From: Paramoeba atlantica
Taxonomy: Eukaryota; Protista; Discosea
Reading direction: 5' to 3'
Length of the DNA stretch: 64,000 bases
Assembly (NCBI GenBank): GCA_977017575.1
Contig: CDRNVI010000056.1
Location: 384,884 to 448,883, forward strand
In this document: positions 1 through 64,000 of the stretch, piece after piece
How the letters are laid out: each line of letters starts with the position of its first letter
How positions within the stretch are numbered: position 1 is the stretch's first letter
Position numbers and translations under genes: made by a program
The notes under the pieces: model-generated
Seen by the model: only the letters and a program-made list of their open reading frames with translations
Told to the model about the DNA's origin: nothing
The model's database searches: none

Positions 1-5
1 CGTTT

Positions 6-1856
6 TTGAGGAATAAAGAGACGTCTGGAGTGCACGCTTCTTGGAGCGGTTCCCATTCTTCGCAGCCTTCTTCTTCTTCTTCTTCTTGTGAAAGGGGAAA
101 AGGGATTTCAATGCATGAAAAGGATCATGTTTTGGTTTTTTCCTATCAAGAGGTCCAAGAGGATTGTAGGATTAATAACCCTAAGGGGAGTGAAACAATT
201 TCGTATACTCAAGAAGGGGAGAGCAAGAAGGAAAAGAGGGATTTTCAAGAATGGAAGAGCAAGAATGAAAGTGTGGATTTTCTAGAACGCAAGTTCGAAA
301 ATGAAAATAGACATTTTCAAGAAAAAGAACATTTTAACATTCAAAACGCGGAATCTCATGCTGCAGACAATAACCCTCTACCCCCAAAGCTCTCCAAAAC
401 CATCGCTTTATGTTCTCCACAATCCCACAACGCTACGGTTGTAAAAGACGAGGCTAATAGGCCAATTACCTGCTCTCCCTGCACGCCTTTTCATTCTGTA
501 AAGAAGGCATCGAATGTCGTAAAAAATTCAAAACACAACTCTTCTCTCCTTTCCTTCACCTCTCACGCCCCTGATCTTTTTCAAAAAATCCATCGCCTTT
601 TTGGTTGGGACTTGGAGGAAATTTGCACTCAACTTTTTCACCCGATTTGGGAAAACACAAAAACACCGGGAAAATCAAAAGCTCGGATTTATTACGCTGG
701 GGCGCACTGGGTAGTAAAAACGGTGACTGAAAACGAGCAGAGCTTTCTGTGTCGCTTGTTACCACATTATGTACGTTATGTCGAGGCTCATCCGAATACA
801 AGGCTTCCGATATTCGTTGGGCATTTTTCGGTGAGTTATGATGCAAGTCTTACGAAACATGAAAACGCAAAGTCATTTTTTGGAAGCTTATTCGATAAGA
901 AACTGTGTTGTAATTCATCTTGTAGAACAACACGAACCGCGCATGTTGTGGTCATGCGAACGGTTTTTGAATCCAGTCTTCCGCTCTCCTGTGTGTATGA
1001 TTTAAAAGGAAGTACAACCGGTCGAAGCTATGGGGTACGGAAAGACAAAGATGTGGGGATAAAAAAAGAGAGCCACAAAAACTCTCTTTTTGTAACGGAG
1101 AATACGAGAATCGGATTATCTCCGTCTCATGCCTCTCTTTCTCTTTCTTCCGCTACAGATCTGAACGAAAAAGAATTTTTTCGTAAACCTCGAGATGCAT
1201 CAACTCTTGCAGCCCTTCCTTCTTTTTCTGCGCAATCTTTTAAAAAACCTTTCTTTCTAGACGCCCAACTTGCTTCTTCTTCTTTGCCCTCTCCTCCCAT
1301 GTTTTACGATTCCGATCTTCTACCCACCATGAAAGTTCATTTAGCTCTCGAAGACAGTGAGCTTGTGATCTCGCAAATCCAAAAGGACTGCAATTTTCTG
1401 CAATCGTTTTCGGTCATGGATTACAGTCTTCTGTTGGGCGTCAGTCGAATTTTCGATACTCATTCACATTCTTCTTCACAGAAAACAGAGACTGGACCTA
1501 AAGAGTTATCGAAAGGAGAAAATTCTGTTTTGGATAGCACAAAGCGCAGGGCTTCAACCTCCTTTCGAAATTTACGCAATGGCATGAGGGAAAGCGATGT
1601 GAATTCTGCTTTGTCTCATGCCATGATCAATGGAATTTGCTCCCCTCCACTTCGCTCCAGTGAGGGACATCTCTATTATGAGATCTACTTTTTTCGAATG
1701 ATTGATGTTTTACAACAATATACCCTTCGAAAAAAGTTGGAGCATTTCTTTAGAGGAATGTGCTATGGGTTTCATTCCATCAGTGCAGTTCCGCCGGCCG
1801 CGTACGCGAAACGTTTTCAGAAATTAATGAAGCGTACTTTTGCGTGCCAAACGTGA
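6..1856 (+). CDS. Phosphatidylinositol-phosphate kinase (PIP5K family), intronless; 5' end may lie outside the window (first ATG at 111)
   Basis: PIPK motifs in order: FTSHAPDLFQKIHRLFG, GKS, VVKTV (catalytic Lys), VYDLKGS, MDYSLLLGV, IDVLQQY, ISAVPPAAYAKRF. Frame is open to the window edge. Confidence 0.9.
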   Translation: MRNKETSGVHASWSGSHSSQPSSSSSSCERGKGISMHEKDHVLVFSYQEVQEDCRINNPKGSETISYTQEGESKKEKRDFQEWKSKNESVDFLERKFENENRHFQEKEHFNIQNAESHAADNNPLPPKLSKTIALCSPQSHNATVVKDEANRPITCSPCTPFHSVKKASNVVKNSKHNSSLLSFTSHAPDLFQKIHRLFGWDLEEICTQLFHPIWENTKTPGKSKARIYYAGAHWVVKTVTENEQSFLCRLLPHYVRYVEAHPNTRLPIFVGHFSVSYDASLTKHENAKSFFGSLFDKKLCCNSSCRTTRTAHVVVMRTVFESSLPLSCVYDLKGSTTGRSYGVRKDKDVGIKKESHKNSLFVTENTRIGLSPSHASLSLSSATDLNEKEFFRKPRDASTLAALPSFSAQSFKKPFFLDAQLASSSLPSPPMFYDSDLLPTMKVHLALEDSELVISQIQKDCNFLQSFSVMDYSLLLGVSRIFDTHSHSSSQKTETGPKELSKGENSVLDSTKRRASTSFRNLRNGMRESDVNSALSHAMINGICSPPLRSSEGHLYYEIYFFRMIDVLQQYTLRKKLEHFFRGMCYGFHSISAVPPAAYAKRFQKLMKRTFACQT

Positions 1857-2065
1857 ATTTCACAGATAAACTGTTTATCTAATCTAGATGTATGTTCTCC
1901 AGACTGGAAAATACATGTACAACGCCGACTCTTTTTACATTTCGTATCCGCTTCTTTTCTCTTTCACTTTTGAAAACAAAATACATAACCCTTGTGGTAT
2001 TTCTGGCCTATTTCAATCTTTGTCAAACAGAATTTCGTTTTCTTATTTCTCCATTCGATAGTTAC

Positions 2066-2806
2066 ATGATGGGTTTGGCGTTTCGTTCTTTCTGTGAAGC
2101 ATTGGATGACTTAAAGCCCAATAGACTCGAAAGCCGACTAGGTAAGGTGCGAGGCCATTTACCACAAGAATACGAACTCGCACGATTTGTTGAAAATGTT
2201 GCAAACCCTAAACCTTCATGGCATTCGGCTACCCCTGCGTGTGATTGGGAAGGTGTGTACTGTGATTCGAATTTACAAGTAATGGATATTCGTTGGAGTT
2301 ATAAAAAAATTGCAGGACCATTTCAATGGGACTATCTGTGCCGCACGGTTCTTACCTTTATCTCGCGTGAAAACGATCTTTCAGGGGCTTTGGATTTCTC
2401 TAATTTGCCCTTTACAATGACGAGACTTCAATTGACAGACAACAACTTTGAGGGATGTGTGGATCTAACTCATTTGCCTTCAACTTTGACACTTTTGTTT
2501 TTGAGTCACAATCTTTTTTCTGGGGAGATTGACCTCACACGTTTACCCTCCACCATGGAACATTTGAGTGTCTCGAACAATCGTTTTACGGGCCCTCTTG
2601 ACTTACAACATTTGCCTCCATCTCTCAAGTCTCTCCAGTGTGATTTTAATGATTTCAGCGGCCGAGTAATGTTTGATTCTCTTCCTGTAGGCTTGCACCA
2701 TCTGACTTTGGGACATAATTCTAATCTTCGTGGTGATGGTTCAAAGATCCCGGTCCTCCCTATGGGTGTGGATGTGTCCAGTACAAAGATATCCATGAAA
2801 CATTAA
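2066..2806 (+). CDS. LRR protein paralog 1 (ORF track starts at 1892; ATG 2066 preferred)
   Basis: N-cap GKVRGHLPQEY...TPACDWEGVYC, then 23-aa repeats such as LTLLFLSHNLFSGEIDLTRLPST. ATG 2066 aligns with the paralog starts and follows a pyrimidine tract plus AG. Confidence 0.85.
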   Translation: MMGLAFRSFCEALDDLKPNRLESRLGKVRGHLPQEYELARFVENVANPKPSWHSATPACDWEGVYCDSNLQVMDIRWSYKKIAGPFQWDYLCRTVLTFISRENDLSGALDFSNLPFTMTRLQLTDNNFEGCVDLTHLPSTLTLLFLSHNLFSGEIDLTRLPSTMEHLSVSNNRFTGPLDLQHLPPSLKSLQCDFNDFSGRVMFDSLPVGLHHLTLGHNSNLRGDGSKIPVLPMGVDVSSTKISMKH

Positions 2807-3027
2807 CAGGTACTTAAGCGCTGAATCCAAAAAGCATACAAAAGATAACGTTACATTTGACAAGTGCTCTTTTAAGCTCTTAAAGAACTTTTTCTCCACT
2901 TGTCTTTGTAAACATTTTTATCATCTTTTACCGTAATATTCGTACATCGCAATATTTAAACATTGTAATATTTATACTTTTTTTAGCGTTTCACTTCTAT
3001 TCTCTTACTGATTTCAATTCTGCCTTC

Positions 3028-3888
3028 ATGATCTTTCCATCATGCCGGCGTTATGATGCTGTCGAGGATTCACATCCTCCTAGGCAACACAATCACATCG
3101 GTAAGATACGGGGCTCCACCTTACCACAGGAATATGACCTCTCCCGTCTACTCCAAAATTTTGAAATTCTCCATCCCTCATGGAATACGCGAACACCTGC
3201 CTGTGAGTGGCAAGGCATCACTTGTGGAAGTGACTTTCCACACTTGTGTGTAAGTAACTCACAAGTAGCACAGATTTATTGGAATGAGATGAGTCTTCGA
3301 GGGTCTCTTCAATGGGATTATCTTCCCCTCTCTGTGCATTCTTTTCACATTGGAAATAACTGGATAACCGGTTCGGTCCCTTTTCACACGCTGCCTTCTC
3401 ATTTTACCTGTCTTCAGCTTTTAAACAATCAATTTACGGGTCCTGTCGACTTTGTCCGTCTTCCACAATCGCTACGAAATCTTTGTTTAAATTCTAATTT
3501 GTTTTACGGCGAAGCGGATTTGACACACTTGCCACCCGGTTTGGTCTCTCTGCAGTTCTCTTCGAATAAATTTTCTGGTACTCTTGATCTTTGCAGTTTG
3601 CCACATGGTCTCGCTCTTCTTGAGCTACGCGACAATGCGCTTTCCGGTCCTCTTGACCTTAGACAGTTGCCCTCCTCTCTTGAAACGTTGAATTGTGAGG
3701 CCAATCGTTTCTGTGGTTTGGTGCAGTTTGATAAACTGCCTAAACAATTGCTCTCCGTATATCTCAGTGAAAACACTGAACTTTGTGGTAAAGTGGACAC
3801 TTATCCAAGTTCTGGTTTCCCGTTCGTGTCCGTCAAAAACACAAACATACGCGAGACATTCAGAAACGCGACTTTTGAATTTTTCTGA
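3028..3888 (+). CDS. LRR protein paralog 2
   Basis: GKIRGSTLPQEY...TPACEWQGITC cap and 23-aa LxxLxLxxNxFxGxxDLxxLP repeats. Confidence 0.88.
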   Translation: MIFPSCRRYDAVEDSHPPRQHNHIGKIRGSTLPQEYDLSRLLQNFEILHPSWNTRTPACEWQGITCGSDFPHLCVSNSQVAQIYWNEMSLRGSLQWDYLPLSVHSFHIGNNWITGSVPFHTLPSHFTCLQLLNNQFTGPVDFVRLPQSLRNLCLNSNLFYGEADLTHLPPGLVSLQFSSNKFSGTLDLCSLPHGLALLELRDNALSGPLDLRQLPSSLETLNCEANRFCGLVQFDKLPKQLLSVYLSENTELCGKVDTYPSSGFPFVSVKNTNIRETFRNATFEFF

Positions 3889-4322
3889 TTTTCTCCCTTA
3901 GTTCACTTTCCTTTCACTAATCGACTAAAAAAAGGCAGCTGTAAGTTGGTACAGTATTTCCTGTTTTGGTTGGCATGAGTTTGCATGAATTAGCACAAGG
4001 CAGGCACACTGGATGGCACCGATTAACAGCACACTCTCCCTAGTTAAAACTAGTCCATAATTTTCCTGTACCCCCGTTTAGTATGTATTATGTACAGTCG
4101 CAGCTACTGATCTTGAAAACGCAGTGGAGTGCAAGTGTTTTTCCGATCGCATGGATATATTTTCCTTGTCCACTCTTTTTTTTCGAGGCTACCATTTTTT
4201 ATTTCACTCTATGATCACGGTTTACGCCCGTGTTGTCTTCCTGTTTTACACTTCGGATGCCCCAAAATCAGATGATTTAATTTGTAATCATTGATTACAA
4301 ACGAAGCCGCTCTCTTGCAGGT

Positions 4323-5090
4323 ATGGACAATACATCGCACAGTCGCCCCAGTAAAGTACGAGGAGCTCTTTTACCCTCTGAATACGAACTTACACGCTTT
4401 GTATCAAAGATAGAAAATCCGCATATTTCTTGGAGCGCATCGACTCCTGCATGCGAGTGGAAAGGAGTCACCTGTGTTGACTCTCGTATTCAAATAGTGG
4501 ATTGGGGACGTAGCGGTCTTAAGGGGTCTCTTCTCTTCGAGTGGATGCCCCGTGCATCCCGTTTCTTTTATTTATTTAACAATCAGGTTGGAGATTTTGT
4601 TAAACTTGACTCTTTACCACCTCAACTGACGTGTCTGGATCTTGATATCAATACATTCAGTGGTTCGATCGATCTGATTCACTTACCCTCCACCTTTCGT
4701 ACTCTTTCATTGCGTAATAATGCATTTGCAGGATCTGTTGATCTTAGTCACTTGCCACCGAATCTGGAGGAATTATATCTTAGCAACAACAATTTAAGTG
4801 GTAGAGTCGATCTCGATCGTTTGCCTCTGTGCATGATCTCTCTAGATTTGTCCCATAATCGATTCACCGGTTTCCTCTCGCTGGAAAAGCTTCCTCCTTT
4901 GCTTGAGTATGCCTTCTTTGATTGCAATTGTTTTTACGGTCTTGTTCAATTTGAAACCCTTCCTGTGACTTTAGAATCTTTGAGCATCAAAAGTAACTTG
5001 GAACTTGTTGGCGAAATCAAGAGGCACTCACTTCCCGACAAATTGACAAGTATTGACATCGAAGATACCCAAATAAGTTTAATTCCCTGA
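4323..5090 (+). CDS. LRR protein paralog 3
   Basis: SKVRGALLPSEY...TPACEWKGVTC cap and 23-aa LRRs. Confidence 0.88.
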   Translation: MDNTSHSRPSKVRGALLPSEYELTRFVSKIENPHISWSASTPACEWKGVTCVDSRIQIVDWGRSGLKGSLLFEWMPRASRFFYLFNNQVGDFVKLDSLPPQLTCLDLDINTFSGSIDLIHLPSTFRTLSLRNNAFAGSVDLSHLPPNLEELYLSNNNLSGRVDLDRLPLCMISLDLSHNRFTGFLSLEKLPPLLEYAFFDCNCFYGLVQFETLPVTLESLSIKSNLELVGEIKRHSLPDKLTSIDIEDTQISLIP

Positions 5091-5424
5091 ATAAACAAAA
5101 CAAAGGTCATTATTCTTTTTTTCTCCTCTTTGCTACTTTTTTCTCGTTATTTTTACCTTACCTACAATTCGGTTTAATATTCCTGTAGCCCGATAACATT
5201 CCGGAACAGGTCGTGATGTGCCCGGATTATTAATTCCGAACAAGTCTTACAAACGTACAACTCCGTGTTACACGGCTACTCATCATACACCCACCTTAAT
5301 GGGACGTATCTACGAACACGAACCACTATTTTTTATCAACAATATTTTATCAAATGCCTCCCTTCCGCTTTTCAGCAATAGGGCCCTTGAAATTGAGCCC
5401 CACCCCGATGATCTTGGAAAATAC

Positions 5425-5561
5425 GGTTGTCATGTTCGGAAACTTTCGCTCCGACTGCGCTGGATACGCATTTGCACTTAAACCCCGCGCACACAAGGCG
5501 ATACAACCAGTACTCTGGGGGCCCTAGTAGGTGAGACCTCCGGGAAACACCCTATGGCAGC
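5425..5561 (+). ncRNA. 5S rRNA-like sequence with insertions (divergent 5S, pseudogene, or 5S-derived promoter)
   Basis: GTTGTC/GGCAGC helix-I-like pairing, CTTAAAC A-box-like motif, CCAGTACT, GGTGAGACCTCCGGGAA C-box-like motif. About 135 nt; helix V does not pair. Confidence 0.35.
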
Positions 5562-7334
5562 GCTATCTCTCGTTCGACAGTGGGATTAGCCCACTTAGAC
5601 GTAAAAAATAAATTTTACCCGCGATTGGCCAAATACAGTGGTCGTCACTATTCTCAGAATCCGTAATTGAACATTGACAGGATTTTTTTATTCTCATTCT
5701 CAGTTTCGCGACCATTCTCATTTTCGCGTTGATTTTGCCGTTTTTGAACGTTGACAAGAAATAGAAAAAAATCGGAAAAAAAAATCTTTTTTTTTATTTC
5801 CATCTTTTTGTTCCTTGCTTATTAACGAATCCTCTAAATTATATTTTTCCACATGGTCGTAACGAACTATAGAAAGCTTGCAATCATGAAGAAGGTTCAG
5901 GTGATGCCTGATGACACTCTCCTGGAAAAAATTACTTCTGCTCGGTCCGAGCGCAAGGTCGAAACACCTGTATCGACCTTGTTTTGATGGTTTCAAACCG
6001 AAGAGCCATCCGTATGGCGGACCCTAGGAAAAATCACACGCGAGACCGGAGTGCTACGAATTCCTTGGAAGATGTAGTAGCCAGTTGAATGCAAAATCAA
6101 CACGAGTTCACCAAGAAGTCCCGAAAGCGCTTCATCATTAGTGCTACTGGTGATCGCTCTGGGGATAGTAGTCGTTCCAACGCTCTTGATTGTTGGATAC
6201 GTCGAATACTGAAAATAGTTCTCATGTAATGTACATAGAAAACATATTTACTCAATCTATATAATGTTGCCTATTTAATAACACCCGTGCATTCCTCTCT
6301 CATTCCACAACCCTCATAACAAATTCATATCGAAAAGTTGGATCCCTATTTACTCAGCATATCCTTTCACACACCTACCTCCACACATCCTATAACTTAC
6401 GACTGGGATATCAAAAGTTTCGCGTCGCACGTCCCGCCCGCGACGTCCTCGCCCGCGACCCCGTGCTGCATACGTCGAGACGGGAGGCTGGCGTATATAA
6501 TTCACATTTGGCTCACGCCGTCCTCTCCCGTACTCGATACTACGGCGCAACATGTTTCCAAGGCCGTCATTAGGATCTCGCGCATTTCGGTAGTGTACTC
6601 CCCTTATAATTGCGGTGGTTGTAAAACTACCGCTCTACCCTCGATTATTGAAAAAAAGGTGAACAAAAACAGTGAAAATAAAAAAGTAAATATAAAGAGT
6701 AACACAGTAATAAAGTAATAATAGAAGAAAAATTTATAAAAGGGGGCCCCGGTGGTCCAAAATTGAAAACACTGGGGGGTCTAGGGGTAGCCGGGGTCTT
6801 GGCGCGTATTTTCCACCCCCCTACCCGGGGGTGACCCCCCCCGCGTATCCGCAGGACGGGCCCGCCAAGTGCGGATTTTCTCAGAAAAAACATTTTGAAA
6901 AAAAAGTCAACTTGGCGAAAAAGATAGCAAAAAAAATATTTTTCCAAAATCGTTTCCCCTATTGTATTTTTATAGTTTGGGACTTATACTAGCTTTCTGC
7001 GCAGTTGTTTTCGCAGGCTATCTCTTCTTCGAGCCGTGGTATGCCCGCGAAAATGGCCCATTTTTGATTAAAAAAGGTGAAAAGGTATTTTTCGGACCCC
7101 AAGGGGCCTTTTTGTGTTGAAAGAATGGTGTGGTTGGAGTCGCATTCTCTACCCATTACGTTTGGTGGGCTTTCATTCATACCTGCAAGTGATTTCCCAT
7201 ACGCAAATGTCGGATTTAGTGCTCTGAGAGCAAAACTAGCTAAAATTGGCCCCATTTTTATCCGACAATCGGCTATTTTTGGCTATAATGTTTCCGTTTT
7301 CTTGAGCTTTCCAGGCCAAATTTTCTTTTTTAGG

Positions 7335-7418
7335 CTCTTCGTTAAACGCGGTGATAGTTTTCAACGCGAAGAGCGCAGCACGAGTGACTTCTAAGTTGAA
7401 AACAACCACCGCGTTTAA
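7335..7418 (+). repeat. Palindromic ~90-bp interspersed element, copy 1 (3' arm truncated)
   Basis: Near reverse complement of 10078-10168; internal inverted arms. Confidence 0.75.
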
Positions 7419-7717
7419 TTAATTTTTATAAATGGGTCATTTAGGGGCATTTATAAAAACCCAGATTGAAGGAGGCGAGGGAGATACGAAGCAACAGGCG
7501 TGGCAGATTCCCACTGAAAAGAAATGGTATATCCCTGCACGAAGTTTGCCTCCGAGCTAGCAAGCGCAAAGGCTTTTCTCGTGCGGGGAGATACCATTTC
7601 TTTTCAGTGGGAATCTGCCACGCCTGTTGCTTCGTATCTCCCTCGCCCCTTTCAATCTGGGTTATCTACAAGCTGGTCGCCCTTCCACAACATGGCCAGC
7701 TGGCTTGTGTGCAGATG

Positions 7718-8495
7718 GCCACTGCAGCTACATTGCATTACTGCAGTCACTTCCTCACGTGGCAGTGCACTTACTCTCGCACGTGCCACTGCAGCTACAC
7801 TACAGTCACTGACTCTCTCGCGCGCCACTGCATCTACACTGTGTTCACTGTCTCACGTGGAAGTAGGCTTACTCGCGCACGTGCCACTGCATCTACACTG
7901 CGTTCACTGCCTCACGTGGCAGTACTCTGTCACTTACCACTGTACTTACAGTGGTAGTGCACGTACTCTTGCACGTGCCACTGCAGCTGCAATGCATCAC
8001 TGCAGTCACTTCACGCGGCAGTGCAGCTGCATTGCATCAATACAGTCACTGCCTCACGTCGCAGTACACTTACTCTCTCACGTGCCACTGAAGCTACACT
8101 GCAGTCACTGACTCTCGCACGTGCCACTGCATCTACACTGCGTTCGCTTCCTCACGTGGCAGTAGACGTACTCGCGCACGTGCCACTGCAGCTACACTGC
8201 GTTCTCTGCCTTACGTGGCAGTACACTTACTCTCTCACGCGCCACTGCAGATCCACTGCATCAATACAGTCACTGCCTCACGTGGCAGTACACTTACTCT
8301 CTCAAGTGCCACTGCAGCTACACTGCATTACTGCAGGCACTTCCTCACGTGGCAGTGCACTTACTCTCGCACGTGCCACTGCAGCTACACTGCAGTCACT
8401 GCCTCTCTCACGCGCCACTGCGTCTACACTGTGTTCACTGCCTCACGTGGCAGTACACTTACTCTCTCAAGGGCACTGTATCTGCACACTACCAC
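7718..8495. repeat. GC-rich minisatellite, ~55-65-bp degenerate unit built of short palindromes
   Basis: Recurrent CTCACGTGGCAGT(A/G)CACTTACTCTC...CACGTGCCACTGCAGCTACACTGCAGTCACTG. Confidence 0.9.
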
Positions 8496-8667
8496 TCGGA
8501 CCTGCTCATTATTTTTCTCTCTATATATATACAAAATGCAAACCGTGTTTTTGGTGGCCAGCTGGCCACTTTTTCGAGAAAAAAAATTCTGAAAAAAAAA
8601 ATTTGTTCTGAATATGTTTTTTGCGATCTTGAGCAAATAATTTTTCTTGCGATTTTTTTAGTAAAAT

Positions 8668-8740
8668 GTCGATGTCGGGAATCGAACCGCGGACGTCCAG
8701 CGTCAAAATGGAACCCCTTTACCAACTGGACTACTCAAAG
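8668..8740 (-). pseudogene. tRNA-like Pol III unit with degenerate stems
   Basis: A box TAGTCCAGTTGG and B box GGTTCGATTCC at tRNA spacing (73 nt), followed by T4. Acceptor and T stems pair poorly. Confidence 0.65.
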
Positions 8741-9004
8741 GACGCTCCTTAATCAACCAGTTTGTCGTATCGCAGGCCTTTGCACACGCACCTTTTTTTG
8801 CCAAAGGTGTTCTAAAATTTGGGAAATAAGGTTGTTTTAGATGATTTTTAGAGTATTGAAGAGTTCATCTAATGACCTACTGCTCTGTTTCGGAATTTTG
8901 AAAAAACTCGATCTTATGCTTCTTTGATGATCTTTTTCAATTTTTGGAATTAACCTTAGTAAGCGAGTTAGATACTCCATATCTCCCTCAATATATTATT
9001 TATA

Positions 9005-9069
9005 CTGTGCCCCCCCCACTTATAGTGCCGCGGTTTTCGACCAAACGGCACTATAAGTGGGGGGGCTAG
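9005..9069. mobile_element. 65-bp hairpin MITE with pogo-like terminus
   Basis: Perfect 20-bp inverted repeat (9011-9030/9046-9065), flanked by TA on both sides. Left end TA-CTGTGCCCCCC is identical to the left end of the 13614-16387 element. Confidence 0.65.
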
Positions 9070-10077
9070 TATGTTTCAGGTCGAGGGTGAAAATTTTCCT
9101 CCCCCCAAAAAAAAGCGCAGCGCTTCGCGGCGCAATTCTTTCTATCATGTGGTTTTGAGTGCCTAAGCGCTGTAAATGTTTGTGAAATATTAATTCGTGA
9201 ACAAATTTCGAAATGGCGAGCTGTATTCCGCATGTTTCCATAACGAAAAAGATGTTTTCACCTTTTTTGCATTAACACGACTTTTGTTGACACAACTTTT
9301 GTTGCCTCGACTTTTGTTGCGAAAACTTTTTTCCCCCCAGTAGGGGAGAAGAAAGATCAACGCACTCATGAGCCAAAAAAGGTCTTTGCCCACCAAAAAA
9401 GCGTACCCCAGTAACAAGGATTCTAGTAGTCCATCCTAGTAGTCCAACAAGGATTCTAGAGTCCAAAATGAGGGAGTTGCTATGCTCTGTCCATGGTATC
9501 ATGTTCAGGGGAACAGCAACTCCCCATTATCCCGGCGTAGTAACCACGCCTTGGCTTGCCTGGCACTACGATTGCCGAAAAAAAAAATCGGTTCATTTCG
9601 CAGCCCAGTCGCTTCCCACTTAAGGGGCCCGTTCCCACAACCGAGTGATCTCCCCGGCAGCACGGTTTTACCCATGCGTTGAGAAGGCTGGGGTGTGAGA
9701 CCAGGGTGCATTAGTAGAAAATTTTCGGAGGAAGAAATACGAAGGAGATTTTACTGTATAAGGGAGTTTGAGTGCAATAGGAAAAAAAGGGGGTTGGCTT
9801 AAATGTTTTGGTATCGACTCATACCAATTACTCTAAATTCGTTCATGATAAGATTTAAACCAGGTGACGGTTAAGTGTTTATTAGGAACCATAAGTCTGG
9901 ACATTTGGAACAGGGCCCGCGGTCGGAGTTTGGCTACTCCCCATTCCTGCTCAAGGGGTAGGAACAGGTTTCCTCGACAACACGTCGCCGTCCGGAGTCT
10001 TTCCGTCTGGAGACGCGTTGTTAAGTCCAAACCTTGTTGACGCAACCAGTGTGTATAAAACTGTTCTGTATATTATG

Positions 10078-10168
10078 CTCTTCGTTAAACTCGGTGGTTG
10101 TCTTCAACTTAAAAGTCACTCATGCTGCGCGCTTCGCGTTGAAAACTACCACCGCGTTTAACGAAGAC
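10078..10168. repeat. Palindromic ~90-bp interspersed element, copy 2
   Basis: 31-bp inverted arms matching at 27/31 (10078-10108 vs 10138-10168). Confidence 0.75.
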
Positions 10169-10683
10169 CCTAAAAAAGAAAAATCTCCAAAAGATCATGA
10201 ATAATCTACTTTTTTTGGGGGAAAAAGCTTGACTTTTCGGCAAAAATTGCGAAATTTTACACCAAATTTGGTCCGTTTTGGATGCCTTACCAGTAGGGGC
10301 AGGAGGCAAATCTGACGAAAAAAACGTCGTAGAATAGTAGGTGAGGTCCTAAACTCTCCAAATACGGTTTAGAAGTCGATTTCGGAAAAATAAATATTTA
10401 CTTTTTTCCGGGTCAAAAGAAATTTGTTTTGGTCATCCCAAAAATTTCAGAATTTTTGACCTTTTCGGACCCCTCCAGCGCGTACCAGGGTACCCTCAGG
10501 TGGGGGGAATCGTTTTTTTAATTTATTACATTTTTACCAGCGAAGACATGAAAATAGAGGAGCCCCGGCGCCGCGAAGCGGCGCCAATTTTTTTTTGCAC
10601 TATTTTCGTTGTTTTTCGGAATTTTTATTGTACCTGTAGCTACGTATTGTACCTGTAGCTAGTTATTGTACCGGTGGGGTACA

Positions 10684-11175
10684 TTAACCCGGACGGGGGT
10701 TTAGTTGGCCTCTTCGGGCTTCACAGATTCGACAAAGATTTTTGAGATGACCGGAGATTGTACCAATTAACCCTTGTAAAGGGCTTAAATTCTCCTTTTC
10801 TGCCTCACATCCTTTGCTCACCGTGGGAATTTCTTTTTCAGCCTCCATCTTGTCAAGAGTGTGCTTCCGTTGTTTCAAGATGGAGGCTGTTCGCAGTAAA
10901 ATGTTTCCTGTGATTTGGTCATGATCATAATTTCCTTTCTCTATGAGTTCGACAACTTTTAATTTTGGTAACTCAGCCACCGTTTCTCCAATATCTTTCA
11001 ACACAGCTGAAGGATAGTCTAGATCTTGAGGCCATTTCTCTTGCATTGCAGTGAAAAAGGGAATCCTAACCTTTTTGTCTTTAATCTTCAATGTAGTGTA
11101 CTTCATAATGAGTCCCAATTCATCTTTCAAAGCCTTGGATAGCACGACATTAACTGTAGCTTCTGTGGAGGCCAT
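10684..11175 (-). CDS. Hypothetical protein (ATG at 11175; ORF track start 11229)
   Basis: 163-codon non-repetitive open frame with protein-like composition; no recognised motif. Confidence 0.4.
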   Translation of the reverse strand: MASTEATVNVVLSKALKDELGLIMKYTTLKIKDKKVRIPFFTAMQEKWPQDLDYPSAVLKDIGETVAELPKLKVVELIEKGNYDHDQITGNILLRTASILKQRKHTLDKMEAEKEIPTVSKGCEAEKENLSPLQGLIGTISGHLKNLCRICEARRGQLNPRPG

Positions 11176-11326
11176 GAGCAAAATAAAGGACACAGTAAGA
11201 AAGGTGTCGGTAAGCTCCATGCATATCAATCAAAACTCATTTTTTTCCCCTTGAACGCTAACAGCTCAATGAAAATTACAATTGAAAAACTTATATTTGC
11301 CTATCTAATCTTTGCCTTCAAGTTTC

Positions 11327-12232
11327 ATGTCCCCAAGACTTCTTTCTGGGGTTGTGAAATCGAGTGACACTCAACCCCCTATAAGTTCATCTCGACGTGG
11401 CAAAGTTCGTGGCGCTATTCTCCCACAACACGTGATGATGCGTCGATTTGTTTCTGAAATGGAAATTCCGCAATTTGCTGAGCGCGACGATGTCTGCACT
11501 TGGGAAGGTGTTACTTGTAACGACCATGGTGAGGTTAAGGGGATTGATTGGTCGTATAAAATTATGTTTGGAAACCTTAAGATTATGGTAGGAAATCTTA
11601 CCTGGGAGTGTTTACCCTCGACCGTTTCAAGACTTAATTTATCGAGCAACCGTCTCTCTGGAGAGCTCCCCACACGAGTGTTACCTTCAGTCTTGGAATA
11701 TTTGAATATACAAGAGAATGGATTCCTTGGACCTTTTGACGCAACGGAACTTCCAAACAAACTAAGAAAATTTTTCTCTGCAGACACAAACTTTTCAGGG
11801 ATTCTAGACTTATCATCACTGCCTCCTGTTATAAATGCGTTTTCCGTTGTGAACAATATGTTTGCAGGACATATCGATCTCACGTGCCTTCCGTCATCTT
11901 TGCGAAGTTTGTACCTGCAAGAAAACTCTTTTAGTGGTCCCATTGATTTGACGAAGCTTCCACACAGAATGGACATCTTGTCGCTTCACCAAAACAATCT
12001 TATAGGCAATCTTGATCTGCGATGCCTTCCGACAACACTGAGGAGACTTGATCTCAATTCAAACTGCTTTTCTGGTGAGCTTTACGTGAACACACTACCC
12101 GATTCGGTGACTGAAGTAAATATTCGTGAAAATAATGGCAACCTGTTGTTACCTTCACCATTGCCGAGCAATATTAAAATGGGGGTCATTTCGAATAAAA
12201 TAGTTTGCAATCCAGAATGGAGCTCTAATTAG
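11327..12232 (+). CDS. LRR protein paralog 4 (first ATG 11327)
   Basis: GKVRGAILPQH...VCTWEGVTC cap and 23-aa LRRs (LRSLYLQENSFSGPIDLTKLPHR). Confidence 0.88.
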   Translation: MSPRLLSGVVKSSDTQPPISSSRRGKVRGAILPQHVMMRRFVSEMEIPQFAERDDVCTWEGVTCNDHGEVKGIDWSYKIMFGNLKIMVGNLTWECLPSTVSRLNLSSNRLSGELPTRVLPSVLEYLNIQENGFLGPFDATELPNKLRKFFSADTNFSGILDLSSLPPVINAFSVVNNMFAGHIDLTCLPSSLRSLYLQENSFSGPIDLTKLPHRMDILSLHQNNLIGNLDLRCLPTTLRRLDLNSNCFSGELYVNTLPDSVTEVNIRENNGNLLLPSPLPSNIKMGVISNKIVCNPEWSSN

Positions 12233-12284
12233 TGGTCATCTTCATGTTTTTTGTTATTGATTTTATCTACACTCAAAACAATTA

Positions 12285-12989
12285 CTCCCTCTCTCATTAA
12301 TTTTTATAAATGGATTTCGTGTTATAAAAATTTAGTTTGTGCGGGATCATTAATTTTTATAAATCAGAAATTAATCGAACGCTATTTCTTAATTTTTTTC
12401 TAAGCCAAAGAATTTTTTCTTTTATTCTACTTAAGATGGATTATTTTGTGAACGTGGATGGACGCCCTTCGAAGAAATTTCTTACAGAAAAGCGCAAATG
12501 GTTGATTTATATGCTGCAGGCAGATGGTGAGAAAAAACAAACTTTATTTAGCAATTTATGGGAAGACTATCTCCGTTTAACACGTGCTTGACTCACAGCT
12601 TCAGATAGGTATTGATATTCGTTTATAGTACATTACCTCTATGTGATTTCTTTTGCTTATTTGACTCTCAGCTTCAGATATTGATTCATGAAAAATGCTC
12701 ATGTAGGGGAAAAGACAATCTTTTTGGGGGGGATTTTCTTCCTGAGATGAAGATACTGATTTTTGTAAAACGCGATTCACTGAAAAAAATCAGCATGGGG
12801 AAGCATGGTCGGGACCTACTCGCGGTCTTCCCTGGCACTACCATCTTACAGATCGTACTAACGCCGACCTGTTTTTGGAATAGCGGTCATTTATACGGGA
12901 TTATTAATTTTTATAATTACATATAACAAAGTAGTATAACTCACTTTTTGTTATAATTTATAATTTATAAAAATTAATGAGAGGGAGAG
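12285..12989. mobile_element. 705-bp non-autonomous Tc1/mariner-type (Stowaway-like) MITE
   Basis: 27-bp TIRs matching at 25/27, left TIR beginning CTCCCTC; TA on both flanks (12283-84, 12990-91). Confidence 0.7.
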
Positions 12990-13613
12990 TATTTGTGTAA
13001 GAAAAAACGGGAAATTTTAGTGAATTTTTTATTGTGCAACATTTTTAGAAATGGAAATTTTACTTTTGTTTTTTTGATCCAAATTCTAAACAAGAATTTT
13101 TTAGCCAACTTTGAGTAACAATGAGGGTGAAATAGAGGCCCTTGTCATTGGACACTATGCAGTTGTCCACTGCCATCCAGTGCCATCCAGTGCCATCCAA
13201 AACAGAGATATGAGCGAGGACCGAAGACCTTTTTTTTGATTTGGAGGACCCAAGAACTTTCCATTTCCGCCGGATGTTGTAGGACAAGTGATGGCCATGA
13301 TATGAAAAAGCGTCTAATGTCGGATTCAATTGTACTCATTTTTCAAAAACACGTCTTTTTCTTTGCTTTTGCAAAATAGAATATTTTCTCGGTCTCTTCT
13401 TGTGCGTCCTCTGTCATGTACATGTGCGGACCTGAGTTGAATTTTAAAGTGAAAGCATGATGGGACACACCAAAAACTTTTGAAGATTTTTTGCTTTGTG
13501 ACCGAAAAGAATGTCCTTACGATCACGAGGGTTGGAAAGTTCGTGACTCTGTTTCTAGTATTTGTTGGAGGCGATGTAAGCACGTAAGTTTTAGAAAAAG
13601 ATTGTCTCGACTA

Positions 13614-16387
13614 CTGTGCCCCCCTAGTTATCTGTAACACGTCACCCCCCTAGTTATCTATCACTTTTTGGAACTTCGATTTTTTTTTTCGTCGACCTCA
13701 TAAAATGAAACTTACATTTTTTCTTTTTGTGTTTCAAGCCAATGGTCGTGCGTGGTGCTATTATAAACCGTTTCTGTAATTCCATGTTCTGACTTTTTTT
13801 GTGACAGACACCCTCCCTAGGTATCTGTCGCACACTGATCCGCCTACCGTTACCCCCCCCTTACTTAGCCCCCACTTTTTGGCCCAAAACCCATACTTTG
13901 TGGTGAAGTAAGGGGGGGTGGGGGGGGGGGAAGTAAGGGGGGTGGTGAAGTAAGGGGGTGGTGAAGTAAGGGGGGTGGTGAAGTAAGGGGGGATTATTAA
14001 GTTGTCAAGTTCCTCCAGTAAAATCCTTATCGCCCGTCATGCTCACTTCAGGGTTGAACGAAACTTTCTGTTTCACGCTTGCCATAGTTCGGAAAGATCA
14101 TTGACTTTATAAAATGAATTAAAAGATCATTGACTTCTACAGAAAGTAACTAACATCATGAAAATACGCTACGCCCAAATTTAGTTTCTAATGTGCCGGC
14201 TTAAATATATAAAATAATGACAGAAAATATGATACCTATAGAGGCTTTGCAAGGCACTAAGTAGAACCACAGAAAAACTTAGATACGACGAATATTAAAA
14301 ACGGTGCTGTGGACGTAAAACGCTGGGGAAGGTGAGGTGCGCTAAGCCCCAACACTGCCGAAAATATATGCAGTGGCCCTGACCTGCGGCCATCGTTAGT
14401 GCTTTGCGCAGAAATTGTCACTCTCTTCCCCCTTTTCTTCAATTGCACACATGTGATGAAATTTCGTTAAACACCCAGGTTCACTACACTCGCGTAGAGT
14501 TAAATTCACTCGCGTGCAATAATAACACTCCTGTACTGGGGTTGCGTTAAGCGCTGAGTTCCTGTTACGCGCTGACTCTATCGCGGACTTCATGGCTTTC
14601 GCTGCGATTGTGGGACTAATTCGATTTTTTATAGGAACGCGCGTTGGCAGACGAGGGACCTGATTTGGTTCAAGAGATTCCTCGACAATGCTCAGTTGTG
14701 ATACGCGTGAAGCGATGGCTGATGCATCCACCATCGATTCCGTGATAACGCTTGAGGAGAGTCTGAGCTCGGCTCTGGATTCTATGGGAATCTGTGCGAG
14801 ATTTTTGGTAAGTGCTGGAACAAGCAACTTATTAAATTCGATTTCGTATTCTTCTGAATTCACTTTTGCCAGAGCCTGGGTGGCAAATTTTGTTATAAGA
14901 CTTCGCGTCGGCCGGACAATTTCATGATGCGTCGACGCACGCCATGAGGCAAAACACTCCTTGTAGTACTTTTTAAAAGGCTGGTTGATGGCCATATCCA
15001 TGAGCTGTCCTTTGGAAGTGCAACCTCCTGGAACGAATTGAACATCGATTTTTCTCTCACGAAAGAACAATAATAATTCCGCTGTCCGATGAGCAGCGTA
15101 CAGATCCAAAATAATAAGTGTCTTCCGCGGACGATACTTCATTCTGTCAAAGAATTCCGCTTCAGCCCATTTTTTAAATGACTCTCCTGTGTTCCACCCG
15201 CTTGTCGTTGTTGCCGTACAATTGTACTTTTCTGCCGCCCGTAGCACCTCTTTGGAAACCTTCCCAGAATCTGAATGGGCTTCCCAAATTAAGTGCGGAG
15301 GAAACACCTTATGCTCCCACGTGCTTTCTGCATGTTGGTTCGTAACAGAGCGGCCCCAAAACCACGCAGTCAGTGTCTTCTTCTCCTTCCCTGTAGTTAA
15401 AACCTTTACACGCTTTGTCCCTTTAGTGTCGTATGTGATTTCATTGACGGGCTCCCACACAACACAGGTCTCAGACCACAATTTCGCAGAGCTATCATAT
15501 TCAAAAAGGCTTCTATACGCTCGTCCATGTCTTTTGGGACCATTTGGGTTGCTCCATTGACTCTTCGTCGCGAAATATTGGCGAAGGTGCAAAAACGAAT
15601 CCAAAATTTTTCTTTTCCTTTGTCGGTAAGGGAACAGAAGTGCTCTGAAATTACAGCAAAGTACCCCAACATTGTCGGTTTCGTGACTGCCGAAAGAGAC
15701 TCGCGTAGCAAAAGCAGTTGCGTCAACCCTTTTTCATATAATTCTTTATTTGCTCGGGGGGGATGATACTGAAACAATTTCCCGAAGCCAAGTTGAGTAA
15801 ATTTATGCCAATCTTCTTTTTTCCGATAAACTCTATGAACCGTGCTTACCTCGACCTTGTAATCTCGGGCGGCCACGCTTACAGACTTGCCGGCATCTAT
15901 ACTAGCACATAGGTTGTTTTTTTGCTGTATGGTAAGATCCACCCGAACCTTCCGCGGCTGCTCAGCAAGCTGGTTAGATGCATTCAATATTAATGTGGTG
16001 GATGGCGTAGCTGAAGTATCATCGGGGAAGGGCAGTACGGCAACAGTTTCGTGTGGCAACGGTGAGGATAGAGTCACTTGGCTCGCGTTAAAGAATAGAA
16101 GTGGTGGGGCCATCGTGTATTGAATAAATATTGAAATCAATGAAAATTTACAGTTTCTGACCTGGGTTAACTATCATCACAGAGTAGGAATCGGGGGAAA
16201 ATTCTGGCACCCCCCTTACTTCACCACATACGGAGTGGCTAAATGTGGTGAAGTAAGGGGGGAGGTGAAGTAAGGGGGGAGGTGAAGTAAAGGGGGGTAA
16301 CGGTAGTTATCTGTCACACCCCTACCCCCCCTAGTTATCTGTCACCTTTTCGCGAAAAGTAGTGACAGATAAGTAGGGGGGGTACAG
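13614..16387 (-). mobile_element. pogo-family DNA transposon, full length, defective transposase
   Basis: TIRs CTGT(G/A)CCCCCC(C)TA(G/C)TTATCTGT with TA flanks (13612-13, 16388-89); subterminal GTGGTGAAGTAAGGGGGG repeats at both ends; transposase inside. Confidence 0.88.
14396..16140 (-). pseudogene. pogo/Tigger-like transposase (CENP-B-type HTH + DDE_1, D35D, C-terminal Cys/His finger), frameshifted near 15470-15500
   Basis: ORF 15406-16140 holds the HTH region and NISRRR...IEAFL. ORF 14396-15604 holds TTGKEK, LIILDLYAAH, 35-residue spacing to QLMD, and CYYC...CSEPGC...HHMC. The first catalytic D position reads WSET instead of MDET. Confidence 0.85.
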
Positions 16388-16920
16388 TACTTCCTTACTT
16401 TCATTCAGATGTGCGCAAACCGTCCCACAAATTTTAGTTTTGGGTACTTGTAGTACACAAGTACATAAAAATTAGTCATCCAGTGCCATCCGCTGCCATC
16501 CAGTGCCATCCAAATCTTCATAGTGTCCATTTATACCCATGATGATCGGGATACCGAACACCATGATCCTCTGTACAAAACTTTGTGCAATAAAAATATT
16601 CGTGACTTTTTATTACGCAACAATTTCAAATGTTGCACAACGTCAGGGCACCAAATCCGACATTTTCGTGTGCGCACATAAGATGTGCACATAATCCTAC
16701 AGAACATAACCGGTGTTGAATGCGATCCTATCCGCACTACTCTTGCGACAGCTAAGGACCCCTTTGGGTCCGCAAATTACTTTTACGCATTTTTTATTCA
16801 TACAGGGTGATCAGCTAACTCTGGCGGGGGTCTAAGATTTGTGAACGTGTTTAACAATTTGCGATTTTTTTTGCTTCATTTCCTTTGCTCATTTATGCCA
16901 CAAAGACAGGTGCATTCACG

Positions 16921-19115
16921 TTTTTCGTAAACCCCATCGTCTTTGGTAAGACCATCGTTTTTAGTAATTATCGTTTTTGGTAAGACTATTGCTTTTGGTA
17001 AGACCATCGCTTTGGTAAAACCATCGTCTTTTGCAGGAATATCATCTTTTGTAAGACCATCGCTTTTGGTAGGACCATCACTTTTTATAAGAGCATCCTT
17101 TTTGGTACGCCCATCGTTTTTGGTAAGACCATCGTTTTTGGTAAGACCTTTTTTGGTAAGACCATCGTTTTTGGTAAGACCATCGTTTTTTGTAAGACCA
17201 TCGCTTTTGGTAAACCATCGTTTTTGGTAAGATCATCGCTTTTGGTAAGACCATTGTTTTTGGTAAGACCATCGTTTTTCGTAAGCCCATCGTTTTTTGC
17301 AAGACCATCGTTTTTGGTAACACCATCGTTTTTTGTAAGACCATCGTTTTTGGTAAACCATCGTTTTTGGTAAGACCATCGTTTTTGGCAAGACCATCGG
17401 TTTTGGTAAGACCATCGTTTTTGGTAAACCATAGTTTTTGATAAGACCATCGTTTTTGGTAAGATCATCGCTTTTGGTAAGACCATTGTTTTTGGTAAGA
17501 CCATCGTTTTTCGTAAGCCCATCGTTTTTTGCAAGACCATCGTTTTTGGTAACACCATCGTTTTTTGTAAGACCATCGTTTTTGGTAAACCATCGTTTTT
17601 GGTAAGACCATCGTTTTTGGCAAGACCATCGGTTTTGGTAAGACCATCGTTTTTGGTAAACCATAGTTTTTGATAAGACCATCGTTTTTGGTAAACCATG
17701 GTTTTTGATAAGACCATCGTTTTTGGTAAGACCATTTTTTTTTGGTAAGACCATCGTTCTTGGTAACACCATCGTTTTTTGTAAGACCATCGTTTTTTGT
17801 AAGACCATCGTTTTTGGTAAGACCTTCGTTTTTAGTAAGCATCGTTTTTGTTAAGACCATTCCTTTTGGTAACACCATCGTTTTTGGTAAGATCATCGCT
17901 TTTGGTAAACCATCGTTTTAGGTAGGATTATCGGTTTTGGTAAGACCATCGTTTTTGGTAAGACCATCGTTTTTCGTAAGCCCATCGTTTTTTGCAAGAC
18001 CATCGTTTTTGGTAACACCATCGTTTTTTGTAAGACCATCGTTTTTGGTAACACCATCGTTTTTTGTAAGACCATCGCTTTTGGTAAACCATCGTTTTTG
18101 GTAAGATCATCGCTTTTGGTAAGACCATCGTTTTTGGTAAGACCATCGTTTTTCGTAGGCCCATCGTTTTTTGCAAGACCATCGTTTTTGGTAACACCAT
18201 CGTTTTTTGTAAGACCATCGTTTTTTGCAAGACCATCGTTTTTGGTAACACCATCGTTTTTAGTAAGCATCGTTTTTGGTAACACCATCGTTTTTTGTAA
18301 GACCATCGTTTTTGGTAAACCATCGTTTTTGGTAAGACCATCGTTTTTGGTAACACCATCGGTTTTGGTAAGACCATCGTTTTTGGTAAACCATAGTTTT
18401 TGGTAAGACCATCGTTTTTGGTAAACCATCGTTTTTGATAAGGCCATCGTTTTTGGTAAGACCATCGTTTTTGGTAAGACCATCGTTTTTGGTAAGACCA
18501 TCGTTCTTGGTAACACCATCGTTTTTTGTAAGACCATCGTTTTTTGTAAGACCATCGTTTTTGGTAAGACCATCGTTTTTAGTAAGCATCGTTTTTGGTA
18601 AGACCATCGTTTTTAGTAAGGATCGTTTTTGTTAAGACCATTCCTTTTGGTAACACCATCGTTTTTGGTAAGACCATCGTTTTTGGTAAGACCATCGTTT
18701 TTGGTAAGATCATCGGTTTTGGTAACACCATCGTTTTTGGTAAGACCATCGTTTTTTGTAAGACCATCGTTTTTGGTAAGACCATCGTTTTAATAAGCAT
18801 CGTTTTTGGTAAGACCATCGTTTTTGGTAAACCATCGTTTTTCGTAAGCCCATCATTTTTGGTAACATCATCGTTTTTTGTAAAACCATCGTTTTTGGTA
18901 AACCATCGTTTTTGGTAAGACCATCGTTTTTGGTAAGACCATCGTTTTTGGTAAACCATCGTTTTTTGCAAGACCATCGTTTTTGGTAACACCATCGTTT
19001 TTGGTAAGCCCATCGTTTTTGGTAAAACCAACGCTTTTTATAAGACCATCGTTTTTGGTAAGACCATTGCTGTTGAGAAGCCATCGTTTTTCGTAACATC
19101 ATCTTTTTTGGTAGG
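16921..19115. repeat. 18-bp satellite (GACCATCGTTTTTGGTAA)n with 17-bp variants and higher-order repeats
   Basis: About 2.2 kb of tandem units; a 232-bp block is duplicated (17231 vs 17463). Confidence 0.97.
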
Positions 19116-19141
19116 CCGCTGTGAGCACACAATCGACGGAA

Positions 19142-19204
19142 GCGTCCATACCCAAGTGGTTAAGGGGCCTGACTTGAAATCAGGTGTGTTCTCACGCGCA
19201 GGTT
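19142..19204 (+). pseudogene. Truncated tRNA-Ser(TGA) at the left array border
   Basis: Identical to array tRNA up to GCAGGTT, then a partial duplication of TGTGTTCTCACGCGCAGG; 3' T arm and acceptor strand are missing. Confidence 0.9.
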
Positions 19205-20450
19205 GACGCGTAGGATGTGTTCTCACGCGCAGGATGAAAGTCACGCTCAGGAAAAGTGTACCGCTTTTTAGAGCATCCTATCTCAAAATTCAAAATGACG
19301 TCAGATTTACCTCTTTCCGCCTGCACGGTGAAGGGGCGTTTTCAAAAATCTCTGGACGCGACGTTTGCATGACTTCCGTGCATGGCGTGCGTCGATTGCG
19401 AAACGCCAAACCAGCAAGCTATATCTCCTGAGTGGTCGTGCTTCGAGCGATATTTTCTGTAGAGATAGAGTTTTTCCGTTAGTCAGTATGATTGCGAAAC
19501 AAAACGTGGGTTTCGCCAGACCAGTTTTTGTCCGTTCTTCCCTGAATCAAATCTTCAAATTTTTTAACCCTTTCTACTTGATGAGTGTTCTGAGCGCTCT
19601 TATTTTGCTCCGATGTTTGCTTTGGGCACTCTTTTTACATGATTTCACTGATACTATAAGACTTCCCCTCTTCTAACGCAAGAATTTGTTGTCATCGGAC
19701 ATTCTTTTAGTCAAATCAATGCTTGATTGCACAAGCTTCCTGCATCTCAAGGGGGGGTTGTATTTCTCTATACCTCTTTCACTTTTCACCTGCTCTTCCA
19801 AGCAACAGGGTCACAGGGCGCGCGCGTATTGTAATAGTGTGGTGGAAAAACGTCGGTTTCACACGAAACTCGCATCCACCGTGCGACCCCATTCCGTGGA
19901 GAACGATCTTTGTTTTCTTCGATCGCACTGATTCCGTTAGATGCACAGAGCGTGATTTCACGTGAATCGAACAATTCCGCGAGATGTTTTACTTGGGGCA
20001 AAGCAGGGCAGCACATGAACAATGAAAACAGGACGCGCAATGGCGCGGAACACCTTCCACGTGACACCTTCCGAAACGCGTTCTGCACAATCCAGGTATA
20101 AAACAACGAATTTCTTCGCCCGGCCGTTGCAAAGACCCACCCCTTACCGATAGATTTCGTAGCTCTGCTCTAAACGTGAACGCATCGTGCTCAACCTCTC
20201 TTCCCGACTGTGTCATCGCAAAAATTGTATGTGTCACTTCTGGGCCGTTCGCATGGGCATGTGTTGGGCACACTCAAACCCCCATTGCATTCATCAATGC
20301 GACCTACGGTTGTGAATGTCGCCTTGCTTGGGGGGGGGGCTGTAAGGATCGTTAAGCGAGCGAAATCGGGGAGTTTCCATTATGACATGAATTAGCAAGG
20401 TAAAGTGCACCGCTATGGACACACAAAATTCGAGACACACCACGACGGAA

Positions 20451-20531
20451 GCGTCCATACCCAAGTGGTTAAGGGGCCTGACTTGAAATCAGGTGTGTTC
20501 TCACGCGCAGGTTCGAACCCTGCTGGGCGCG
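20451..20531 (+). tRNA. tRNA-Ser(TGA) copy 1
   Basis: Cloverleaf: GCGTCCA/TGGGCGC acceptor, CCTGA-CTTGAAA-TCAGG anticodon arm, long variable arm, GCAGG-TTCGAAC-CCTGC T arm, discriminator G, followed by T5 terminator. Confidence 0.95.
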
Positions 20532-21936
20532 TTTTTGCGATTCTCTTCGTTCACAATCGTGTGGCCGCTTTTGGGCGCGCGCGAGAGATGCAACGTGAAT
20601 CGCAGAAGCAATGGTACATTTTAGGGTATTTTCTTTGCTGAAATGAAGTCTTTTTGGCCTGTGTAGCAGATGACGTTTTGGCGGCAGAGACGGTGAATGG
20701 GTAGATGGCCGTGCGCGTGTCAAATGTAAAAGCCCGAAAAGTGTACCGCTTTTTAGCGCATCATATCTTAAAATTCAAAATGACGTCAGATTTACCTCTT
20801 TCCGCCTGCACGGTGAAGGGGGGTTTTCAGATATCTCTGGACGCGACGTTTGCATGACTTCCGTGCATGGCGTGCGTCGATTGCGAAACGCCGAACCAGC
20901 AAGCTACACCTCCTGAGTGGTCGTGCTTCGCGCGATATTTTCTGTAGAGATAGAGTTTTTCCGTTAGTCAGTATGATTGCGAAACAAAACGTGGGTTTCG
21001 CCAGTCCACTTTTTGTCCGTTCTTCCCTGAATCAAATCTTAAACAATTTTAACCCTTTCTAATTGATGAGTGTTCTGATCGCTCGTGCTTTGCTCTGATA
21101 TTTGCTTTGGGCACTCTTTTCACATGATTTCACTGATACTATAAGACTTCCCCTCTTCTAACGCAAGAATTTGTTGTCATCGGACATTCTTTTAGTCAAA
21201 TCAATGCTTGATTGCACAAGCTTCCTGCATCTCAAGGGGGGGGTTGTATTTCTCTATACCTCTTTCACTTTTCACCTGCTCTTCCAAGCAACAGGGTCAC
21301 AGGGCGCGCGCGTATTGTAATAGTGTGGTGGAAAAACGTCGGTTTCACACGAAACTCGCATCCACCGTGCGACCCCATTCCGTGGAGAACGATCTTTGTT
21401 TTCTTCGATCGCACTGATTCCGTTAGATGCACAGAGCGTGATTTCACGTGAATCGAACAATTCCGCGAGATGTTTTACTTGGGGCAAAGCATGGCAGCAC
21501 ATGAACAATGAAAACAGGACGCGCAATGGCGCGGAACACCTTCCACGTGACACCTTCCGAAACGCGTTCTGCACAATCCAGGTATAAAACAACGAATTTC
21601 TTCGCCCGGCCGTTGCAAAGACCCACCCCTTACCGATAGATTTCGTAGCTCTGCTCTAAACGTGAACGCATCGTGCTCAACCTCTCTTCCCGACTATGTC
21701 ATCGCAAAAATTGTATGTGTCACTTCTGGGCCGTTCGCATGGGCATGTGTTGGGCACACTCAAACCCCCATTGCATTCATCAATGCGACCTACGGTTGTG
21801 AATGTCGCCTTGCTTGGGGGGGGGGCTGTAAGGATCGTTAAGCGAGCGAAATCGGGGAGTTTCCATTATGACATGAATTAGCAAGGTAAAGTGCACCGCT
21901 ATGGACACACAAAATTCGAGACACACCACGACGGAA

Positions 21937-22017
21937 GCGTCCATACCCAAGTGGTTAAGGGGCCTGACTTGAAATCAGGTGTGTTCTCACGCGCAGGTTC
22001 GAACCCTGCTGGGCGCG
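21937..22017 (+). tRNA. tRNA-Ser(TGA) copy 2
   Basis: Identical to copy 1. Confidence 0.95.
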
Positions 22018-23426
22018 TTTTTGCGATTCTCTTCGTTCACAATCGTGTGGCCGCTTTTGGGCGCGCGCGAGAGACGCAACGTGAATCGCAGAAGCAATGG
22101 TACATTTTAGGGTATTTTCTTTGCTGAAATGAAGTCTTTTTGGCCTGTGTAGCAGATGACGTTTTGGCGGCAGAGACGGTGAATGGGTAGATGGCCGTGC
22201 GCGTGTCAAATGTAAAAGCCCGAAAAGTGTACCGCTTTTTAGCGCATCATATCTTAAAATTCAAAATGACGTCAGATTTACCTCTTTCCGCCTGCACGGT
22301 GAAGGGGGGTTTTCAGATATCTCTGGACGCGACGTTTGCATGACTTCCGTGCATGGCGTGCGTCGATTGCGAAACGCCGAACCAGCAAGCTACACCTCCT
22401 GAGTGGTCGTGCTTCGCGCGATATTTTCTGTAGAGATAGAGTTTTTCCGTTAGTCAGTATGATTGCGAAACAAAACGTGGGTTTCGCCAGTCCACTTTTT
22501 GTCCGTTCTTCCCTGAATCAAATCTTAAACAATTTTAACCCTTTCTAATTGATGAGTGTTCTGATCGCTCGTGCTTTGCTCTGATATTTGCTTTGGGCAC
22601 TCTTTTCACATGATTTCACTGATACTATAAGACTTCCCCTCTTCTAACGCAAGAATTTGTTGTCATCGGACATTCTTTTGGTCAAATCAATGCTTGATTG
22701 CACAAGCTTCCTGCATCTCAAGGGGGGGTTGTATTTCTCTATACCTCTTTCACTTTTCACCTGCTCTTCCAAGCAACAGGGTCACAGGGCGCGCGCGTAT
22801 TGTAATAGTGTGGTGGAAAAACGTCGGTTTCACACGAAACTCGCATCCACCGTGCGACCCCATTCCGTGGAGAACGATCTTTGTTTTCTTCGATCGCACT
22901 GATTCCGTTAGATGCACAGAGCGTGATTTCACGTGAATCGAACAATTCCGCGAGATGTTTTACTTGGGGCAAAGCATGGAAGCACATGAACAATGAAAAC
23001 AGGACGCGCAATGGCGCGGAACACCTTCCACGTGACACCTTCCGAAACGCGTTCTGCACAACCCAGGTATAAAACAACGAATTTCTTCGCCCGGCCGTTG
23101 CAAAGACCCACCCCTTACCGATAGATTTCGTAGCTCTGCTCTAAACGTGAACGCATCGTGCTCAACCTCTCTTCCCGACTATGTCATCGCAAAAATTGTA
23201 TGTGTCACTTCTGGGCCGTTCGCATGGGCATGTGTTGGGCACACTCAAACCCCCATTGCATTCATCAATGCGACCTACGGTTGTGAATGTCGCCTTGCTT
23301 GGGGGGGGGGGGGGGATGTAAGGATCGTTAAGCGAGCGAAATCGGGGAGTTTCCATTATGACATGAATTAGCAAGGTAAAGTGCACCGCTATGGACACAC
23401 AAAATTCGAGACACACCACGACGGAA

Positions 23427-23507
23427 GCGTCCATACCCAAGTGGTTAAGGGGCCTGACTTGAAATCAGGTGTGTTCTCACGCGCAGGTTCGAACCCTGCT
23501 GGGCGCG
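23427..23507 (+). tRNA. tRNA-Ser(TGA) copy 3
   Basis: Identical to copy 1. Confidence 0.95.
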
Positions 23508-24914
23508 TTTTTGCGATTCTCTTCGTTCACAATCGTGTGGCCGCTTTTGGGCGCGCGCGAGAGACGCAACGTGAATCGCAGAAGCAATGGTACATTTTAG
23601 GGTATTTTCTTTGCTGAAATGAAGTCTTTTTGGCCTGTGTAGCAGATGACGTTTTGGCGGCAGAGACGGTGAATGGGTAGATGGCCGTGCGCGTGTCAAA
23701 TGTAAAAGCCCGAAAAGTGTACCGCTTTTTAGCGCATCATATCTTAAAATTCAAAATGACGTCAGATTTACCTCTTTCCGCCTGCACGGTGAAGGGGGGT
23801 TTTCAGATATCTCTGGACGCGACGTTTGCATGACTTCCGTGCATGGCGTGCGTCGATTGCGAAACGCCGAACCAGCAAGCTACACCTCCTGAGTGGTCGT
23901 GCTTCGCGCGATATTTTCTGTAGAGATAGAGTTTTTCCGTTAGTCAGTATGATTGCGAAACAAAACGTGGGTTTCGCCAGTCCACTTTTTGTCCGTTCTT
24001 CCCTGAATCAAATCTTAAACAATTTTAACCCTTTCTAATTGATGAGTGTTCTGATCGCTCGTGCTTTGCTCTGATATTTGCTTTGGGCACTCTTTTCCCA
24101 TGATTTCACTGATACTATAAGACTTCCCCTCTTCTAACGCAAGAATTTGTTGTCATCGGACATTCTTTTAGTCAAATCAATGCTTGATTGCACAAGCTTC
24201 CTGCATCTCAAGGGGGGGGTTGTATTTCTCTATACCTCTTTCACTTTTCACCTGCTCTTCCAAGCAACAGGGTCACAGGGCGCGCGCGTATTGTAATAGT
24301 GTGGTGGAAAAACGTCGGTTTCACACGAAACTCGCATCCACCGTGCGACCCCATTCCGTGGAGAACGATCTTTGTTTTCTTCGATCGCACTGATTCCGTT
24401 AGATGCACAGAGCGTGATTTCACGTGAATCGAACAATTCCGCGAGATGTTTTACTTGGGGCAAAGCATGGCAGCACATGAACAATGAAAACAGGACGCGC
24501 AATGGCGCGGAACACCTTCCACGTGACACCTTCCGAAACGCGTTCTGCACAATCCAGGTATAAAACAACGAATTTCTTCGCCCGGCCGTTGCAAAGACCC
24601 ACCCCTTACCGATAGATTTCGTAGCTCTGCTCTAAACGTGAACGCATCGTGCTCAACCTCTCTTCCCGACTATGTCATCGCAAAAATTGTATGTGTCACT
24701 TCTGGGCCGTTCGCATGGGCATGTGTTGGGCACACTCAAACCCCCATTGCATTCATCAATGCGACCTACGGTTGTGAATGTCGCCTTGCTTGGGGGGGGG
24801 GGGATGTAAGGATCGTTAAGCGAGCGAAATCGGGGAGTTTCCATTATGACATGAATTAGCAAGGTAAAGTGCACCGCTATGGACACACAAAATTCGAGAC
24901 ACACCACGACGGAA

Positions 24915-24995
24915 GCGTCCATACCCAAGTGGTTAAGGGGCCTGACTTGAAATCAGGTGTGTTCTCACGCGCAGGTTCGAACCCTGCTGGGCGCG
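24915..24995 (+). tRNA. tRNA-Ser(TGA) copy 4
   Basis: Identical to copy 1. Confidence 0.95.
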
Positions 24996-26404
24996 TTTTT
25001 GCGATTCTCTTCGTTCACAATCGTGTAGCCGCTTTTGGGCGCGCGCGAGAGACGCAACGTGAATCGCAGAAGCAATGGTACATTTTAGGGTATTTTCTTT
25101 GCTGAAATGAAGTCTTTTTGGCCTGTGTAGCAGATGACGTTTTGGCGGCAGAGACGGTGAATGGGTAGATGGCCGTGCGCGTGTCAAATGTAAAAGCCCG
25201 AAAAGTGTACCGCTTTTTAGCGCATCATATCTTAAAATTCAAAATGACGTCAGATTTACCTCTTTCCGCCTGCACGGTGAAGGGGGGTTTTCAGATATCT
25301 CTGGACGCGACGTTTGCATGACTTCCGTGCATGGCGTGCGTCGATTGCGAAACGCCGAACCAGCAAGCTACACCTCCTGAGTGGTCGTGCTTCGCGCGAT
25401 ATTTTCTGTAGAGATAGAGTTTTTCCGTTAGTCAGTATGATTGCGAAACAAAACGTGGGTTTCGCCAGTCCACTTTTTGTCCGTTCTTCCCTGAATCAAA
25501 TCTTAAACAATTTTAACCCTTTCTAATTGATGAGTGTTCTGATCGCTCGTGCTTTGCTCTGATATTTGCTTTGGGCACTCTTTTCCCATGATTTCACTGA
25601 TACTATAAGACTTCCCCTCTTCTAACGCAAGAATTTGTTGTCATCGGACATTCTTTTAGTCAAATCAATGCTTGATTGCACAAGCTTCCTGCATCTCAAG
25701 GGGGGGGGTTGTATTTCTCTATACCTCTTTCACTTTTCACCTGCTCTTCCAAGCAACAGGGTCACAGGGCGCGCGCGTATTGTAATAGTGTGGTGGAAAA
25801 ACGTCGGTTTCACACGAAACTCGCATCCACCGTGCGACCCCATTCCGTGGAGAACGATCTTTGTTTTCTTCGATCGCACTGATTCCGTTAGATGCACAGA
25901 GCGTGATTTCACGTGAATCGAACAATTCCGCGAGATGTTTTACTTGGGGCAAAGCATGGCAGCACATGAACAATGAAAACAGGACGCGCAATGGCGCGGA
26001 ACACCTTCCACGTGACACCTTCCGAAACGCGTTCTGCACAATCCAGGTATAAAACAACGAATTTCTTCGCCCGGCCGTTGCAAAGACCCACCCCTTACCG
26101 ATAGATTTCGTAGCTCTGCTCTAAACGTGAACGCATCGTGCTCAACCTCTCTTCCCGACTATGTCATCGCAAAAATTGTATGTGTCACTTCTGGGCCGTT
26201 CGCATGGGCATGTGTTGGGCACACTCAAACCCCCATTGCATTCATCAATGCGACCTACGGTTGTGAATGTCGCCTTGCTTGGGGGGGGGGGGGATGTAAG
26301 GATCGTTAAGCGAGCGAAATCGGGGAGTTTCCATTATGACATGAATTAGCAAGGTAAAGTGCACCGCTATGGACACACAAAATTCGAGACACACCACGAC
26401 GGAA

Positions 26405-26485
26405 GCGTCCATACCCAAGTGGTTAAGGGGCCTGACTTGAAATCAGGTGTGTTCTCACGCGCAGGTTCGAACCCTGCTGGGCGCG
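26405..26485 (+). tRNA. tRNA-Ser(TGA) copy 5
   Basis: Identical to copy 1. Confidence 0.95.
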
Positions 26486-27898
26486 TTTTTGCGATTCTCT
26501 TCGTTCACAATCGTGTAGCCGCTTTTGGGCGCGCGCGAGAGACGCAACGTGAATCGCAGAAGCAATGGTACATTTTAGGGTATTTTCTTTGCTGAAATGA
26601 AGTCTTTTTGGCCTGTGTAGCAGATGACGTTTTGGCGGCAGAGACGGTGAATGGGTAGATGGCCGTGCGCGTGTCAAATGTAAAAGCCCGAAAAGTGTAC
26701 CGCTTTTTAGCGCATCATATCTTAAAATTCAAAATGACGTCAGATTTACCTCTTTCCGCCTGCACGGTGAAGGGGGGTTTTCAGATATCTCTGGACGCGA
26801 CGTTTGCATGACTTCCGTGCATGGCGTGCGTCGATTGCGAAACGCCGAACCAGCAAGCTACACCTCCTGAGTGGTCGTGCTTCGCGCGATATTTTCTGTA
26901 GAGATAGAGTTTTTCCGTTAGTCAGTATGATTGCGAAACAAAACGTGGGTTTCGCCAGTCCACTTTTTGTCCGTTCTTCCCTGAATCAAATCTTAAACAA
27001 TTTTAACCCTTTCTAATTGATGAGTGTTCTGATCGCTCGTGCTTTGCTCTGATATTTGCTTTGGGCACTCTTTTCCCATGATTTCACTGATACTATAAGA
27101 CTTCCCCTCTTCTAACGCAAGAATTTGTTGTCATCGGACATTCTTTTAGTCAAATCAATGCTTGATTGCACAAGCTTCCTGCATCTCAAGGGGGGGGGGT
27201 TGTATTTCTCTATACCTCTTTCACTTTTCACCTGCTCTTCCAAGCAACAGGGTCACAGGGCGCGCGCGTATTGTAATAGTGTGGTGGAAAAACGTCGGTT
27301 TCACACGAAACTCGCATCCACCGTGCGACCCCATTCCGTGGAGAACGATCTTTGTTTTCTTCGATCGCACTGATTCCGTTAGATGCACAGAGCGTGATTT
27401 CACGTGAATCGAACAATTCCGCGAGATGTTTTACTTGGGGCAAAGCATGGCAGCACATGAACAATGAAAACAGGACGCGCAATGGCGCGGAACACCTTCC
27501 ACGTGACACCTTCCGAAACGCGTTCTGCACAATCCAGGTATAAAACAACGAATTTCTTCGCCCGGCCGTTGCAAAGACCCACCCCTTACCGATAGATTTC
27601 GTAGCTCTGCTCTAAACGTGAACGCATCGTGCTCAACCTCTCTTCCCGACTATGTCATCGCAAAAATTGTATGTGTCACTTCTGGGCCGTTCGCATGGGC
27701 ATGTGTTGGGCACACTCAAACCCCCATTGCATTCATCAATGCGACCTACGGTTGTGAATGTCGCCTTGCTTGGGGGGGGGGGGGGGGCTGTAAGGATCGT
27801 TAAGCGAGCGAAATCGGGGAGTTTCCATTATGACATGAATTAGCAAGGTAAAGTGCACCGCTATGGACACACAAAATTCGAGACACACCACGACGGAA

Positions 27899-27979
27899 GC
27901 GTCCATACCCAAGTGGTTAAGGGGCCTGACTTGAAATCAGGTGTGTTCTCACGCGCAGGTTCGAACCCTGCTGGGCGCG
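27899..27979 (+). tRNA. tRNA-Ser(TGA) copy 6
   Basis: Identical to copy 1. Confidence 0.95.
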
Positions 27980-29384
27980 TTTTTGCGATTCTCTTCGTTC
28001 ACAATCGTGTGGCCGCTTTTGGGCGCGCGCGAGAGACGCAACGTGAATCGCAGAAGCAATGGTACATTTTAGGGTATTTTCTTTGCTGAAATGAAGTCTT
28101 TTTGGCCTGTGTAGCAGATGACGTTTTGGCGGCAGAGACGGTGAATGGGTAGATGGCCGTGCGCGTGTCAAATGTAAAAGCCCGAAAAGTGTACCGCTTT
28201 TTAGCGCATCATATCTTAAAATTCAAAATGACGTCAGATTTACCTCTTTCCGCCTGCACGGTGAAGGGGGGTTTTCAGATATCTCTGGACGCGACGTTTG
28301 CATGACTTCCGTGCATGGCGTGCGTCGATTGCGAAACGCCGAACCAGCAAGCTACACCTCCTGAGTGGTCGTGCTTCGCGCGATATTTTCTGTAGAGATA
28401 GAGTTTTTCCGTTAGTCAGTATGATTGCGAAACAAAACGTGGGTTTCGCCAGTCCACTTTTTGTCCGTTCTTCCCTGAATCAAATCTTAAACAATTTTAA
28501 CCCTTTCTAATTGATGAGCGTTCTGATCGCTCGTGCTTTGCTCTGATATTTGCTTTGGGCACTCTTTTCACATGATTTCACTGATACTATAAGACTTCCC
28601 CTCTTCTAACGCAAGAATTTGTTGTCATCGGACATTCTTTTAGTCAAATCAATGCTTGATTGCACAAGCTTCCTGCATCTCAAGGGGGGGTTGTATTTCT
28701 CTATACCTCTTTCACTTTTCACCTGCTCTTCCAAGCAACAGGGTCACAGGGCGCGCGCGTATTGTAATAGTGTGGTGGAAAAACGTCGGTTTCACACGAA
28801 ACTCGCATCCACCGTGCGACCCCATTCCGTGGAGAACGATCTTTGTTTTCTTCGATCGCACTGATTCCGTTAGATGCACAGAGCGTGATTTCACGTGAAT
28901 CGAACAATTCCGCGAGATGTTTTACTTGGGGCAAAGCATGGCAGCACATGAACAATGAAAACAGGACGCGCAATGGCGCGGAACACCTTCCACGTGACAC
29001 CTTCCGAAACGCGTTCTGCACAATCCAGGTATAAAACAACGAATTTCTTCGCCCGGCCGTTGCAAAGACCCACCCCTTACCGATAGATTTCGTAGCTCTG
29101 CTCTAAACGTGAACGCATCGTGCTCAACCTCTCTTCCCGACTATGTCATCGCAAAAATTGTATGTGTCACTTCTGGGCCGTTCGCATGGGCATGTGTTGG
29201 GCACACTCAAACCCCCATTGCATTCATCAATGCGACCTACGGTTGTGAATGTCGCCTTGCTTGGGGGGGGGGGCTGTAAGGATCGTTAAGCGAGCGAAAT
29301 CGGGGAGTTTCCATTATGACATGAATTAGCAAGGTAAAGTGCACCGCTATGGACACACAAAATTCGAGACACACCACGACGGAA

Positions 29385-29465
29385 GCGTCCATACCCAAGT
29401 GGTTAAGGGGCCTGACTTGAAATCAGGTGTGTTCTCACGCGCAGGTTCGAACCCTGCTGGGCGCG
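29385..29465 (+). tRNA. tRNA-Ser(TGA) copy 7
   Basis: Identical to copy 1. Confidence 0.95.
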
Positions 29466-30871
29466 TTTTTGCGATTCTCTTCGTTCACAATCGTGTGGCC
29501 GCTTTTGGGCGCGCGCGAGAGACGCAACGTGAATCGCAGAAGCAATGGTACATTTTAGGGTATTTTCTTTGCTGAAATGAAGTCTTTTTGGCCTGTGTAG
29601 CAGATGACGTTTTGGCGGCAGAGACGGTGAATGGGTAGATGGCCGTGCGCGTGTCAAATGTAAAAGCCCGAAAAGTGTACCGCTTTTTAGCGCATCATAT
29701 CTTAAAATTCAAAATGACGTCAGATTTACCTCTTTCCGCCTGCACGGTGAAGGGGGGTTTTCAGATATCTCTGGACGCGACGTTTGCATGACTTCCGTGC
29801 ATGGCGTGCGTCGATTGCGAAACGCCGAACCAGCAAGCTACACCTCCTGAGTGGTCGTGCTTCGCGCGATATTTTCTGTAGAGATAGAGTTTTTCCGTTA
29901 GTCAGTATGATTGCGAAACAAAACGTGGGTTTCGCCAGTCCACTTTTTGTCCGTTCTTCCCTGAATCAAATCTTAAACAATTTTAACCCTTTCTAATTGA
30001 TGAGCGTTCTGATCGCTCGTGCTTTGCTCTGATATTTGCTTTGGGCACTCTTTTCACATGATTTCACTGATACTATAAGACTTCCCCTCTTCTAACGCAA
30101 GAATTTGTTGTCATCGGACATTCTTTTAGTCAAATCAATGCTTGATTGCACAAGCTTCCTGCATCTCAAGGGGGGGTTGTATTTCTCTATACCTCTTTCA
30201 CTTTTCACCTGCTCTTCCAAGCAACAGGGTCACAGGGCGCGCGCGTATTGTAATAGTGTGGTGGAAAAACGTCGGTTTCACACGAAACTCGCATCCACCG
30301 TGCGACCCCATTCCGTGGAGAACGATCTTTGTTTTCTTCGATCGCACTGATTCCGTTAGATGCACAGAGCGTGATTTCACGTGAATCGAACAATTCCGCG
30401 AGATGTTTTACTTGGGGCAAAGCATGGCAGCACATGAACAATGAAAACAGGACGCGCAATGGCGCGGAACACCTTCCACATGACACCTTCCGAAACGCGT
30501 TCTGCACAATCCAGGTATAAAACAACGAATTTCTTCGCCCGGCCGTTGCAAAGACCCACCCCTTACCGATAGATTTCGTAGCTCTGCTCTAAACGTGAAC
30601 GCATCGTGCTCAACCTCTCTTCCCGACTATGTCATCGCAAAAATTGTATGTGTCACTTCTGGGCCGTTCGCATGGGCATGTGTTGGGCACACTCAAACCC
30701 CCATTGCATTCATCAATGCGACCTACGGTTGTGAATGTCGCCTTGCTTGGGGGGGGGGGGCTGTAAGGATCGTTAAGCGAGCGAAATCGGGGAGTTTCCA
30801 TTATGACATGAATTAGCAAGGTAAAGTGCACCGCTATGGACACACAAAATTCGAGACACACCACGACGGAA

Positions 30872-30952
30872 GCGTCCATACCCAAGTGGTTAAGGGGCCT
30901 GACTTGAAATCAGGTGTGTTCTCACGCGCAGGTTCGAACCCTGCTGGGCGCG
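30872..30952 (+). tRNA. tRNA-Ser(TGA) copy 8
   Basis: Identical to copy 1. Confidence 0.95.
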
Positions 30953-32325
30953 TTTTTGCGATTCTCTTCGTTCACAATCGTGTGGCCGCTTTTGGGCGCG
31001 CGCGAGAGACGCAACGTGAATCGCAGAAGCAATGGTACATTTTAGGGTATTTTCTTTGCTGAAATGAAGTCTTTTTGGCCTGTGTAGCAGATGACGTTTT
31101 GGCGGCAGAGACGGTGAATGGGTAGATGGCCGTGCGCGTGTCAAATGTAAAAGCCCGAAAAGTGTACCGCTTTTTAGCGCATCATATCTTAAAATTCAAA
31201 ATGACGTCAGATTTACCTCTTTCCGCCTGCACGGTGAAGGGGGGTTTTCAGATATCTCTGGACGCGACGTTTGCATGACTTCCGTGCATGGCGTGCGTCG
31301 ATTGCGAAACGCCGAACCAGCAAGCTACACCTCCTGAGTGGTCGTGCTTCGCGCGATATTTTCTGTAGAGATAGAGTTTTTCCGTTAGTCAGTATGATTG
31401 CGAAACAAAACGTGGGTTTCGCCAGTCCACTTTTTGTCCGTTCTTCCCTGAATCAAATCTTAAACAATTTTAACCCTTTCTAATTGATGAGTGTTCTGAT
31501 CGCTCGTGCTTTGCTCTGATATTTGCTTTGGGCACTCTTTTCCCATGATTTCACTGATACTATAAGACTTCCCCTCTTCTAACGCAAGAATTTGTTGTCA
31601 TCGGACATTCTTTTAGTCAAATCAATGCTTGATTGCACAAGCTTCCTGCATCTCAAGGGGGGGTTGTATTTCTCTATACCTCTTTCACTTTTCACCTGCT
31701 CTTCCAAGCAACAGGGTCACAGGGCGCGCGCGTATTGTAATAGTGTGGTGGAATTCCGTGGAGAACGATCTTTGTTTTCTTCGATCGCACTGATTCCGTT
31801 AGATGCACAGAGCGTGATTTCACGTGAATCGAAACAATTCGCGAGATTGTTTTACTTGGGGCAAAGCAGGGCAGCACATGAACAATGAAAACAGGACGCG
31901 CAATGGCGCGGAACACCCTTCCACGTGACACCTTCCGAAACGCGTTCTGCACAATCAGGTATAAAACAACGAATTTCTTCGCCCGGCCGTTGCAAAGACC
32001 CACCCCTTACCGATAGATTTTCGTAGCTCTGCTCTAAACGTGAAACGCATCGTGCTCAACCTCTCCTTCCCGACTATGTCATCGCAAAAATTGTATGTGT
32101 CACTTCTGGGCCGTTCGCATGGGCATGTGTTGGGCACACTCAAACCCCCATTGCATTCATCAATGCGACCTACGGTTGTGGAAATGTCGCCTTGCTTGGG
32201 GGGGGGGGGGGGGGCTGTAAGGATCGTTAAGCGAGCGAAATCGGGGAGTTTTCCATTATGACATGAATTAGCAAGGTAAAGTGCACGCTATGGACACACA
32301 AAATTCGAGACACACCACGACGGAA

Positions 32326-32406
32326 GCGTCCATACCCAAGTGGTTAAGGGGCCTGACTTGAAATCAGGTGTGTTCTCACGCGCAGGTTCGAACCGTGCTG
32401 GGCGCG
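32326..32406 (+). tRNA. tRNA-Ser(TGA) copy 9, T-stem variant
   Basis: 3' T-stem CCTGC changed to CGTGC (G:G mismatch). Confidence 0.85.
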
Positions 32407-33815
32407 TTTTTGCGATTCTCTTCGTTCACAATCGTGTGGCCGCTTTTGGGCGCGCGCGAGAGACGCAACGTGAATCGCAGAAGCAATGGTACATTTTAGG
32501 GTATTTCTTTGCTGAAATGAAGTCTTTTTGGCCTGTGTAGCAGATGACGTTTTGGCGGCAGAGACGGTGAATGGGTAGATGGCCGTGCGCGTGTCAAATG
32601 TAAAAGCCCGAAAAGTGTACCGCTTTTTAGCGCATCATATCTTAAAATTCAAAATGACGTCAGATTTACCTCTTTCCGCCTGCACGGTGAAGGGGGGTTT
32701 TCAGATATCTCTGGACGCGACGTTTGCATGACTTCCGTGCATGGCGTGCGTCGATTGCGAACGCCGAACCAGCAAGCTACACCTCCTGAGTGGTCGTGCT
32801 TCGCGCGATATTTTCTGTAGAGATAGAGTTTTTCCGTTAGTCAGTATGATTGCGAAACAAAACGTGGGTTTCGCCAGTCCACTTTTTGTCCGTTCTTCCC
32901 TGAATCAAATCTTAAACAATTTTAACCCTTTCTAATTGATGAGCGTTTCTGATCGCTCGTGCTTTGCTCTGATATTTGCTTTGGGGCACTCTTTTCACAT
33001 GATTTCACTGATACTATAAGACTTCCCCTCTTCTAACGCAAGAATTTGTTGTCATCGGACATTCTTTTAGTCAAATCAATGCTTGATTGCACAAGCTTCC
33101 TGCATCTCAAGGGGGGGGGTTGTATTTCTCTACACCTCTTTCACTTTTCACCTGCTCTTCCAAGCAACAGGGTCACAGGGCGCGCGCGTATTGTAATAGT
33201 GTGGTGGAAAAACGTCGGTTTCACACGAAACTCGCATCCACCGTGCGACCCCATTCCGTGGAGAACGATCTTTGTTTTCTTCGATCGCACTGATTCCGTT
33301 AGATGCACAGAGCGTGATTTCACGTGAATCGAACAATTCCGCGAGATGTTTTACTTGGGCAAAGCAGGGCAGCACATGAACAATGAAAACAGGACGCGCA
33401 ATGGCGCGGAACACCTTCCACGTGACACCTTCCGAAACGCGTTCTGCACAATCCAGGTATAAAACAACGAATTTCTTCGCCCGGCCGTTGCAAAGACCCA
33501 CCCCTTACCGATAGATTTCGTAGCTCTGCTCTAAACGTGAACGCATCGTGCTCAACCTCTCTTCCCGACTATGTCATCGCAAAAATTGTATGTGTCACTT
33601 CTGGGCCGTTCGCATGGGCATGTGTTGGGCACACTCAAACCCCCATTGCATTCATCAATGCGACCTACGGTTGTGAATGTCGCCTTGCTTGGGGGGGGGG
33701 GGGGCTGTAAGGATCGTTAAGCGAGCGAAATCGGGGAGTTTCCATTATGACATGAATTAGCAAGGTAAAGTGCACCGCTATGGACACACAAAATTCGAGA
33801 CACACCACGACGGAA

Positions 33816-33896
33816 GCGTCCATACCCAAGTGGTTAAGGGGCCTGACTTGAAATCAGGTGTGTTCTCACGCGCAGGTTCGAACCGTGCTGGGCGCG
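33816..33896 (+). tRNA. tRNA-Ser(TGA) copy 10, T-stem variant
   Basis: CGTGC T-stem. Confidence 0.85.
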
Positions 33897-35307
33897 TTTT
33901 TGCGATTCTCTTCGTTCACAATCGTGTGGCCGCTTTTGGGCGCGCGCGAGAGACGCAACGTGAATCGCAGAAGCAATGGTACATTTTAGGGTATTTTCTT
34001 TGCTGAAATGAAGTCTTTTTGGCCTGTGTAGCAGATGACGTTTTGGCGGCAGAGACGGTGAATGGGTAGATGGCCGTGCGCGTGTCAAATGTAAAAGCCC
34101 GAAAAGTGTACCGCTTTTTAGCGCATCATATCTTAAAATTCAAAATGACGTCAGATTTACCTCTTTCCGCCTGCACGGTGAAGGGGGGTTTTCAGATATC
34201 TCTGGACGCGACGTTTGCATGACTTCCGTGCATGGCGTGCGTCGATTGCGAAACGCCGAACCAGCAAGCTACACCTCCTGAGTGGTCGTGCTTCGCGCGA
34301 TATTTTCTGTAGAGATAGAGTTTTTCCGTTAGTCAGTATGATTGCGAAACAAAACGTGGGTTTCGCCAGTCCACTTTTTGTCCGTTCTTCCCTGAATCAA
34401 ATCTTAAACAATTTTAACCCTTTCTAATTGATGAGCGTTCTGATCGCTCGTGCTTTGCTCTGATATTTGCTTTGGGCACTCTTTTCACATGATTTCACTG
34501 ATACTATAAGACTTCCCCTCTTCTAACGCAAGAATTTGTTGTCATCGGACATTCTTTTAGTCAAATCAATGCTTGATTGCACAAGCTTCCTGCATCTCAA
34601 GGGGGGGGGTTGTATTTCTCTACACCTCTTTCACTTTTCACCTGCTCTTCCAAGCAACAGGGTCACAGGGCGCGCGCGTATTGTAATAGTGTGGTGGAAA
34701 AACGTCGGTTTCACACGAAACTCGCATCCACCGTGCGACCCCATTCCGTGGAGAACGATCTTTGTTTTCTTCGATCGCACTGATTCCGTTAGATGCACAG
34801 AGCGTGATTTCACGTGAATCGAACAATTCCGCGAGATGTTTTACTTGGGGCAAAGCAGGGCAGCACATGAACAATGAAAACAGGACGCGCAATGGCGCGG
34901 AACACCTTCCACGTGACACCTTCCGAAACGCGTTCTGCACAATCCAGGTATAAAACAACGAATTTCTTCGCCCGGCCGTTGCAAAGACCCACCCCTTACC
35001 GATAGATTTCGTAGCTCTGCTCTAAACGTGAACGCATCGTGCTCAACCTCTCTTCCCGACTATGTCATCGCAAAAATTGTATGTGTCACTTCTGGGCCGT
35101 TCGCATGGGCATGTGTTGGGCACACTCAAACCCCCATTGCATTCATCAATGCGACCTACGGTTGTGAATGTCGCCTTGCTTGGGGGGGGGGGGGGGCTGT
35201 AAGGATCGTTAAGCGAGCGAAATCGGGGAGTTTCCATTATGACATGAATTAGCAAGGTAAAGTGCACCGCTATGGACACACAAAATTCGAGACACACCAC
35301 GACGGAA

Positions 35308-35388
35308 GCGTCCATACCCAAGTGGTTAAGGGGCCTGACTTGAAATCAGGTGTGTTCTCACGCGCAGGTTCGAACCGTGCTGGGCGCG
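35308..35388 (+). tRNA. tRNA-Ser(TGA) copy 11, T-stem variant
   Basis: CGTGC T-stem. Confidence 0.85.
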
Positions 35389-36799
35389 TTTTTGCGATTC
35401 TCTTCGTTCACAATCGTGTGGCCGCTTTTGGGCGCGCGCGAGAGACGCAACGTGAATCGCAGAAGCAATGGTACATTTTAGGGTATTTTCTTTGCTGAAA
35501 TGAAGTCTTTTTGGCCTGTGTAGCAGATGACGTTTTGGCGGCAGAGACGGTGAATGGGTAGATGGCCGTGCGAGTGTCAAATGTAAAAGCCCGAAAAGTG
35601 TACCGCTTTTTAGCGCATCATATCTTAAAATTCAAAATGACGTCAGATTTACCTCTTTCCGCCTGCACGGTGAAGGGGGGTTTTCAGATATCTCTGGACG
35701 CGACGTTTGCATGACTTCCGTGCATGGCGTGCGTCGATTGCGAAACGCCGAACCAGCAAGCTACACCTCCTGAGTGGTCGTGCTTCGCGCGATATTTTCT
35801 GTAGAGATAGAGTTTTTCCGTTAGTCAGTATGATTGCGAAACAAAACGTGGGTTTCGCCAGTCCACTTTTTGTCCGTTCTTCCCTGAATCAAATCTTAAA
35901 CAATTTTAACCCTTTCTAATTGATGAGCGTTCTGATCGCTCGTGCTTTGCTCTGATATTTGCTTTGGGCACTCTTTTCACATGATTTCACTGATACTATA
36001 AGACTTCCCCTCTTCTAACGCAAGAATTTGTTGTCATCGGACATTCTTTTAGTCAAATCAATGCTTGATTGCACAAGCTTCCTGCATCTCAAGGGGGGGG
36101 GTTGTATTTCTCTACACCTCTTTCACTTTTCACCTGCTCTTCCAAGCAACAGGGTCACAGGGCGCGCGCGTATTGTAATAGTGTGGTGGAAAAACGTCGG
36201 TTTCACACGAAACTCGCATCCACCGTGCGACCCCATTCCGTGGAGAACGATCTTTGTTTTCTTCGATCGCACTGATTCCGTTAGATGCACAGAGCGTGAT
36301 TTCACGTGAATCGAACAATTCCGCGAGATGTTTTACTTGGGGCAAAGCAGGGCAGCACATGAACAATGAAAACAGGACGCGCAATGGCGCGGAACACCTT
36401 CCACGTGACACCTTCCGAAACGCGTTCTGCACAATCCAGGTATAAAACAACGAATTTCTTCGCCCGGCCGTTGCAAAGACCCACCCCTTACCGATAGATT
36501 TCGTAGCTCTGCTCTAAACGTGAACGCATCGTGCTCAACCTCTCTTCCCGACTATGTCATCGCAAAAATTGTATGTGTCACTTCTGGGCCGTTCGCATGG
36601 GCATGTGTTGGGCACACTCAAACCCCCATTGCATTCATCAATGCGACCTACGGTTGTGAATGTCGCCTTGCTTGGGGGGGGGGGGGGGCTGTAAGGATCG
36701 TTAAGCGAGCGAAATCGGGGAGTTTCCATTATGACATGAATTAGCAAGGTAAAGTGCACCGCTATGGACACACAAAATTCGAGACACACCACGACGGAA

Positions 36800-36880
36800 G
36801 CGTCCATACCCAAGTGGTTAAGGGGCCTGACTTGAAATCAGGTGTGTTCTCACGCGCAGGTTCGAACCGTGCTGGGCGCG
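36800..36880 (+). tRNA. tRNA-Ser(TGA) copy 12, T-stem variant
   Basis: CGTGC T-stem. Confidence 0.85.
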
Positions 36881-38291
36881 TTTTTGCGATTCTCTTCGTT
36901 CACAATCGTGTGGCCGCTTTTGGGCGCGCGCGAGAGACGCAACGTGAATCGCAGAAGCAATGGTACATTTTAGGGTATTTTCTTTGCTGAAATGAAGTCT
37001 TTTTGGCCTGTGTAGCAGATGACGTTTTGGCGGCAGAGACGGTGAATGGGTAGATGGCCGTGCGAGTGTCAAATGTAAAAGCCCGAAAAGTGTACCGCTT
37101 TTTAGCGCATCATATCTTAAAATTCAAAATGACGTCAGATTTACCTCTTTCCGCCTGCACGGTGAAGGGGGGTTTTCAGATATCTCTGGACGCGACGTTT
37201 GCATGACTTCCGTGCATGGCGTGCGTCGATTGCGAAACGCCGAACCAGCAAGCTACACCTCCTGAGTGGTCGTGCTTCGCGCGATATTTTCTGTAGAGAT
37301 AGAGTTTTTCCGTTAGTCAGTATGATTGCGAAACAAAACGTGGGTTTCGCCAGTCCACTTTTTGTCCGTTCTTCCCTGAATCAAATCTTAAACAATTTTA
37401 ACCCTTTCTAATTGATGAGCGTTCTGATCGCTCGTGCTTTGCTCTGATATTTGCTTTGGGCACTCTTTTCACATGATTTCACTGATACTATAAGACTTCC
37501 CCTCTTCTAACGCAAGAATTTGTTGTCATCGGACATTCTTTTAGTCAAATCAATGCTTGATTGCACAAGCTTCCTGCATCTCAAGGGGGGGGGTTGTATT
37601 TCTCTACACCTCTTTCACTTTTCACCTGCTCTTCCAAGCAACAGGGTCACAGGGCGCGCGCGTATTGTAATAGTGTGGTGGAAAAACGTCGGTTTCACAC
37701 GAAACTCGCATCCACCGTGCGACCCCATTCCGTGGAGAACGATCTTTGTTTTCTTCGATCGCACTGATTCCGTTAGATGCACAGAGCGTGATTTCACGTG
37801 AATCGAACAATTCCGCGAGATGTTTTACTTGGGGCAAAGCAGGGCAGCACATGAACAATGAAAACAGGACGCGCAATGGCGCGGAACACCTTCCACGTGA
37901 CACCTTCCGAAACGCGTTCTGCACAATCCAGGTATAAAACAACGAATTTCTTCGCCCGGCCGTTGCAAAGACCCACCCCTTACCGATAGATTTCGTAGCT
38001 CTGCTCTAAACGTGAACGCATCGTGCTCAACCTCTCTTCCCGACTATGTCATCGCAAAAATTGTATGTGTCACTTCTGGGCCGTTCGCATGGGCATGTGT
38101 TGGGCACACTCAAACCCCCATTGCATTCATCAATGCGACCTACGGTTGTGAATGTCGCCTTGCTTGGGGGGGGGGGGGGGCTGTAAGGATCGTTAAGCGA
38201 GCGAAATCGGGGAGTTTCCATTATGACATGAATTAGCAAGGTAAAGTGCACCGCTATGGACACACAAAATTCGAGACACACCACGACGGAA

Positions 38292-38372
38292 GCGTCCATA
38301 CCCAAGTGGTTAAGGGGCCTGACTTGAAATCAGGTGTGTTCTCACGCGCAGGTTCGAACCGTGCTGGGCGCG
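38292..38372 (+). tRNA. tRNA-Ser(TGA) copy 13, T-stem variant
   Basis: CGTGC T-stem. Confidence 0.85.
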
Positions 38373-39782
38373 TTTTTGCGATTCTCTTCGTTCACAATCG
38401 TGTGGCCGCTTTTGGGCGCGCGCGAGAGACGCAACGTGAATCGCAGAAGCAATGGTACATTTTAGGGTATTTTCTTTGCTGAAATGAAGTCTTTTTGGCC
38501 TGTGTAGCAGATGACGTTTTGGCGGCAGAGACGGTGAATGGGTAGATGGCCGTGCGAGTGTCAAATGTAAAAGCCCGAAAAGTGTACCGCTTTTTAGCGC
38601 ATCATATCTTAAAATTCAAAATGACGTCAGATTTACCTCTTTCCGCCTGCACGGTGAAGGGGGGTTTTCAGATATCTCTGGACGCGACGTTTGCATGACT
38701 TCCGTGCATGGCGTGCGTCGATTGCGAAACGCCGAACCAGCAAGCTACACCTCCTGAGTGGTCGTGCTTCGCGCGATATTTTCTGTAGAGATAGAGTTTT
38801 TCCGTTAGTCAGTATGATTGCGAAACAAAACGTGGGTTTCGCCAGTCCACTTTTTGTCCGTTCTTCCCTGAATCAAATCTTAAACAATTTTAACCCTTTC
38901 TAATTGATGAGCGTTCTGATCGCTCGTGCTTTGCTCTGATATTTGCTTTGGGCACTCTTTTCACATGATTTCACTGATACTATAAGACTTCCCCTCTTCT
39001 AACGCAAGAATTTGTTGTCATCGGACATTCTTTTAGTCAAATCAATGCTTGATTGCACAAGCTTCCTGCATCTCAAGGGGGGGGGTTGTATTTCTCTACA
39101 CCTCTTTCACTTTTCACCTGCTCTTCCAAGCAACAGGGTCACAGGGCGCGCGCGTATTGTAATAGTGTGGTGGAAAAACGTCGGTTTCACACGAAACTCG
39201 CATCCACCGTGCGACCCCATTCCGTGGAGAACGATCTTTGTTTTCTTCGATCGCACTGATTCCGTTAGATGCACAGAGCGTGATTTCACGTGAATCGAAC
39301 AATTCCGCGAGATGTTTTACTTGGGGCAAAGCAGGGCAGCACATGAACAATGAAAACAGGACGCGCAATGGCGCGGAACACCTTCCACGTGACACCTTCC
39401 GAAACGCGTTCTGCACAATCCAGGTATAAAACAACGAATTTCTTCGCCCGGCCGTTGCAAAGACCCACCCCTTACCGATAGATTTCGTAGCTCTGCTCTA
39501 AACGTGAACGCATCGTGCTCAACCTCTCTTCCCGACTATGTCATCGCAAAAATTGTATGTGTCACTTCTGGGCCGTTCGCATGGGCATGTGTTGGGCACA
39601 CTCAAACCCCCATTGCATTCATCAATGCGACCTACGGTTGTGAATGTCGCCTTGCTTGGGGGGGGGGGGGGCTGTAAGGATCGTTAAGCGAGCGAAATCG
39701 GGGAGTTTCCATTATGACATGAATTAGCAAGGTAAAGTGCACCGCTATGGACACACAAAATTCGAGACACACCACGACGGAA

Positions 39783-39863
39783 GCGTCCATACCCAAGTGG
39801 TTAAGGGGCCTGACTTGAAATCAGGTGTGTTCTCACGCGCAGGTTCGAACCGTGCTGGGCGCG
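39783..39863 (+). tRNA. tRNA-Ser(TGA) copy 14, T-stem variant
   Basis: CGTGC T-stem. Confidence 0.85.
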
Positions 39864-41273
39864 TTTTTGCGATTCTCTTCGTTCACAATCGTGTGGCCGC
39901 TTTTGGGCGCGCGCGAGAGACGCAACGTGAATCGCAGAAGCAATGGTACATTTTAGGGTATTTTCTTTGCTGAAATGAAGTCTTTTTGGCCTGTGTAGCA
40001 GATGACGTTTTGGCGGCAGAGACGGTGAATGGGTAGATGGCCGTGCGAGTGTCAAATGTAAAAGCCCGAAAAGTGTACCGCTTTTTAGCGCATCATATCT
40101 TAAAATTCAAAATGACGTCAGATTTACCTCTTTCCGCCTGCACGGTGAAGGGGGGTTTTCAGATATCTCTGGACGCGACGTTTGCATGACTTCCGTGCAT
40201 GGCGTGCGTCGATTGCGAAACGCCGAACCAGCAAGCTACACCTCCTGAGTGGTCGTGCTTCGCGCGATATTTTCTGTAGAGATAGAGTTTTTCCGTTAGT
40301 CAGTATGATTGCGAAACAAAACGTGGGTTTCGCCAGTCCACTTTTTGTCCGTTCTTCCCTGAATCAAATCTTAAACAATTTTAACCCTTTCTAATTGATG
40401 AGCGTTCTGATCGCTCGTGCTTTGCTCTGATATTTGCTTTGGGCACTCTTTTCACATGATTTCACTGATACTATAAGACTTCCCCTCTTCTAACGCAAGA
40501 ATTTGTTGTCATCGGACATTCTTTTAGTCAAATCAATGCTTGATTGCACAAGCTTCCTGCATCTCAAGGGGGGGGGTTGTATTTCTCTACACCTCTTTCA
40601 CTTTTCACCTGCTCTTCCAAGCAACAGGGTCACAGGGCGCGCGCGTATTGTAATAGTGTGGTGGAAAAACGTCGGTTTCACACGAAACTCGCATCCACCG
40701 TGCGACCCCATTCCGTGGAGAACGATCTTTGTTTTCTTCGATCGCACTGATTCCGTTAGATGCACAGAGCGTGATTTCACGTGAATCGAACAATTCCGCG
40801 AGATGTTTTACTTGGGGCAAAGCAGGGCAGCACATGAACAATGAAAACAGGACGCGCAATGGCGCGGAACACCTTCCACGTGACACCTTCCGAAACGCGT
40901 TCTGCACAATCCAGGTATAAAACAACGAATTTCTTCGCCCGGCCGTTGCAAAGACCCACCCCTTACCGATAGATTTCGTAGCTCTGCTCTAAACGTGAAC
41001 GCATCGTGCTCAACCTCTCTTCCCGACTATGTCATCGCAAAAATTGTATGTGTCACTTCTGGGCCGTTCGCATGGGCATGTGTTGGGCACACTCAAACCC
41101 CCATTGCATTCATCAATGCGACCTACGGTTGTGAATGTCGCCTTGCTTGGGGGGGGGGGGGGCTGTAAGGATCGTTAAGCGAGCGAAATCGGGGAGTTTC
41201 CATTATGACATGAATTAGCAAGGTAAAGTGCACCGCTATGGACACACAAAATTCGAGACACACCACGACGGAA

Positions 41274-41354
41274 GCGTCCATACCCAAGTGGTTAAGGGGC
41301 CTGACTTGAAATCAGGTGTGTTCTCACGCGCAGGTTCGAACCGTGCTGGGCGCG
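41274..41354 (+). tRNA. tRNA-Ser(TGA) copy 15, T-stem variant
   Basis: CGTGC T-stem. Confidence 0.85.
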
Positions 41355-42764
41355 TTTTTGCGATTCTCTTCGTTCACAATCGTGTGGCCGCTTTTGGGCG
41401 CGCGCGAGAGACGCAACGTGAATCGCAGAAGCAATGGTACATTTTAGGGTATTTTCTTTGCTGAAATGAAGTCTTTTTGGCCTGTGTAGCAGATGACGTT
41501 TTGGCGGCAGAGACGGTGAATGGGTAGATGGCCGTGCGAGTGTCAAATGTAAAAGCCCGAAAAGTGTACCGCTTTTTAGCGCATCATATCTTAAAATTCA
41601 AAATGACGTCAGATTTACCTCTTTCCGCCTGCACGGTGAAGGGGGGTTTTCAGATATCTCTGGACGCGACGTTTGCATGACTTCCGTGCATGGCGTGCGT
41701 CGATTGCGAAACGCCGAACCAGCAAGCTACACCTCCTGAGTGGTCGTGCTTCGCGCGATATTTTCTGTAGAGATAGAGTTTTTCCGTTAGTCAGTATGAT
41801 TGCGAAACAAAACGTGGGTTTCGCCAGTCCACTTTTTGTCCGTTCTTCCCTGAATCAAATCTTAAACAATTTTAACCCTTTCTAATTGATGAGCGTTCTG
41901 ATCGCTCGTGCTTTGCTCTGATATTTGCTTTGGGCACTCTTTTCACATGATTTCACTGATACTATAAGACTTCCCCTCTTCTAACGCAAGAATTTGTTGT
42001 CATCGGACATTCTTTTAGTCAAATCAATGCTTGATTGCACAAGCTTCCTGCATCTCAAGGGGGGGGGTTGTATTTCTCTACACCTCTTTCACTTTTCACC
42101 TGCTCTTCCAAGCAACAGGGTCACAGGGCGCGCGCGTATTGTAATAGTGTGGTGGAAAAACGTCGGTTTCACACGAAACTCGCATCCACCGTGCGACCCC
42201 ATTCCGTGGAGAACGATCTTTGTTTTCTTCGATCGCACTGATTCCGTTAGATGCACAGAGCGTGATTTCACGTGAATCGAACAATTCCGCGAGATGTTTT
42301 ACTTGGGGCAAAGCAGGGCAGCACATGAACAATGAAAACAGGACGCGCAATGGCGCGGAACACCTTCCACGTGACACCTTCCGAAACGCGTTCTGCACAA
42401 TCCAGGTATAAAACAACGAATTTCTTCGCCCGGCCGTTGCAAAGACCCACCCCTTACCGATAGATTTCGTAGCTCTGCTCTAAACGTGAACGCATCGTGC
42501 TCAACCTCTCTTCCCGACTATGTCATCGCAAAAATTGTATGTGTCACTTCTGGGCCGTTCGCATGGGCATGTGTTGGGCACACTCAAACCCCCATTGCAT
42601 TCATCAATGCGACCTACGGTTGTGAATGTCGCCTTGCTTGGGGGGGGGGGGGGCTGTAAGGATCGTTAAGCGAGCGAAATCGGGGAGTTTCCATTATGAC
42701 ATGAATTAGCAAGGTAAAGTGCACCGCTATGGACACACAAAATTCGAGACACACCACGACGGAA

Positions 42765-42845
42765 GCGTCCATACCCAAGTGGTTAAGGGGCCTGACTTGA
42801 AATCAGGTGTGTTCTCACGCGCAGGTTCGAACCGTGCTGGGCGCG
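42765..42845 (+). tRNA. tRNA-Ser(TGA) copy 16, T-stem variant
   Basis: CGTGC T-stem. Confidence 0.85.
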
Positions 42846-44253
42846 TTTTTGCGATTCTCTTCGTTCACAATCGTGTGGCCGCTTTTGGGCGCGCGCGAGA
42901 GACGCAACGTGAATCGCAGAAGCAATGGTACATTTTAGGGTATTTTCTTTGCTGAAATGAAGTCTTTTTGGCCTGTGTAGCAGATGACGTTTTGGCGGCA
43001 GAGACGGTGAATGGGTAGATGGCCGTGCGAGTGTCAAATGTAAAAGCCCGAAAAGTGTACCGCTTTTTAGCGCATCATATCTTAAAATTCAAAATGACGT
43101 CAGATTTACCTCTTTCCGCCTGCACGGTGAAGGGGGGTTTTCAGATATCTCTGGACGCGACGTTTGCATGACTTCCGTGCATGGCGTGCGTCGATTGCGA
43201 AACGCCGAACCAGCAAGCTACACCTCCTGAGTGGTCGTGCTTCGCGCGATATTTTCTGTAGAGATAGAGTTTTTCCGTTAGTCAGTATGATTGCGAAACA
43301 AAACGTGGGTTTCGCCAGTCCACTTTTTGTCCGTTCTTCCCTGAATCAAATCTTAAACAATTTTAACCCTTTCTAATTGATGAGCGTTCTGATCGCTCGT
43401 GCTTTGCTCTGATATTTGCTTTGGGCACTCTTTTCACATGATTTCACTGATACTATAAGACTTCCCCTCTTCTAACGCAAGAATTTGTTGTCATCGGACA
43501 TTCTTTTAGTCAAATCAATGCTTGATTGCACAAGCTTCCTGCATCTCAAGGGGGGGGGTTGTATTTCTCTACACCTCTTTCACTTTTCACCTGCTCTTCC
43601 AAGCAACAGGGTCACAGGGCGCGCGCGTATTGTAATAGTGTGGTGGAAAAACGTCGGTTTCACACGAAACTCGCATCCACCGTGCGACCCCATTCCGTGG
43701 AGAACGATCTTTGTTTTCTTCGATCGCACTGATTCCGTTAGATGCACAGAGCGTGATTTCACGTGAATCGAACAATTCCGCGAGATGTTTTACTTGGGGC
43801 AAAGCAGGGCAGCACATGAACAATGAAAACAGGACGCGCAATGGCGCGGAACACCTTCCACGTGACACCTTCCGAAACGCGTTCTGCACAATCCAGGTAT
43901 AAAACAACGAATTTCTTCGCCCGGCCGTTGCAAAGACCCACCCCTTACCGATAGATTTCGTAGCTCTGCTCTAAACGTGAACGCATCGTGCTCAACCTCT
44001 CTTCCCGACTATGTCATCGCAAAAATTGTATGTGTCACTTCTGGGCCGTTCGCATGGGCATGTGTTGGGCACACTCAAACCCCCATTGCATTCATCAATG
44101 CGACCTACGGTTGTGAATGTCGCCTTGCTTGGGGGGGGGGGGCTGTAAGGATCGTTAAGCGAGCGAAATCGGGGAGTTTCCATTATGACATGAATTAGCA
44201 AGGTAAAGTGCACCGCTATGGACACACAAAATTCGAGACACACCACGACGGAA

Positions 44254-44334
44254 GCGTCCATACCCAAGTGGTTAAGGGGCCTGACTTGAAATCAGGTGTG
44301 TTCTCACGCGCAGGTTCGAACCCTGCTGGGCGCG
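44254..44334 (+). tRNA. tRNA-Ser(TGA) copy 17
   Basis: Identical to copy 1. Confidence 0.95.
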
Positions 44335-45743
44335 TTTTTGCGATTCTCTTCGTTCACAATCGTGTGGCCGCTTTTGGGCGCGCGCGAGAGACGCAACGTG
44401 AATCGCAGAAGCAATGGTACATTTTAGGGTATTTTCTTTGCTGAAATGAAGTCTTTTTGGCCTGTGTAGCAGATGACGTTTTGGCGGCAGAGACGGTGAA
44501 TGGGTAGATGGCCGTGCGCGTGTCAAATGTAAAAGCCCGAAAAGTGTACCGCTTTTTAGCGCATCATATCTTAAAATTCAAAATGACGTCAGATTTACCT
44601 CTTTCCGCCTGCACGGTGAAGGGGGGTTTTCAGATATCTCTGGACGCGACGTTTGCATGACTTCCGTGCATGGCGTGCGTCGATTGCGAAACGCCGAACC
44701 AGCAAGCTACACCTCCTGAGTGGTCGTGCTTCGCGCGATATTTTCTGTAGAGATAGAGTTTTTCCGTTAGTCAGTATGATTGCGAAACAAAACGTGGGTT
44801 TCGCCAGTCCACTTTTTGTCCGTTCTTCCCTGAATCAAATCTTAAACAATTTTAACCCTTTCTAATTGATGAGCGTTCTGATCGCTCGTGCTTTGCTCTG
44901 ATATTTGCTTTGGGCACTCTTTTCACATGATTTCACTGATACTATAAGACTTCCCCTCTTCTAACGCAAGAATTTGTTGTCATCGGACATTCTTTTAGTC
45001 AAATCAATGCTTGATTGCACAAGCTTCCTGCATCTCAAGGGGGGGGTTGTATTTCTCTACACCTCTTTCACTTTTCACCTGCTCTTCCAAGCAACAGGGT
45101 CACAGGGCGCGCGCGTATTGTAATAGTGTGGTGGAAAAACGTCGGTTTCACACGAAACTCGCATCCACCGTGCGACCCCATTCCGTGGAGAACGATCTTT
45201 GTTTTCTTCGATCGCACTGATTCCGTTAGATGCACAGAGCGTGATTTCACGTGAATCGAACAATTCCGCGAGATGTTTTACTTGGGGCAAAGCAGGGCAG
45301 CACATGAACAATGAAAACAGGACGCGCAATGGCGCGGAACACCTTCCACGTGACACCTTCCGAAACGCGTTCTGCACAATCCAGGTATAAAACAACGAAT
45401 TTCTTCGCCCGGCCGTTGCAAAGACCCACCCCTTACCGATAGATTTCGTAGCTCTGCTCTAAACGTGAACGCATCGTGCTCAACCTCTCTTCCCGACTAT
45501 GTCATCGCAAAAATTGTATGTGTCACTTCTGGGCCGTTCGCATGGGCATGTGTTGGGCACACTCAAACCCCCATTGCATTCATCAATGCGACCTACGGTT
45601 GTGAATGTCGCCTTGCTTGGGGGGGGGGGGGGCTGTAAGGATCGTTAAGCGAGCGAAATCGGGGAGTTTCCATTATGACATGAATTAGCAAGGTAAACTG
45701 CACCGCTATGGACACACAAAATTCGAGACACACCACGACGGAA

Positions 45744-45824
45744 GCGTCCATACCCAAGTGGTTAAGGGGCCTGACTTGAAATCAGGTGTGTTCTCAGGCG
45801 CAGGTTCGAACCCTGCTGGGCGCG
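45744..45824 (+). tRNA. tRNA-Ser(TGA) copy 18, variable-arm variant
   Basis: TTCTCACGC changed to TTCTCAGGC. Confidence 0.88.
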
Positions 45825-46620
45825 TTTTTGCGATTCTCTTCGTTCACAATCGTGTGGCCGCTTTTGGGCGCGCGCGAGAGACGCAACGTGAATCGCAGAA
45901 GCAATGGTACATTTTAGGGTATTTTCTTTGCTGAAATGAAGTCTTTTTGGCCTGTGTAGCAGATGACGTTTTGGCGGCAGAGACGGTGAATGGGTAGATG
46001 GCCGTGCGCGTGTCAAATGTAAAAGCCCGAAAAGTGTACCGCTTTTTAGCGCATCATATCTTAAAATTCAAAATGACGTCAGATTTACCTCTTTCCGCCT
46101 GCACGGTGAAGGGGGGTTTTCAGATATCTCTGGACGCGACGTTTGCATGACTTCCGTGCATGGCGTGCGTCGATTGCGAAACGCCGAACCAGCAAGCTAC
46201 ACCTCCTGAGTGGTCGTGCTTCGCGCGATATTTTCTGTAGAGATAGAGTTTTTCCGTTAGTCAGTATGATTGCGAAACAAAACGTGGGTTTCGCCAGTCC
46301 ACTTTTTGTCCGTTCTTCCCTGAATCAAATCTTAAACAATTTTAACCCTTTCTAATTGATGAGCGTTCTGATCGCTCGTGCTTTGCTCTGATATTTGCTT
46401 TGGGCACTCTTTTCACATGATTTCACTGATACTATAAGACTTCCCCTCTTCTAACGCAAGAATTTGTTGTCATCGGACATTCTTTTAGTCAAATCAATGC
46501 TTGATTGCACAAGCTTCCTGCATCTCAAGGGGGGGGGTTGTATTTCTCTACACCTCTTTCACTTTTCACCTGCTCTTCCAAGCAACAGGGTCACAGGGCG
46601 CGCGCGTATTGTAATAGTGT

Positions 46621-48117
46621 CTTGTTGACTCTTACCGCTATCTGGGAAACATTCAGGATTCAGGCGTTTCTTCGCCAGTAAAAGACCGCTTAAGGCTCAC
46701 CTGGGCCGCATTTCGGAAGCTCAAGGGCATTTGGGACTCGCCACTGAGTGCATCAACAAAACTGCGTTTGTTTGATTGCCTCGTTTACCCAATCATGACC
46801 TTTGGTGCCGCTTCGCTTTCCATATCCAACAAAATGCTTCGGCAAACAGAAGTTGAGCTCAATATGATGCGAAGATTTTGCTGTAATTGTGCTAAATTGG
46901 ACGAGTTTGGACACTGCTACCCTATCGAGTCACTTTATTGCGGCACTCCTCGTTTCTCCACCGTACATCGCGTTAGTCGGGCTAAAATTGTTGGTCACAT
47001 TCTAAGGCACTCATTCATGTTTCGAGATCTTATCCAGTGGAAATGCAGCGATAGGAAACGAAATCTCTCACCAAGCGAAGCTTGCTTTCACGATCTGGAC
47101 ATTACCGAAGAACAAGCCCTCGTATACGCTCAGGATCGAGATCACTGGAAAAAGTTATGTGAAGATTTAAAGGTAGCACTCGAACCGCTTCCGGATTACG
47201 AAAGACTCTCTTCTCCTAGATGGAAAAGTAAACATGCCCACGCCTTGAAGCAAGATACGCCTTACGATTTGCAATTTGTCGAAGAAAGTTCTGATCCTTT
47301 TCCATTAAAAGATGATGAGGTTCACTTCTATATTGATGGTTCAGTCCGTGCCTTGCGGGTGACAAACGAGATCAGAGCAGGTGCTGGAATTGTTGTGCTT
47401 CAACGATGGACAACCGATAAATGTTTTTCCTTAACATTAGATGTTGATAGTGCCGAGCAAGCTGAGGCTGAATCTTTTCGAGAGGCGCTTAAAAGAATAC
47501 CGGACGGAGCAAAAGATATCGTAGTACACACAGATTCGTTCTATGTGTGGAACTTCTTTCATCACGTTCGCATCCGGAGACGGGTAATAGGGTATGACCG
47601 CGTCGTCAACAGAAACATTCTACAAGATATAGATCATCAGGTGCGGAAACTAAAATCTCAGAATGTTAATTTGTATGTGTGCAAAGTTAAATCTCATAAT
47701 GGGAACGAATATAACGACAAAGCTGATGTCTTGGCTCTTTCGGCGTCACGAAGGCCGTTAAAATCACAAGAGGCAAAGAGGTTGAAGACGACAAAAGCTC
47801 CTTCTTCTTCTTCTTCTGACCCAATATCCTCGCCAGAAGCGACACTCATATTGCGCCCAAGAAGGAATGTTGACACTATTTCATCCAAACGCAAGAATAA
47901 CACTACTGCAAGTGGGGCTCTATCCAAAAAGGGTAGCTCACTGTCTGGAGAGCCTGGAGTGAAACCGTCTGAAAAAACGAATGCTATGATCCTGAGTAGG
48001 CCTGATGTCGGTAAAGAAAAAAGTTGCAAGGGAAATAGGGAGTCTGATAAGATCGTGGAAACAAAGGGAAAGAAGTCTCCCAAGAGAAAGAAGGCTTCAC
48101 GAAAATTAGAACAGTAG
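46621..48117 (+). CDS. Partial ORF: RT C-terminus/thumb + RNase H + Lys/Ser-rich tail
   Basis: Frame is open from the first inserted base (LVDSYRYLG...TWAAFRKLKGIW...TKLRLF, AQDRDHWKKL). RNase H motifs FYIDGS, QAEAE, VHTDS, KSHNG, NDKAD are intact. Confidence 0.9.
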   Translation, partial: LVDSYRYLGNIQDSGVSSPVKDRLRLTWAAFRKLKGIWDSPLSASTKLRLFDCLVYPIMTFGAASLSISNKMLRQTEVELNMMRRFCCNCAKLDEFGHCYPIESLYCGTPRFSTVHRVSRAKIVGHILRHSFMFRDLIQWKCSDRKRNLSPSEACFHDLDITEEQALVYAQDRDHWKKLCEDLKVALEPLPDYERLSSPRWKSKHAHALKQDTPYDLQFVEESSDPFPLKDDEVHFYIDGSVRALRVTNEIRAGAGIVVLQRWTTDKCFSLTLDVDSAEQAEAESFREALKRIPDGAKDIVVHTDSFYVWNFFHHVRIRRRVIGYDRVVNRNILQDIDHQVRKLKSQNVNLYVCKVKSHNGNEYNDKADVLALSASRRPLKSQEAKRLKTTKAPSSSSSDPISSPEATLILRPRRNVDTISSKRKNNTTASGALSKKGSSLSGEPGVKPSEKTNAMILSRPDVGKEKSCKGNRESDKIVETKGKKSPKRKKASRKLEQ

Positions 48118-48168
48118 TATCTTTAATCGGTTTTTAACCGATCTATTAGGATAGGATAGGATAGGAGG
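46621..48168 (+). mobile_element. 5'-truncated non-LTR retrotransposon (RTE-like, with RNase H) inserted in the array spacer
   Basis: 13-bp TSD ATTGTAATAGTGT (46608-46620 and 48169-48181); short 3' UTR with hairpin ATCGGTT-TTT-AACCGAT and an (AGGAT)3 tail. Confidence 0.93.
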
Positions 48169-48796
48169 ATTGTAATAGTGTGGTGGAAAAACGTCGGTTT
48201 CACACGAAACTCGCATCCACCGTGCGACCCCATTCCGTGGAGAACGATCTTTGTTTTCTTCGATCGCACTGATTCCGTTAGATGCACAGAGCGTGATTTC
48301 ACGTGAATCGAACAATTCCGCGAGATGTTTTACTTGGGGCAAAGCAGGGCAGCACATGAACAATGAAAACAGGACGCGCAATGGCGCGGAACACCTTCCA
48401 CGTGACACCTTCCGAAACGCGTTCTGCACAATCCAGGTATAAAACAACGAATTTCTTCGCCCGGCCGTTGCAAAGACCCACCCCTTACCGATAGATTTCG
48501 TAGCTCTGCTCTAAACGTGAACGCATCGTGCTCAACCTCTCTTCCCGACTATGTCATCGCAAAAATTGTATGTGTCACTTCTGGGCCGTTCGCATGGGCA
48601 TGTGTTGGGCACACTCAAACCCCCATTGCATTCATCAATGCGACCTACGGTTGTGAATGTCGCCTTGCTTGGGGGGGGGGGGGGGCTGTAAGGATCGTTA
48701 AGCGAGCGAAATCGGGGAGTTTCCATTATGACATGAATTAGCAAGGTAAAGTGCACCGCTATGGACACACAAAATTCGAGACACACCACGACGGAA

Positions 48797-48877
48797 GCGT
48801 CCATACCCAAGTGGTTAAGGGGCCTGACTTGAAATCAGGTGTGTTCTCACGCGCAGGTTCGAACCCTGCTGGGCGCG
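48797..48877 (+). tRNA. tRNA-Ser(TGA) copy 19
   Basis: Identical to copy 1. Confidence 0.95.
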
Positions 48878-50288
48878 TTTTTGCGATTCTCTTCGTTCAC
48901 AATCGTGTGGCCGCTTTTGGGCGCGCGCGAGAGACGCAACGTGAATCGCAGAAGCAGTGGTACATTTTAGGGTATTTTCTTTGCTGAAATGAAGTCTTTT
49001 TGGCCTGTGTAGCAGATGACGTTTTGGCGGCAGAGACGGTGAATGGGTAGATGGCCGTGCGCGTGTCAAATGTAAAAGCCCGAAAAGTGTACCGCTTTTT
49101 AGCGCATCATATCTTAAAATTCAAAATGACGTCAGATTTACCTCTTTCCGCCTGCACGGTGAAGGGGGGTTTTCAGATATCTCTGGACGCGACGTTTGCA
49201 TGACTTCCGTGCATGGCGTGCGTCGATTGCGAAACGCCGAACCAGCAAGCTACACCTCCTGAGTGGTCGTGCTTCGCGCGATATTTTCTGTAGAGATAGA
49301 GTTTTTCCGTTAGTCAGTATGATTGCGAAACAAAACGTGGGTTTCGCCAGTCCACTTTTTGTCCGTTCTTCCCTGAATCAAATCTTAAACAATTTTAACC
49401 CTTTCTAATTGATGAGCGTTCTGATCGCTCGTGCTTTGCTCTGATATTTGCTTTGGGCACTCTTTTCACATGATTTCACTGATACTATAAGACTTCCCCT
49501 CTTCTAACGCAAGAATTTGTTGTCATCGGACATTCTTTTAGTCAAATCAATGCTTGATTGCACAAGCTTCCTGCATCTCAAGGGGGGGGTTGTATTTCTC
49601 TACACCTCTTTCACTTTTCACCTGCTCTTCCAAGCAACAGGGTCACAGGGCGCGCGCGTATTGTAATAGTGTGGTGGAAAAACGTCGGTTTCACACGAAA
49701 CTCGCATCCACCGTGCGACCCCATTCCGTGGAGAACGATCTTTGTTTTCTTCGATCGCACTGATTCCGTTAGATGCACAGAGCGTGATTTCACGTGAATC
49801 GAACAATTCCGCGAGATGTTTTACTTGGGGCAAAGCAGGGCAGCACATGAACAATGAAAACAGGACGCGCAATGGCGCGGAACACCTTCCACGTGACACC
49901 TTCCGAAACGCGTTCTGCACAATCCAGGTATAAAACAACGAATTTCTTCGCCCGGCCGTTGCAAAGACCCACCCCTTACCGATAGATTTCGTAGCTCTGC
50001 TCTAAACGTGAACGCATCGTGCTCAACCTCTCTTCCCGACTATGTCATCGCAAAAATTGTATGTGTCACTTCTGGGCCGTTCGCATGGGCATGTGTTGGG
50101 CACACTCAAACCCCCATTGCATTCATCAATGCGACCTACGGTTGTGAATGTCGCCTTGCTTGGGGGGGGGGGGGGGGCTGTAAGGATCGTTAAGCGAGCG
50201 AAATCGGGGAGTTTCCATTATGACATGAATTAGCAAGGTAAAGTGCACCGCTATGGACACACAAAATTCGAGACACACCACGACGGAA

Positions 50289-50369
50289 GCGTCCATACCC
50301 AAGTGGTTAAGGGGCCTGACTTGAAATCAGGTGTGTTCTCACGCGCAGGTTCGAACCCTGCTGGGCGCG
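50289..50369 (+). tRNA. tRNA-Ser(TGA) copy 20
   Basis: Identical to copy 1. Confidence 0.95.
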
Positions 50370-51776
50370 TTTTTGCGATTCTCTTCGTTCACAATCGTGT
50401 GGCCGCTTTTGGGCGCGCGCGAGAGACGCAACGTGAATCGCAGAAGCAATGGTACATTTTAGGGTATTTTCTTTGCTGAAATGAAGTCTTTTTGGCCTGT
50501 GTAGCAGATGACGTTTTGGCGGCAGAGACGGTGAATGGGTAGATGGCCGTGCGCGTGTCAAATGTAAAAGCCCGAAAAGTGTACCGCTTTTTAGCGCATC
50601 ATATCTTAAAATTCAAAATGACGTCAGATTTACCTCTTTCCGCCTGCACGGTGAAGGGGGGTTTTCAGATATCTCTGGACGCGACGTTTGCATGACTTCC
50701 GTGCATGGCGTGCGTCGATTGCGAAACGCCGAACCAGCAAGCTACACCTCCTGAGTGGTCGTGCTTCGCGCGATATTTTCTGTAGAGATAGAGTTTTTCC
50801 GTTAGTCAGTATGATTGCGAAACAAAACGTGGGTTTCGCCAGTCCACTTTTTGTCCGTTCTTCCCTGAATCAAATCTTAAACAATTTTAACCCTTTCTAA
50901 TTGATGAGCGTTCTGATCGCTCGTGCTTTGCTCTGATATTTGCTTTGGGCACTCTTTTCACATGATTTCACTGATACTATAAGACTTCCCCTCTTCTAAC
51001 GCAAGAATTTGTTGTCATCGGACATTCTTTTAGTCAAATCAATGCTTGATTGCACAAGCTTCCTGCATCTCAAGGGGGGGGGTTGTATTTCTCTACACCT
51101 CTTTCACTTTTCACCTGCTCTTCCAAGCAACAGGGTCACAGGGCGCGCGCGTATTGTAATAGTGTGGTGGAAAAACGTCGGTTTCACACGAAACTCGCAT
51201 CCACCGTGCGACCCCATTCCGTGGAGAACGATCTTTGTTTTCTTCGATCGCACTGATTCCGTTAGATGCACAGAGCGTGATTTCACGTGAATCGAACAAT
51301 TCCGCGAGATGTTTTACTTGGGGCAAAGCAGGGCAGCACATGAACAATGAAAACAGGACGCGCAATGGCGCGGAACACCTTCCACGTGACACCTTCCGAA
51401 ACGCGTTCTGCACAATCCAGGTATAAAACAACGAATTTCTTCGCCCGGCCGTTGCAAAGACCCACCCCTTACCGATAGATTTCGTAGCTCTGCTCTAAAC
51501 GTGAACGCATCGTGCTCAACCTCTCTTCCCGACTATGTCATCGCAAAAATTGTATGTGTCACTTCTGGGCCGTTCGCATGGGCATGTGTTGGGCACACTC
51601 AAACCCCCATTGCATTCATCAATGCGACCTACGGTTGTGAATGTCGCCTTGCTTGGGGGGGGGGGCTGTAAGGATCGTTAAGCGAGCGAAATCGGGGAGT
51701 TTCCATTATGACATGAATTAGCAAGGTAAAGTGCACCGCTATGGACACACAAAATTCGAGACACACCACGACGGAA

Positions 51777-51857
51777 GCGTCCATACCCAAGTGGTTAAGG
51801 GGCCTGACTTGAAATCAGGTGTGTTCTCACGCGCAGGTTCGAACCCTGCTGGGCGCG
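51777..51857 (+). tRNA. tRNA-Ser(TGA) copy 21
   Basis: Identical to copy 1. Confidence 0.95.
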
Positions 51858-52924
51858 TTTTTGCGATTCTCTTCGTTCACAATCGTGTGGCCGCTTTTGG
51901 GCGCGCGCGAGAGACGCAACGTGAATCGCAGAAGCAATGGTACATTTTAGGGTATTTTCTTTGCTGAAATGAAGTCTTTTTGGCCTGTGTAGCAGATGAC
52001 GTTTTGGCGGCAGAGACGGTGAATGGGTAGATGGCCGTGCGCGTGTCAAATGTAAAAGCCATAAAAGTGTACCGCTTTTTAGCGCATCATATCTTAAAAT
52101 TCAAAATGACGTCAGATTTACCTCTTTCCGCCTGCACGGTGAAGGGGGGTTTTCAGATATCTCTGGACGCGACGTTTGCATGACTTCCGTGCATGGCGTG
52201 CGTCGATTGCGAAACGCCGAACCAGCAAGCTACACCTCCTGAGTGGTCGTGCTTCGCGCGATATTTTCTGTAGAGATAGAGTTTTTCCGTTAGTCAGTAT
52301 GATTGCGAAACAAAACGTGGGTTTCGCCAGTCCACTTTTTGTCCGTTCTTCCCTGAATCAAATCTTAAACAATTTTAACCCTTTCTAATTGATGAGTGTT
52401 CTGATCGCTCGTGCTTTGCTCTGATATTTGCTTTGGGCACTCTTTTCACATGATTTCACTGATACTATAAGACTTCCCCTCTTCTAACGCAAGAATTTGT
52501 TGTCATCGGACATTCTTTTAGTCAAATCAATGCTTGATTGCACAAGCTTCCTGCATCTCAAGGGGGGGGGTTGTATTTCTCTACACCTCTTTCACTTTTC
52601 ACCTGCTCTTCCAAGCAACAGGGTCACAGGGCGCGCGCGTATTGTAATAGTGTGGCGGAAAAACGTCGGTTTCACACGAAACTCGCATCCACCGTGCGAC
52701 CCCATTCCGTGGAGAACGATCTTTGTTTTCTTCGATCGCACTGATTCCGTTAGATGCACAGAGCGTGATTTCACGTGAATCGAACAATTCCGCGAGATAT
52801 TTTACTTGGGGCAAAGTAGGGCAGCACATGAACAATGAAAACAGGACGCGCAATGGCGCGGAAGACCTTCCACGTGACACCTTCCGAAACGCGTTCTGCA
52901 CAATCCAGGTATAAAACAACGAAT

Positions 52925-54627
52925 AGAAACGAAGAAAGAGGAAGAAAGAGGAAGAAAGAGGAAGAAAGAGGGAGAAAGAGGAAGAAAGAGGAAGAAAGAG
53001 GAAGAAAGAGGAAGAAAGAGGAAGAAAGAGGAAGAAAGAGGAAGAAAGAGGAAGAAAGAGGAAGAAAGAGGAAGAAAGAGGAAGAAAGAGGAAGAAAGAG
53101 GAAGAAAGAGGAAGAAAGAGGAAGAAAGAGGAAGAAAGAGGAAGAAAGAGGAAGAAAGAGGAAGAAAGAGGAAGAAAGAGGAAGAAAGAGGAAGAAAGAG
53201 GAAGAAAGAGGAAGAAAGAGGAAGAAAGAGGAAGAAAGAGGAAGAAAGAGGAAGAAAGAGGAAGAAAGAGGAAGAAAGAGGAAGAAAGAGGAAGAAAGAG
53301 GAAGAAAGAGGAAGAAAGAGGAAGAAAGAGGAAGAAAGAGGAAGAAAGAGGAAGAAAGAGGAAGAAAGAGGAAGAAAGAGGAAGAAAGAGGAAGAAAGAG
53401 GAAGAAAGAGGAAGAAAGAGGAAGAAAGAGGAAGAAAGAGGAAGAAAGAGGAAGAAAGAGGAAGAAAGAGGAAGAAAGAGGAAGAAAGAGGAAGAAAGAG
53501 GAAGAAAGAGGAAGAAAGAGGAAGAAAGAGGAAGAAAGAGGAAGAAAGAGGAAGAAAGAGGAAGAAAGAGGAAGAAAGAGGAAGAAAGAGGAAGAAAGAG
53601 GAAGAAAGAGGAAGAAAGAGGAAGAAAGAGGAAGAAAGAGGAAGAAAGAGGAAGAAAGAGGAAGAAAGAGGAAGAAAGAGGAAGAAAGAGGAAGAAAGAG
53701 GAAGAAAGAGGAAGAAAGAGGAAGAAAGAGGAAGAAAGAGGAAGAAAGAGGAAGAAAGAGGAAGAAAGAGGAAGAAAGAGGAAGAAAGAGGAAGAAAGAG
53801 GAAGAAAGAGGAAGAAAGAGGAAGAAAGAGGAAGAAAGAGGAAGAAAGAGGAAGAAAGAGGAAGAAAGAGGAAGAAAGAGGAAGAAAGAGGAAGAAAGAG
53901 GAAGAAAGAGGAAGAAAGAGGAAGAAAGAGGAAGAAAGAGGAAGAAAGAGGAAGAAAGAGGAAGAAAGAGGAAGAAAGAGGAAGAAAGAGGAAGAAAGAG
54001 GAAGAAAGAGGAAGAAAGAGGAAGAAAGAGGAAGAAAGAGGAAGAAAGAGGAAGAAAGAGGAAGAAAGAGGAAGAAAGAGGAAGAAAGAGGAAGAAAGAG
54101 GAAGAAAGAGGAAGAAAGAGGAAGAAAGAGGAAGAAAGAGGAAGAAAGAGGAAGAAAGAGGAAGAAAGAGGAAGAAAGAGGAAGAAAGAGGAAGAAAGAG
54201 GAAGAAAGAGGAAGAAAGAGGAAGAAAGAGGAAGAAAGAGGAAGAAAGAGGAAGAAAGAGGAAGAAAGAGGAAGAAAGAGGAAGAAAGAGGAAGAAAGAG
54301 GAAGAAAGAGGAAGAAAGAGGAAGAAAGAGGAAGAAAGAGGAAGAAAGAGGAAGAAAGAGAGGAAGAAAGAGGAAGAAAGAGGAAGAAAGAGGAAGAAAG
54401 AGGAAGAAAGAGGAAGAAAGAGGAAGAAAGAGGAAGAAAGAGGAAGAAAGAGGAAGAAAGAGGAAGAAAGAGGAAGAAAGAGGAAGAAAGAGGAAGAAAG
54501 AGGAAGAAAGAGGAAGAAAGAGGAAGAAAGAGGAAGAAAGAGGAAGAAAGAGGAAGAAAGAGGAAGAAAGAGGAAGAAAGAGGAAGAAAGAGGAAGAAAG
54601 AGGAAGAAAGAGGAAGAAAGAGGAAGA
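52925..54627 (+). repeat. (GAAGAAAGAG)n 10-bp purine-only tandem repeat, ~170 copies
   Basis: Perfect units from 52931 except one GGAGAAAGAG near the start and a 2-nt (AG) phase shift at 54361. Confidence 0.99.
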
Positions 54628-54772
54628 TACCGATGACGATGAATTAACCCGCATACTTGCTATTTTGTTAGCAGACTGCTCACTAAAACAAGCAGTAAGC
54701 CTAGCAGTTAATATCACTGGCCACAGTAAAAATAAAATATATGCAATGGCACTTGCGCTACAAAAATCATGA
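54628..54772 (+). CDS. rsmI: 3' fragment of 16S rRNA C1402 2'-O-methyltransferase (bacterial)
   Basis: DTDDDELTRILAILLADCSLKQAVSLAVNITGHSKNKIYAMAL resembles the proteobacterial RsmI C-terminal helix (LLxELPLKxAAxLAAxIxGxxKNxLY); 5' part is replaced by the repeat. Confidence 0.65.
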
Positions 54773-54917
54773 ACGCCTGCTTTGCAATAATTGGTCATTT
54801 TTGTGACGGATATCATGAATCATCAATGACAATAGGCAATGGAAATAGCATAATGGCCCATTGTATATAAACTCAAAAACAACTGCAAAATACAACTTAT
54901 TGAAAGAGAGTAATGTT

Positions 54918-56315
54918 ATGGCAAATAGTGCAAGCAATTCGATCATCGTACGTTTAGAGTTAGCCAATCGTACCAATTCACTATCACAGGTAACCCAAGC
55001 GATCAGTGATGCTAATGCCACAGTGGGTGCGATTGATTTAATTAAGCCAGGACGCAATGCCAATGTACGTGATTTCACGATCTTTACTAATGGTGAAGAA
55101 CACACGCAACAAATCATTGCACAATTAAAATCAATGCCAGATGTGACATTTTTAACAATGTCAGATCGCACCTTCTTAATGCACATCGGTGGCAAAATTG
55201 AAGTAAATAGTAAAACCCCGATCAAAAATCGTGATGATCTATCGATGGCGTACACCCCGGGTGTGGCTAGAGTATGTATGGCCATTCATCATGATCAAGA
55301 CAAAGCCTTTAAATTAACGATTAAACGCAACACCGTTGCCATCGTCTCCGATGGAACTGCCGTATTAGGGTTAGGTGATATCGGCCCGAAAGCAGCAATG
55401 CCAGTGATGGAAGGCAAAGCCATGCTATTTAAAGGCTTTGCCGGTGTCGATGCATTTCCTATTTGTTTAGACACCAAAGATACCGATGCGATTGTTGATA
55501 CCGTCAAACGGATCGCACCTGGCTTTGGTGGCATCAATTTAGAAGATATTTCAGCGCCGCGCTGTTTTGAAATCGAAGACCGGTTAAAACGCGAATTAGA
55601 TATCCCTGTATTTCACGATGATCAACACGGCACTGCGGTTGTGTTTACTGCAGCGTTGATCAATGCGTTAAAACTTGTGAAAAAACGCCCTGAAAAGCTG
55701 AAAGTAGTGGTCGCTGGCGTTGGTGCTGCCGGTGTTGCTTGTACTAAGATGTTACAAAGTTTAGGCGTTACCAATGTCATTGGCTGTGATCGCAAAGGCG
55801 CATTAGTCAAAACCCGTGATGATTTAAACCCAGCTAAACAAGCTTATGCAAACTCAACTAATCCAAAACAACAAAGTGGTGCAATCAGTGATGTAATTAA
55901 AGGAGCCGATGTGTTTGTTGGTTTATCCGGTCCTAACGTATTAACGGTTGATGACTTAAAAGCCATGGCGAAAAAACCAATTGTATTTGCTATGTCGAAC
56001 CCAACACCTGAAATCTTGCCAGAAGAAGCAGCACCCTATGTTGAGATCATGGCTACCGGTCGCAGTGATTATCCCAACCAAATTAACAACGTCTTAGCAT
56101 TTCCAGGGATTTTTCGTGGCGCATTAAACGTACGTGCAACTGATATTAACGATGTGATGAATTTAGCCGCAGCTCATGCAATTGCAAATGTCATCGATGA
56201 ACATACCTTAAATCCAGACTACATTATTCCTAGTGTATTCGATACATCCGTTGCAACCAAAGTCGCTGAGGCAGTGATGCAAGCAGCATATGACAGCGGT
56301 GTAGCTAAGAAATAA
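54918..56315 (+). CDS. NAD(P)-dependent malic enzyme with N-terminal ACT domain
   Basis: DLSMAYTPGVA, VSDGTAVLGLGDIG, MEGKA, GGINLEDI, FHDDQHGT, GVGAAG, TGRSDYPNQINN; ACT-like N-terminus; ATG 54918 after a GAGAG RBS. Confidence 0.93.
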   Translation: MANSASNSIIVRLELANRTNSLSQVTQAISDANATVGAIDLIKPGRNANVRDFTIFTNGEEHTQQIIAQLKSMPDVTFLTMSDRTFLMHIGGKIEVNSKTPIKNRDDLSMAYTPGVARVCMAIHHDQDKAFKLTIKRNTVAIVSDGTAVLGLGDIGPKAAMPVMEGKAMLFKGFAGVDAFPICLDTKDTDAIVDTVKRIAPGFGGINLEDISAPRCFEIEDRLKRELDIPVFHDDQHGTAVVFTAALINALKLVKKRPEKLKVVVAGVGAAGVACTKMLQSLGVTNVIGCDRKGALVKTRDDLNPAKQAYANSTNPKQQSGAISDVIKGADVFVGLSGPNVLTVDDLKAMAKKPIVFAMSNPTPEILPEEAAPYVEIMATGRSDYPNQINNVLAFPGIFRGALNVRATDINDVMNLAAAHAIANVIDEHTLNPDYIIPSVFDTSVATKVAEAVMQAAYDSGVAKK

Positions 56316-57812
56316 TCACTTCCATCGATAAGATATCCGGTCAGTATTCCCCATCCAATAATTTAATATTGGTGACAAACATAATAATAGAAATGCTACC
56401 ACCAATGCGGCTACCCCTAATTGGGTAAATGCATGGCTGTAATTCGGGTTGGTGACTAACGGCGATGCACTGTGACTGGTACCGGCTGCATAATTAGAAA
56501 AGAAACTGGCAAATACGGCAGCAACACCCGTATTTAGCAATAGACTACCCATACACAGACTTTGCCAACGCGCAGGGATCAGCAACCCAACCATCGCATA
56601 ACCAATCGGGCTAATCAGCAATTCTGCTAACGCTTCTAATACATACGTTGAAAAGACCCAAGAAAATGATACATAGCCATTATTAGCGAAGGCAATTCCA
56701 AGTGGCAAAATTAATAAACCAAGCCCACCCAAGGTCATTCCCATGGTAAATTGAATAGGCACTGAAAAACGGCCACTGCCCTGCTCACGCGCACGCATAA
56801 AATAACGCGCCAATAAAGGGCCACCAATAAAAATAGTAACCGCATTAATGTTAGACAACCAACCGGGAGCAATCTGCCAACCAAAAAGGTGTAAGTTAAC
56901 GTTATTTTTGGCGAAAAACATCAAACTCATCGGTGATAATTGGTAAATAATCCAAAACATTTGCGCACATAATAATAAGACTAAAAATGTTAAAAAGCGT
57001 TTGCGTTCTTGCTGCTGGTGGCTCATTGCCCCATAAAATAAGACAATGACAATCACTGCACCGGCTAATAAAATAACACCATCACCGATCGCTACATGAT
57101 GTAATAGAAAATACAATGCTGGCACTAATGCAAGTAATATCGCAATACCAATGGCATTTCTTCGAAACTGAACAGGTTTATGATCACACTGAGATAGGGT
57201 GGTTTGTTTGTCACGTAAATAGTTCCACCCAAGTGATAAAACCATAATCGTCACCAGATTAAATAACGATGCAAATAGAAATAACCAGGTGTAATTATCG
57301 TGTAATTGAAAATACCCAGATAAGGTAAACCCCATCAGAAAACCAATATTCATTGCACCATAATTCCAGAAAAACGCTGTTTCACGCTTTGAAACATCAT
57401 CGCTGCTAAATAGCTGTGACAGTAGCATATTGAGGCATGTCACTAAGGTACCAGTGCCAATTAACACACCAGCCAATCCCCAGTAAAACAGTTGCAGACT
57501 ACCGTCTACTAATGCAATTGTGCCTAATAATTGGAATATTATGCCAAATAACACCATGGCACGATAGCTTAAATAACGTCCGCCAAGGTAACCGGATAAT
57601 TGATGCAATGCAAAGTTCAGTGCGAAATACACCCCAGCAACTAAATTAGCATCGTGTTCACTAAACCCTAAACGACTATTCATGTATAACACTAGCGATG
57701 CAAACAACACGGCAAAACTAATCGTGCTAAACAGTTGCACACTATATAAAAAGCCAAAGCCGTGTGGCATCGACAAAAATGATTTTTTAACGGGTTGCGT
57801 TGTCGTCGTCAT
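56316..57812 (-). CDS. POT/PTR-family peptide MFS transporter
   Basis: Multiple TM helices; SGYLGGRYLS, RETAFFWNYGAMNIG, AELLISPIGYAMV motifs. Confidence 0.88.
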   Translation of the reverse strand: MTTTTQPVKKSFLSMPHGFGFLYSVQLFSTISFAVLFASLVLYMNSRLGFSEHDANLVAGVYFALNFALHQLSGYLGGRYLSYRAMVLFGIIFQLLGTIALVDGSLQLFYWGLAGVLIGTGTLVTCLNMLLSQLFSSDDVSKRETAFFWNYGAMNIGFLMGFTLSGYFQLHDNYTWLFLFASLFNLVTIMVLSLGWNYLRDKQTTLSQCDHKPVQFRRNAIGIAILLALVPALYFLLHHVAIGDGVILLAGAVIVIVLFYGAMSHQQQERKRFLTFLVLLLCAQMFWIIYQLSPMSLMFFAKNNVNLHLFGWQIAPGWLSNINAVTIFIGGPLLARYFMRAREQGSGRFSVPIQFTMGMTLGGLGLLILPLGIAFANNGYVSFSWVFSTYVLEALAELLISPIGYAMVGLLIPARWQSLCMGSLLLNTGVAAVFASFFSNYAAGTSHSASPLVTNPNYSHAFTQLGVAALVVAFLLLCLSPILNYWMGNTDRISYRWK

Positions 57813-58011
57813 TGCAATATCTCCTATTGTGCCGCAATAGCCGATATTTATCGTAAGGATAGCGATTACTCAAGTCAAGTCACCTATACTCTTCTCGTTT
57901 TAAATTTAGGCTTTGTTGGCTGCGTCTTCTCACAAAAGTCATGTATTTCAATACACTCCTTTTGATTCAAAGACTTGCCGCCTCGCCTAAATTCAAAACG
58001 CTTTGAGTATA

Positions 58012-58776
58012 TTACAATACCACTGCAATCAGTGCCATTAGCGCAATTCCTAAACCAAAGTAACACACACTAACCATTGAGGCATCACCAACGTTACTAC
58101 TTAATGCTTCATCCATAGCAACATATAGGAATGTACCTGCAGCAATCGCACTAAATATCGCTAACATTAATTGCCCCTGTGGCGTGGTGAGATACATATG
58201 TAAACCATATCCCATTAACATTCCTAATGGGGTCATCCAGGCAAAGAAAATCACAGCGTACCACAATTGATTTTTGGATAATTGGCAACGACGCATATTA
58301 ATGAGTAAAGCAAAGCTATCTGCACCTTTGTGTGCAATGATAGCGGTTGCAATGGCAACTGTATTAGCAACACTATCACTAATCCCCAACGCACCACCTA
58401 AAATGATAGAGTGAATACACAATACCAATAATAATAAATACGGTTGTAAATGCCGATGAATTTGTGATGAAGTATGTTGACAAATACGCAATGCGGCTTG
58501 TCGTAATAAATATAATAACCACACGGTGACAATCGCAATCACAAAGGTATATGGATAAGTGACACGACCTAATGCATCATGTAAACCCTGCTCTGCACTG
58601 GGTAACATGTGGATGATTGCTGCACTTAAGAAAATACCACGAGCAAAGGCTTCACCATCGATCAACCAACGGCGTGCATTGGGTTTGTCTCCCAATACAA
58701 TTGGCCAAGCACCGCCGGCCACACCAACTGCAAAAATGATTAATGCTAAGCTAATCATCATATTGTTTGTCTGCAA
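58012..58776 (-). CDS. ZIP-family Zn/Fe permease
   Basis: GIFLSAAIIHMLP, IHSIILGGALG, AIIAHKG, AGTFLYVA motifs. Confidence 0.88.
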   Translation of the reverse strand: MQTNNMMISLALIIFAVGVAGGAWPIVLGDKPNARRWLIDGEAFARGIFLSAAIIHMLPSAEQGLHDALGRVTYPYTFVIAIVTVWLLYLLRQAALRICQHTSSQIHRHLQPYLLLLVLCIHSIILGGALGISDSVANTVAIATAIIAHKGADSFALLINMRRCQLSKNQLWYAVIFFAWMTPLGMLMGYGLHMYLTTPQGQLMLAIFSAIAAGTFLYVAMDEALSSNVGDASMVSVCYFGLGIALMALIAVVL

Positions 58777-58806
58777 AACCTACCGTAAAAAACAGCTCTC
58801 GAGATA

Positions 58807-59229
58807 TTATTCTCGCTCAGCATTACGATCATCAAAGTCATTTTCCTGTCGATCACCACGTTCAATATGCAGGTGGGCATTCTCAACGTCATCACGATCA
58901 ACATCAAGACGACCACTATCATCTTTTAACAAGGCTTGATCAGCATCATCTTCTGGGAGCACACTGACCGATGGTAATGGATCAACTTCATCATCAGGAT
59001 GATAATTATGCTCGATCACATCTGGCTCAAATTCACCACGTTGTGCATCATATTCAGCATACTGATCACCAGCAACCACTTGCGTAGCTCCTCTGGTTGG
59101 ATTAATCACTGCTTGCTGCGCTCGCTCAACCGTGGCAGATGATAACTGAGTACCCGAATGATTATCACTGGTATCACACCCGGTTACCAGAATAATTAAT
59201 GCAATAATAAATACTAATTTATGCCTCAT
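58807..59229 (-). CDS. Hypothetical acidic lipoprotein
   Basis: Signal peptide with lipobox VTGC; start overlaps the tatD stop; Asp/Glu-rich C-terminus. Confidence 0.7.
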   Translation of the reverse strand: MRHKLVFIIALIILVTGCDTSDNHSGTQLSSATVERAQQAVINPTRGATQVVAGDQYAEYDAQRGEFEPDVIEHNYHPDDEVDPLPSVSVLPEDDADQALLKDDSGRLDVDRDDVENAHLHIERGDRQENDFDDRNAERE

Positions 59230-60025
59230 GTTGCGCCCCTCCTATGGCATCATTAAACAACCTAATATAATTCTCTGTCGTCTTTTGTGCAATTAATTCT
59301 AAGCTTACCCCACGTAATGTGGCAATATAGTCTGCCACATGATAAACATAAGCCGGCTGATTGGCCTTACCCCGATACGGTACGGGGGCCAAATAGGGTG
59401 AATCTGTTTCAATTAATAAACGCTCTAGTGGAATGGTTTTAGCAACAGCTTGCAATTCGGTTGCATTTTTAAAGGTAACAATACCAGAAAACGAAATATA
59501 ACACCCCATCTCTATTGCTTGTGCTGCCATTTCTTGGGTTTCGGTAAAACAATGCATCACCCCACCAACGCGATCAATACCTTGTTCACGCATGATTGCA
59601 ATTGTATCTTCACGGGCATTACGCGTATGAATGATCACTGGCTTTTGTAGCGCTATCGCCGCTTGAATATGAGTACGAAACCGATTTTGTTGCCAGGTTA
59701 AATCACCTTGTTGACGAAAATAATCTAAACCAGTCTCACCAATGGCTACCACATTGGGATGTTGTGCTAGTTCAACTAATTCATCCACCGTAACTTCATG
59801 GGGATCATCTTGTTCATTGGGATGAACACCAACTGATGCGCTCACATTAGCAAATGTATCCGCAATACGTAACATATTCGGCAAATCACGTAAATTAACC
59901 GCAACGCATAAGCAATGGTGCACATGGTTAGCACACGCATTAGTTAATACATTTTCCATTTTCCCGTCAAACGCAGTGAGGTCGAGCATATCAAGATGAC
60001 AATGTGAGTCGACTAATTGTAGCAT
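59219..60025 (-). CDS. tatD: TatD-family metal-dependent hydrolase (YcfH-like)
   Basis: DSHCHL, GVHP, IGETGLDY, IHTR, GVMHCF, ETDSPYLAP motifs. Confidence 0.95.
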   Translation of the reverse strand: MLQLVDSHCHLDMLDLTAFDGKMENVLTNACANHVHHCLCVAVNLRDLPNMLRIADTFANVSASVGVHPNEQDDPHEVTVDELVELAQHPNVVAIGETGLDYFRQQGDLTWQQNRFRTHIQAAIALQKPVIIHTRNAREDTIAIMREQGIDRVGGVMHCFTETQEMAAQAIEMGCYISFSGIVTFKNATELQAVAKTIPLERLLIETDSPYLAPVPYRGKANQPAYVYHVADYIATLRGVSLELIAQKTTENYIRLFNDAIGGAQHEA

Positions 60026-60038
60026 AGTGGGGTTGTCA

Positions 60039-60393
60039 TTAAATCGTGTCCGTTGGTTTATCACTGTCTAACATACCAGCTAAGGCTAATTCTATTTTTT
60101 CACGCACAGTACGTCCCAGTTTACCTTGTAGTTGTACACCAATACCACGTTGACTACTGCCAGATTGTTGCGAAACTACCCAAACTATTTTTGCTTGCAA
60201 GCGATGTGGTTCCGATTCATCTAATAACCGTAAGGATAAAAAAAATTAAATCACCCAATGCAAACGTGCGCGTGGTTGGAATGAATAACCCACCCCCTGT
60301 TACAAATTTCATATAAGCACGATACAATTTTTCTTTATCAGTCAGTTCCAATGACAAAACGGGGGTATCAGCAGCAGGTTGTTTATCCATCAT
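60039..60393 (-). CDS. pilZ: PilZ (type IV pilus assembly protein), +1 frameshift in A8 run at 60238-60245; absent from the ORF track
   Basis: LSLELTDKEKLYRAYMKFVTGGGLFIPT...LGD, continuing after removal of one base as LIFLSLRLLDESEP...KIVWV...GIGVQL...KIELALAGML; conserved position between holB and tatD. Confidence 0.85.
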
Positions 60394-60422
60394 GTATCAA
60401 CTTATCATGCCTTACATTACTG

Positions 60423-61449
60423 TTAATTAGCTAGACGATACCACTTCACCAATAAACTTTCCAATAATAATTGCTGATTGGGGTTGGCTGCACTATTCAA
60501 CATACCACGTGTGTTGGTTAATTGATCAATAAATGTAAATAGCTTACAAATAAAATGAGATACATCGATATCAGGTACTACTAATGTTGACCAACTAGCC
60601 GGTAAACACTGCGCATGACCATGTAATTGCCACACTAAACCACAACAGGCACGGATCCACTGTGTGATTAGATCATCGATGGCTTGCGTCATCCAAGTTT
60701 GCGCAACCATCACTGGCGAACACTGTTGCTGAAAGACCATTTGCAGCGCCTCTAACCACTGTGTCATTTGTTCAGTTAATTGCGGATCACTAGCGATTGC
60801 CAATGCCGTTAATGGTGCTCCATCACTGACAGTTAACCATTGTTGACACTGGGTTAATGACACATCCTGATTGGCTGCTTGTAACGTTTGCTGTAACCAC
60901 GCACTGCTTTTTTCAAGTGGCGGCACTTGGAATACCACGTGTATACAACGACTGCGTAACGTAGCTGGTAAACTCATCGGTTGTGCAGTGACTAACAACA
61001 ACACTGTATTGTCTCCTGGCTCTTCTATTATTTTTTAATACACTGTTAACCGCTGCTGTTGTTAAACAATCCGCCGGTTCAATCACTACTACGCGAAAAC
61101 CGGCATGCTGCGGGGTTTGCTGTAACGATTGTAACATTACACGCACTTGATCAATTTTAATTGTGCTGGCGTTTTGTTCTGGGTAAACGTGGTAATAATC
61201 AGGATGTGTACCTGCTTGTTGCCAACGACACGCCTGGCAATGCCCGCAGGGTACTGTTTCATCCTGTTGTTCACACAACAATATCGCGGCACAATAGCGA
61301 GCTACTCTCTGTTTACCTAAACCCGGTAACCCGCTTAATAATAGGGCATGAGGCATCGTTGCTGTTTGCTTGGCTTGAACCAATTGGGTGAGGTCCATGC
61401 CACGCATTGATACAGGGGGCAATATAGTGTGATCAATCTCAATACTCAT
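60423..61449 (-). CDS. holB: DNA polymerase III subunit delta', +1 frameshift in T6 run at 61031-61036
   Basis: HALLLSGLPGLGK, PCGHCQAC, THPDY, IKIDQVR; removing one base restores NSVLKIIEEP and joins to LPATLRSRC. Confidence 0.92.
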
Positions 61450-62078
61450 AACACCTCTGCTAATACCGTTTCAATTGATTGCTGTACCGCTGATAAACTG
61501 GCACTGGCATCGATCACGCGAAAGCGTTGTGGTATTTGACGTGCGCGTTCACGATAACACTGATGCACTCTTTCAAAAAACGCAGTATGTTCTTGCTCAA
61601 TACGGTCCATATCACCCCGAACAGCAACACGTTGTTTACCCACAGCAACCGATGCATCCAACAATAATGTTAAATCAGGCCAACAATCACCGTGTAACCA
61701 TTGTGCTAAATACTCAATGACATCTGTAGATAATTCCCTGCCTGCGCCTTGATAAGCAAATGTTGCATCGGTAAACCGATCACAAACAACCACTTTACCC
61801 TGTTGCAATGCTGGCTGGATAACCATTTCTAAATGTTGTGCACGTGCAGCAAAGGCTAACAATAATTCGGTATTAGCAGTTACTACTTCTGCTTGAGGTT
61901 GTAGGATCACATCACGGATCTGTTCTGCAACCGGTGTCCCACCAGGTTCACGTGTCACAATATAAGAACGTTGTTGTGCGTCTAAATAACGGGTAATCGA
62001 TTCAATCGCGGTTGATTTACCAACCCCTTCGCCCCCTTCCAATGTTAAGAAAAATCCAGATGCAACAGTGTCATTCAT
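61446..62078 (-). CDS. tmk: Thymidylate kinase
   Basis: TLEGGEGVGKST, TREPGGT, CDRFTDATFAYQG, DRIEQE motifs. Confidence 0.97.
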   Translation of the reverse strand: MNDTVASGFFLTLEGGEGVGKSTAIESITRYLDAQQRSYIVTREPGGTPVAEQIRDVILQPQAEVVTANTELLLAFAARAQHLEMVIQPALQQGKVVVCDRFTDATFAYQGAGRELSTDVIEYLAQWLHGDCWPDLTLLLDASVAVGKQRVAVRGDMDRIEQEHTAFFERVHQCYRERARQIPQRFRVIDASASLSAVQQSIETVLAEVL

Positions 62079-63148
62079 GATGATGGGCCTTGCGCTTGAG
62101 TTGAGTTAAGCTGATAGGTTACCACAGCTTGGCGATGCGCTTTAAGTGTTTTTGAAAAATGATGCGATCCATCACCTTTGGCAACATAGTAATAATAATC
62201 CGTTTGTGCCGGATGTAATGCTGCATCCAGTGCATCAGCGCTGACTAATGCAATCGGCGTTGGTGGCAAACCTCTATGCAAGTAGGTATTATACGCCGTT
62301 TTCTGGCGTAGATCGGCACGTGTTAGTTTGACTTTGGGTTGCACTAATTGACGATTAATACCGTATAACACAGCCGCATCAATTTGCAACGGCATACGAT
62401 CGCGCAATCGATTCAACATCACACTGGCAATCAAACGCCTTTCATCTGCAATGCTAGCTTCCTTTTCAATTAATGATGCCAAGATTAAGGCATAATATGG
62501 GGTTGGATATGGCAAATTAGTATCACGAGTTTGCCAAGCATCAGCTAACTGTTGTTGCATGCGTTGATAAGCCCGTTGCAAAAACTCATAGGCAGTGGTT
62601 CCCTTTGGAAACGCATAAGTATCTGGATAAAACAACCCTTCAAGGCTTGAGTGCGATACTGAAAATTCGGTGCTAATCGTTTTGAGTAATTGTTCTGTTG
62701 AATCGGTATGGGTTAAATTGGGATTTGCCCTCACTGCATTGAGTAATTCTGTTATTGTCCAGCCCTCAACAAGCGTTAACAAATGCTGCAGTACATCGCC
62801 TTGGGTCAATTGATCTAATACCATTGTAGGTGTTGCTTGATACGATAAAGCATACTCTCCCGCTTGTAAATCATGGGTTCGATTAGTAAAGCATGCATAC
62901 AACACAAAATAATTTGGATGGGTTAAATAACCACGTTGTTGTAACTGTTGTGCAACCTGCGACATACTCATGCCAGGTAATAATTCAATGAGTACCGTTT
63001 CATCATTGTTAGTTGTCATTGTTGTTGGCGTTAATAACGGTGTGTGCAGGAAATAGGTAAAACGTATGATATGTGACAATACAAAGCCGATTAAGATAAG
63101 TCCAATGCCAAGCAACACGTATCCCAAGAAGACTGTTAACTTTCGCAT
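62075..63148 (-). CDS. mltG: Endolytic transglycosylase MltG (YceG)
   Basis: N-terminal TM, LQAGEY, TLVEGWT, LEGLFYPDTY, ILASLIEKE, MPLQID, YNTYLHRGLPPTPI motifs. Confidence 0.96.
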   Translation of the reverse strand: MRKLTVFLGYVLLGIGLILIGFVLSHIIRFTYFLHTPLLTPTTMTTNNDETVLIELLPGMSMSQVAQQLQQRGYLTHPNYFVLYACFTNRTHDLQAGEYALSYQATPTMVLDQLTQGDVLQHLLTLVEGWTITELLNAVRANPNLTHTDSTEQLLKTISTEFSVSHSSLEGLFYPDTYAFPKGTTAYEFLQRAYQRMQQQLADAWQTRDTNLPYPTPYYALILASLIEKEASIADERRLIASVMLNRLRDRMPLQIDAAVLYGINRQLVQPKVKLTRADLRQKTAYNTYLHRGLPPTPIALVSADALDAALHPAQTDYYYYVAKGDGSHHFSKTLKAHRQAVVTYQLNSTQAQGPSS

Positions 63149-63999
63149 TAAGTACCCTCAACTAATGGACAAAAACTATAAGGCGCCACCCATGATTGAC
63201 AGTGACGCACTACATCAGGAACTGGGTAACACTGTGGTACAGGCGTCTCAATGCGTGTTACCGGCCACACACCAATTAATGCATTCGTCATGAATATGGC
63301 ATCCGCATCGCGTAAATCCTGCGGTGTAATCGTTGTTTCAGTCACAGTGTAATGATGTGTGCGTAAACAGGCTAACACATGGGTACGCATCACCCCACGC
63401 ACGCCACTGTGATCGAGTAATGGGGTATAACAACATCCTGCTTTGATCATAAATACATTACTCTTCACACCGCTGACTACATTGCCTTGCCAATCACAAC
63501 ACCACCCTTCTTGTGCAGCGGGATATTCTTTGGCTAAAGTCGCTGCTGCTAACACATTCTCCAAACGATTAAGGTGTTTGATCCCGGCTAAGATAGGCTG
63601 CATGGTTAATGGGTATGCCAATGGTGCCAAACTGATCCCGGTTTGCCAATGGGTAAGTGGCCAATTCGGCCGTGGGTAAACACTGATGATCTGCTGTGCA
63701 GGTTTGCCAGTTTGAGGGAGATAACCACGACGATGGGCTGCACATTCATCACGAATAAAGGTAACTTTAATCACGCCATCTGGTTGATGTTGTGCAGCAG
63801 CACAGACATCTTGATAACACTGTTGCTCGTCGGGAATCGTAAAACACAATGCATCAGCAGCCTGTTGCAGGCGCGCCCAATGATACTGCCACAATTGCAC
63901 TTTGGCATTCAGTACAGCGATTGTGGTAAATACCCCATCACCGTATGCTAAACCACGATTGGGTAATGTAATGTGATCAGCAGGTTCGCCGTTAATAAA
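63148..63999 (-). CDS. pabC: Aminodeoxychorismate lyase, 5'-partial at window edge
   Basis: FINGEP...NRGLAYGDGVFTT, GIKHLNRLENV, GVKSNVF, GVRGVMR, FMTNAL motifs; directly upstream of mltG-tmk-holB. Confidence 0.93.
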   Translation of the reverse strand, partial: FINGEPADHITLPNRGLAYGDGVFTTIAVLNAKVQLWQYHWARLQQAADALCFTIPDEQQCYQDVCAAAQHQPDGVIKVTFIRDECAAHRRGYLPQTGKPAQQIISVYPRPNWPLTHWQTGISLAPLAYPLTMQPILAGIKHLNRLENVLAAATLAKEYPAAQEGWCCDWQGNVVSGVKSNVFMIKAGCCYTPLLDHSGVRGVMRTHVLACLRTHHYTVTETTITPQDLRDADAIFMTNALIGVWPVTRIETPVPQCYPVPDVVRHCQSWVAPYSFCPLVEGT

Positions 64000-64000
64000 C

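Follow-up and report, generated by a model that had tools for sequence, protein, structure and literature searches.

A stretch of some 34 kb made of one tRNA isoacceptor gene repeated head-to-tail raises the question of whether such arrays are a regular part of how an organism builds its chromosome ends, or whether a local amplification has come to lie at one of them. We addressed this for the window, i.e., the whole 64,000-nucleotide stretch introduced above (its contig hereinafter C56), for which the initial annotation had proposed an array-based end system with a structural role akin to that in Entamoeba.

A single-isoacceptor tRNA array between two different repeats

ARAGORN predicts 21 tRNA-Ser(TGA) genes in the window, all on the plus strand (20451–51857), and every one of the 21 also scores above the Rfam threshold; Rfam recovered a further, truncated 22nd copy at 19142–19210, giving a count of 21 intact tRNA-Ser(UGA) genes and one truncated copy. 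Together with unit comparison, these define a tandem array of 21 units (20451–52925, plus strand), each with one tRNA gene and a T5 run, which bears out the coordinates, copy number and ~34-kb head-to-tail layout of the initial annotation. The units, of ~1,490 bp, are at least 99.2% identical, with gene-to-gene spacings of 1454–1494 bp and a sole exception of 3053 bp. Pairwise they differ by 0–12 substitutions: the most diverged are the two edge units, and six neighboring units have no substitutions among them. Preceding these is a decayed first unit (19142–20450, plus strand) with a 3′-truncated tRNA (Rfam 34.7 bits) and ~50 substitutions relative to the others; the last unit is cut at unit position 1149.

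Each unit has one G10–G17 tract, one G7–G10 tract and two GGGCGCGCGCG tracts in an otherwise complex non-coding spacer, again as first described; by TRF and a tract scan, its only simple tracts are runs of G and a pair of short (CG)n stretches, and TRF found no short tandem repeats of the Entamoeba type between the tRNA genes. The ORF listing gave no ORF above 106 aa that might represent a second gene in the spacer, and in Rfam searches of the spacer at a relaxed threshold the tRNA was the sole match. The single long unit is accounted for by a 1.55-kb insertion (46621–48168, plus strand), a 5′-truncated non-LTR retrotransposon fragment with an RNase H ORF (Pfam RNase_H, E = 7e-14), a GGATA-type tail and an 11-bp target duplication, TTGTAATAGTG. 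The identical LINE insertion recurs in 13 further units on two other contigs (C96 and C106), for a total of 14.

A different simple repeat bounds each side, as had been noted: distally (GAAGAAAGAG)n (52931–54627), and proximally an 18-bp minisatellite, (CCATCGTTTTTGGTAAGA)n (16934–19113, plus strand; TRF 122.8 copies, 84% match). The latter belongs to a family dispersed genome-wide (1,303 double-unit matches), of which the variant seen here (0–1 mismatch) occurs only in the window and at C72:54.2–56.9 kb, upstream of the array on that contig. Further inward lies a pogo/CENP-B-like DNA transposon (14077–16279, minus strand; Pfam DDE_1 and CENP-B_N) of a dispersed kind, with other copies of 95–97% identity on C37, C28, C220, C70, C87 and C10. 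The last ordinary genes before the end are a PIP5K gene (Pfam PIP5K, E = 2e-57) and LRR-family ORFs (LRR/LRRNT_2 matches) at 1–5090 on the plus strand, which share with all the array tRNAs an orientation toward the chromosome tip. Two window ORFs sought on contigs of other genomes on record had no match there.

Most array tRNAs look functional, and their number does not look demand-driven

In every copy of the array the cloverleaf has a long variable arm, and both a B box and a T5 terminator are present. Twelve copies are canonical, combining these features of a tRNA-Ser gene with a UGA anticodon and no encoded CCA; one is altered in the variable arm, and the remaining eight, in adjacent units (32326–44253, plus strand), have a C-to-G change at tRNA position 70, which disrupts pairing in the T stem and leaves a G-G mismatch. 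This variant lowers the Rfam score from 61.2 to 50.8 bits, and its predicted minimum free energy fold loses the canonical T arm, suggesting that it is probably defective. About 13 of the 21 copies thus look functional, which makes it very likely that the array is expressed and supplies tRNA.

The assembly holds 117 copies of this tRNA, of which ~86 are at the array locus; a further 15 lie on C87 in a context differing from it. The arrays found were of Ser(UGA) only; among the 63 of ~3,400 tRNA candidates that were scored, the other high-scoring tRNAs were dispersed. A need for abundant tRNA-Ser(UGA) might maintain the size of the array by selection, with its terminal position incidental, and in keeping with this the 12 canonical copies and the one with the altered variable arm have intact folds, B box and T5 terminator, and this tRNA has few dispersed copies (C38). 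However, the 117 copies of this single isoacceptor are as many as the entire tRNA gene set of a trypanosomatid (66–120 genes in total; PMC2695483). The copy number also does not look demand-driven because the T-stem mismatch has been homogenized across a block of 8 of the 21 copies, co-amplification has brought the dead LINE to 14 copies, and UCA is not favored by codon usage, at 15% of serine codons as against 34% for UCU in a small local sample (209 serine codons from five local ORFs). We therefore regard dosage as an unlikely explanation.

The array ends at a probable telomere repeat

Directly after unit position 1149, the array passes into a 1.7-kb tract of (GAAGAAAGAG)n (plus strand; TRF 169.5 copies, 99% match). 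The same repeat is found at 18 or more contig ends, namely eight starts (as the pyrimidine strand) and ten ends (as the purine strand), such that the purine strand points outward in all 18; the 800-kb contig C43 has it at both ends. The terminal tracts range from 0.2 to ~8 kb and are 91–100% perfect, and all internal matches are shorter than 105 bp. The repeat thus has the location and the fixed polarity of a telomere, its G-containing strand pointing outward in the 5′-to-3′ direction, in contig-end statistics where contig ends stand in for physical ends. TTAGGG arrays are absent throughout the assembly; Pfam Telomerase_RBD had no match in the genome, including the contigs with TTTAGGG, in searches whose control genomes were prokaryotic, so that this blank carries no weight; a telomerase template RNA was likewise not found; and a literature search with the doubled 10-mer found nothing. 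We consider (GAAGAAAGAG)n the probable telomere of its genome. Given its presence on at least 18 contigs with telomere polarity and its direct join to a truncated unit, the window array is truly terminal and therefore subtelomeric in the strict sense, and here the initial annotation was right. The near-perfection of the tract on C56 was considered as a sign of recent healing and rejected, as all terminal tracts are equally regular.

Beyond the repeat, the assembly continues for 9.4 kb (54628–64000) into bacterial DNA with a gammaproteobacterial-type gene order, as judged from Pfam matches and gene content. It opens with the final 48 codons of rsmI, followed by genes for malic enzyme, POT, ZIP, TatD, holB (frameshifted), tmk, YceG and a class IV aminotransferase, and base 64000 is the contig end, with no distal telomere there; the initial annotation had noted neither this contig end nor the bacterial nature of 54628–64000. 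No second copy of this tail was found in the assembly, the best matches of its malic enzyme are at most 64% identical and scattered over phyla, and a scan of the tail for sigma-70 promoters and terminators gave the same result as shuffled sequence. On C77, the DNA after (GAAGAAAGAG)n is a SusD-type (Bacteroidota-like) fragment unrelated to this tail, and on C106 bacterial DNA directly adjoins the array. We read the tail on C56 as a probable chimeric extension of the assembly.

The contigs also separate by telomere type: TTTAGGG repeats are confined to a set disjoint from the contigs with (GAAGAAAGAG)n. KMP-11 is encoded on contigs that share the window's repeats, though not on C56 itself, and canonical actin only on those with TTTAGGG. 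The genome hosting the array thus looks kinetoplastid, by an indirect assignment, and the TTTAGGG telomeres belong to a second eukaryote within this assembly. Given this distribution of KMP-11 and actin, we abandoned the idea that the array resides in an amoeba hosting a kinetoplastid. Annotation of the assembly should allow for its mixture of two eukaryotic genomes, each with its own telomere, and for three probable chimeric joins to bacterial DNA.

Other chromosome ends and other array-bearing contigs

If tRNA arrays were this organism's end system, they should recur at its other ends. In the 0.7–1.5 kb adjacent to 15 other ends capped by (GAAGAAAGAG)n (14 distinct), we found neither a tRNA nor a common subtelomeric sequence; this is the inward reach of the survey, and arrays farther in would escape it. 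Using a repeat-free 6.5-kb query, we recovered a contig (C72) collinear with the window at 98–99% identity, in which the PIP5K/LRR stretch (C72:37747–43597, likewise 98–99%) is followed by the same 18-bp satellite and then an array; the layouts of C72, C57 and C87 derive from match coordinates alone. The tRNA variants of the window recur on C96 and C106 in a different order, and in all versions of the array the tRNAs are transcribed outward. C72 thus appears to be a second version of the window's chromosome end, its identity arguing for a single locus, and the other array contigs would be haplotype versions or unplaced pieces of it; nevertheless, as C72, C57, C96 and C106 each end inside arrays, there may be a second array-bearing chromosome end. 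The amplification in the window is local and does not reflect how chromosome ends are generally built, because the other tips checked are without a tRNA array in the 0.7–1.5 kb read. The proposed end system thus gives way on several counts: the array-free capped ends, the single isoacceptor, the regular short repeat that forms the cap, and the tracing of the other array contigs to the same locus.

Origin of the array

We consider it likely that the window holds the true end of one kinetoplastid-like chromosome, with a tRNA array sized by recombination and re-capped by (GAAGAAAGAG)n, and with a bacterial tail that is chimeric. Under this model, one Pol III gene, tRNA-Ser(UGA), would have been amplified in tandem within a 1.49-kb non-coding unit, to span from the dispersed 18-bp minisatellite outward to the telomere. 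The chromosome would have broken or eroded within the array and been re-capped with (GAAGAAAGAG)n, and the mid-unit join of the repeat is the pattern expected of such an event. Unequal recombination between units would allow the array to grow, shrink and stay uniform by concerted evolution, and would also have spread the probably defective tRNA variant and the dead LINE insertion; the near-identical units, diverged edges, blocks of variants and co-amplified insertion expected under concerted evolution are all present. Copy number would then reflect recombination at a terminal position that is permissive; neither codon demand nor a role in protecting the end would set it.

Other readings fare less well. 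In the most far-reaching, which we consider quite improbable, a kinetoplastid would have exchanged TTAGGG for a purine-only 10-mer telomere and would use a Pol III array of more than 80 copies as a functional component of one chromosome end, where TFIIIC and Pol III would form a barrier, terminating the final polycistron and buffering the tip. If true, this would have arisen independently of the comparable tRNA-array ends of Entamoeba, and might represent an intermediate stage in which an array and a telomere repeat coexist. Single tRNA genes act as boundaries at the borders of transcription units in trypanosomatids. A co-directional Pol III array might likewise merely terminate the last polycistronic Pol II unit and insulate it from telomeric chromatin, as the kinetoplastid look of the genome and the tip-facing orientation of both the last window genes (1–5090) and all the tRNAs would allow; yet one or few tRNA genes would suffice for this and the other ends have no tRNA in the 0.7–1.5 kb read, making it highly doubtful. 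The prospects are likewise poor for an Entamoeba-like system, in which tRNA arrays would be a regular structural component whose Pol III/TFIIIC sites protect or organize the ends independently of tRNA supply. The terminal repeat directly adjoins the array, outward polarity is common to all its versions, the copy number is far above plausible demand with impaired copies forming part of it, and in Entamoeba every chromosome has such arrays at one of its ends (bioRxiv 10.64898/2026.07.06.736064); on the other side, the 15 other capped ends have no tRNA or shared sequence within 0.7–1.5 kb, a single isoacceptor is arrayed, the end has its own regular terminal repeat, and the other array contigs trace to the same locus. 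Finally, the array might be internal, the purine tract being one more GA-rich satellite and the bacterial genes a true lateral transfer or part of a continuing chromosome. This takes the 9.4 kb following the tract in the assembly at face value and is barely credible, given that an internal satellite, once broken, should appear in both polarities instead of outward in 18 of 18, that the bacterial DNA starts mid-gene with a frameshifted holB and no distal telomere, and that on C77 the repeat leads into bacterial DNA unrelated to that on C56.

Comparison with known systems

Telomere-adjacent rDNA arrays carry co-amplified R-element or LINE insertions and undergo concerted evolution. The recombination-sized array that we favor resembles them in its near-identical units, diverged edges, blocks of identical variants and the multiplication of one dead retrotransposon with the unit, but it is built on a Pol III tRNA gene instead of rRNA genes, and its LINE is without known site specificity. 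Tandem tRNA arrays are also seen on Arabidopsis chromosome 1 (1.5-kb Ser/Tyr units) and in Xenopus (a 3.18-kb tDNA repeat). These plant and animal arrays likewise have kilobase-scale units in tens to hundreds of repeats; unlike the window array, they are internal, usually combine several tRNA types per unit and have no telomere join.

Trypanosomatid tRNA genes, which lie in mixed clusters of 2–10 genes (Padilla-Mejia 2009, PMC2695483), share with the present ones the internal boxes, T-run terminators and a kinetoplastid-type genome, whereas a single-isoacceptor tandem array of comparable size is not described in that study. As in telomerase-type telomeres, the end here bears a short, precise tandem repeat with its G-containing strand outward, and as in chromosome healing, the repeat directly adjoins varied non-telomeric sequence. 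Compared with the TTAGGG of known kinetoplastids, it is a 10-nt, purine-only, T-free repeat; our result helps establish (GAAGAAAGAG)n as a kinetoplastid-type telomere, which would depart sharply from that pattern.

Terminal tandem tRNA arrays were previously known from Entamoeba, where they have been proposed as telomere stand-ins (Clark 2006; Tawari 2008, PMC2652664; chromosome-level assemblies, bioRxiv 10.64898/2026.07.06.736064). Both systems have head-to-tail tRNA units of ~0.5–1.8 kb at a chromosome end in numbers far above need; in contrast to Entamoeba, where many types of array between them hold most tRNA isoacceptors, the present array has one isoacceptor, one locus and a complex spacer free of STRs. 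Nor does an array lie at one end of essentially every chromosome, as judged from the 0.7–1.5 kb read at 15 other ends, or itself form the end without a conventional repeat, being capped by 1.7 kb of regular (GAAGAAAGAG)n. The window thus provides a second lineage, unrelated to Entamoeba, with a tRNA array directly under the chromosome cap, and array and cap can therefore be distinguished. With the cap at every end examined and the array, in the sequence read, at one, this argues that terminal tRNA arrays can be by-products of subtelomeric recombination.

Structure of the tRNA-Ser(UGA) array and its boundaries

ARAGORN predicts 21 tRNA-Ser(TGA) genes at 20451–51857 of the window, without exception on the + strand; all score 50.8–61.8 bits with Rfam (threshold 29 bits), which alone recovers a 22nd, truncated copy at 19142–19210. 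Their spacing is 1454–1494 bp, with the single exception of a 3053-bp interval. TRF delimits an 18-bp satellite on the proximal side (16934–19113; 123 copies) and a purine 10-mer, (GAAGAAAGAG)n, on the distal side (52931–54627; 169.5 copies, 99% match, without indels). All units carry a G10–G17 run, a G7–G10 run and two GGGCGCGCGCG tracts, and the spacer has no ORF longer than 106 aa and no Rfam match besides the tRNA, even at a relaxed threshold. The array, both boundary repeats, the G runs and the paired tracts described in the initial annotation are confirmed.

Full units differ by 0–12 substitutions per ~1,490 bp, and six neighboring ones (35308–44253) show zero substitutions among them, varying only in the length of one G run. 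Divergence is highest in the two edge units, with ~50 differences in the proximal truncated unit and 7–12 in the distal unit beside the purine repeat. Twelve identical tRNA copies have a predicted cloverleaf with a long variable arm and a T5 immediately 3′. A C-to-G change at position 70 is shared by eight neighboring copies (32326–42845); it sets G against G in the T stem, costs 10 bits of Rfam score and abolishes the canonical T arm in the predicted fold. A single further copy is altered in the variable arm (54C>G). Within the 3053-bp unit lies a 5′-truncated non-LTR element (46621–48168) that carries an RNase H ORF (E 7e-14), ends in a GGATA-type tail and has produced an 11-bp target duplication. 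The similarity of the units, the diverged edges, the block of variants and the inserted unit bear the marks of an array that would have been homogenized through unequal recombination while individual copies were only weakly selected.

A G-rich 17-mer (GGGGGGTGGTGAAGTAA) recurs in short tandem runs at 13920–13992 and 16247–16296, on either side of a copy of a pogo/CENP-B-like transposon, and these runs may be its terminal repeats. Several dispersed repeat families occupy 6600–7420, 7458–9006 and 10073–10182; a ~630-bp dispersed element has more than 40 copies with 86–90% identity, often with a 110-bp inverted piece, and a 98/39-bp tandem repeat lies at 7747–8466.

The purine 10-mer as a predicted telomere

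A pattern search of the assembly found (GAAGAAAGAG)n matches only on contigs C1–C105 (C-numbers denote contigs of this assembly). The pyrimidine strand is always at the contig start (C13, C16, C29, C42, C43, C47, C75 and C80) and the purine strand always at the contig end (C14, C25, C41, C43, C46, C60, C78 and C105); on C56, the contig of the window, and on C77 the purine strand lies near the end and is followed by a bacterial tail. Taken together, the match coordinates, the lengths of the contigs and the sequence read define 18 ends at which the repeat always points outward, two of them on C43 (800 kb), one at either end; an assembly break at a satellite would instead give both polarities. 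The other matches are internal (C1, C4, C21, C45, C48 and C60 at 481 kb), and the seven of these that were read, the C21 match being left out, are each shorter than 105 bp. The terminal tracts read range from 0.2 to ~8 kb and are 91–100% perfect 10-mer, a regularity that would, as expected, suit templated synthesis. (TTAGGG)5 is absent across the assembly. No telomerase or telomerase RNA was identified, the Pfam Telomerase_RBD search being blank genome-wide, contigs with TTTAGGG included; as the control genomes of that search are prokaryotic, this blank is uninformative. At the starts of C16 (719–3753) and C43 (930–3964) the tract switches from the purine to the pyrimidine strand ~0.8–1.0 kb from the contig start, which looks like a fold-back artefact of chromosome-end reads.

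Two probable nuclear genomes in the assembly

A second repeat, (TTTAGGG)n, is abundant with telomere polarity only on C138–C239, and no contig carries both repeats; the contigs fall into disjoint sets with different terminal repeats, C1–C137 plus C220 versus C138–C239. KMP-11, a kinetoplastid protein family, is encoded on C2 and C12 (E 5e-43), which share the 18-bp satellite and dispersed repeats of the window. Canonical actin is found only on C163 and C151 of the TTTAGGG set (one copy at 500 bits, the second intron-split), and the purine-repeat contigs have only divergent actin-like genes (≤129 bits). Because KMP-11 lies on repeat-sharing contigs and canonical actin is limited to the TTTAGGG set, the assembly seems to contain two eukaryotic nuclear genomes; we conclude that the array belongs to a putative kinetoplastid-like genome, of which the purine 10-mer is the predicted telomere.

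The first contig set looks like two haplotypes (C2/C12, C42/C77, C48/C90 and C56/C72). In the TTTAGGG set, C143, C149, C144, C177 and C161 hold dozens of tRNA genes that are spaced 10–100 kb apart, are identical in Rfam score (73.1, 75.3 and 75.9 bits) and nearly all lie on one strand per contig, among the 63 scored of ~3,400 candidates.

Bacterial sequence beyond the repeat

An array unit gives way to the purine tract at its position 1149, and where the tract ends (54627) a bacterial rsmI gene follows without a gap, represented by its final 48 codons (profile positions 245–286 of 287). The remaining 9.4 kb of the window, which spans C56 positions 384884–448883 and shares its final base with that 448,883-bp contig, consist of tightly packed bacterial genes coding for a malic enzyme with an ACT domain, a POT transporter, ZIP, TatD, holB, tmk, YceG and a class IV aminotransferase. 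The holB gene (60423–61449, − strand) is frameshifted into two overlapping ORFs, consistent with unpolished, low-coverage sequence derived from a single chimeric read. The assembly holds no second copy of this stretch, and no further terminal repeat follows it before the contig stops. On C77 the purine tract (71374–73847) precedes 2.5 kb coding for a SusD-like protein from a bacterium of a different kind. On C106, bacterial ORFs for two AMP-binding enzymes and for KAS III-like proteins (1–8170) adjoin an array unit; the junction (8171) lies inside an open bacterial ORF and coincides precisely with the 3′ end of a tRNA gene. All three joins lie at a contig extremity and cut through a gene, and the bacterial fragments involved are unrelated; we therefore infer that these tails are most plausibly chimeric extensions of assembly dead ends.

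Proposed amplification at a single chromosome end

The tRNA-Ser(UGA) core occurs 117 times genome-wide. C56 has 22 copies, the truncated one counted; C72 has 17 (period ~1479 bp, continuing up to where the contig stops), C57 16 (period ~1481 bp, extending past the contig start), C96 17 (16 core matches and one with two 1-base insertions, found only by ARAGORN), C106 14 in its sequence (13 among the matches listed), C87 15 and C38 one, the remaining 17 of the 117 falling outside the matches listed. The layouts of C72, C57 and C87 come from match coordinates alone. C72 (37747–43597) is 98–99% identical to window positions 3–6500, has the window's satellite variant immediately before its array, and begins that array with a similarly short first unit (spacing 1306 bp versus 1309 bp in the window); these agreements point to C72 as another haplotype of the same chromosome end, or else a duplicate of very recent origin. 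C96 and C106 are built of the window's 1.49-kb units, with both tRNA variants in a different order and 13 further copies of the LINE-bearing 3.05-kb unit; as neither has a unique eukaryotic flank, each would be a piece of this locus left unplaced or another version of it. One chromosome end would thus account for about 86 copies. The C87 copies (6595–53395, 161051 and 175026) lie on one strand with irregular gaps of ~1.74–1.78 kb and 4–12 kb; only their tRNA part matches the array unit, which suggests that the tRNA multiplied in a second, different context.

The initial annotation had proposed a candidate chromosome-end system based on a tRNA-array subtelomere, and a survey of contig ends for such arrays. 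An extension to other ends is not supported by the sequence read: none of 15 other ends has a tRNA in the 0.7–1.5 kb adjoining the terminal repeat. The C42 and C77 ends are 99.6% identical, and so are probably two haplotypes; this pair aside, no similarity between any of these ends, or between them and the window, occurs in the 0.7–1.5 kb read. On C13, C14, C16, C25, C29, C41, C43, C46, C47, C60 and C105, (GAAGAAAGAG)n abuts a different unique sequence of normal GC, with no common subtelomeric element seen within 0.7–1.5 kb.

Function, origin and comparison with known systems

The canonical copies have the complete set of Pol III tRNA gene requirements, which makes it very probable that tRNA-Ser(UGA) is produced from the array. 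UCA makes up only 15% of the serine codons in five window ORFs (UCU 34%; 1,772 codons, a small sample); the impaired variant accounts for more than one third of the window copies; and the 117 copies of this one isoacceptor match in number the entire trypanosomatid tRNA set, which comprises 66–120 genes in clusters of 2–10 (PMC2695483). On these three grounds we argue that copy number is not set by demand. A role as a boundary or terminator would fit the shared outward orientation of the array tRNAs and the last protein-coding genes; however, it would need just one or a few tRNA genes, and the other ends lack a tRNA in the sequence read. We favor instead an amplification specific to one locus, which would have been maintained since subtelomeres tolerate unequal exchange, with a chromosome break or erosion inside the array possibly followed by a new cap.

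The mechanics of such an array would resemble those of a telomere-adjacent rDNA array. The nearest parallel is Entamoeba, with which it has in common tandem tRNA units and a terminal position; however, the Entamoeba arrays comprise many isoacceptors, have STR-rich spacers and lack a terminal repeat, whereas the array described here consists of one isoacceptor, has no STR-rich spacer and is capped by (GAAGAAAGAG)n.

What the first reader, a model, noticed from the sequence alone, without database searches (positions are those of the whole stretch)
52909..54627. (GAAGAAAGAG)n: candidate non-canonical telomere added onto a broken array unit
Seen: the last unit stops mid-spacer (...ACAACGAAT), followed by a short variant seed AGAAAC, one variant unit and then ~170 essentially perfect 10-mers, purine-only on the strand pointing away from the genes, with a single phase slip. 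No TTAGGG tract is present. The seed CGAAGAAA is the reverse complement of TTTCTTCG, which would have come next in the unit. Knowledge: telomerase products show proximal variants, distal homogeneity and G-rich-strand-outward polarity; AG-only telomeres are known from Dictyostelium and cryptophyte nucleomorphs. Inference: a new 10-bp telomere motif, or a healed break. A plain microsatellite or a base-calling artefact is also possible.
Basis: partly seen in the sequence, partly recalled or inferred. Interest (0 to 1): 0.75.

Follow-up and report, generated by a model that had tools for sequence, protein, structure and literature searches.

The report
Ten-base purine telomere with chimeric tail
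A 1.7-kb run of GAAGAAAGAG very probably marks a true chromosome end of a kinetoplastid-like protist that seems to use this purine-only 10-base repeat in place of TTAGGG, and the bacterial DNA that follows it in this contig is most likely a library or assembly chimera.

Summary
Window 52931-54627 holds 169.5 copies of GAAGAAAGAG with no pyrimidine, one variant unit and one 2-base insert. It abuts a truncated unit of a 1.49-kb tRNA-Ser array.

The tract is not terminal in the contig. The remaining 9.37 kb is bacterial DNA, 99.96% identical to a complete gammaproteobacterial MAG, and it starts in the middle of rsmI. I read this tail as a chimeric read.

Across the assembly, 18 long arrays of the 10-mer (0.19-9.7 kb) all lie at or next to contig ends with the purine strand 3'-outward. 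One 0.8-Mb contig is capped at both ends. Internal copies are at most 121 bp.

The assembly holds two eukaryotes:
- The 10-mer occurs only on contigs C1-C105. These contigs have about 41-50% GC and an 18S that matches the kinetoplastid primer Kineto14F.
- TTTAGGG arrays occur only on AT-rich contigs from C138 upward, which carry a different 18S.

So the 10-mer is very probably the telomere of the kinetoplastid-like organism. Telomerase is unproven: no TERT or template RNA was found. The "healed break" and "seed" ideas remain untested or weak.

This scan reached the same telomere reading before on other DNA of this genome (s1-369897, s1-366998).

The parts
19251..52924 (+). Subtelomeric tandem array of about 22 units of 1.49 kb, each with one tRNA-Ser(UGA) gene. 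The last unit is truncated after ...ACAACGAAT. One unit carries a 1.55-kb LINE fragment (46621-48168).
   Evidence: The LINE was also noted by s1-396072.
52925..52930 (+). Six-base filler AGAAAC between the truncated unit and the first perfect repeat.
   Evidence: The string occurs nowhere else in the window.
52931..54627 (+). (GAAGAAAGAG)n array of 169.5 copies, purine-only on the + strand, with its 3' end pointing away from the protist genes. Candidate telomere.
   Evidence: Genome-wide context.
52971..52980 (+). The single variant unit GGAGAAAGAG (A2 to G), 41 bases into the array. The same variant occurs in the arrays of C77 and C46.
54361..54362 (+). Two-base insert (AG) that shifts the repeat phase.
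54628..64000 (.). Foreign tail of gammaproteobacterial DNA running to the contig end. Genes: rsmI 3' fragment, malic enzyme, peptide permease, ZIP transporter, TatD-family hydrolase, holB, tmk, mltG, pabC. Interpreted as the tail of a chimeric read.
54629..54772 (+). The last 47 codons of rsmI. The gene is complete (about 280 codons) in the matching MAG, so the join falls inside a gene.
61036..61036 (.). One extra T in a homopolymer relative to the MAG, which splits holB into two ORFs. Typical single-read error.

Best explanation
The 1.7-kb (GAAGAAAGAG)n tract is the terminal repeat (telomere) of one chromosome end of a kinetoplastid-like protist, here called organism A. Its purine strand runs 5' to 3' towards the terminus.

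Inferred, not shown: the repeat is most likely made by a telomerase whose RNA template carries a little more than one copy of CUCUUUCUUC. At this end it was laid down on, or has long sat beside, a subtelomeric tRNA-Ser tandem array that it cuts within the spacer.

The 9.37 kb that follows is not part of the chromosome. It is a fragment of a co-sampled gammaproteobacterium, joined to the telomere tip in a chimeric molecule or read (ligation or amplification chimera). The assembler then used that read to extend the contig.
For: Shown, terminal position and polarity:
- There are 18 arrays of 190 bp to 9.7 kb. Fourteen run to within 34 bases of a contig end.
- All 18 have the purine strand 3'-outward (chance 2^-18).
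- C43 (799,619 bp) is capped at both ends.
- Every internal copy is 121 bp or shorter.
- The flanking unique sequences and junction phases differ between ends, except for the allelic pair C42/C77.

Shown, no rival telomere repeat in organism A:
- TTAGGGx4 occurs only once, inside a TTTAGGG array.
- TTTAGGG arrays are confined to contigs C138 and above. In the sampled rDNA loci of those contigs the flanks are 24-31% GC and the 18S differs (74-80% identity in the blocks that align).
- 10-mer contigs are all C105 or below. The sampled A loci have 41-50% GC, A has its own tandem rDNA whose 18S matches Kineto14F 30/30, and A holds all the RNA-polymerase large-subunit genes.

Shown, the tail is foreign:
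- It is 99.957% identical over 9,377 bp to OZ220716.1.
- The join falls mid-rsmI with at most 3 bases of microhomology.
- The differences are two homopolymer indels, one of which breaks holB, plus one or two substitutions.
- The tail ends at the contig end.

Shown, a parallel case: the C77 array is followed by 2.47 kb carrying a SusD/TonB-receptor gene pair, typical of Bacteroidota. Its allele C42, with the same junction and 1 mismatch in 178 bp, ends in the array.

The high accuracy of the bacterial flank shows the read that spans the array is accurate, which argues against a base-calling artefact.

Substitution variants are biased towards the proximal side.
Against: - No TERT was found. PF12009 gave only a false hit, which is exportin-T, and PF21399 gave nothing. 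The same searches also failed to give a significant hit on the TTTAGGG organism, so their sensitivity is poor.
- No template RNA was identified.
- No reads were available, so 'contig end equals molecule end' is an inference.
- For C56 itself no second haplotig without the tail was found.
- Two ends (C16, C43 left) carry an unexplained inverted (GGAGGAAGAG)n block beyond the array.
- Other agents report decayed symbiont-derived genes at chromosome ends of this genome, so real capture of bacterial DNA does occur there.
Confidence: 0.75

Rival explanations
1. The 10-mer is a subterminal satellite, and the true telomere (TTAGGG-like or other) lies beyond it but is missing from every contig, for example because it cannot be sequenced or assembled.
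For: Contig ends are not proof of molecule ends. No TERT or template was found. GA-rich tracts are hard for some platforms (general knowledge).
Against: None of the 18 arrays continues into any other repeat. TTAGGG is absent from the assembly apart from one spot inside a TTTAGGG array. TTTAGGG belongs to another organism. In four cases foreign DNA is joined directly to the 10-mer, as expected if molecules end there.
Confidence: 0.1
2. The bacterial DNA was really captured in vivo at this chromosome end (a very recent gene transfer), so the 10-mer tract is now internal.
For: An abrupt join at a chromosome end. Other agents report older symbiont-derived genes at telomeres of this genome (s1-377453 and s1-377544, not checked here).
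Against: The tail is 99.96% identical to the MAG with an intact bacterial gene order. The differences are read-type homopolymer errors. The tail stops at the contig end with no new telomere and no protist DNA beyond it. A second end carries DNA with genes typical of a different phylum, while its allele lacks it.
Confidence: 0.05
3. The arrays are true chromosome ends but are maintained without telomerase, by recombination or rolling-circle copying, or by a retrotransposon-type reverse transcriptase.
For: No TERT was detected. The genome is rich in retrotransposons that build short-period arrays, for example the 18-bp x122 array at window 16934-19113 and note s1-389380.
Against: Near-perfect 10-base homogeneity across 18 ends on unrelated flanks and in varying phases is what a short fixed template gives. 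The TERT search was insensitive. No retroelement is associated with the arrays.
Confidence: 0.12
4. The tract is a sequencing or base-calling artefact, or a plain microsatellite.
For: It is a low-complexity homopurine tract. Two ends show a systematically different 10-mer on the opposite arm.
Against: Left and right ends give exactly complementary sequences. Short copies lie inside well-assembled unique DNA. The same read is about 99.96% accurate in its bacterial part. Strict end location and polarity are not properties of microsatellites.
Confidence: 0.03

Closest known systems
Canonical kinetoplastid telomeres, (TTAGGG)n made by telomerase (general knowledge)
   Same: Terminal tandem short repeat with the purine-rich strand 3'-outward, kilobase-scale variable length, a few variant units near the base, and short interstitial copies.
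   Different: The unit is 10 bases, contains no T, and has no G-runs longer than two, so it cannot form G-quadruplexes. The duplex is homopurine/homopyrimidine. No TERT or template was found here.
AG-only telomeres of Dictyostelium (A-G1-8) and of cryptomonad nucleomorphs
   Same: Purine-only outward strand.
   Different: Those repeats are irregular or of a different length, and they occur in unrelated lineages. This one is a strict 10-mer in a kinetoplastid-like organism.
Non-canonical long telomere units, such as the Allium 12-mer and the budding-yeast 8-25-mers (general knowledge)
   Same: Replacement of the ancestral TTAGGG-type unit by a longer lineage-specific unit, presumably through a change in the template RNA.
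   Different: Those units keep T/G-rich character. For them telomerase and template have been shown; here they have not.
Chimeric long reads (end-to-end ligation or amplification chimeras) that extend a contig tip
   Same: Abrupt switch of organism, a join inside a gene with 0-3 bases of microhomology, tail length within one read, single-read error profile, and an allelic contig without the tail (C42 versus C77).
   Different: Nothing. This part of the locus is an ordinary artefact and should be trimmed.

Membership tests
Telomere (chromosome-end repeat) | Tandem short repeat located at the physical ends of chromosomes | tested here: met
   Fourteen of 18 long arrays reach a contig end, and the other four are followed only by foreign or inverted DNA. 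No long internal array exists. This is assembly-level evidence only; reads were not available.
Telomere (chromosome-end repeat) | Fixed strand polarity, with the G/purine-rich strand 3' towards the end at both ends of a chromosome | tested here: met
   18 of 18 arrays point outward. C43 carries the C-strand array at its left end and the G-strand array at its right end.
Telomere (chromosome-end repeat) | No other terminal repeat in the same genome | tested here: met
   TTAGGG is absent. TTTAGGG arrays occur only on contigs C138 and above, which belong to a second, AT-rich eukaryote with a different 18S.
Telomerase-made telomere | A TERT gene in the genome | tested here: inconclusive
   PF12009 gave only 18-bit hits on C53/C15 that are exportin-T. 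PF21399 gave nothing. The searches gave no significant hit on the TTTAGGG organism either, so they are insensitive.
Telomerase-made telomere | An RNA whose template is complementary to the repeat | not tested
   A template of 11-16 bases is too short to find by pattern in 45 Mb. An unchecked first-reader lead exists (s1-377636).
Telomerase-made telomere | Variant repeats concentrated at the base of the array | tested here: met
   The 21 phase-preserving substitution events fall 9, 6, 3, 3 by quartile. Leaving out the noisy C43R array, 7 of 11 lie in the first quartile. Support is modest.
Telomere (chromosome-end repeat) | Bal31 sensitivity, 3' overhang, and length heterogeneity among molecules | not testable with these tools
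   Needs DNA or raw reads.
De novo telomere addition (healed break) | Telomere joined to sequence that is internal in the intact allele, with a G-strand-like primer at the break | tested here: inconclusive
   The array unit is truncated. No allele with a longer array ending elsewhere was found; C96 and C106 hold array units but no telomere. The 7-base match at the break is C-strand-like on the + strand, which is the wrong strand.
Assembly or library chimera | Abrupt change of source organism with near-identity to an independently assembled genome | tested here: met
   99.957% over 9,377 bp to OZ220716.1, which continues on both sides of the matched stretch.
Assembly or library chimera | Junction supported by one or very few reads | not testable with these tools
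   Indirect only: the tail ends at the contig end, it carries homopolymer errors, and the parallel end C77 has an allele C42 without a tail.
Interstitial satellite or microsatellite | Flanked on both sides by DNA of the same genome | tested here: not met
   The distal flank is bacterial.

The most novel reading that the evidence does not exclude
A kinetoplastid lineage has abandoned TTAGGG and caps its chromosomes with a strict homopurine 10-mer that cannot form G-quadruplexes. The repeat is maintained by a highly divergent telomerase or by no telomerase at all, for example a retroelement-derived reverse transcriptase or recombination, and is bound by a new set of end-binding proteins.
Probability: 0.15. 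Interest if true: 0.9.

Novelty: new variant of a known kind. Interest (0 to 1): 0.62.

Why it matters
To my knowledge, kinetoplastids studied so far use TTAGGG, and their telomere biology (base J, TRF, VSG expression sites) is built on that repeat. A strict purine-only 10-mer would mean a changed telomerase template, new duplex- and overhang-binding specificities, and ends that cannot form G-quadruplexes but can form triplex DNA. It would be a natural experiment in how a telomere system is replaced.

On the practical side, this locus shows that the last 9.4 kb of contig C56 and the last 2.5 kb of C77 are bacterial chimeras that should be trimmed.

Tried and rejected
- TERT search with PF12009 and PF21399. 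The only hits on organism A were exportin-T. I treat the result as uninformative rather than as absence.
- Paraflagellar-rod family PF05149: no hit. It gives no help with identity beyond hinting at a possibly aflagellate organism.
- Literature. No paper in the searchable library links this 10-mer to telomeres. The Perkinsela/Paramoeba genome paper does not mention telomeres.
- Metagenome scan for five tandem units. It returned 8 contigs with 53-202-bp tracts in mixed orientation. Three were checked against G000 and are unrelated to organism A, so they give no independent replicate.
- Simple fold-back explanation for the inverted (GGAGGAAGAG)n blocks. I rejected it because their irregularities do not mirror the adjacent arm.
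The two-organism split therefore rests on contig partition, rDNA and its flanks, and the RNA-polymerase genes.
- The 'seed' as a telomerase primer: rejected on strand grounds.

Full report
**1. Observation**

The tract is exactly as described.
- Tandem Repeats Finder gives 52931-54627, period 10, 169.5 copies, 99% matches.
- A unit-by-unit walk finds only one variant unit (GGAGAAAGAG at 52971), one 2-base insert (54361) and a final partial unit.
- The 1,697 bases contain no C or T.

Upstream lies a tandem array of about 22 units of 1.49 kb, each with a tRNA-Ser(UGA) gene.
- In all 21 earlier copies, ...ACAACGAAT is followed by TTCTTCGCCCGG.
- In the last copy it is followed by AGAAAC and then the repeat.

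However, each unit has five sites with a C-strand-like 7-mer, so a break next to one is a coincidence of about 2-3%. The match is also on the wrong strand to prime outward synthesis.

**2. The tract is not the end of the sequence**

The window is G000:C56:384884-448883, and the contig ends with the window. From 54628 onward the DNA is bacterial. The genes are a 47-codon 3' piece of rsmI, a malic enzyme, a peptide permease, a ZIP transporter, a TatD-family hydrolase, holB, tmk, mltG and pabC.
- A protein from this stretch is 100% identical to one in OZ220716.1, a 2.45-Mb gammaproteobacterial MAG chromosome.
- At the DNA level, window 54624-64000 matches that record at 99.957% over 9,377 bp.
- The MAG has the full rsmI and continues on both sides of the matched stretch.
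- True homology starts at 54628, with at most 3 bases of microhomology.
- The differences are one substitution and two homopolymer length changes. One of these splits holB in the window.

This is the profile of a single unpolished read. I conclude that a chimeric molecule or read (telomere tip joined to a bacterial fragment) was used to extend the contig tip.

**3. The same 10-mer elsewhere in the assembly**

G000 is 45.7 Mb in 248 contigs. It has 4,111 matches to three tandem units, against 2 for the control pattern read backwards. Two boundary patterns listed every array edge. I then fetched the ends and measured the arrays.

| Class | Contigs | Detail |
|---|---|---|
| Right ends, G-strand on + | C14, C25, C41, C43, C45, C46, C60, C92, C105 | Arrays run to, or within 34 bases of, the contig end; C14 is 9.7 kb |
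| Left ends, C-strand on + | C13, C29, C42, C47, C80 | Arrays start at base 1-11 |
| Outward-pointing, with extra DNA beyond | C56 | 9.4 kb of gammaproteobacterial DNA |
| | C77 | 2.47 kb with a SusD-like gene and a TonB-dependent receptor, a gene pair typical of Bacteroidota |
| | C16, C43 left | 0.8-1.0 kb of an inverted variant repeat |

- All 18 arrays have the purine strand 3'-outward.
- C43 (0.8 Mb) is capped at both ends.
- Internal copies are 30-121 bp.
- C77 and C42 share the same subtelomere (1 mismatch in 178 bp) and the same junction. C42 ends in the array while C77 has the bacterial tail. This is direct evidence that such tails are not part of the chromosome.

**4. Is there another telomere repeat?**

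TTAGGGx4 occurs once, inside a (CCCTAAA)n array at the start of C205. TTTAGGG-type arrays are abundant, but the first is on C138 and all boundaries lie on C142-C239. All 10-mer sites lie on C1-C105.

The two contig sets are different organisms.

| Feature | Set A (C1-C137) | Set B (C138-C248) |
|---|---|---|
| End repeat | GAAGAAAGAG | TTTAGGG |
| GC (sampled loci) | 41-50% | rDNA flanks 24-31%, 18S itself 38% |
| 18S | Own gene; tandem rDNA on C76, also on C26 and C59, 50% GC | About 2.1 kb, dispersed copies; holds the best 18S hits |
| 18S 5' end | GTTTCAAGGA type, exact 30/30 match to Kineto14F | GTCTTAAAGA type |
| RNA-polymerase large subunits | Three long intron-less genes, in near-identical pairs (C53/C15, C34/C69, C44/C66), probably haplotigs | None |

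- The two 18S genes share only 74-80% identity in the blocks that align.
- Kineto14F is the kinetoplastid-targeted primer quoted in PMC11771631.

So TTTAGGG belongs to a second, partly binned eukaryote. My data contradict that.

**5. Fine structure of the arrays**

In 42.6 kb of arrays, 21 phase-preserving substitutions are biased towards the proximal side (9, 6, 3, 3 by quartile). The 191 indel-type events, mostly 1 base, rise distally (21, 50, 55, 65), as expected from thin coverage at contig tips. Junction flanks and starting phases differ between ends, which fits independent addition of one templated repeat.

**6. Mechanism**

- Shown: terminal location, polarity, exclusivity and homogeneity.
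- Inferred: synthesis by telomerase from a template holding a little more than one CUCUUUCUUC.

I could not find TERT. PF12009 gave only weak hits, and on organism A these are exportin-T. PF21399 gave none. The TTTAGGG organism produced no significant hit either, so I do not read this as absence. A telomerase-independent route stays open at about 12%.

**7. Unexplained**

Beyond the arrays of C16 and C43 left lie blocks of (GGAGGAAGAG)n, which is the canonical unit with A2 and A5 changed to G. They are inverted relative to the array and found nowhere else. Their irregularities do not mirror the adjacent arm, so they are not a faithful fold-back. They may be end-to-end chimeras with another purine-3'-out terminal array, in vivo fusions, or strand-specific miscalls. 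The A2-to-G change also occurs as single units in C56, C77 and C46.

**8. Comparison and novelty**

The array behaves like a telomere and meets the positional, polarity and exclusivity criteria. The enzymatic criteria are untested. From general knowledge, the closest systems are:
- kinetoplastid TTAGGG telomeres;
- the AG-only telomeres of Dictyostelium and cryptomonad nucleomorphs;
- lineage-specific long units in yeasts and Allium.

No paper in the searchable library links this 10-mer to telomeres. I rate it a new variant of a known kind. The scan reached the same reading before on other contigs (s1-369897; s1-366998, which matches my terminal 1,157-bp C105 array).

This window adds four points:
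- a read-accuracy control, from the bacterial flank;
- the chimera diagnosis;
- the allelic C42/C77 comparison;
- the separation of the two eukaryotes.

**9. Verdict**

The telomere reading is very probable (0.75 including the chimera diagnosis). The healed-break and seed ideas are unsupported. Telomerase remains unproven.

Noticed in passing
window 54628-64000 (C56:439511-448883): Contig tip is 9.37 kb of gammaproteobacterial DNA, 99.96% identical to MAG OZ220716.1. It should be trimmed as a chimera. holB is split by a 1-base homopolymer error at 61036.
   Followed up: yes
L028 (G000:C77:73844-76309) versus L034 (G000:C42:1-2620): A second telomere array is followed by 2.47 kb carrying a truncated SusD-like gene and a TonB-dependent receptor. 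The allelic end C42 has the same junction but ends in the array.
   Followed up: yes
L032 (G000:C16:1-824) and L035 (G000:C43:1-1035): Inverted blocks of a variant 10-mer, GGAGGAAGAG, lie beyond the canonical arrays and occur nowhere else in the assembly. They are not a faithful mirror of the adjacent arm. Origin unknown.
   Followed up: partly
G000 contigs C138-C248, e.g. L041 (C205:1-1628) and L043-L048: A second eukaryote is mixed into the assembly. It has AT-rich rDNA flanks (24-31% GC in the sampled loci), (TTTAGGG)n at contig ends, and many dispersed 2.1-kb 18S copies 40-70 kb apart whose loci (18S plus flanks) are 95-98% identical. No RNA-polymerase large-subunit genes were found on these contigs.
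   Followed up: partly
G000 C53/C15, C34/C69, C44/C66: Housekeeping genes of organism A come in near-identical pairs on different contigs, so the assembly probably holds both haplotypes.
   Followed up: no
window 32326-42845: Eight consecutive array units carry a tRNA-Ser with a C-to-G change in the T-arm (Rfam 50.8 versus 61.2 bits). One further unit (45744) has a different single change.
   Followed up: partly
window 46621-48168: A 1.55-kb insertion in one tRNA-array unit, flanked by a duplication of about 13 bases.
   Followed up: partly
window 16934-19113: A tandem array of about 122 copies of an 18-base unit (CCATCGTTTTTGGTAAGA) just upstream of the tRNA array.
   Followed up: no
window 13920-16296: A pogo-like transposase (DDE_1 plus CENP-B N-terminal domain, 14396-16140, minus strand) is flanked by short G-rich 17-base repeats at 13920-13992 and 16247-16296.
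   Followed up: no
G000 C1, C4, C11, C45, C48, C60, C65, C67: Short interstitial copies (30-121 bp) of the 10-mer lie inside unique DNA of organism A. Two identical ones on C65 are 5.1 kb apart.
   Followed up: partly
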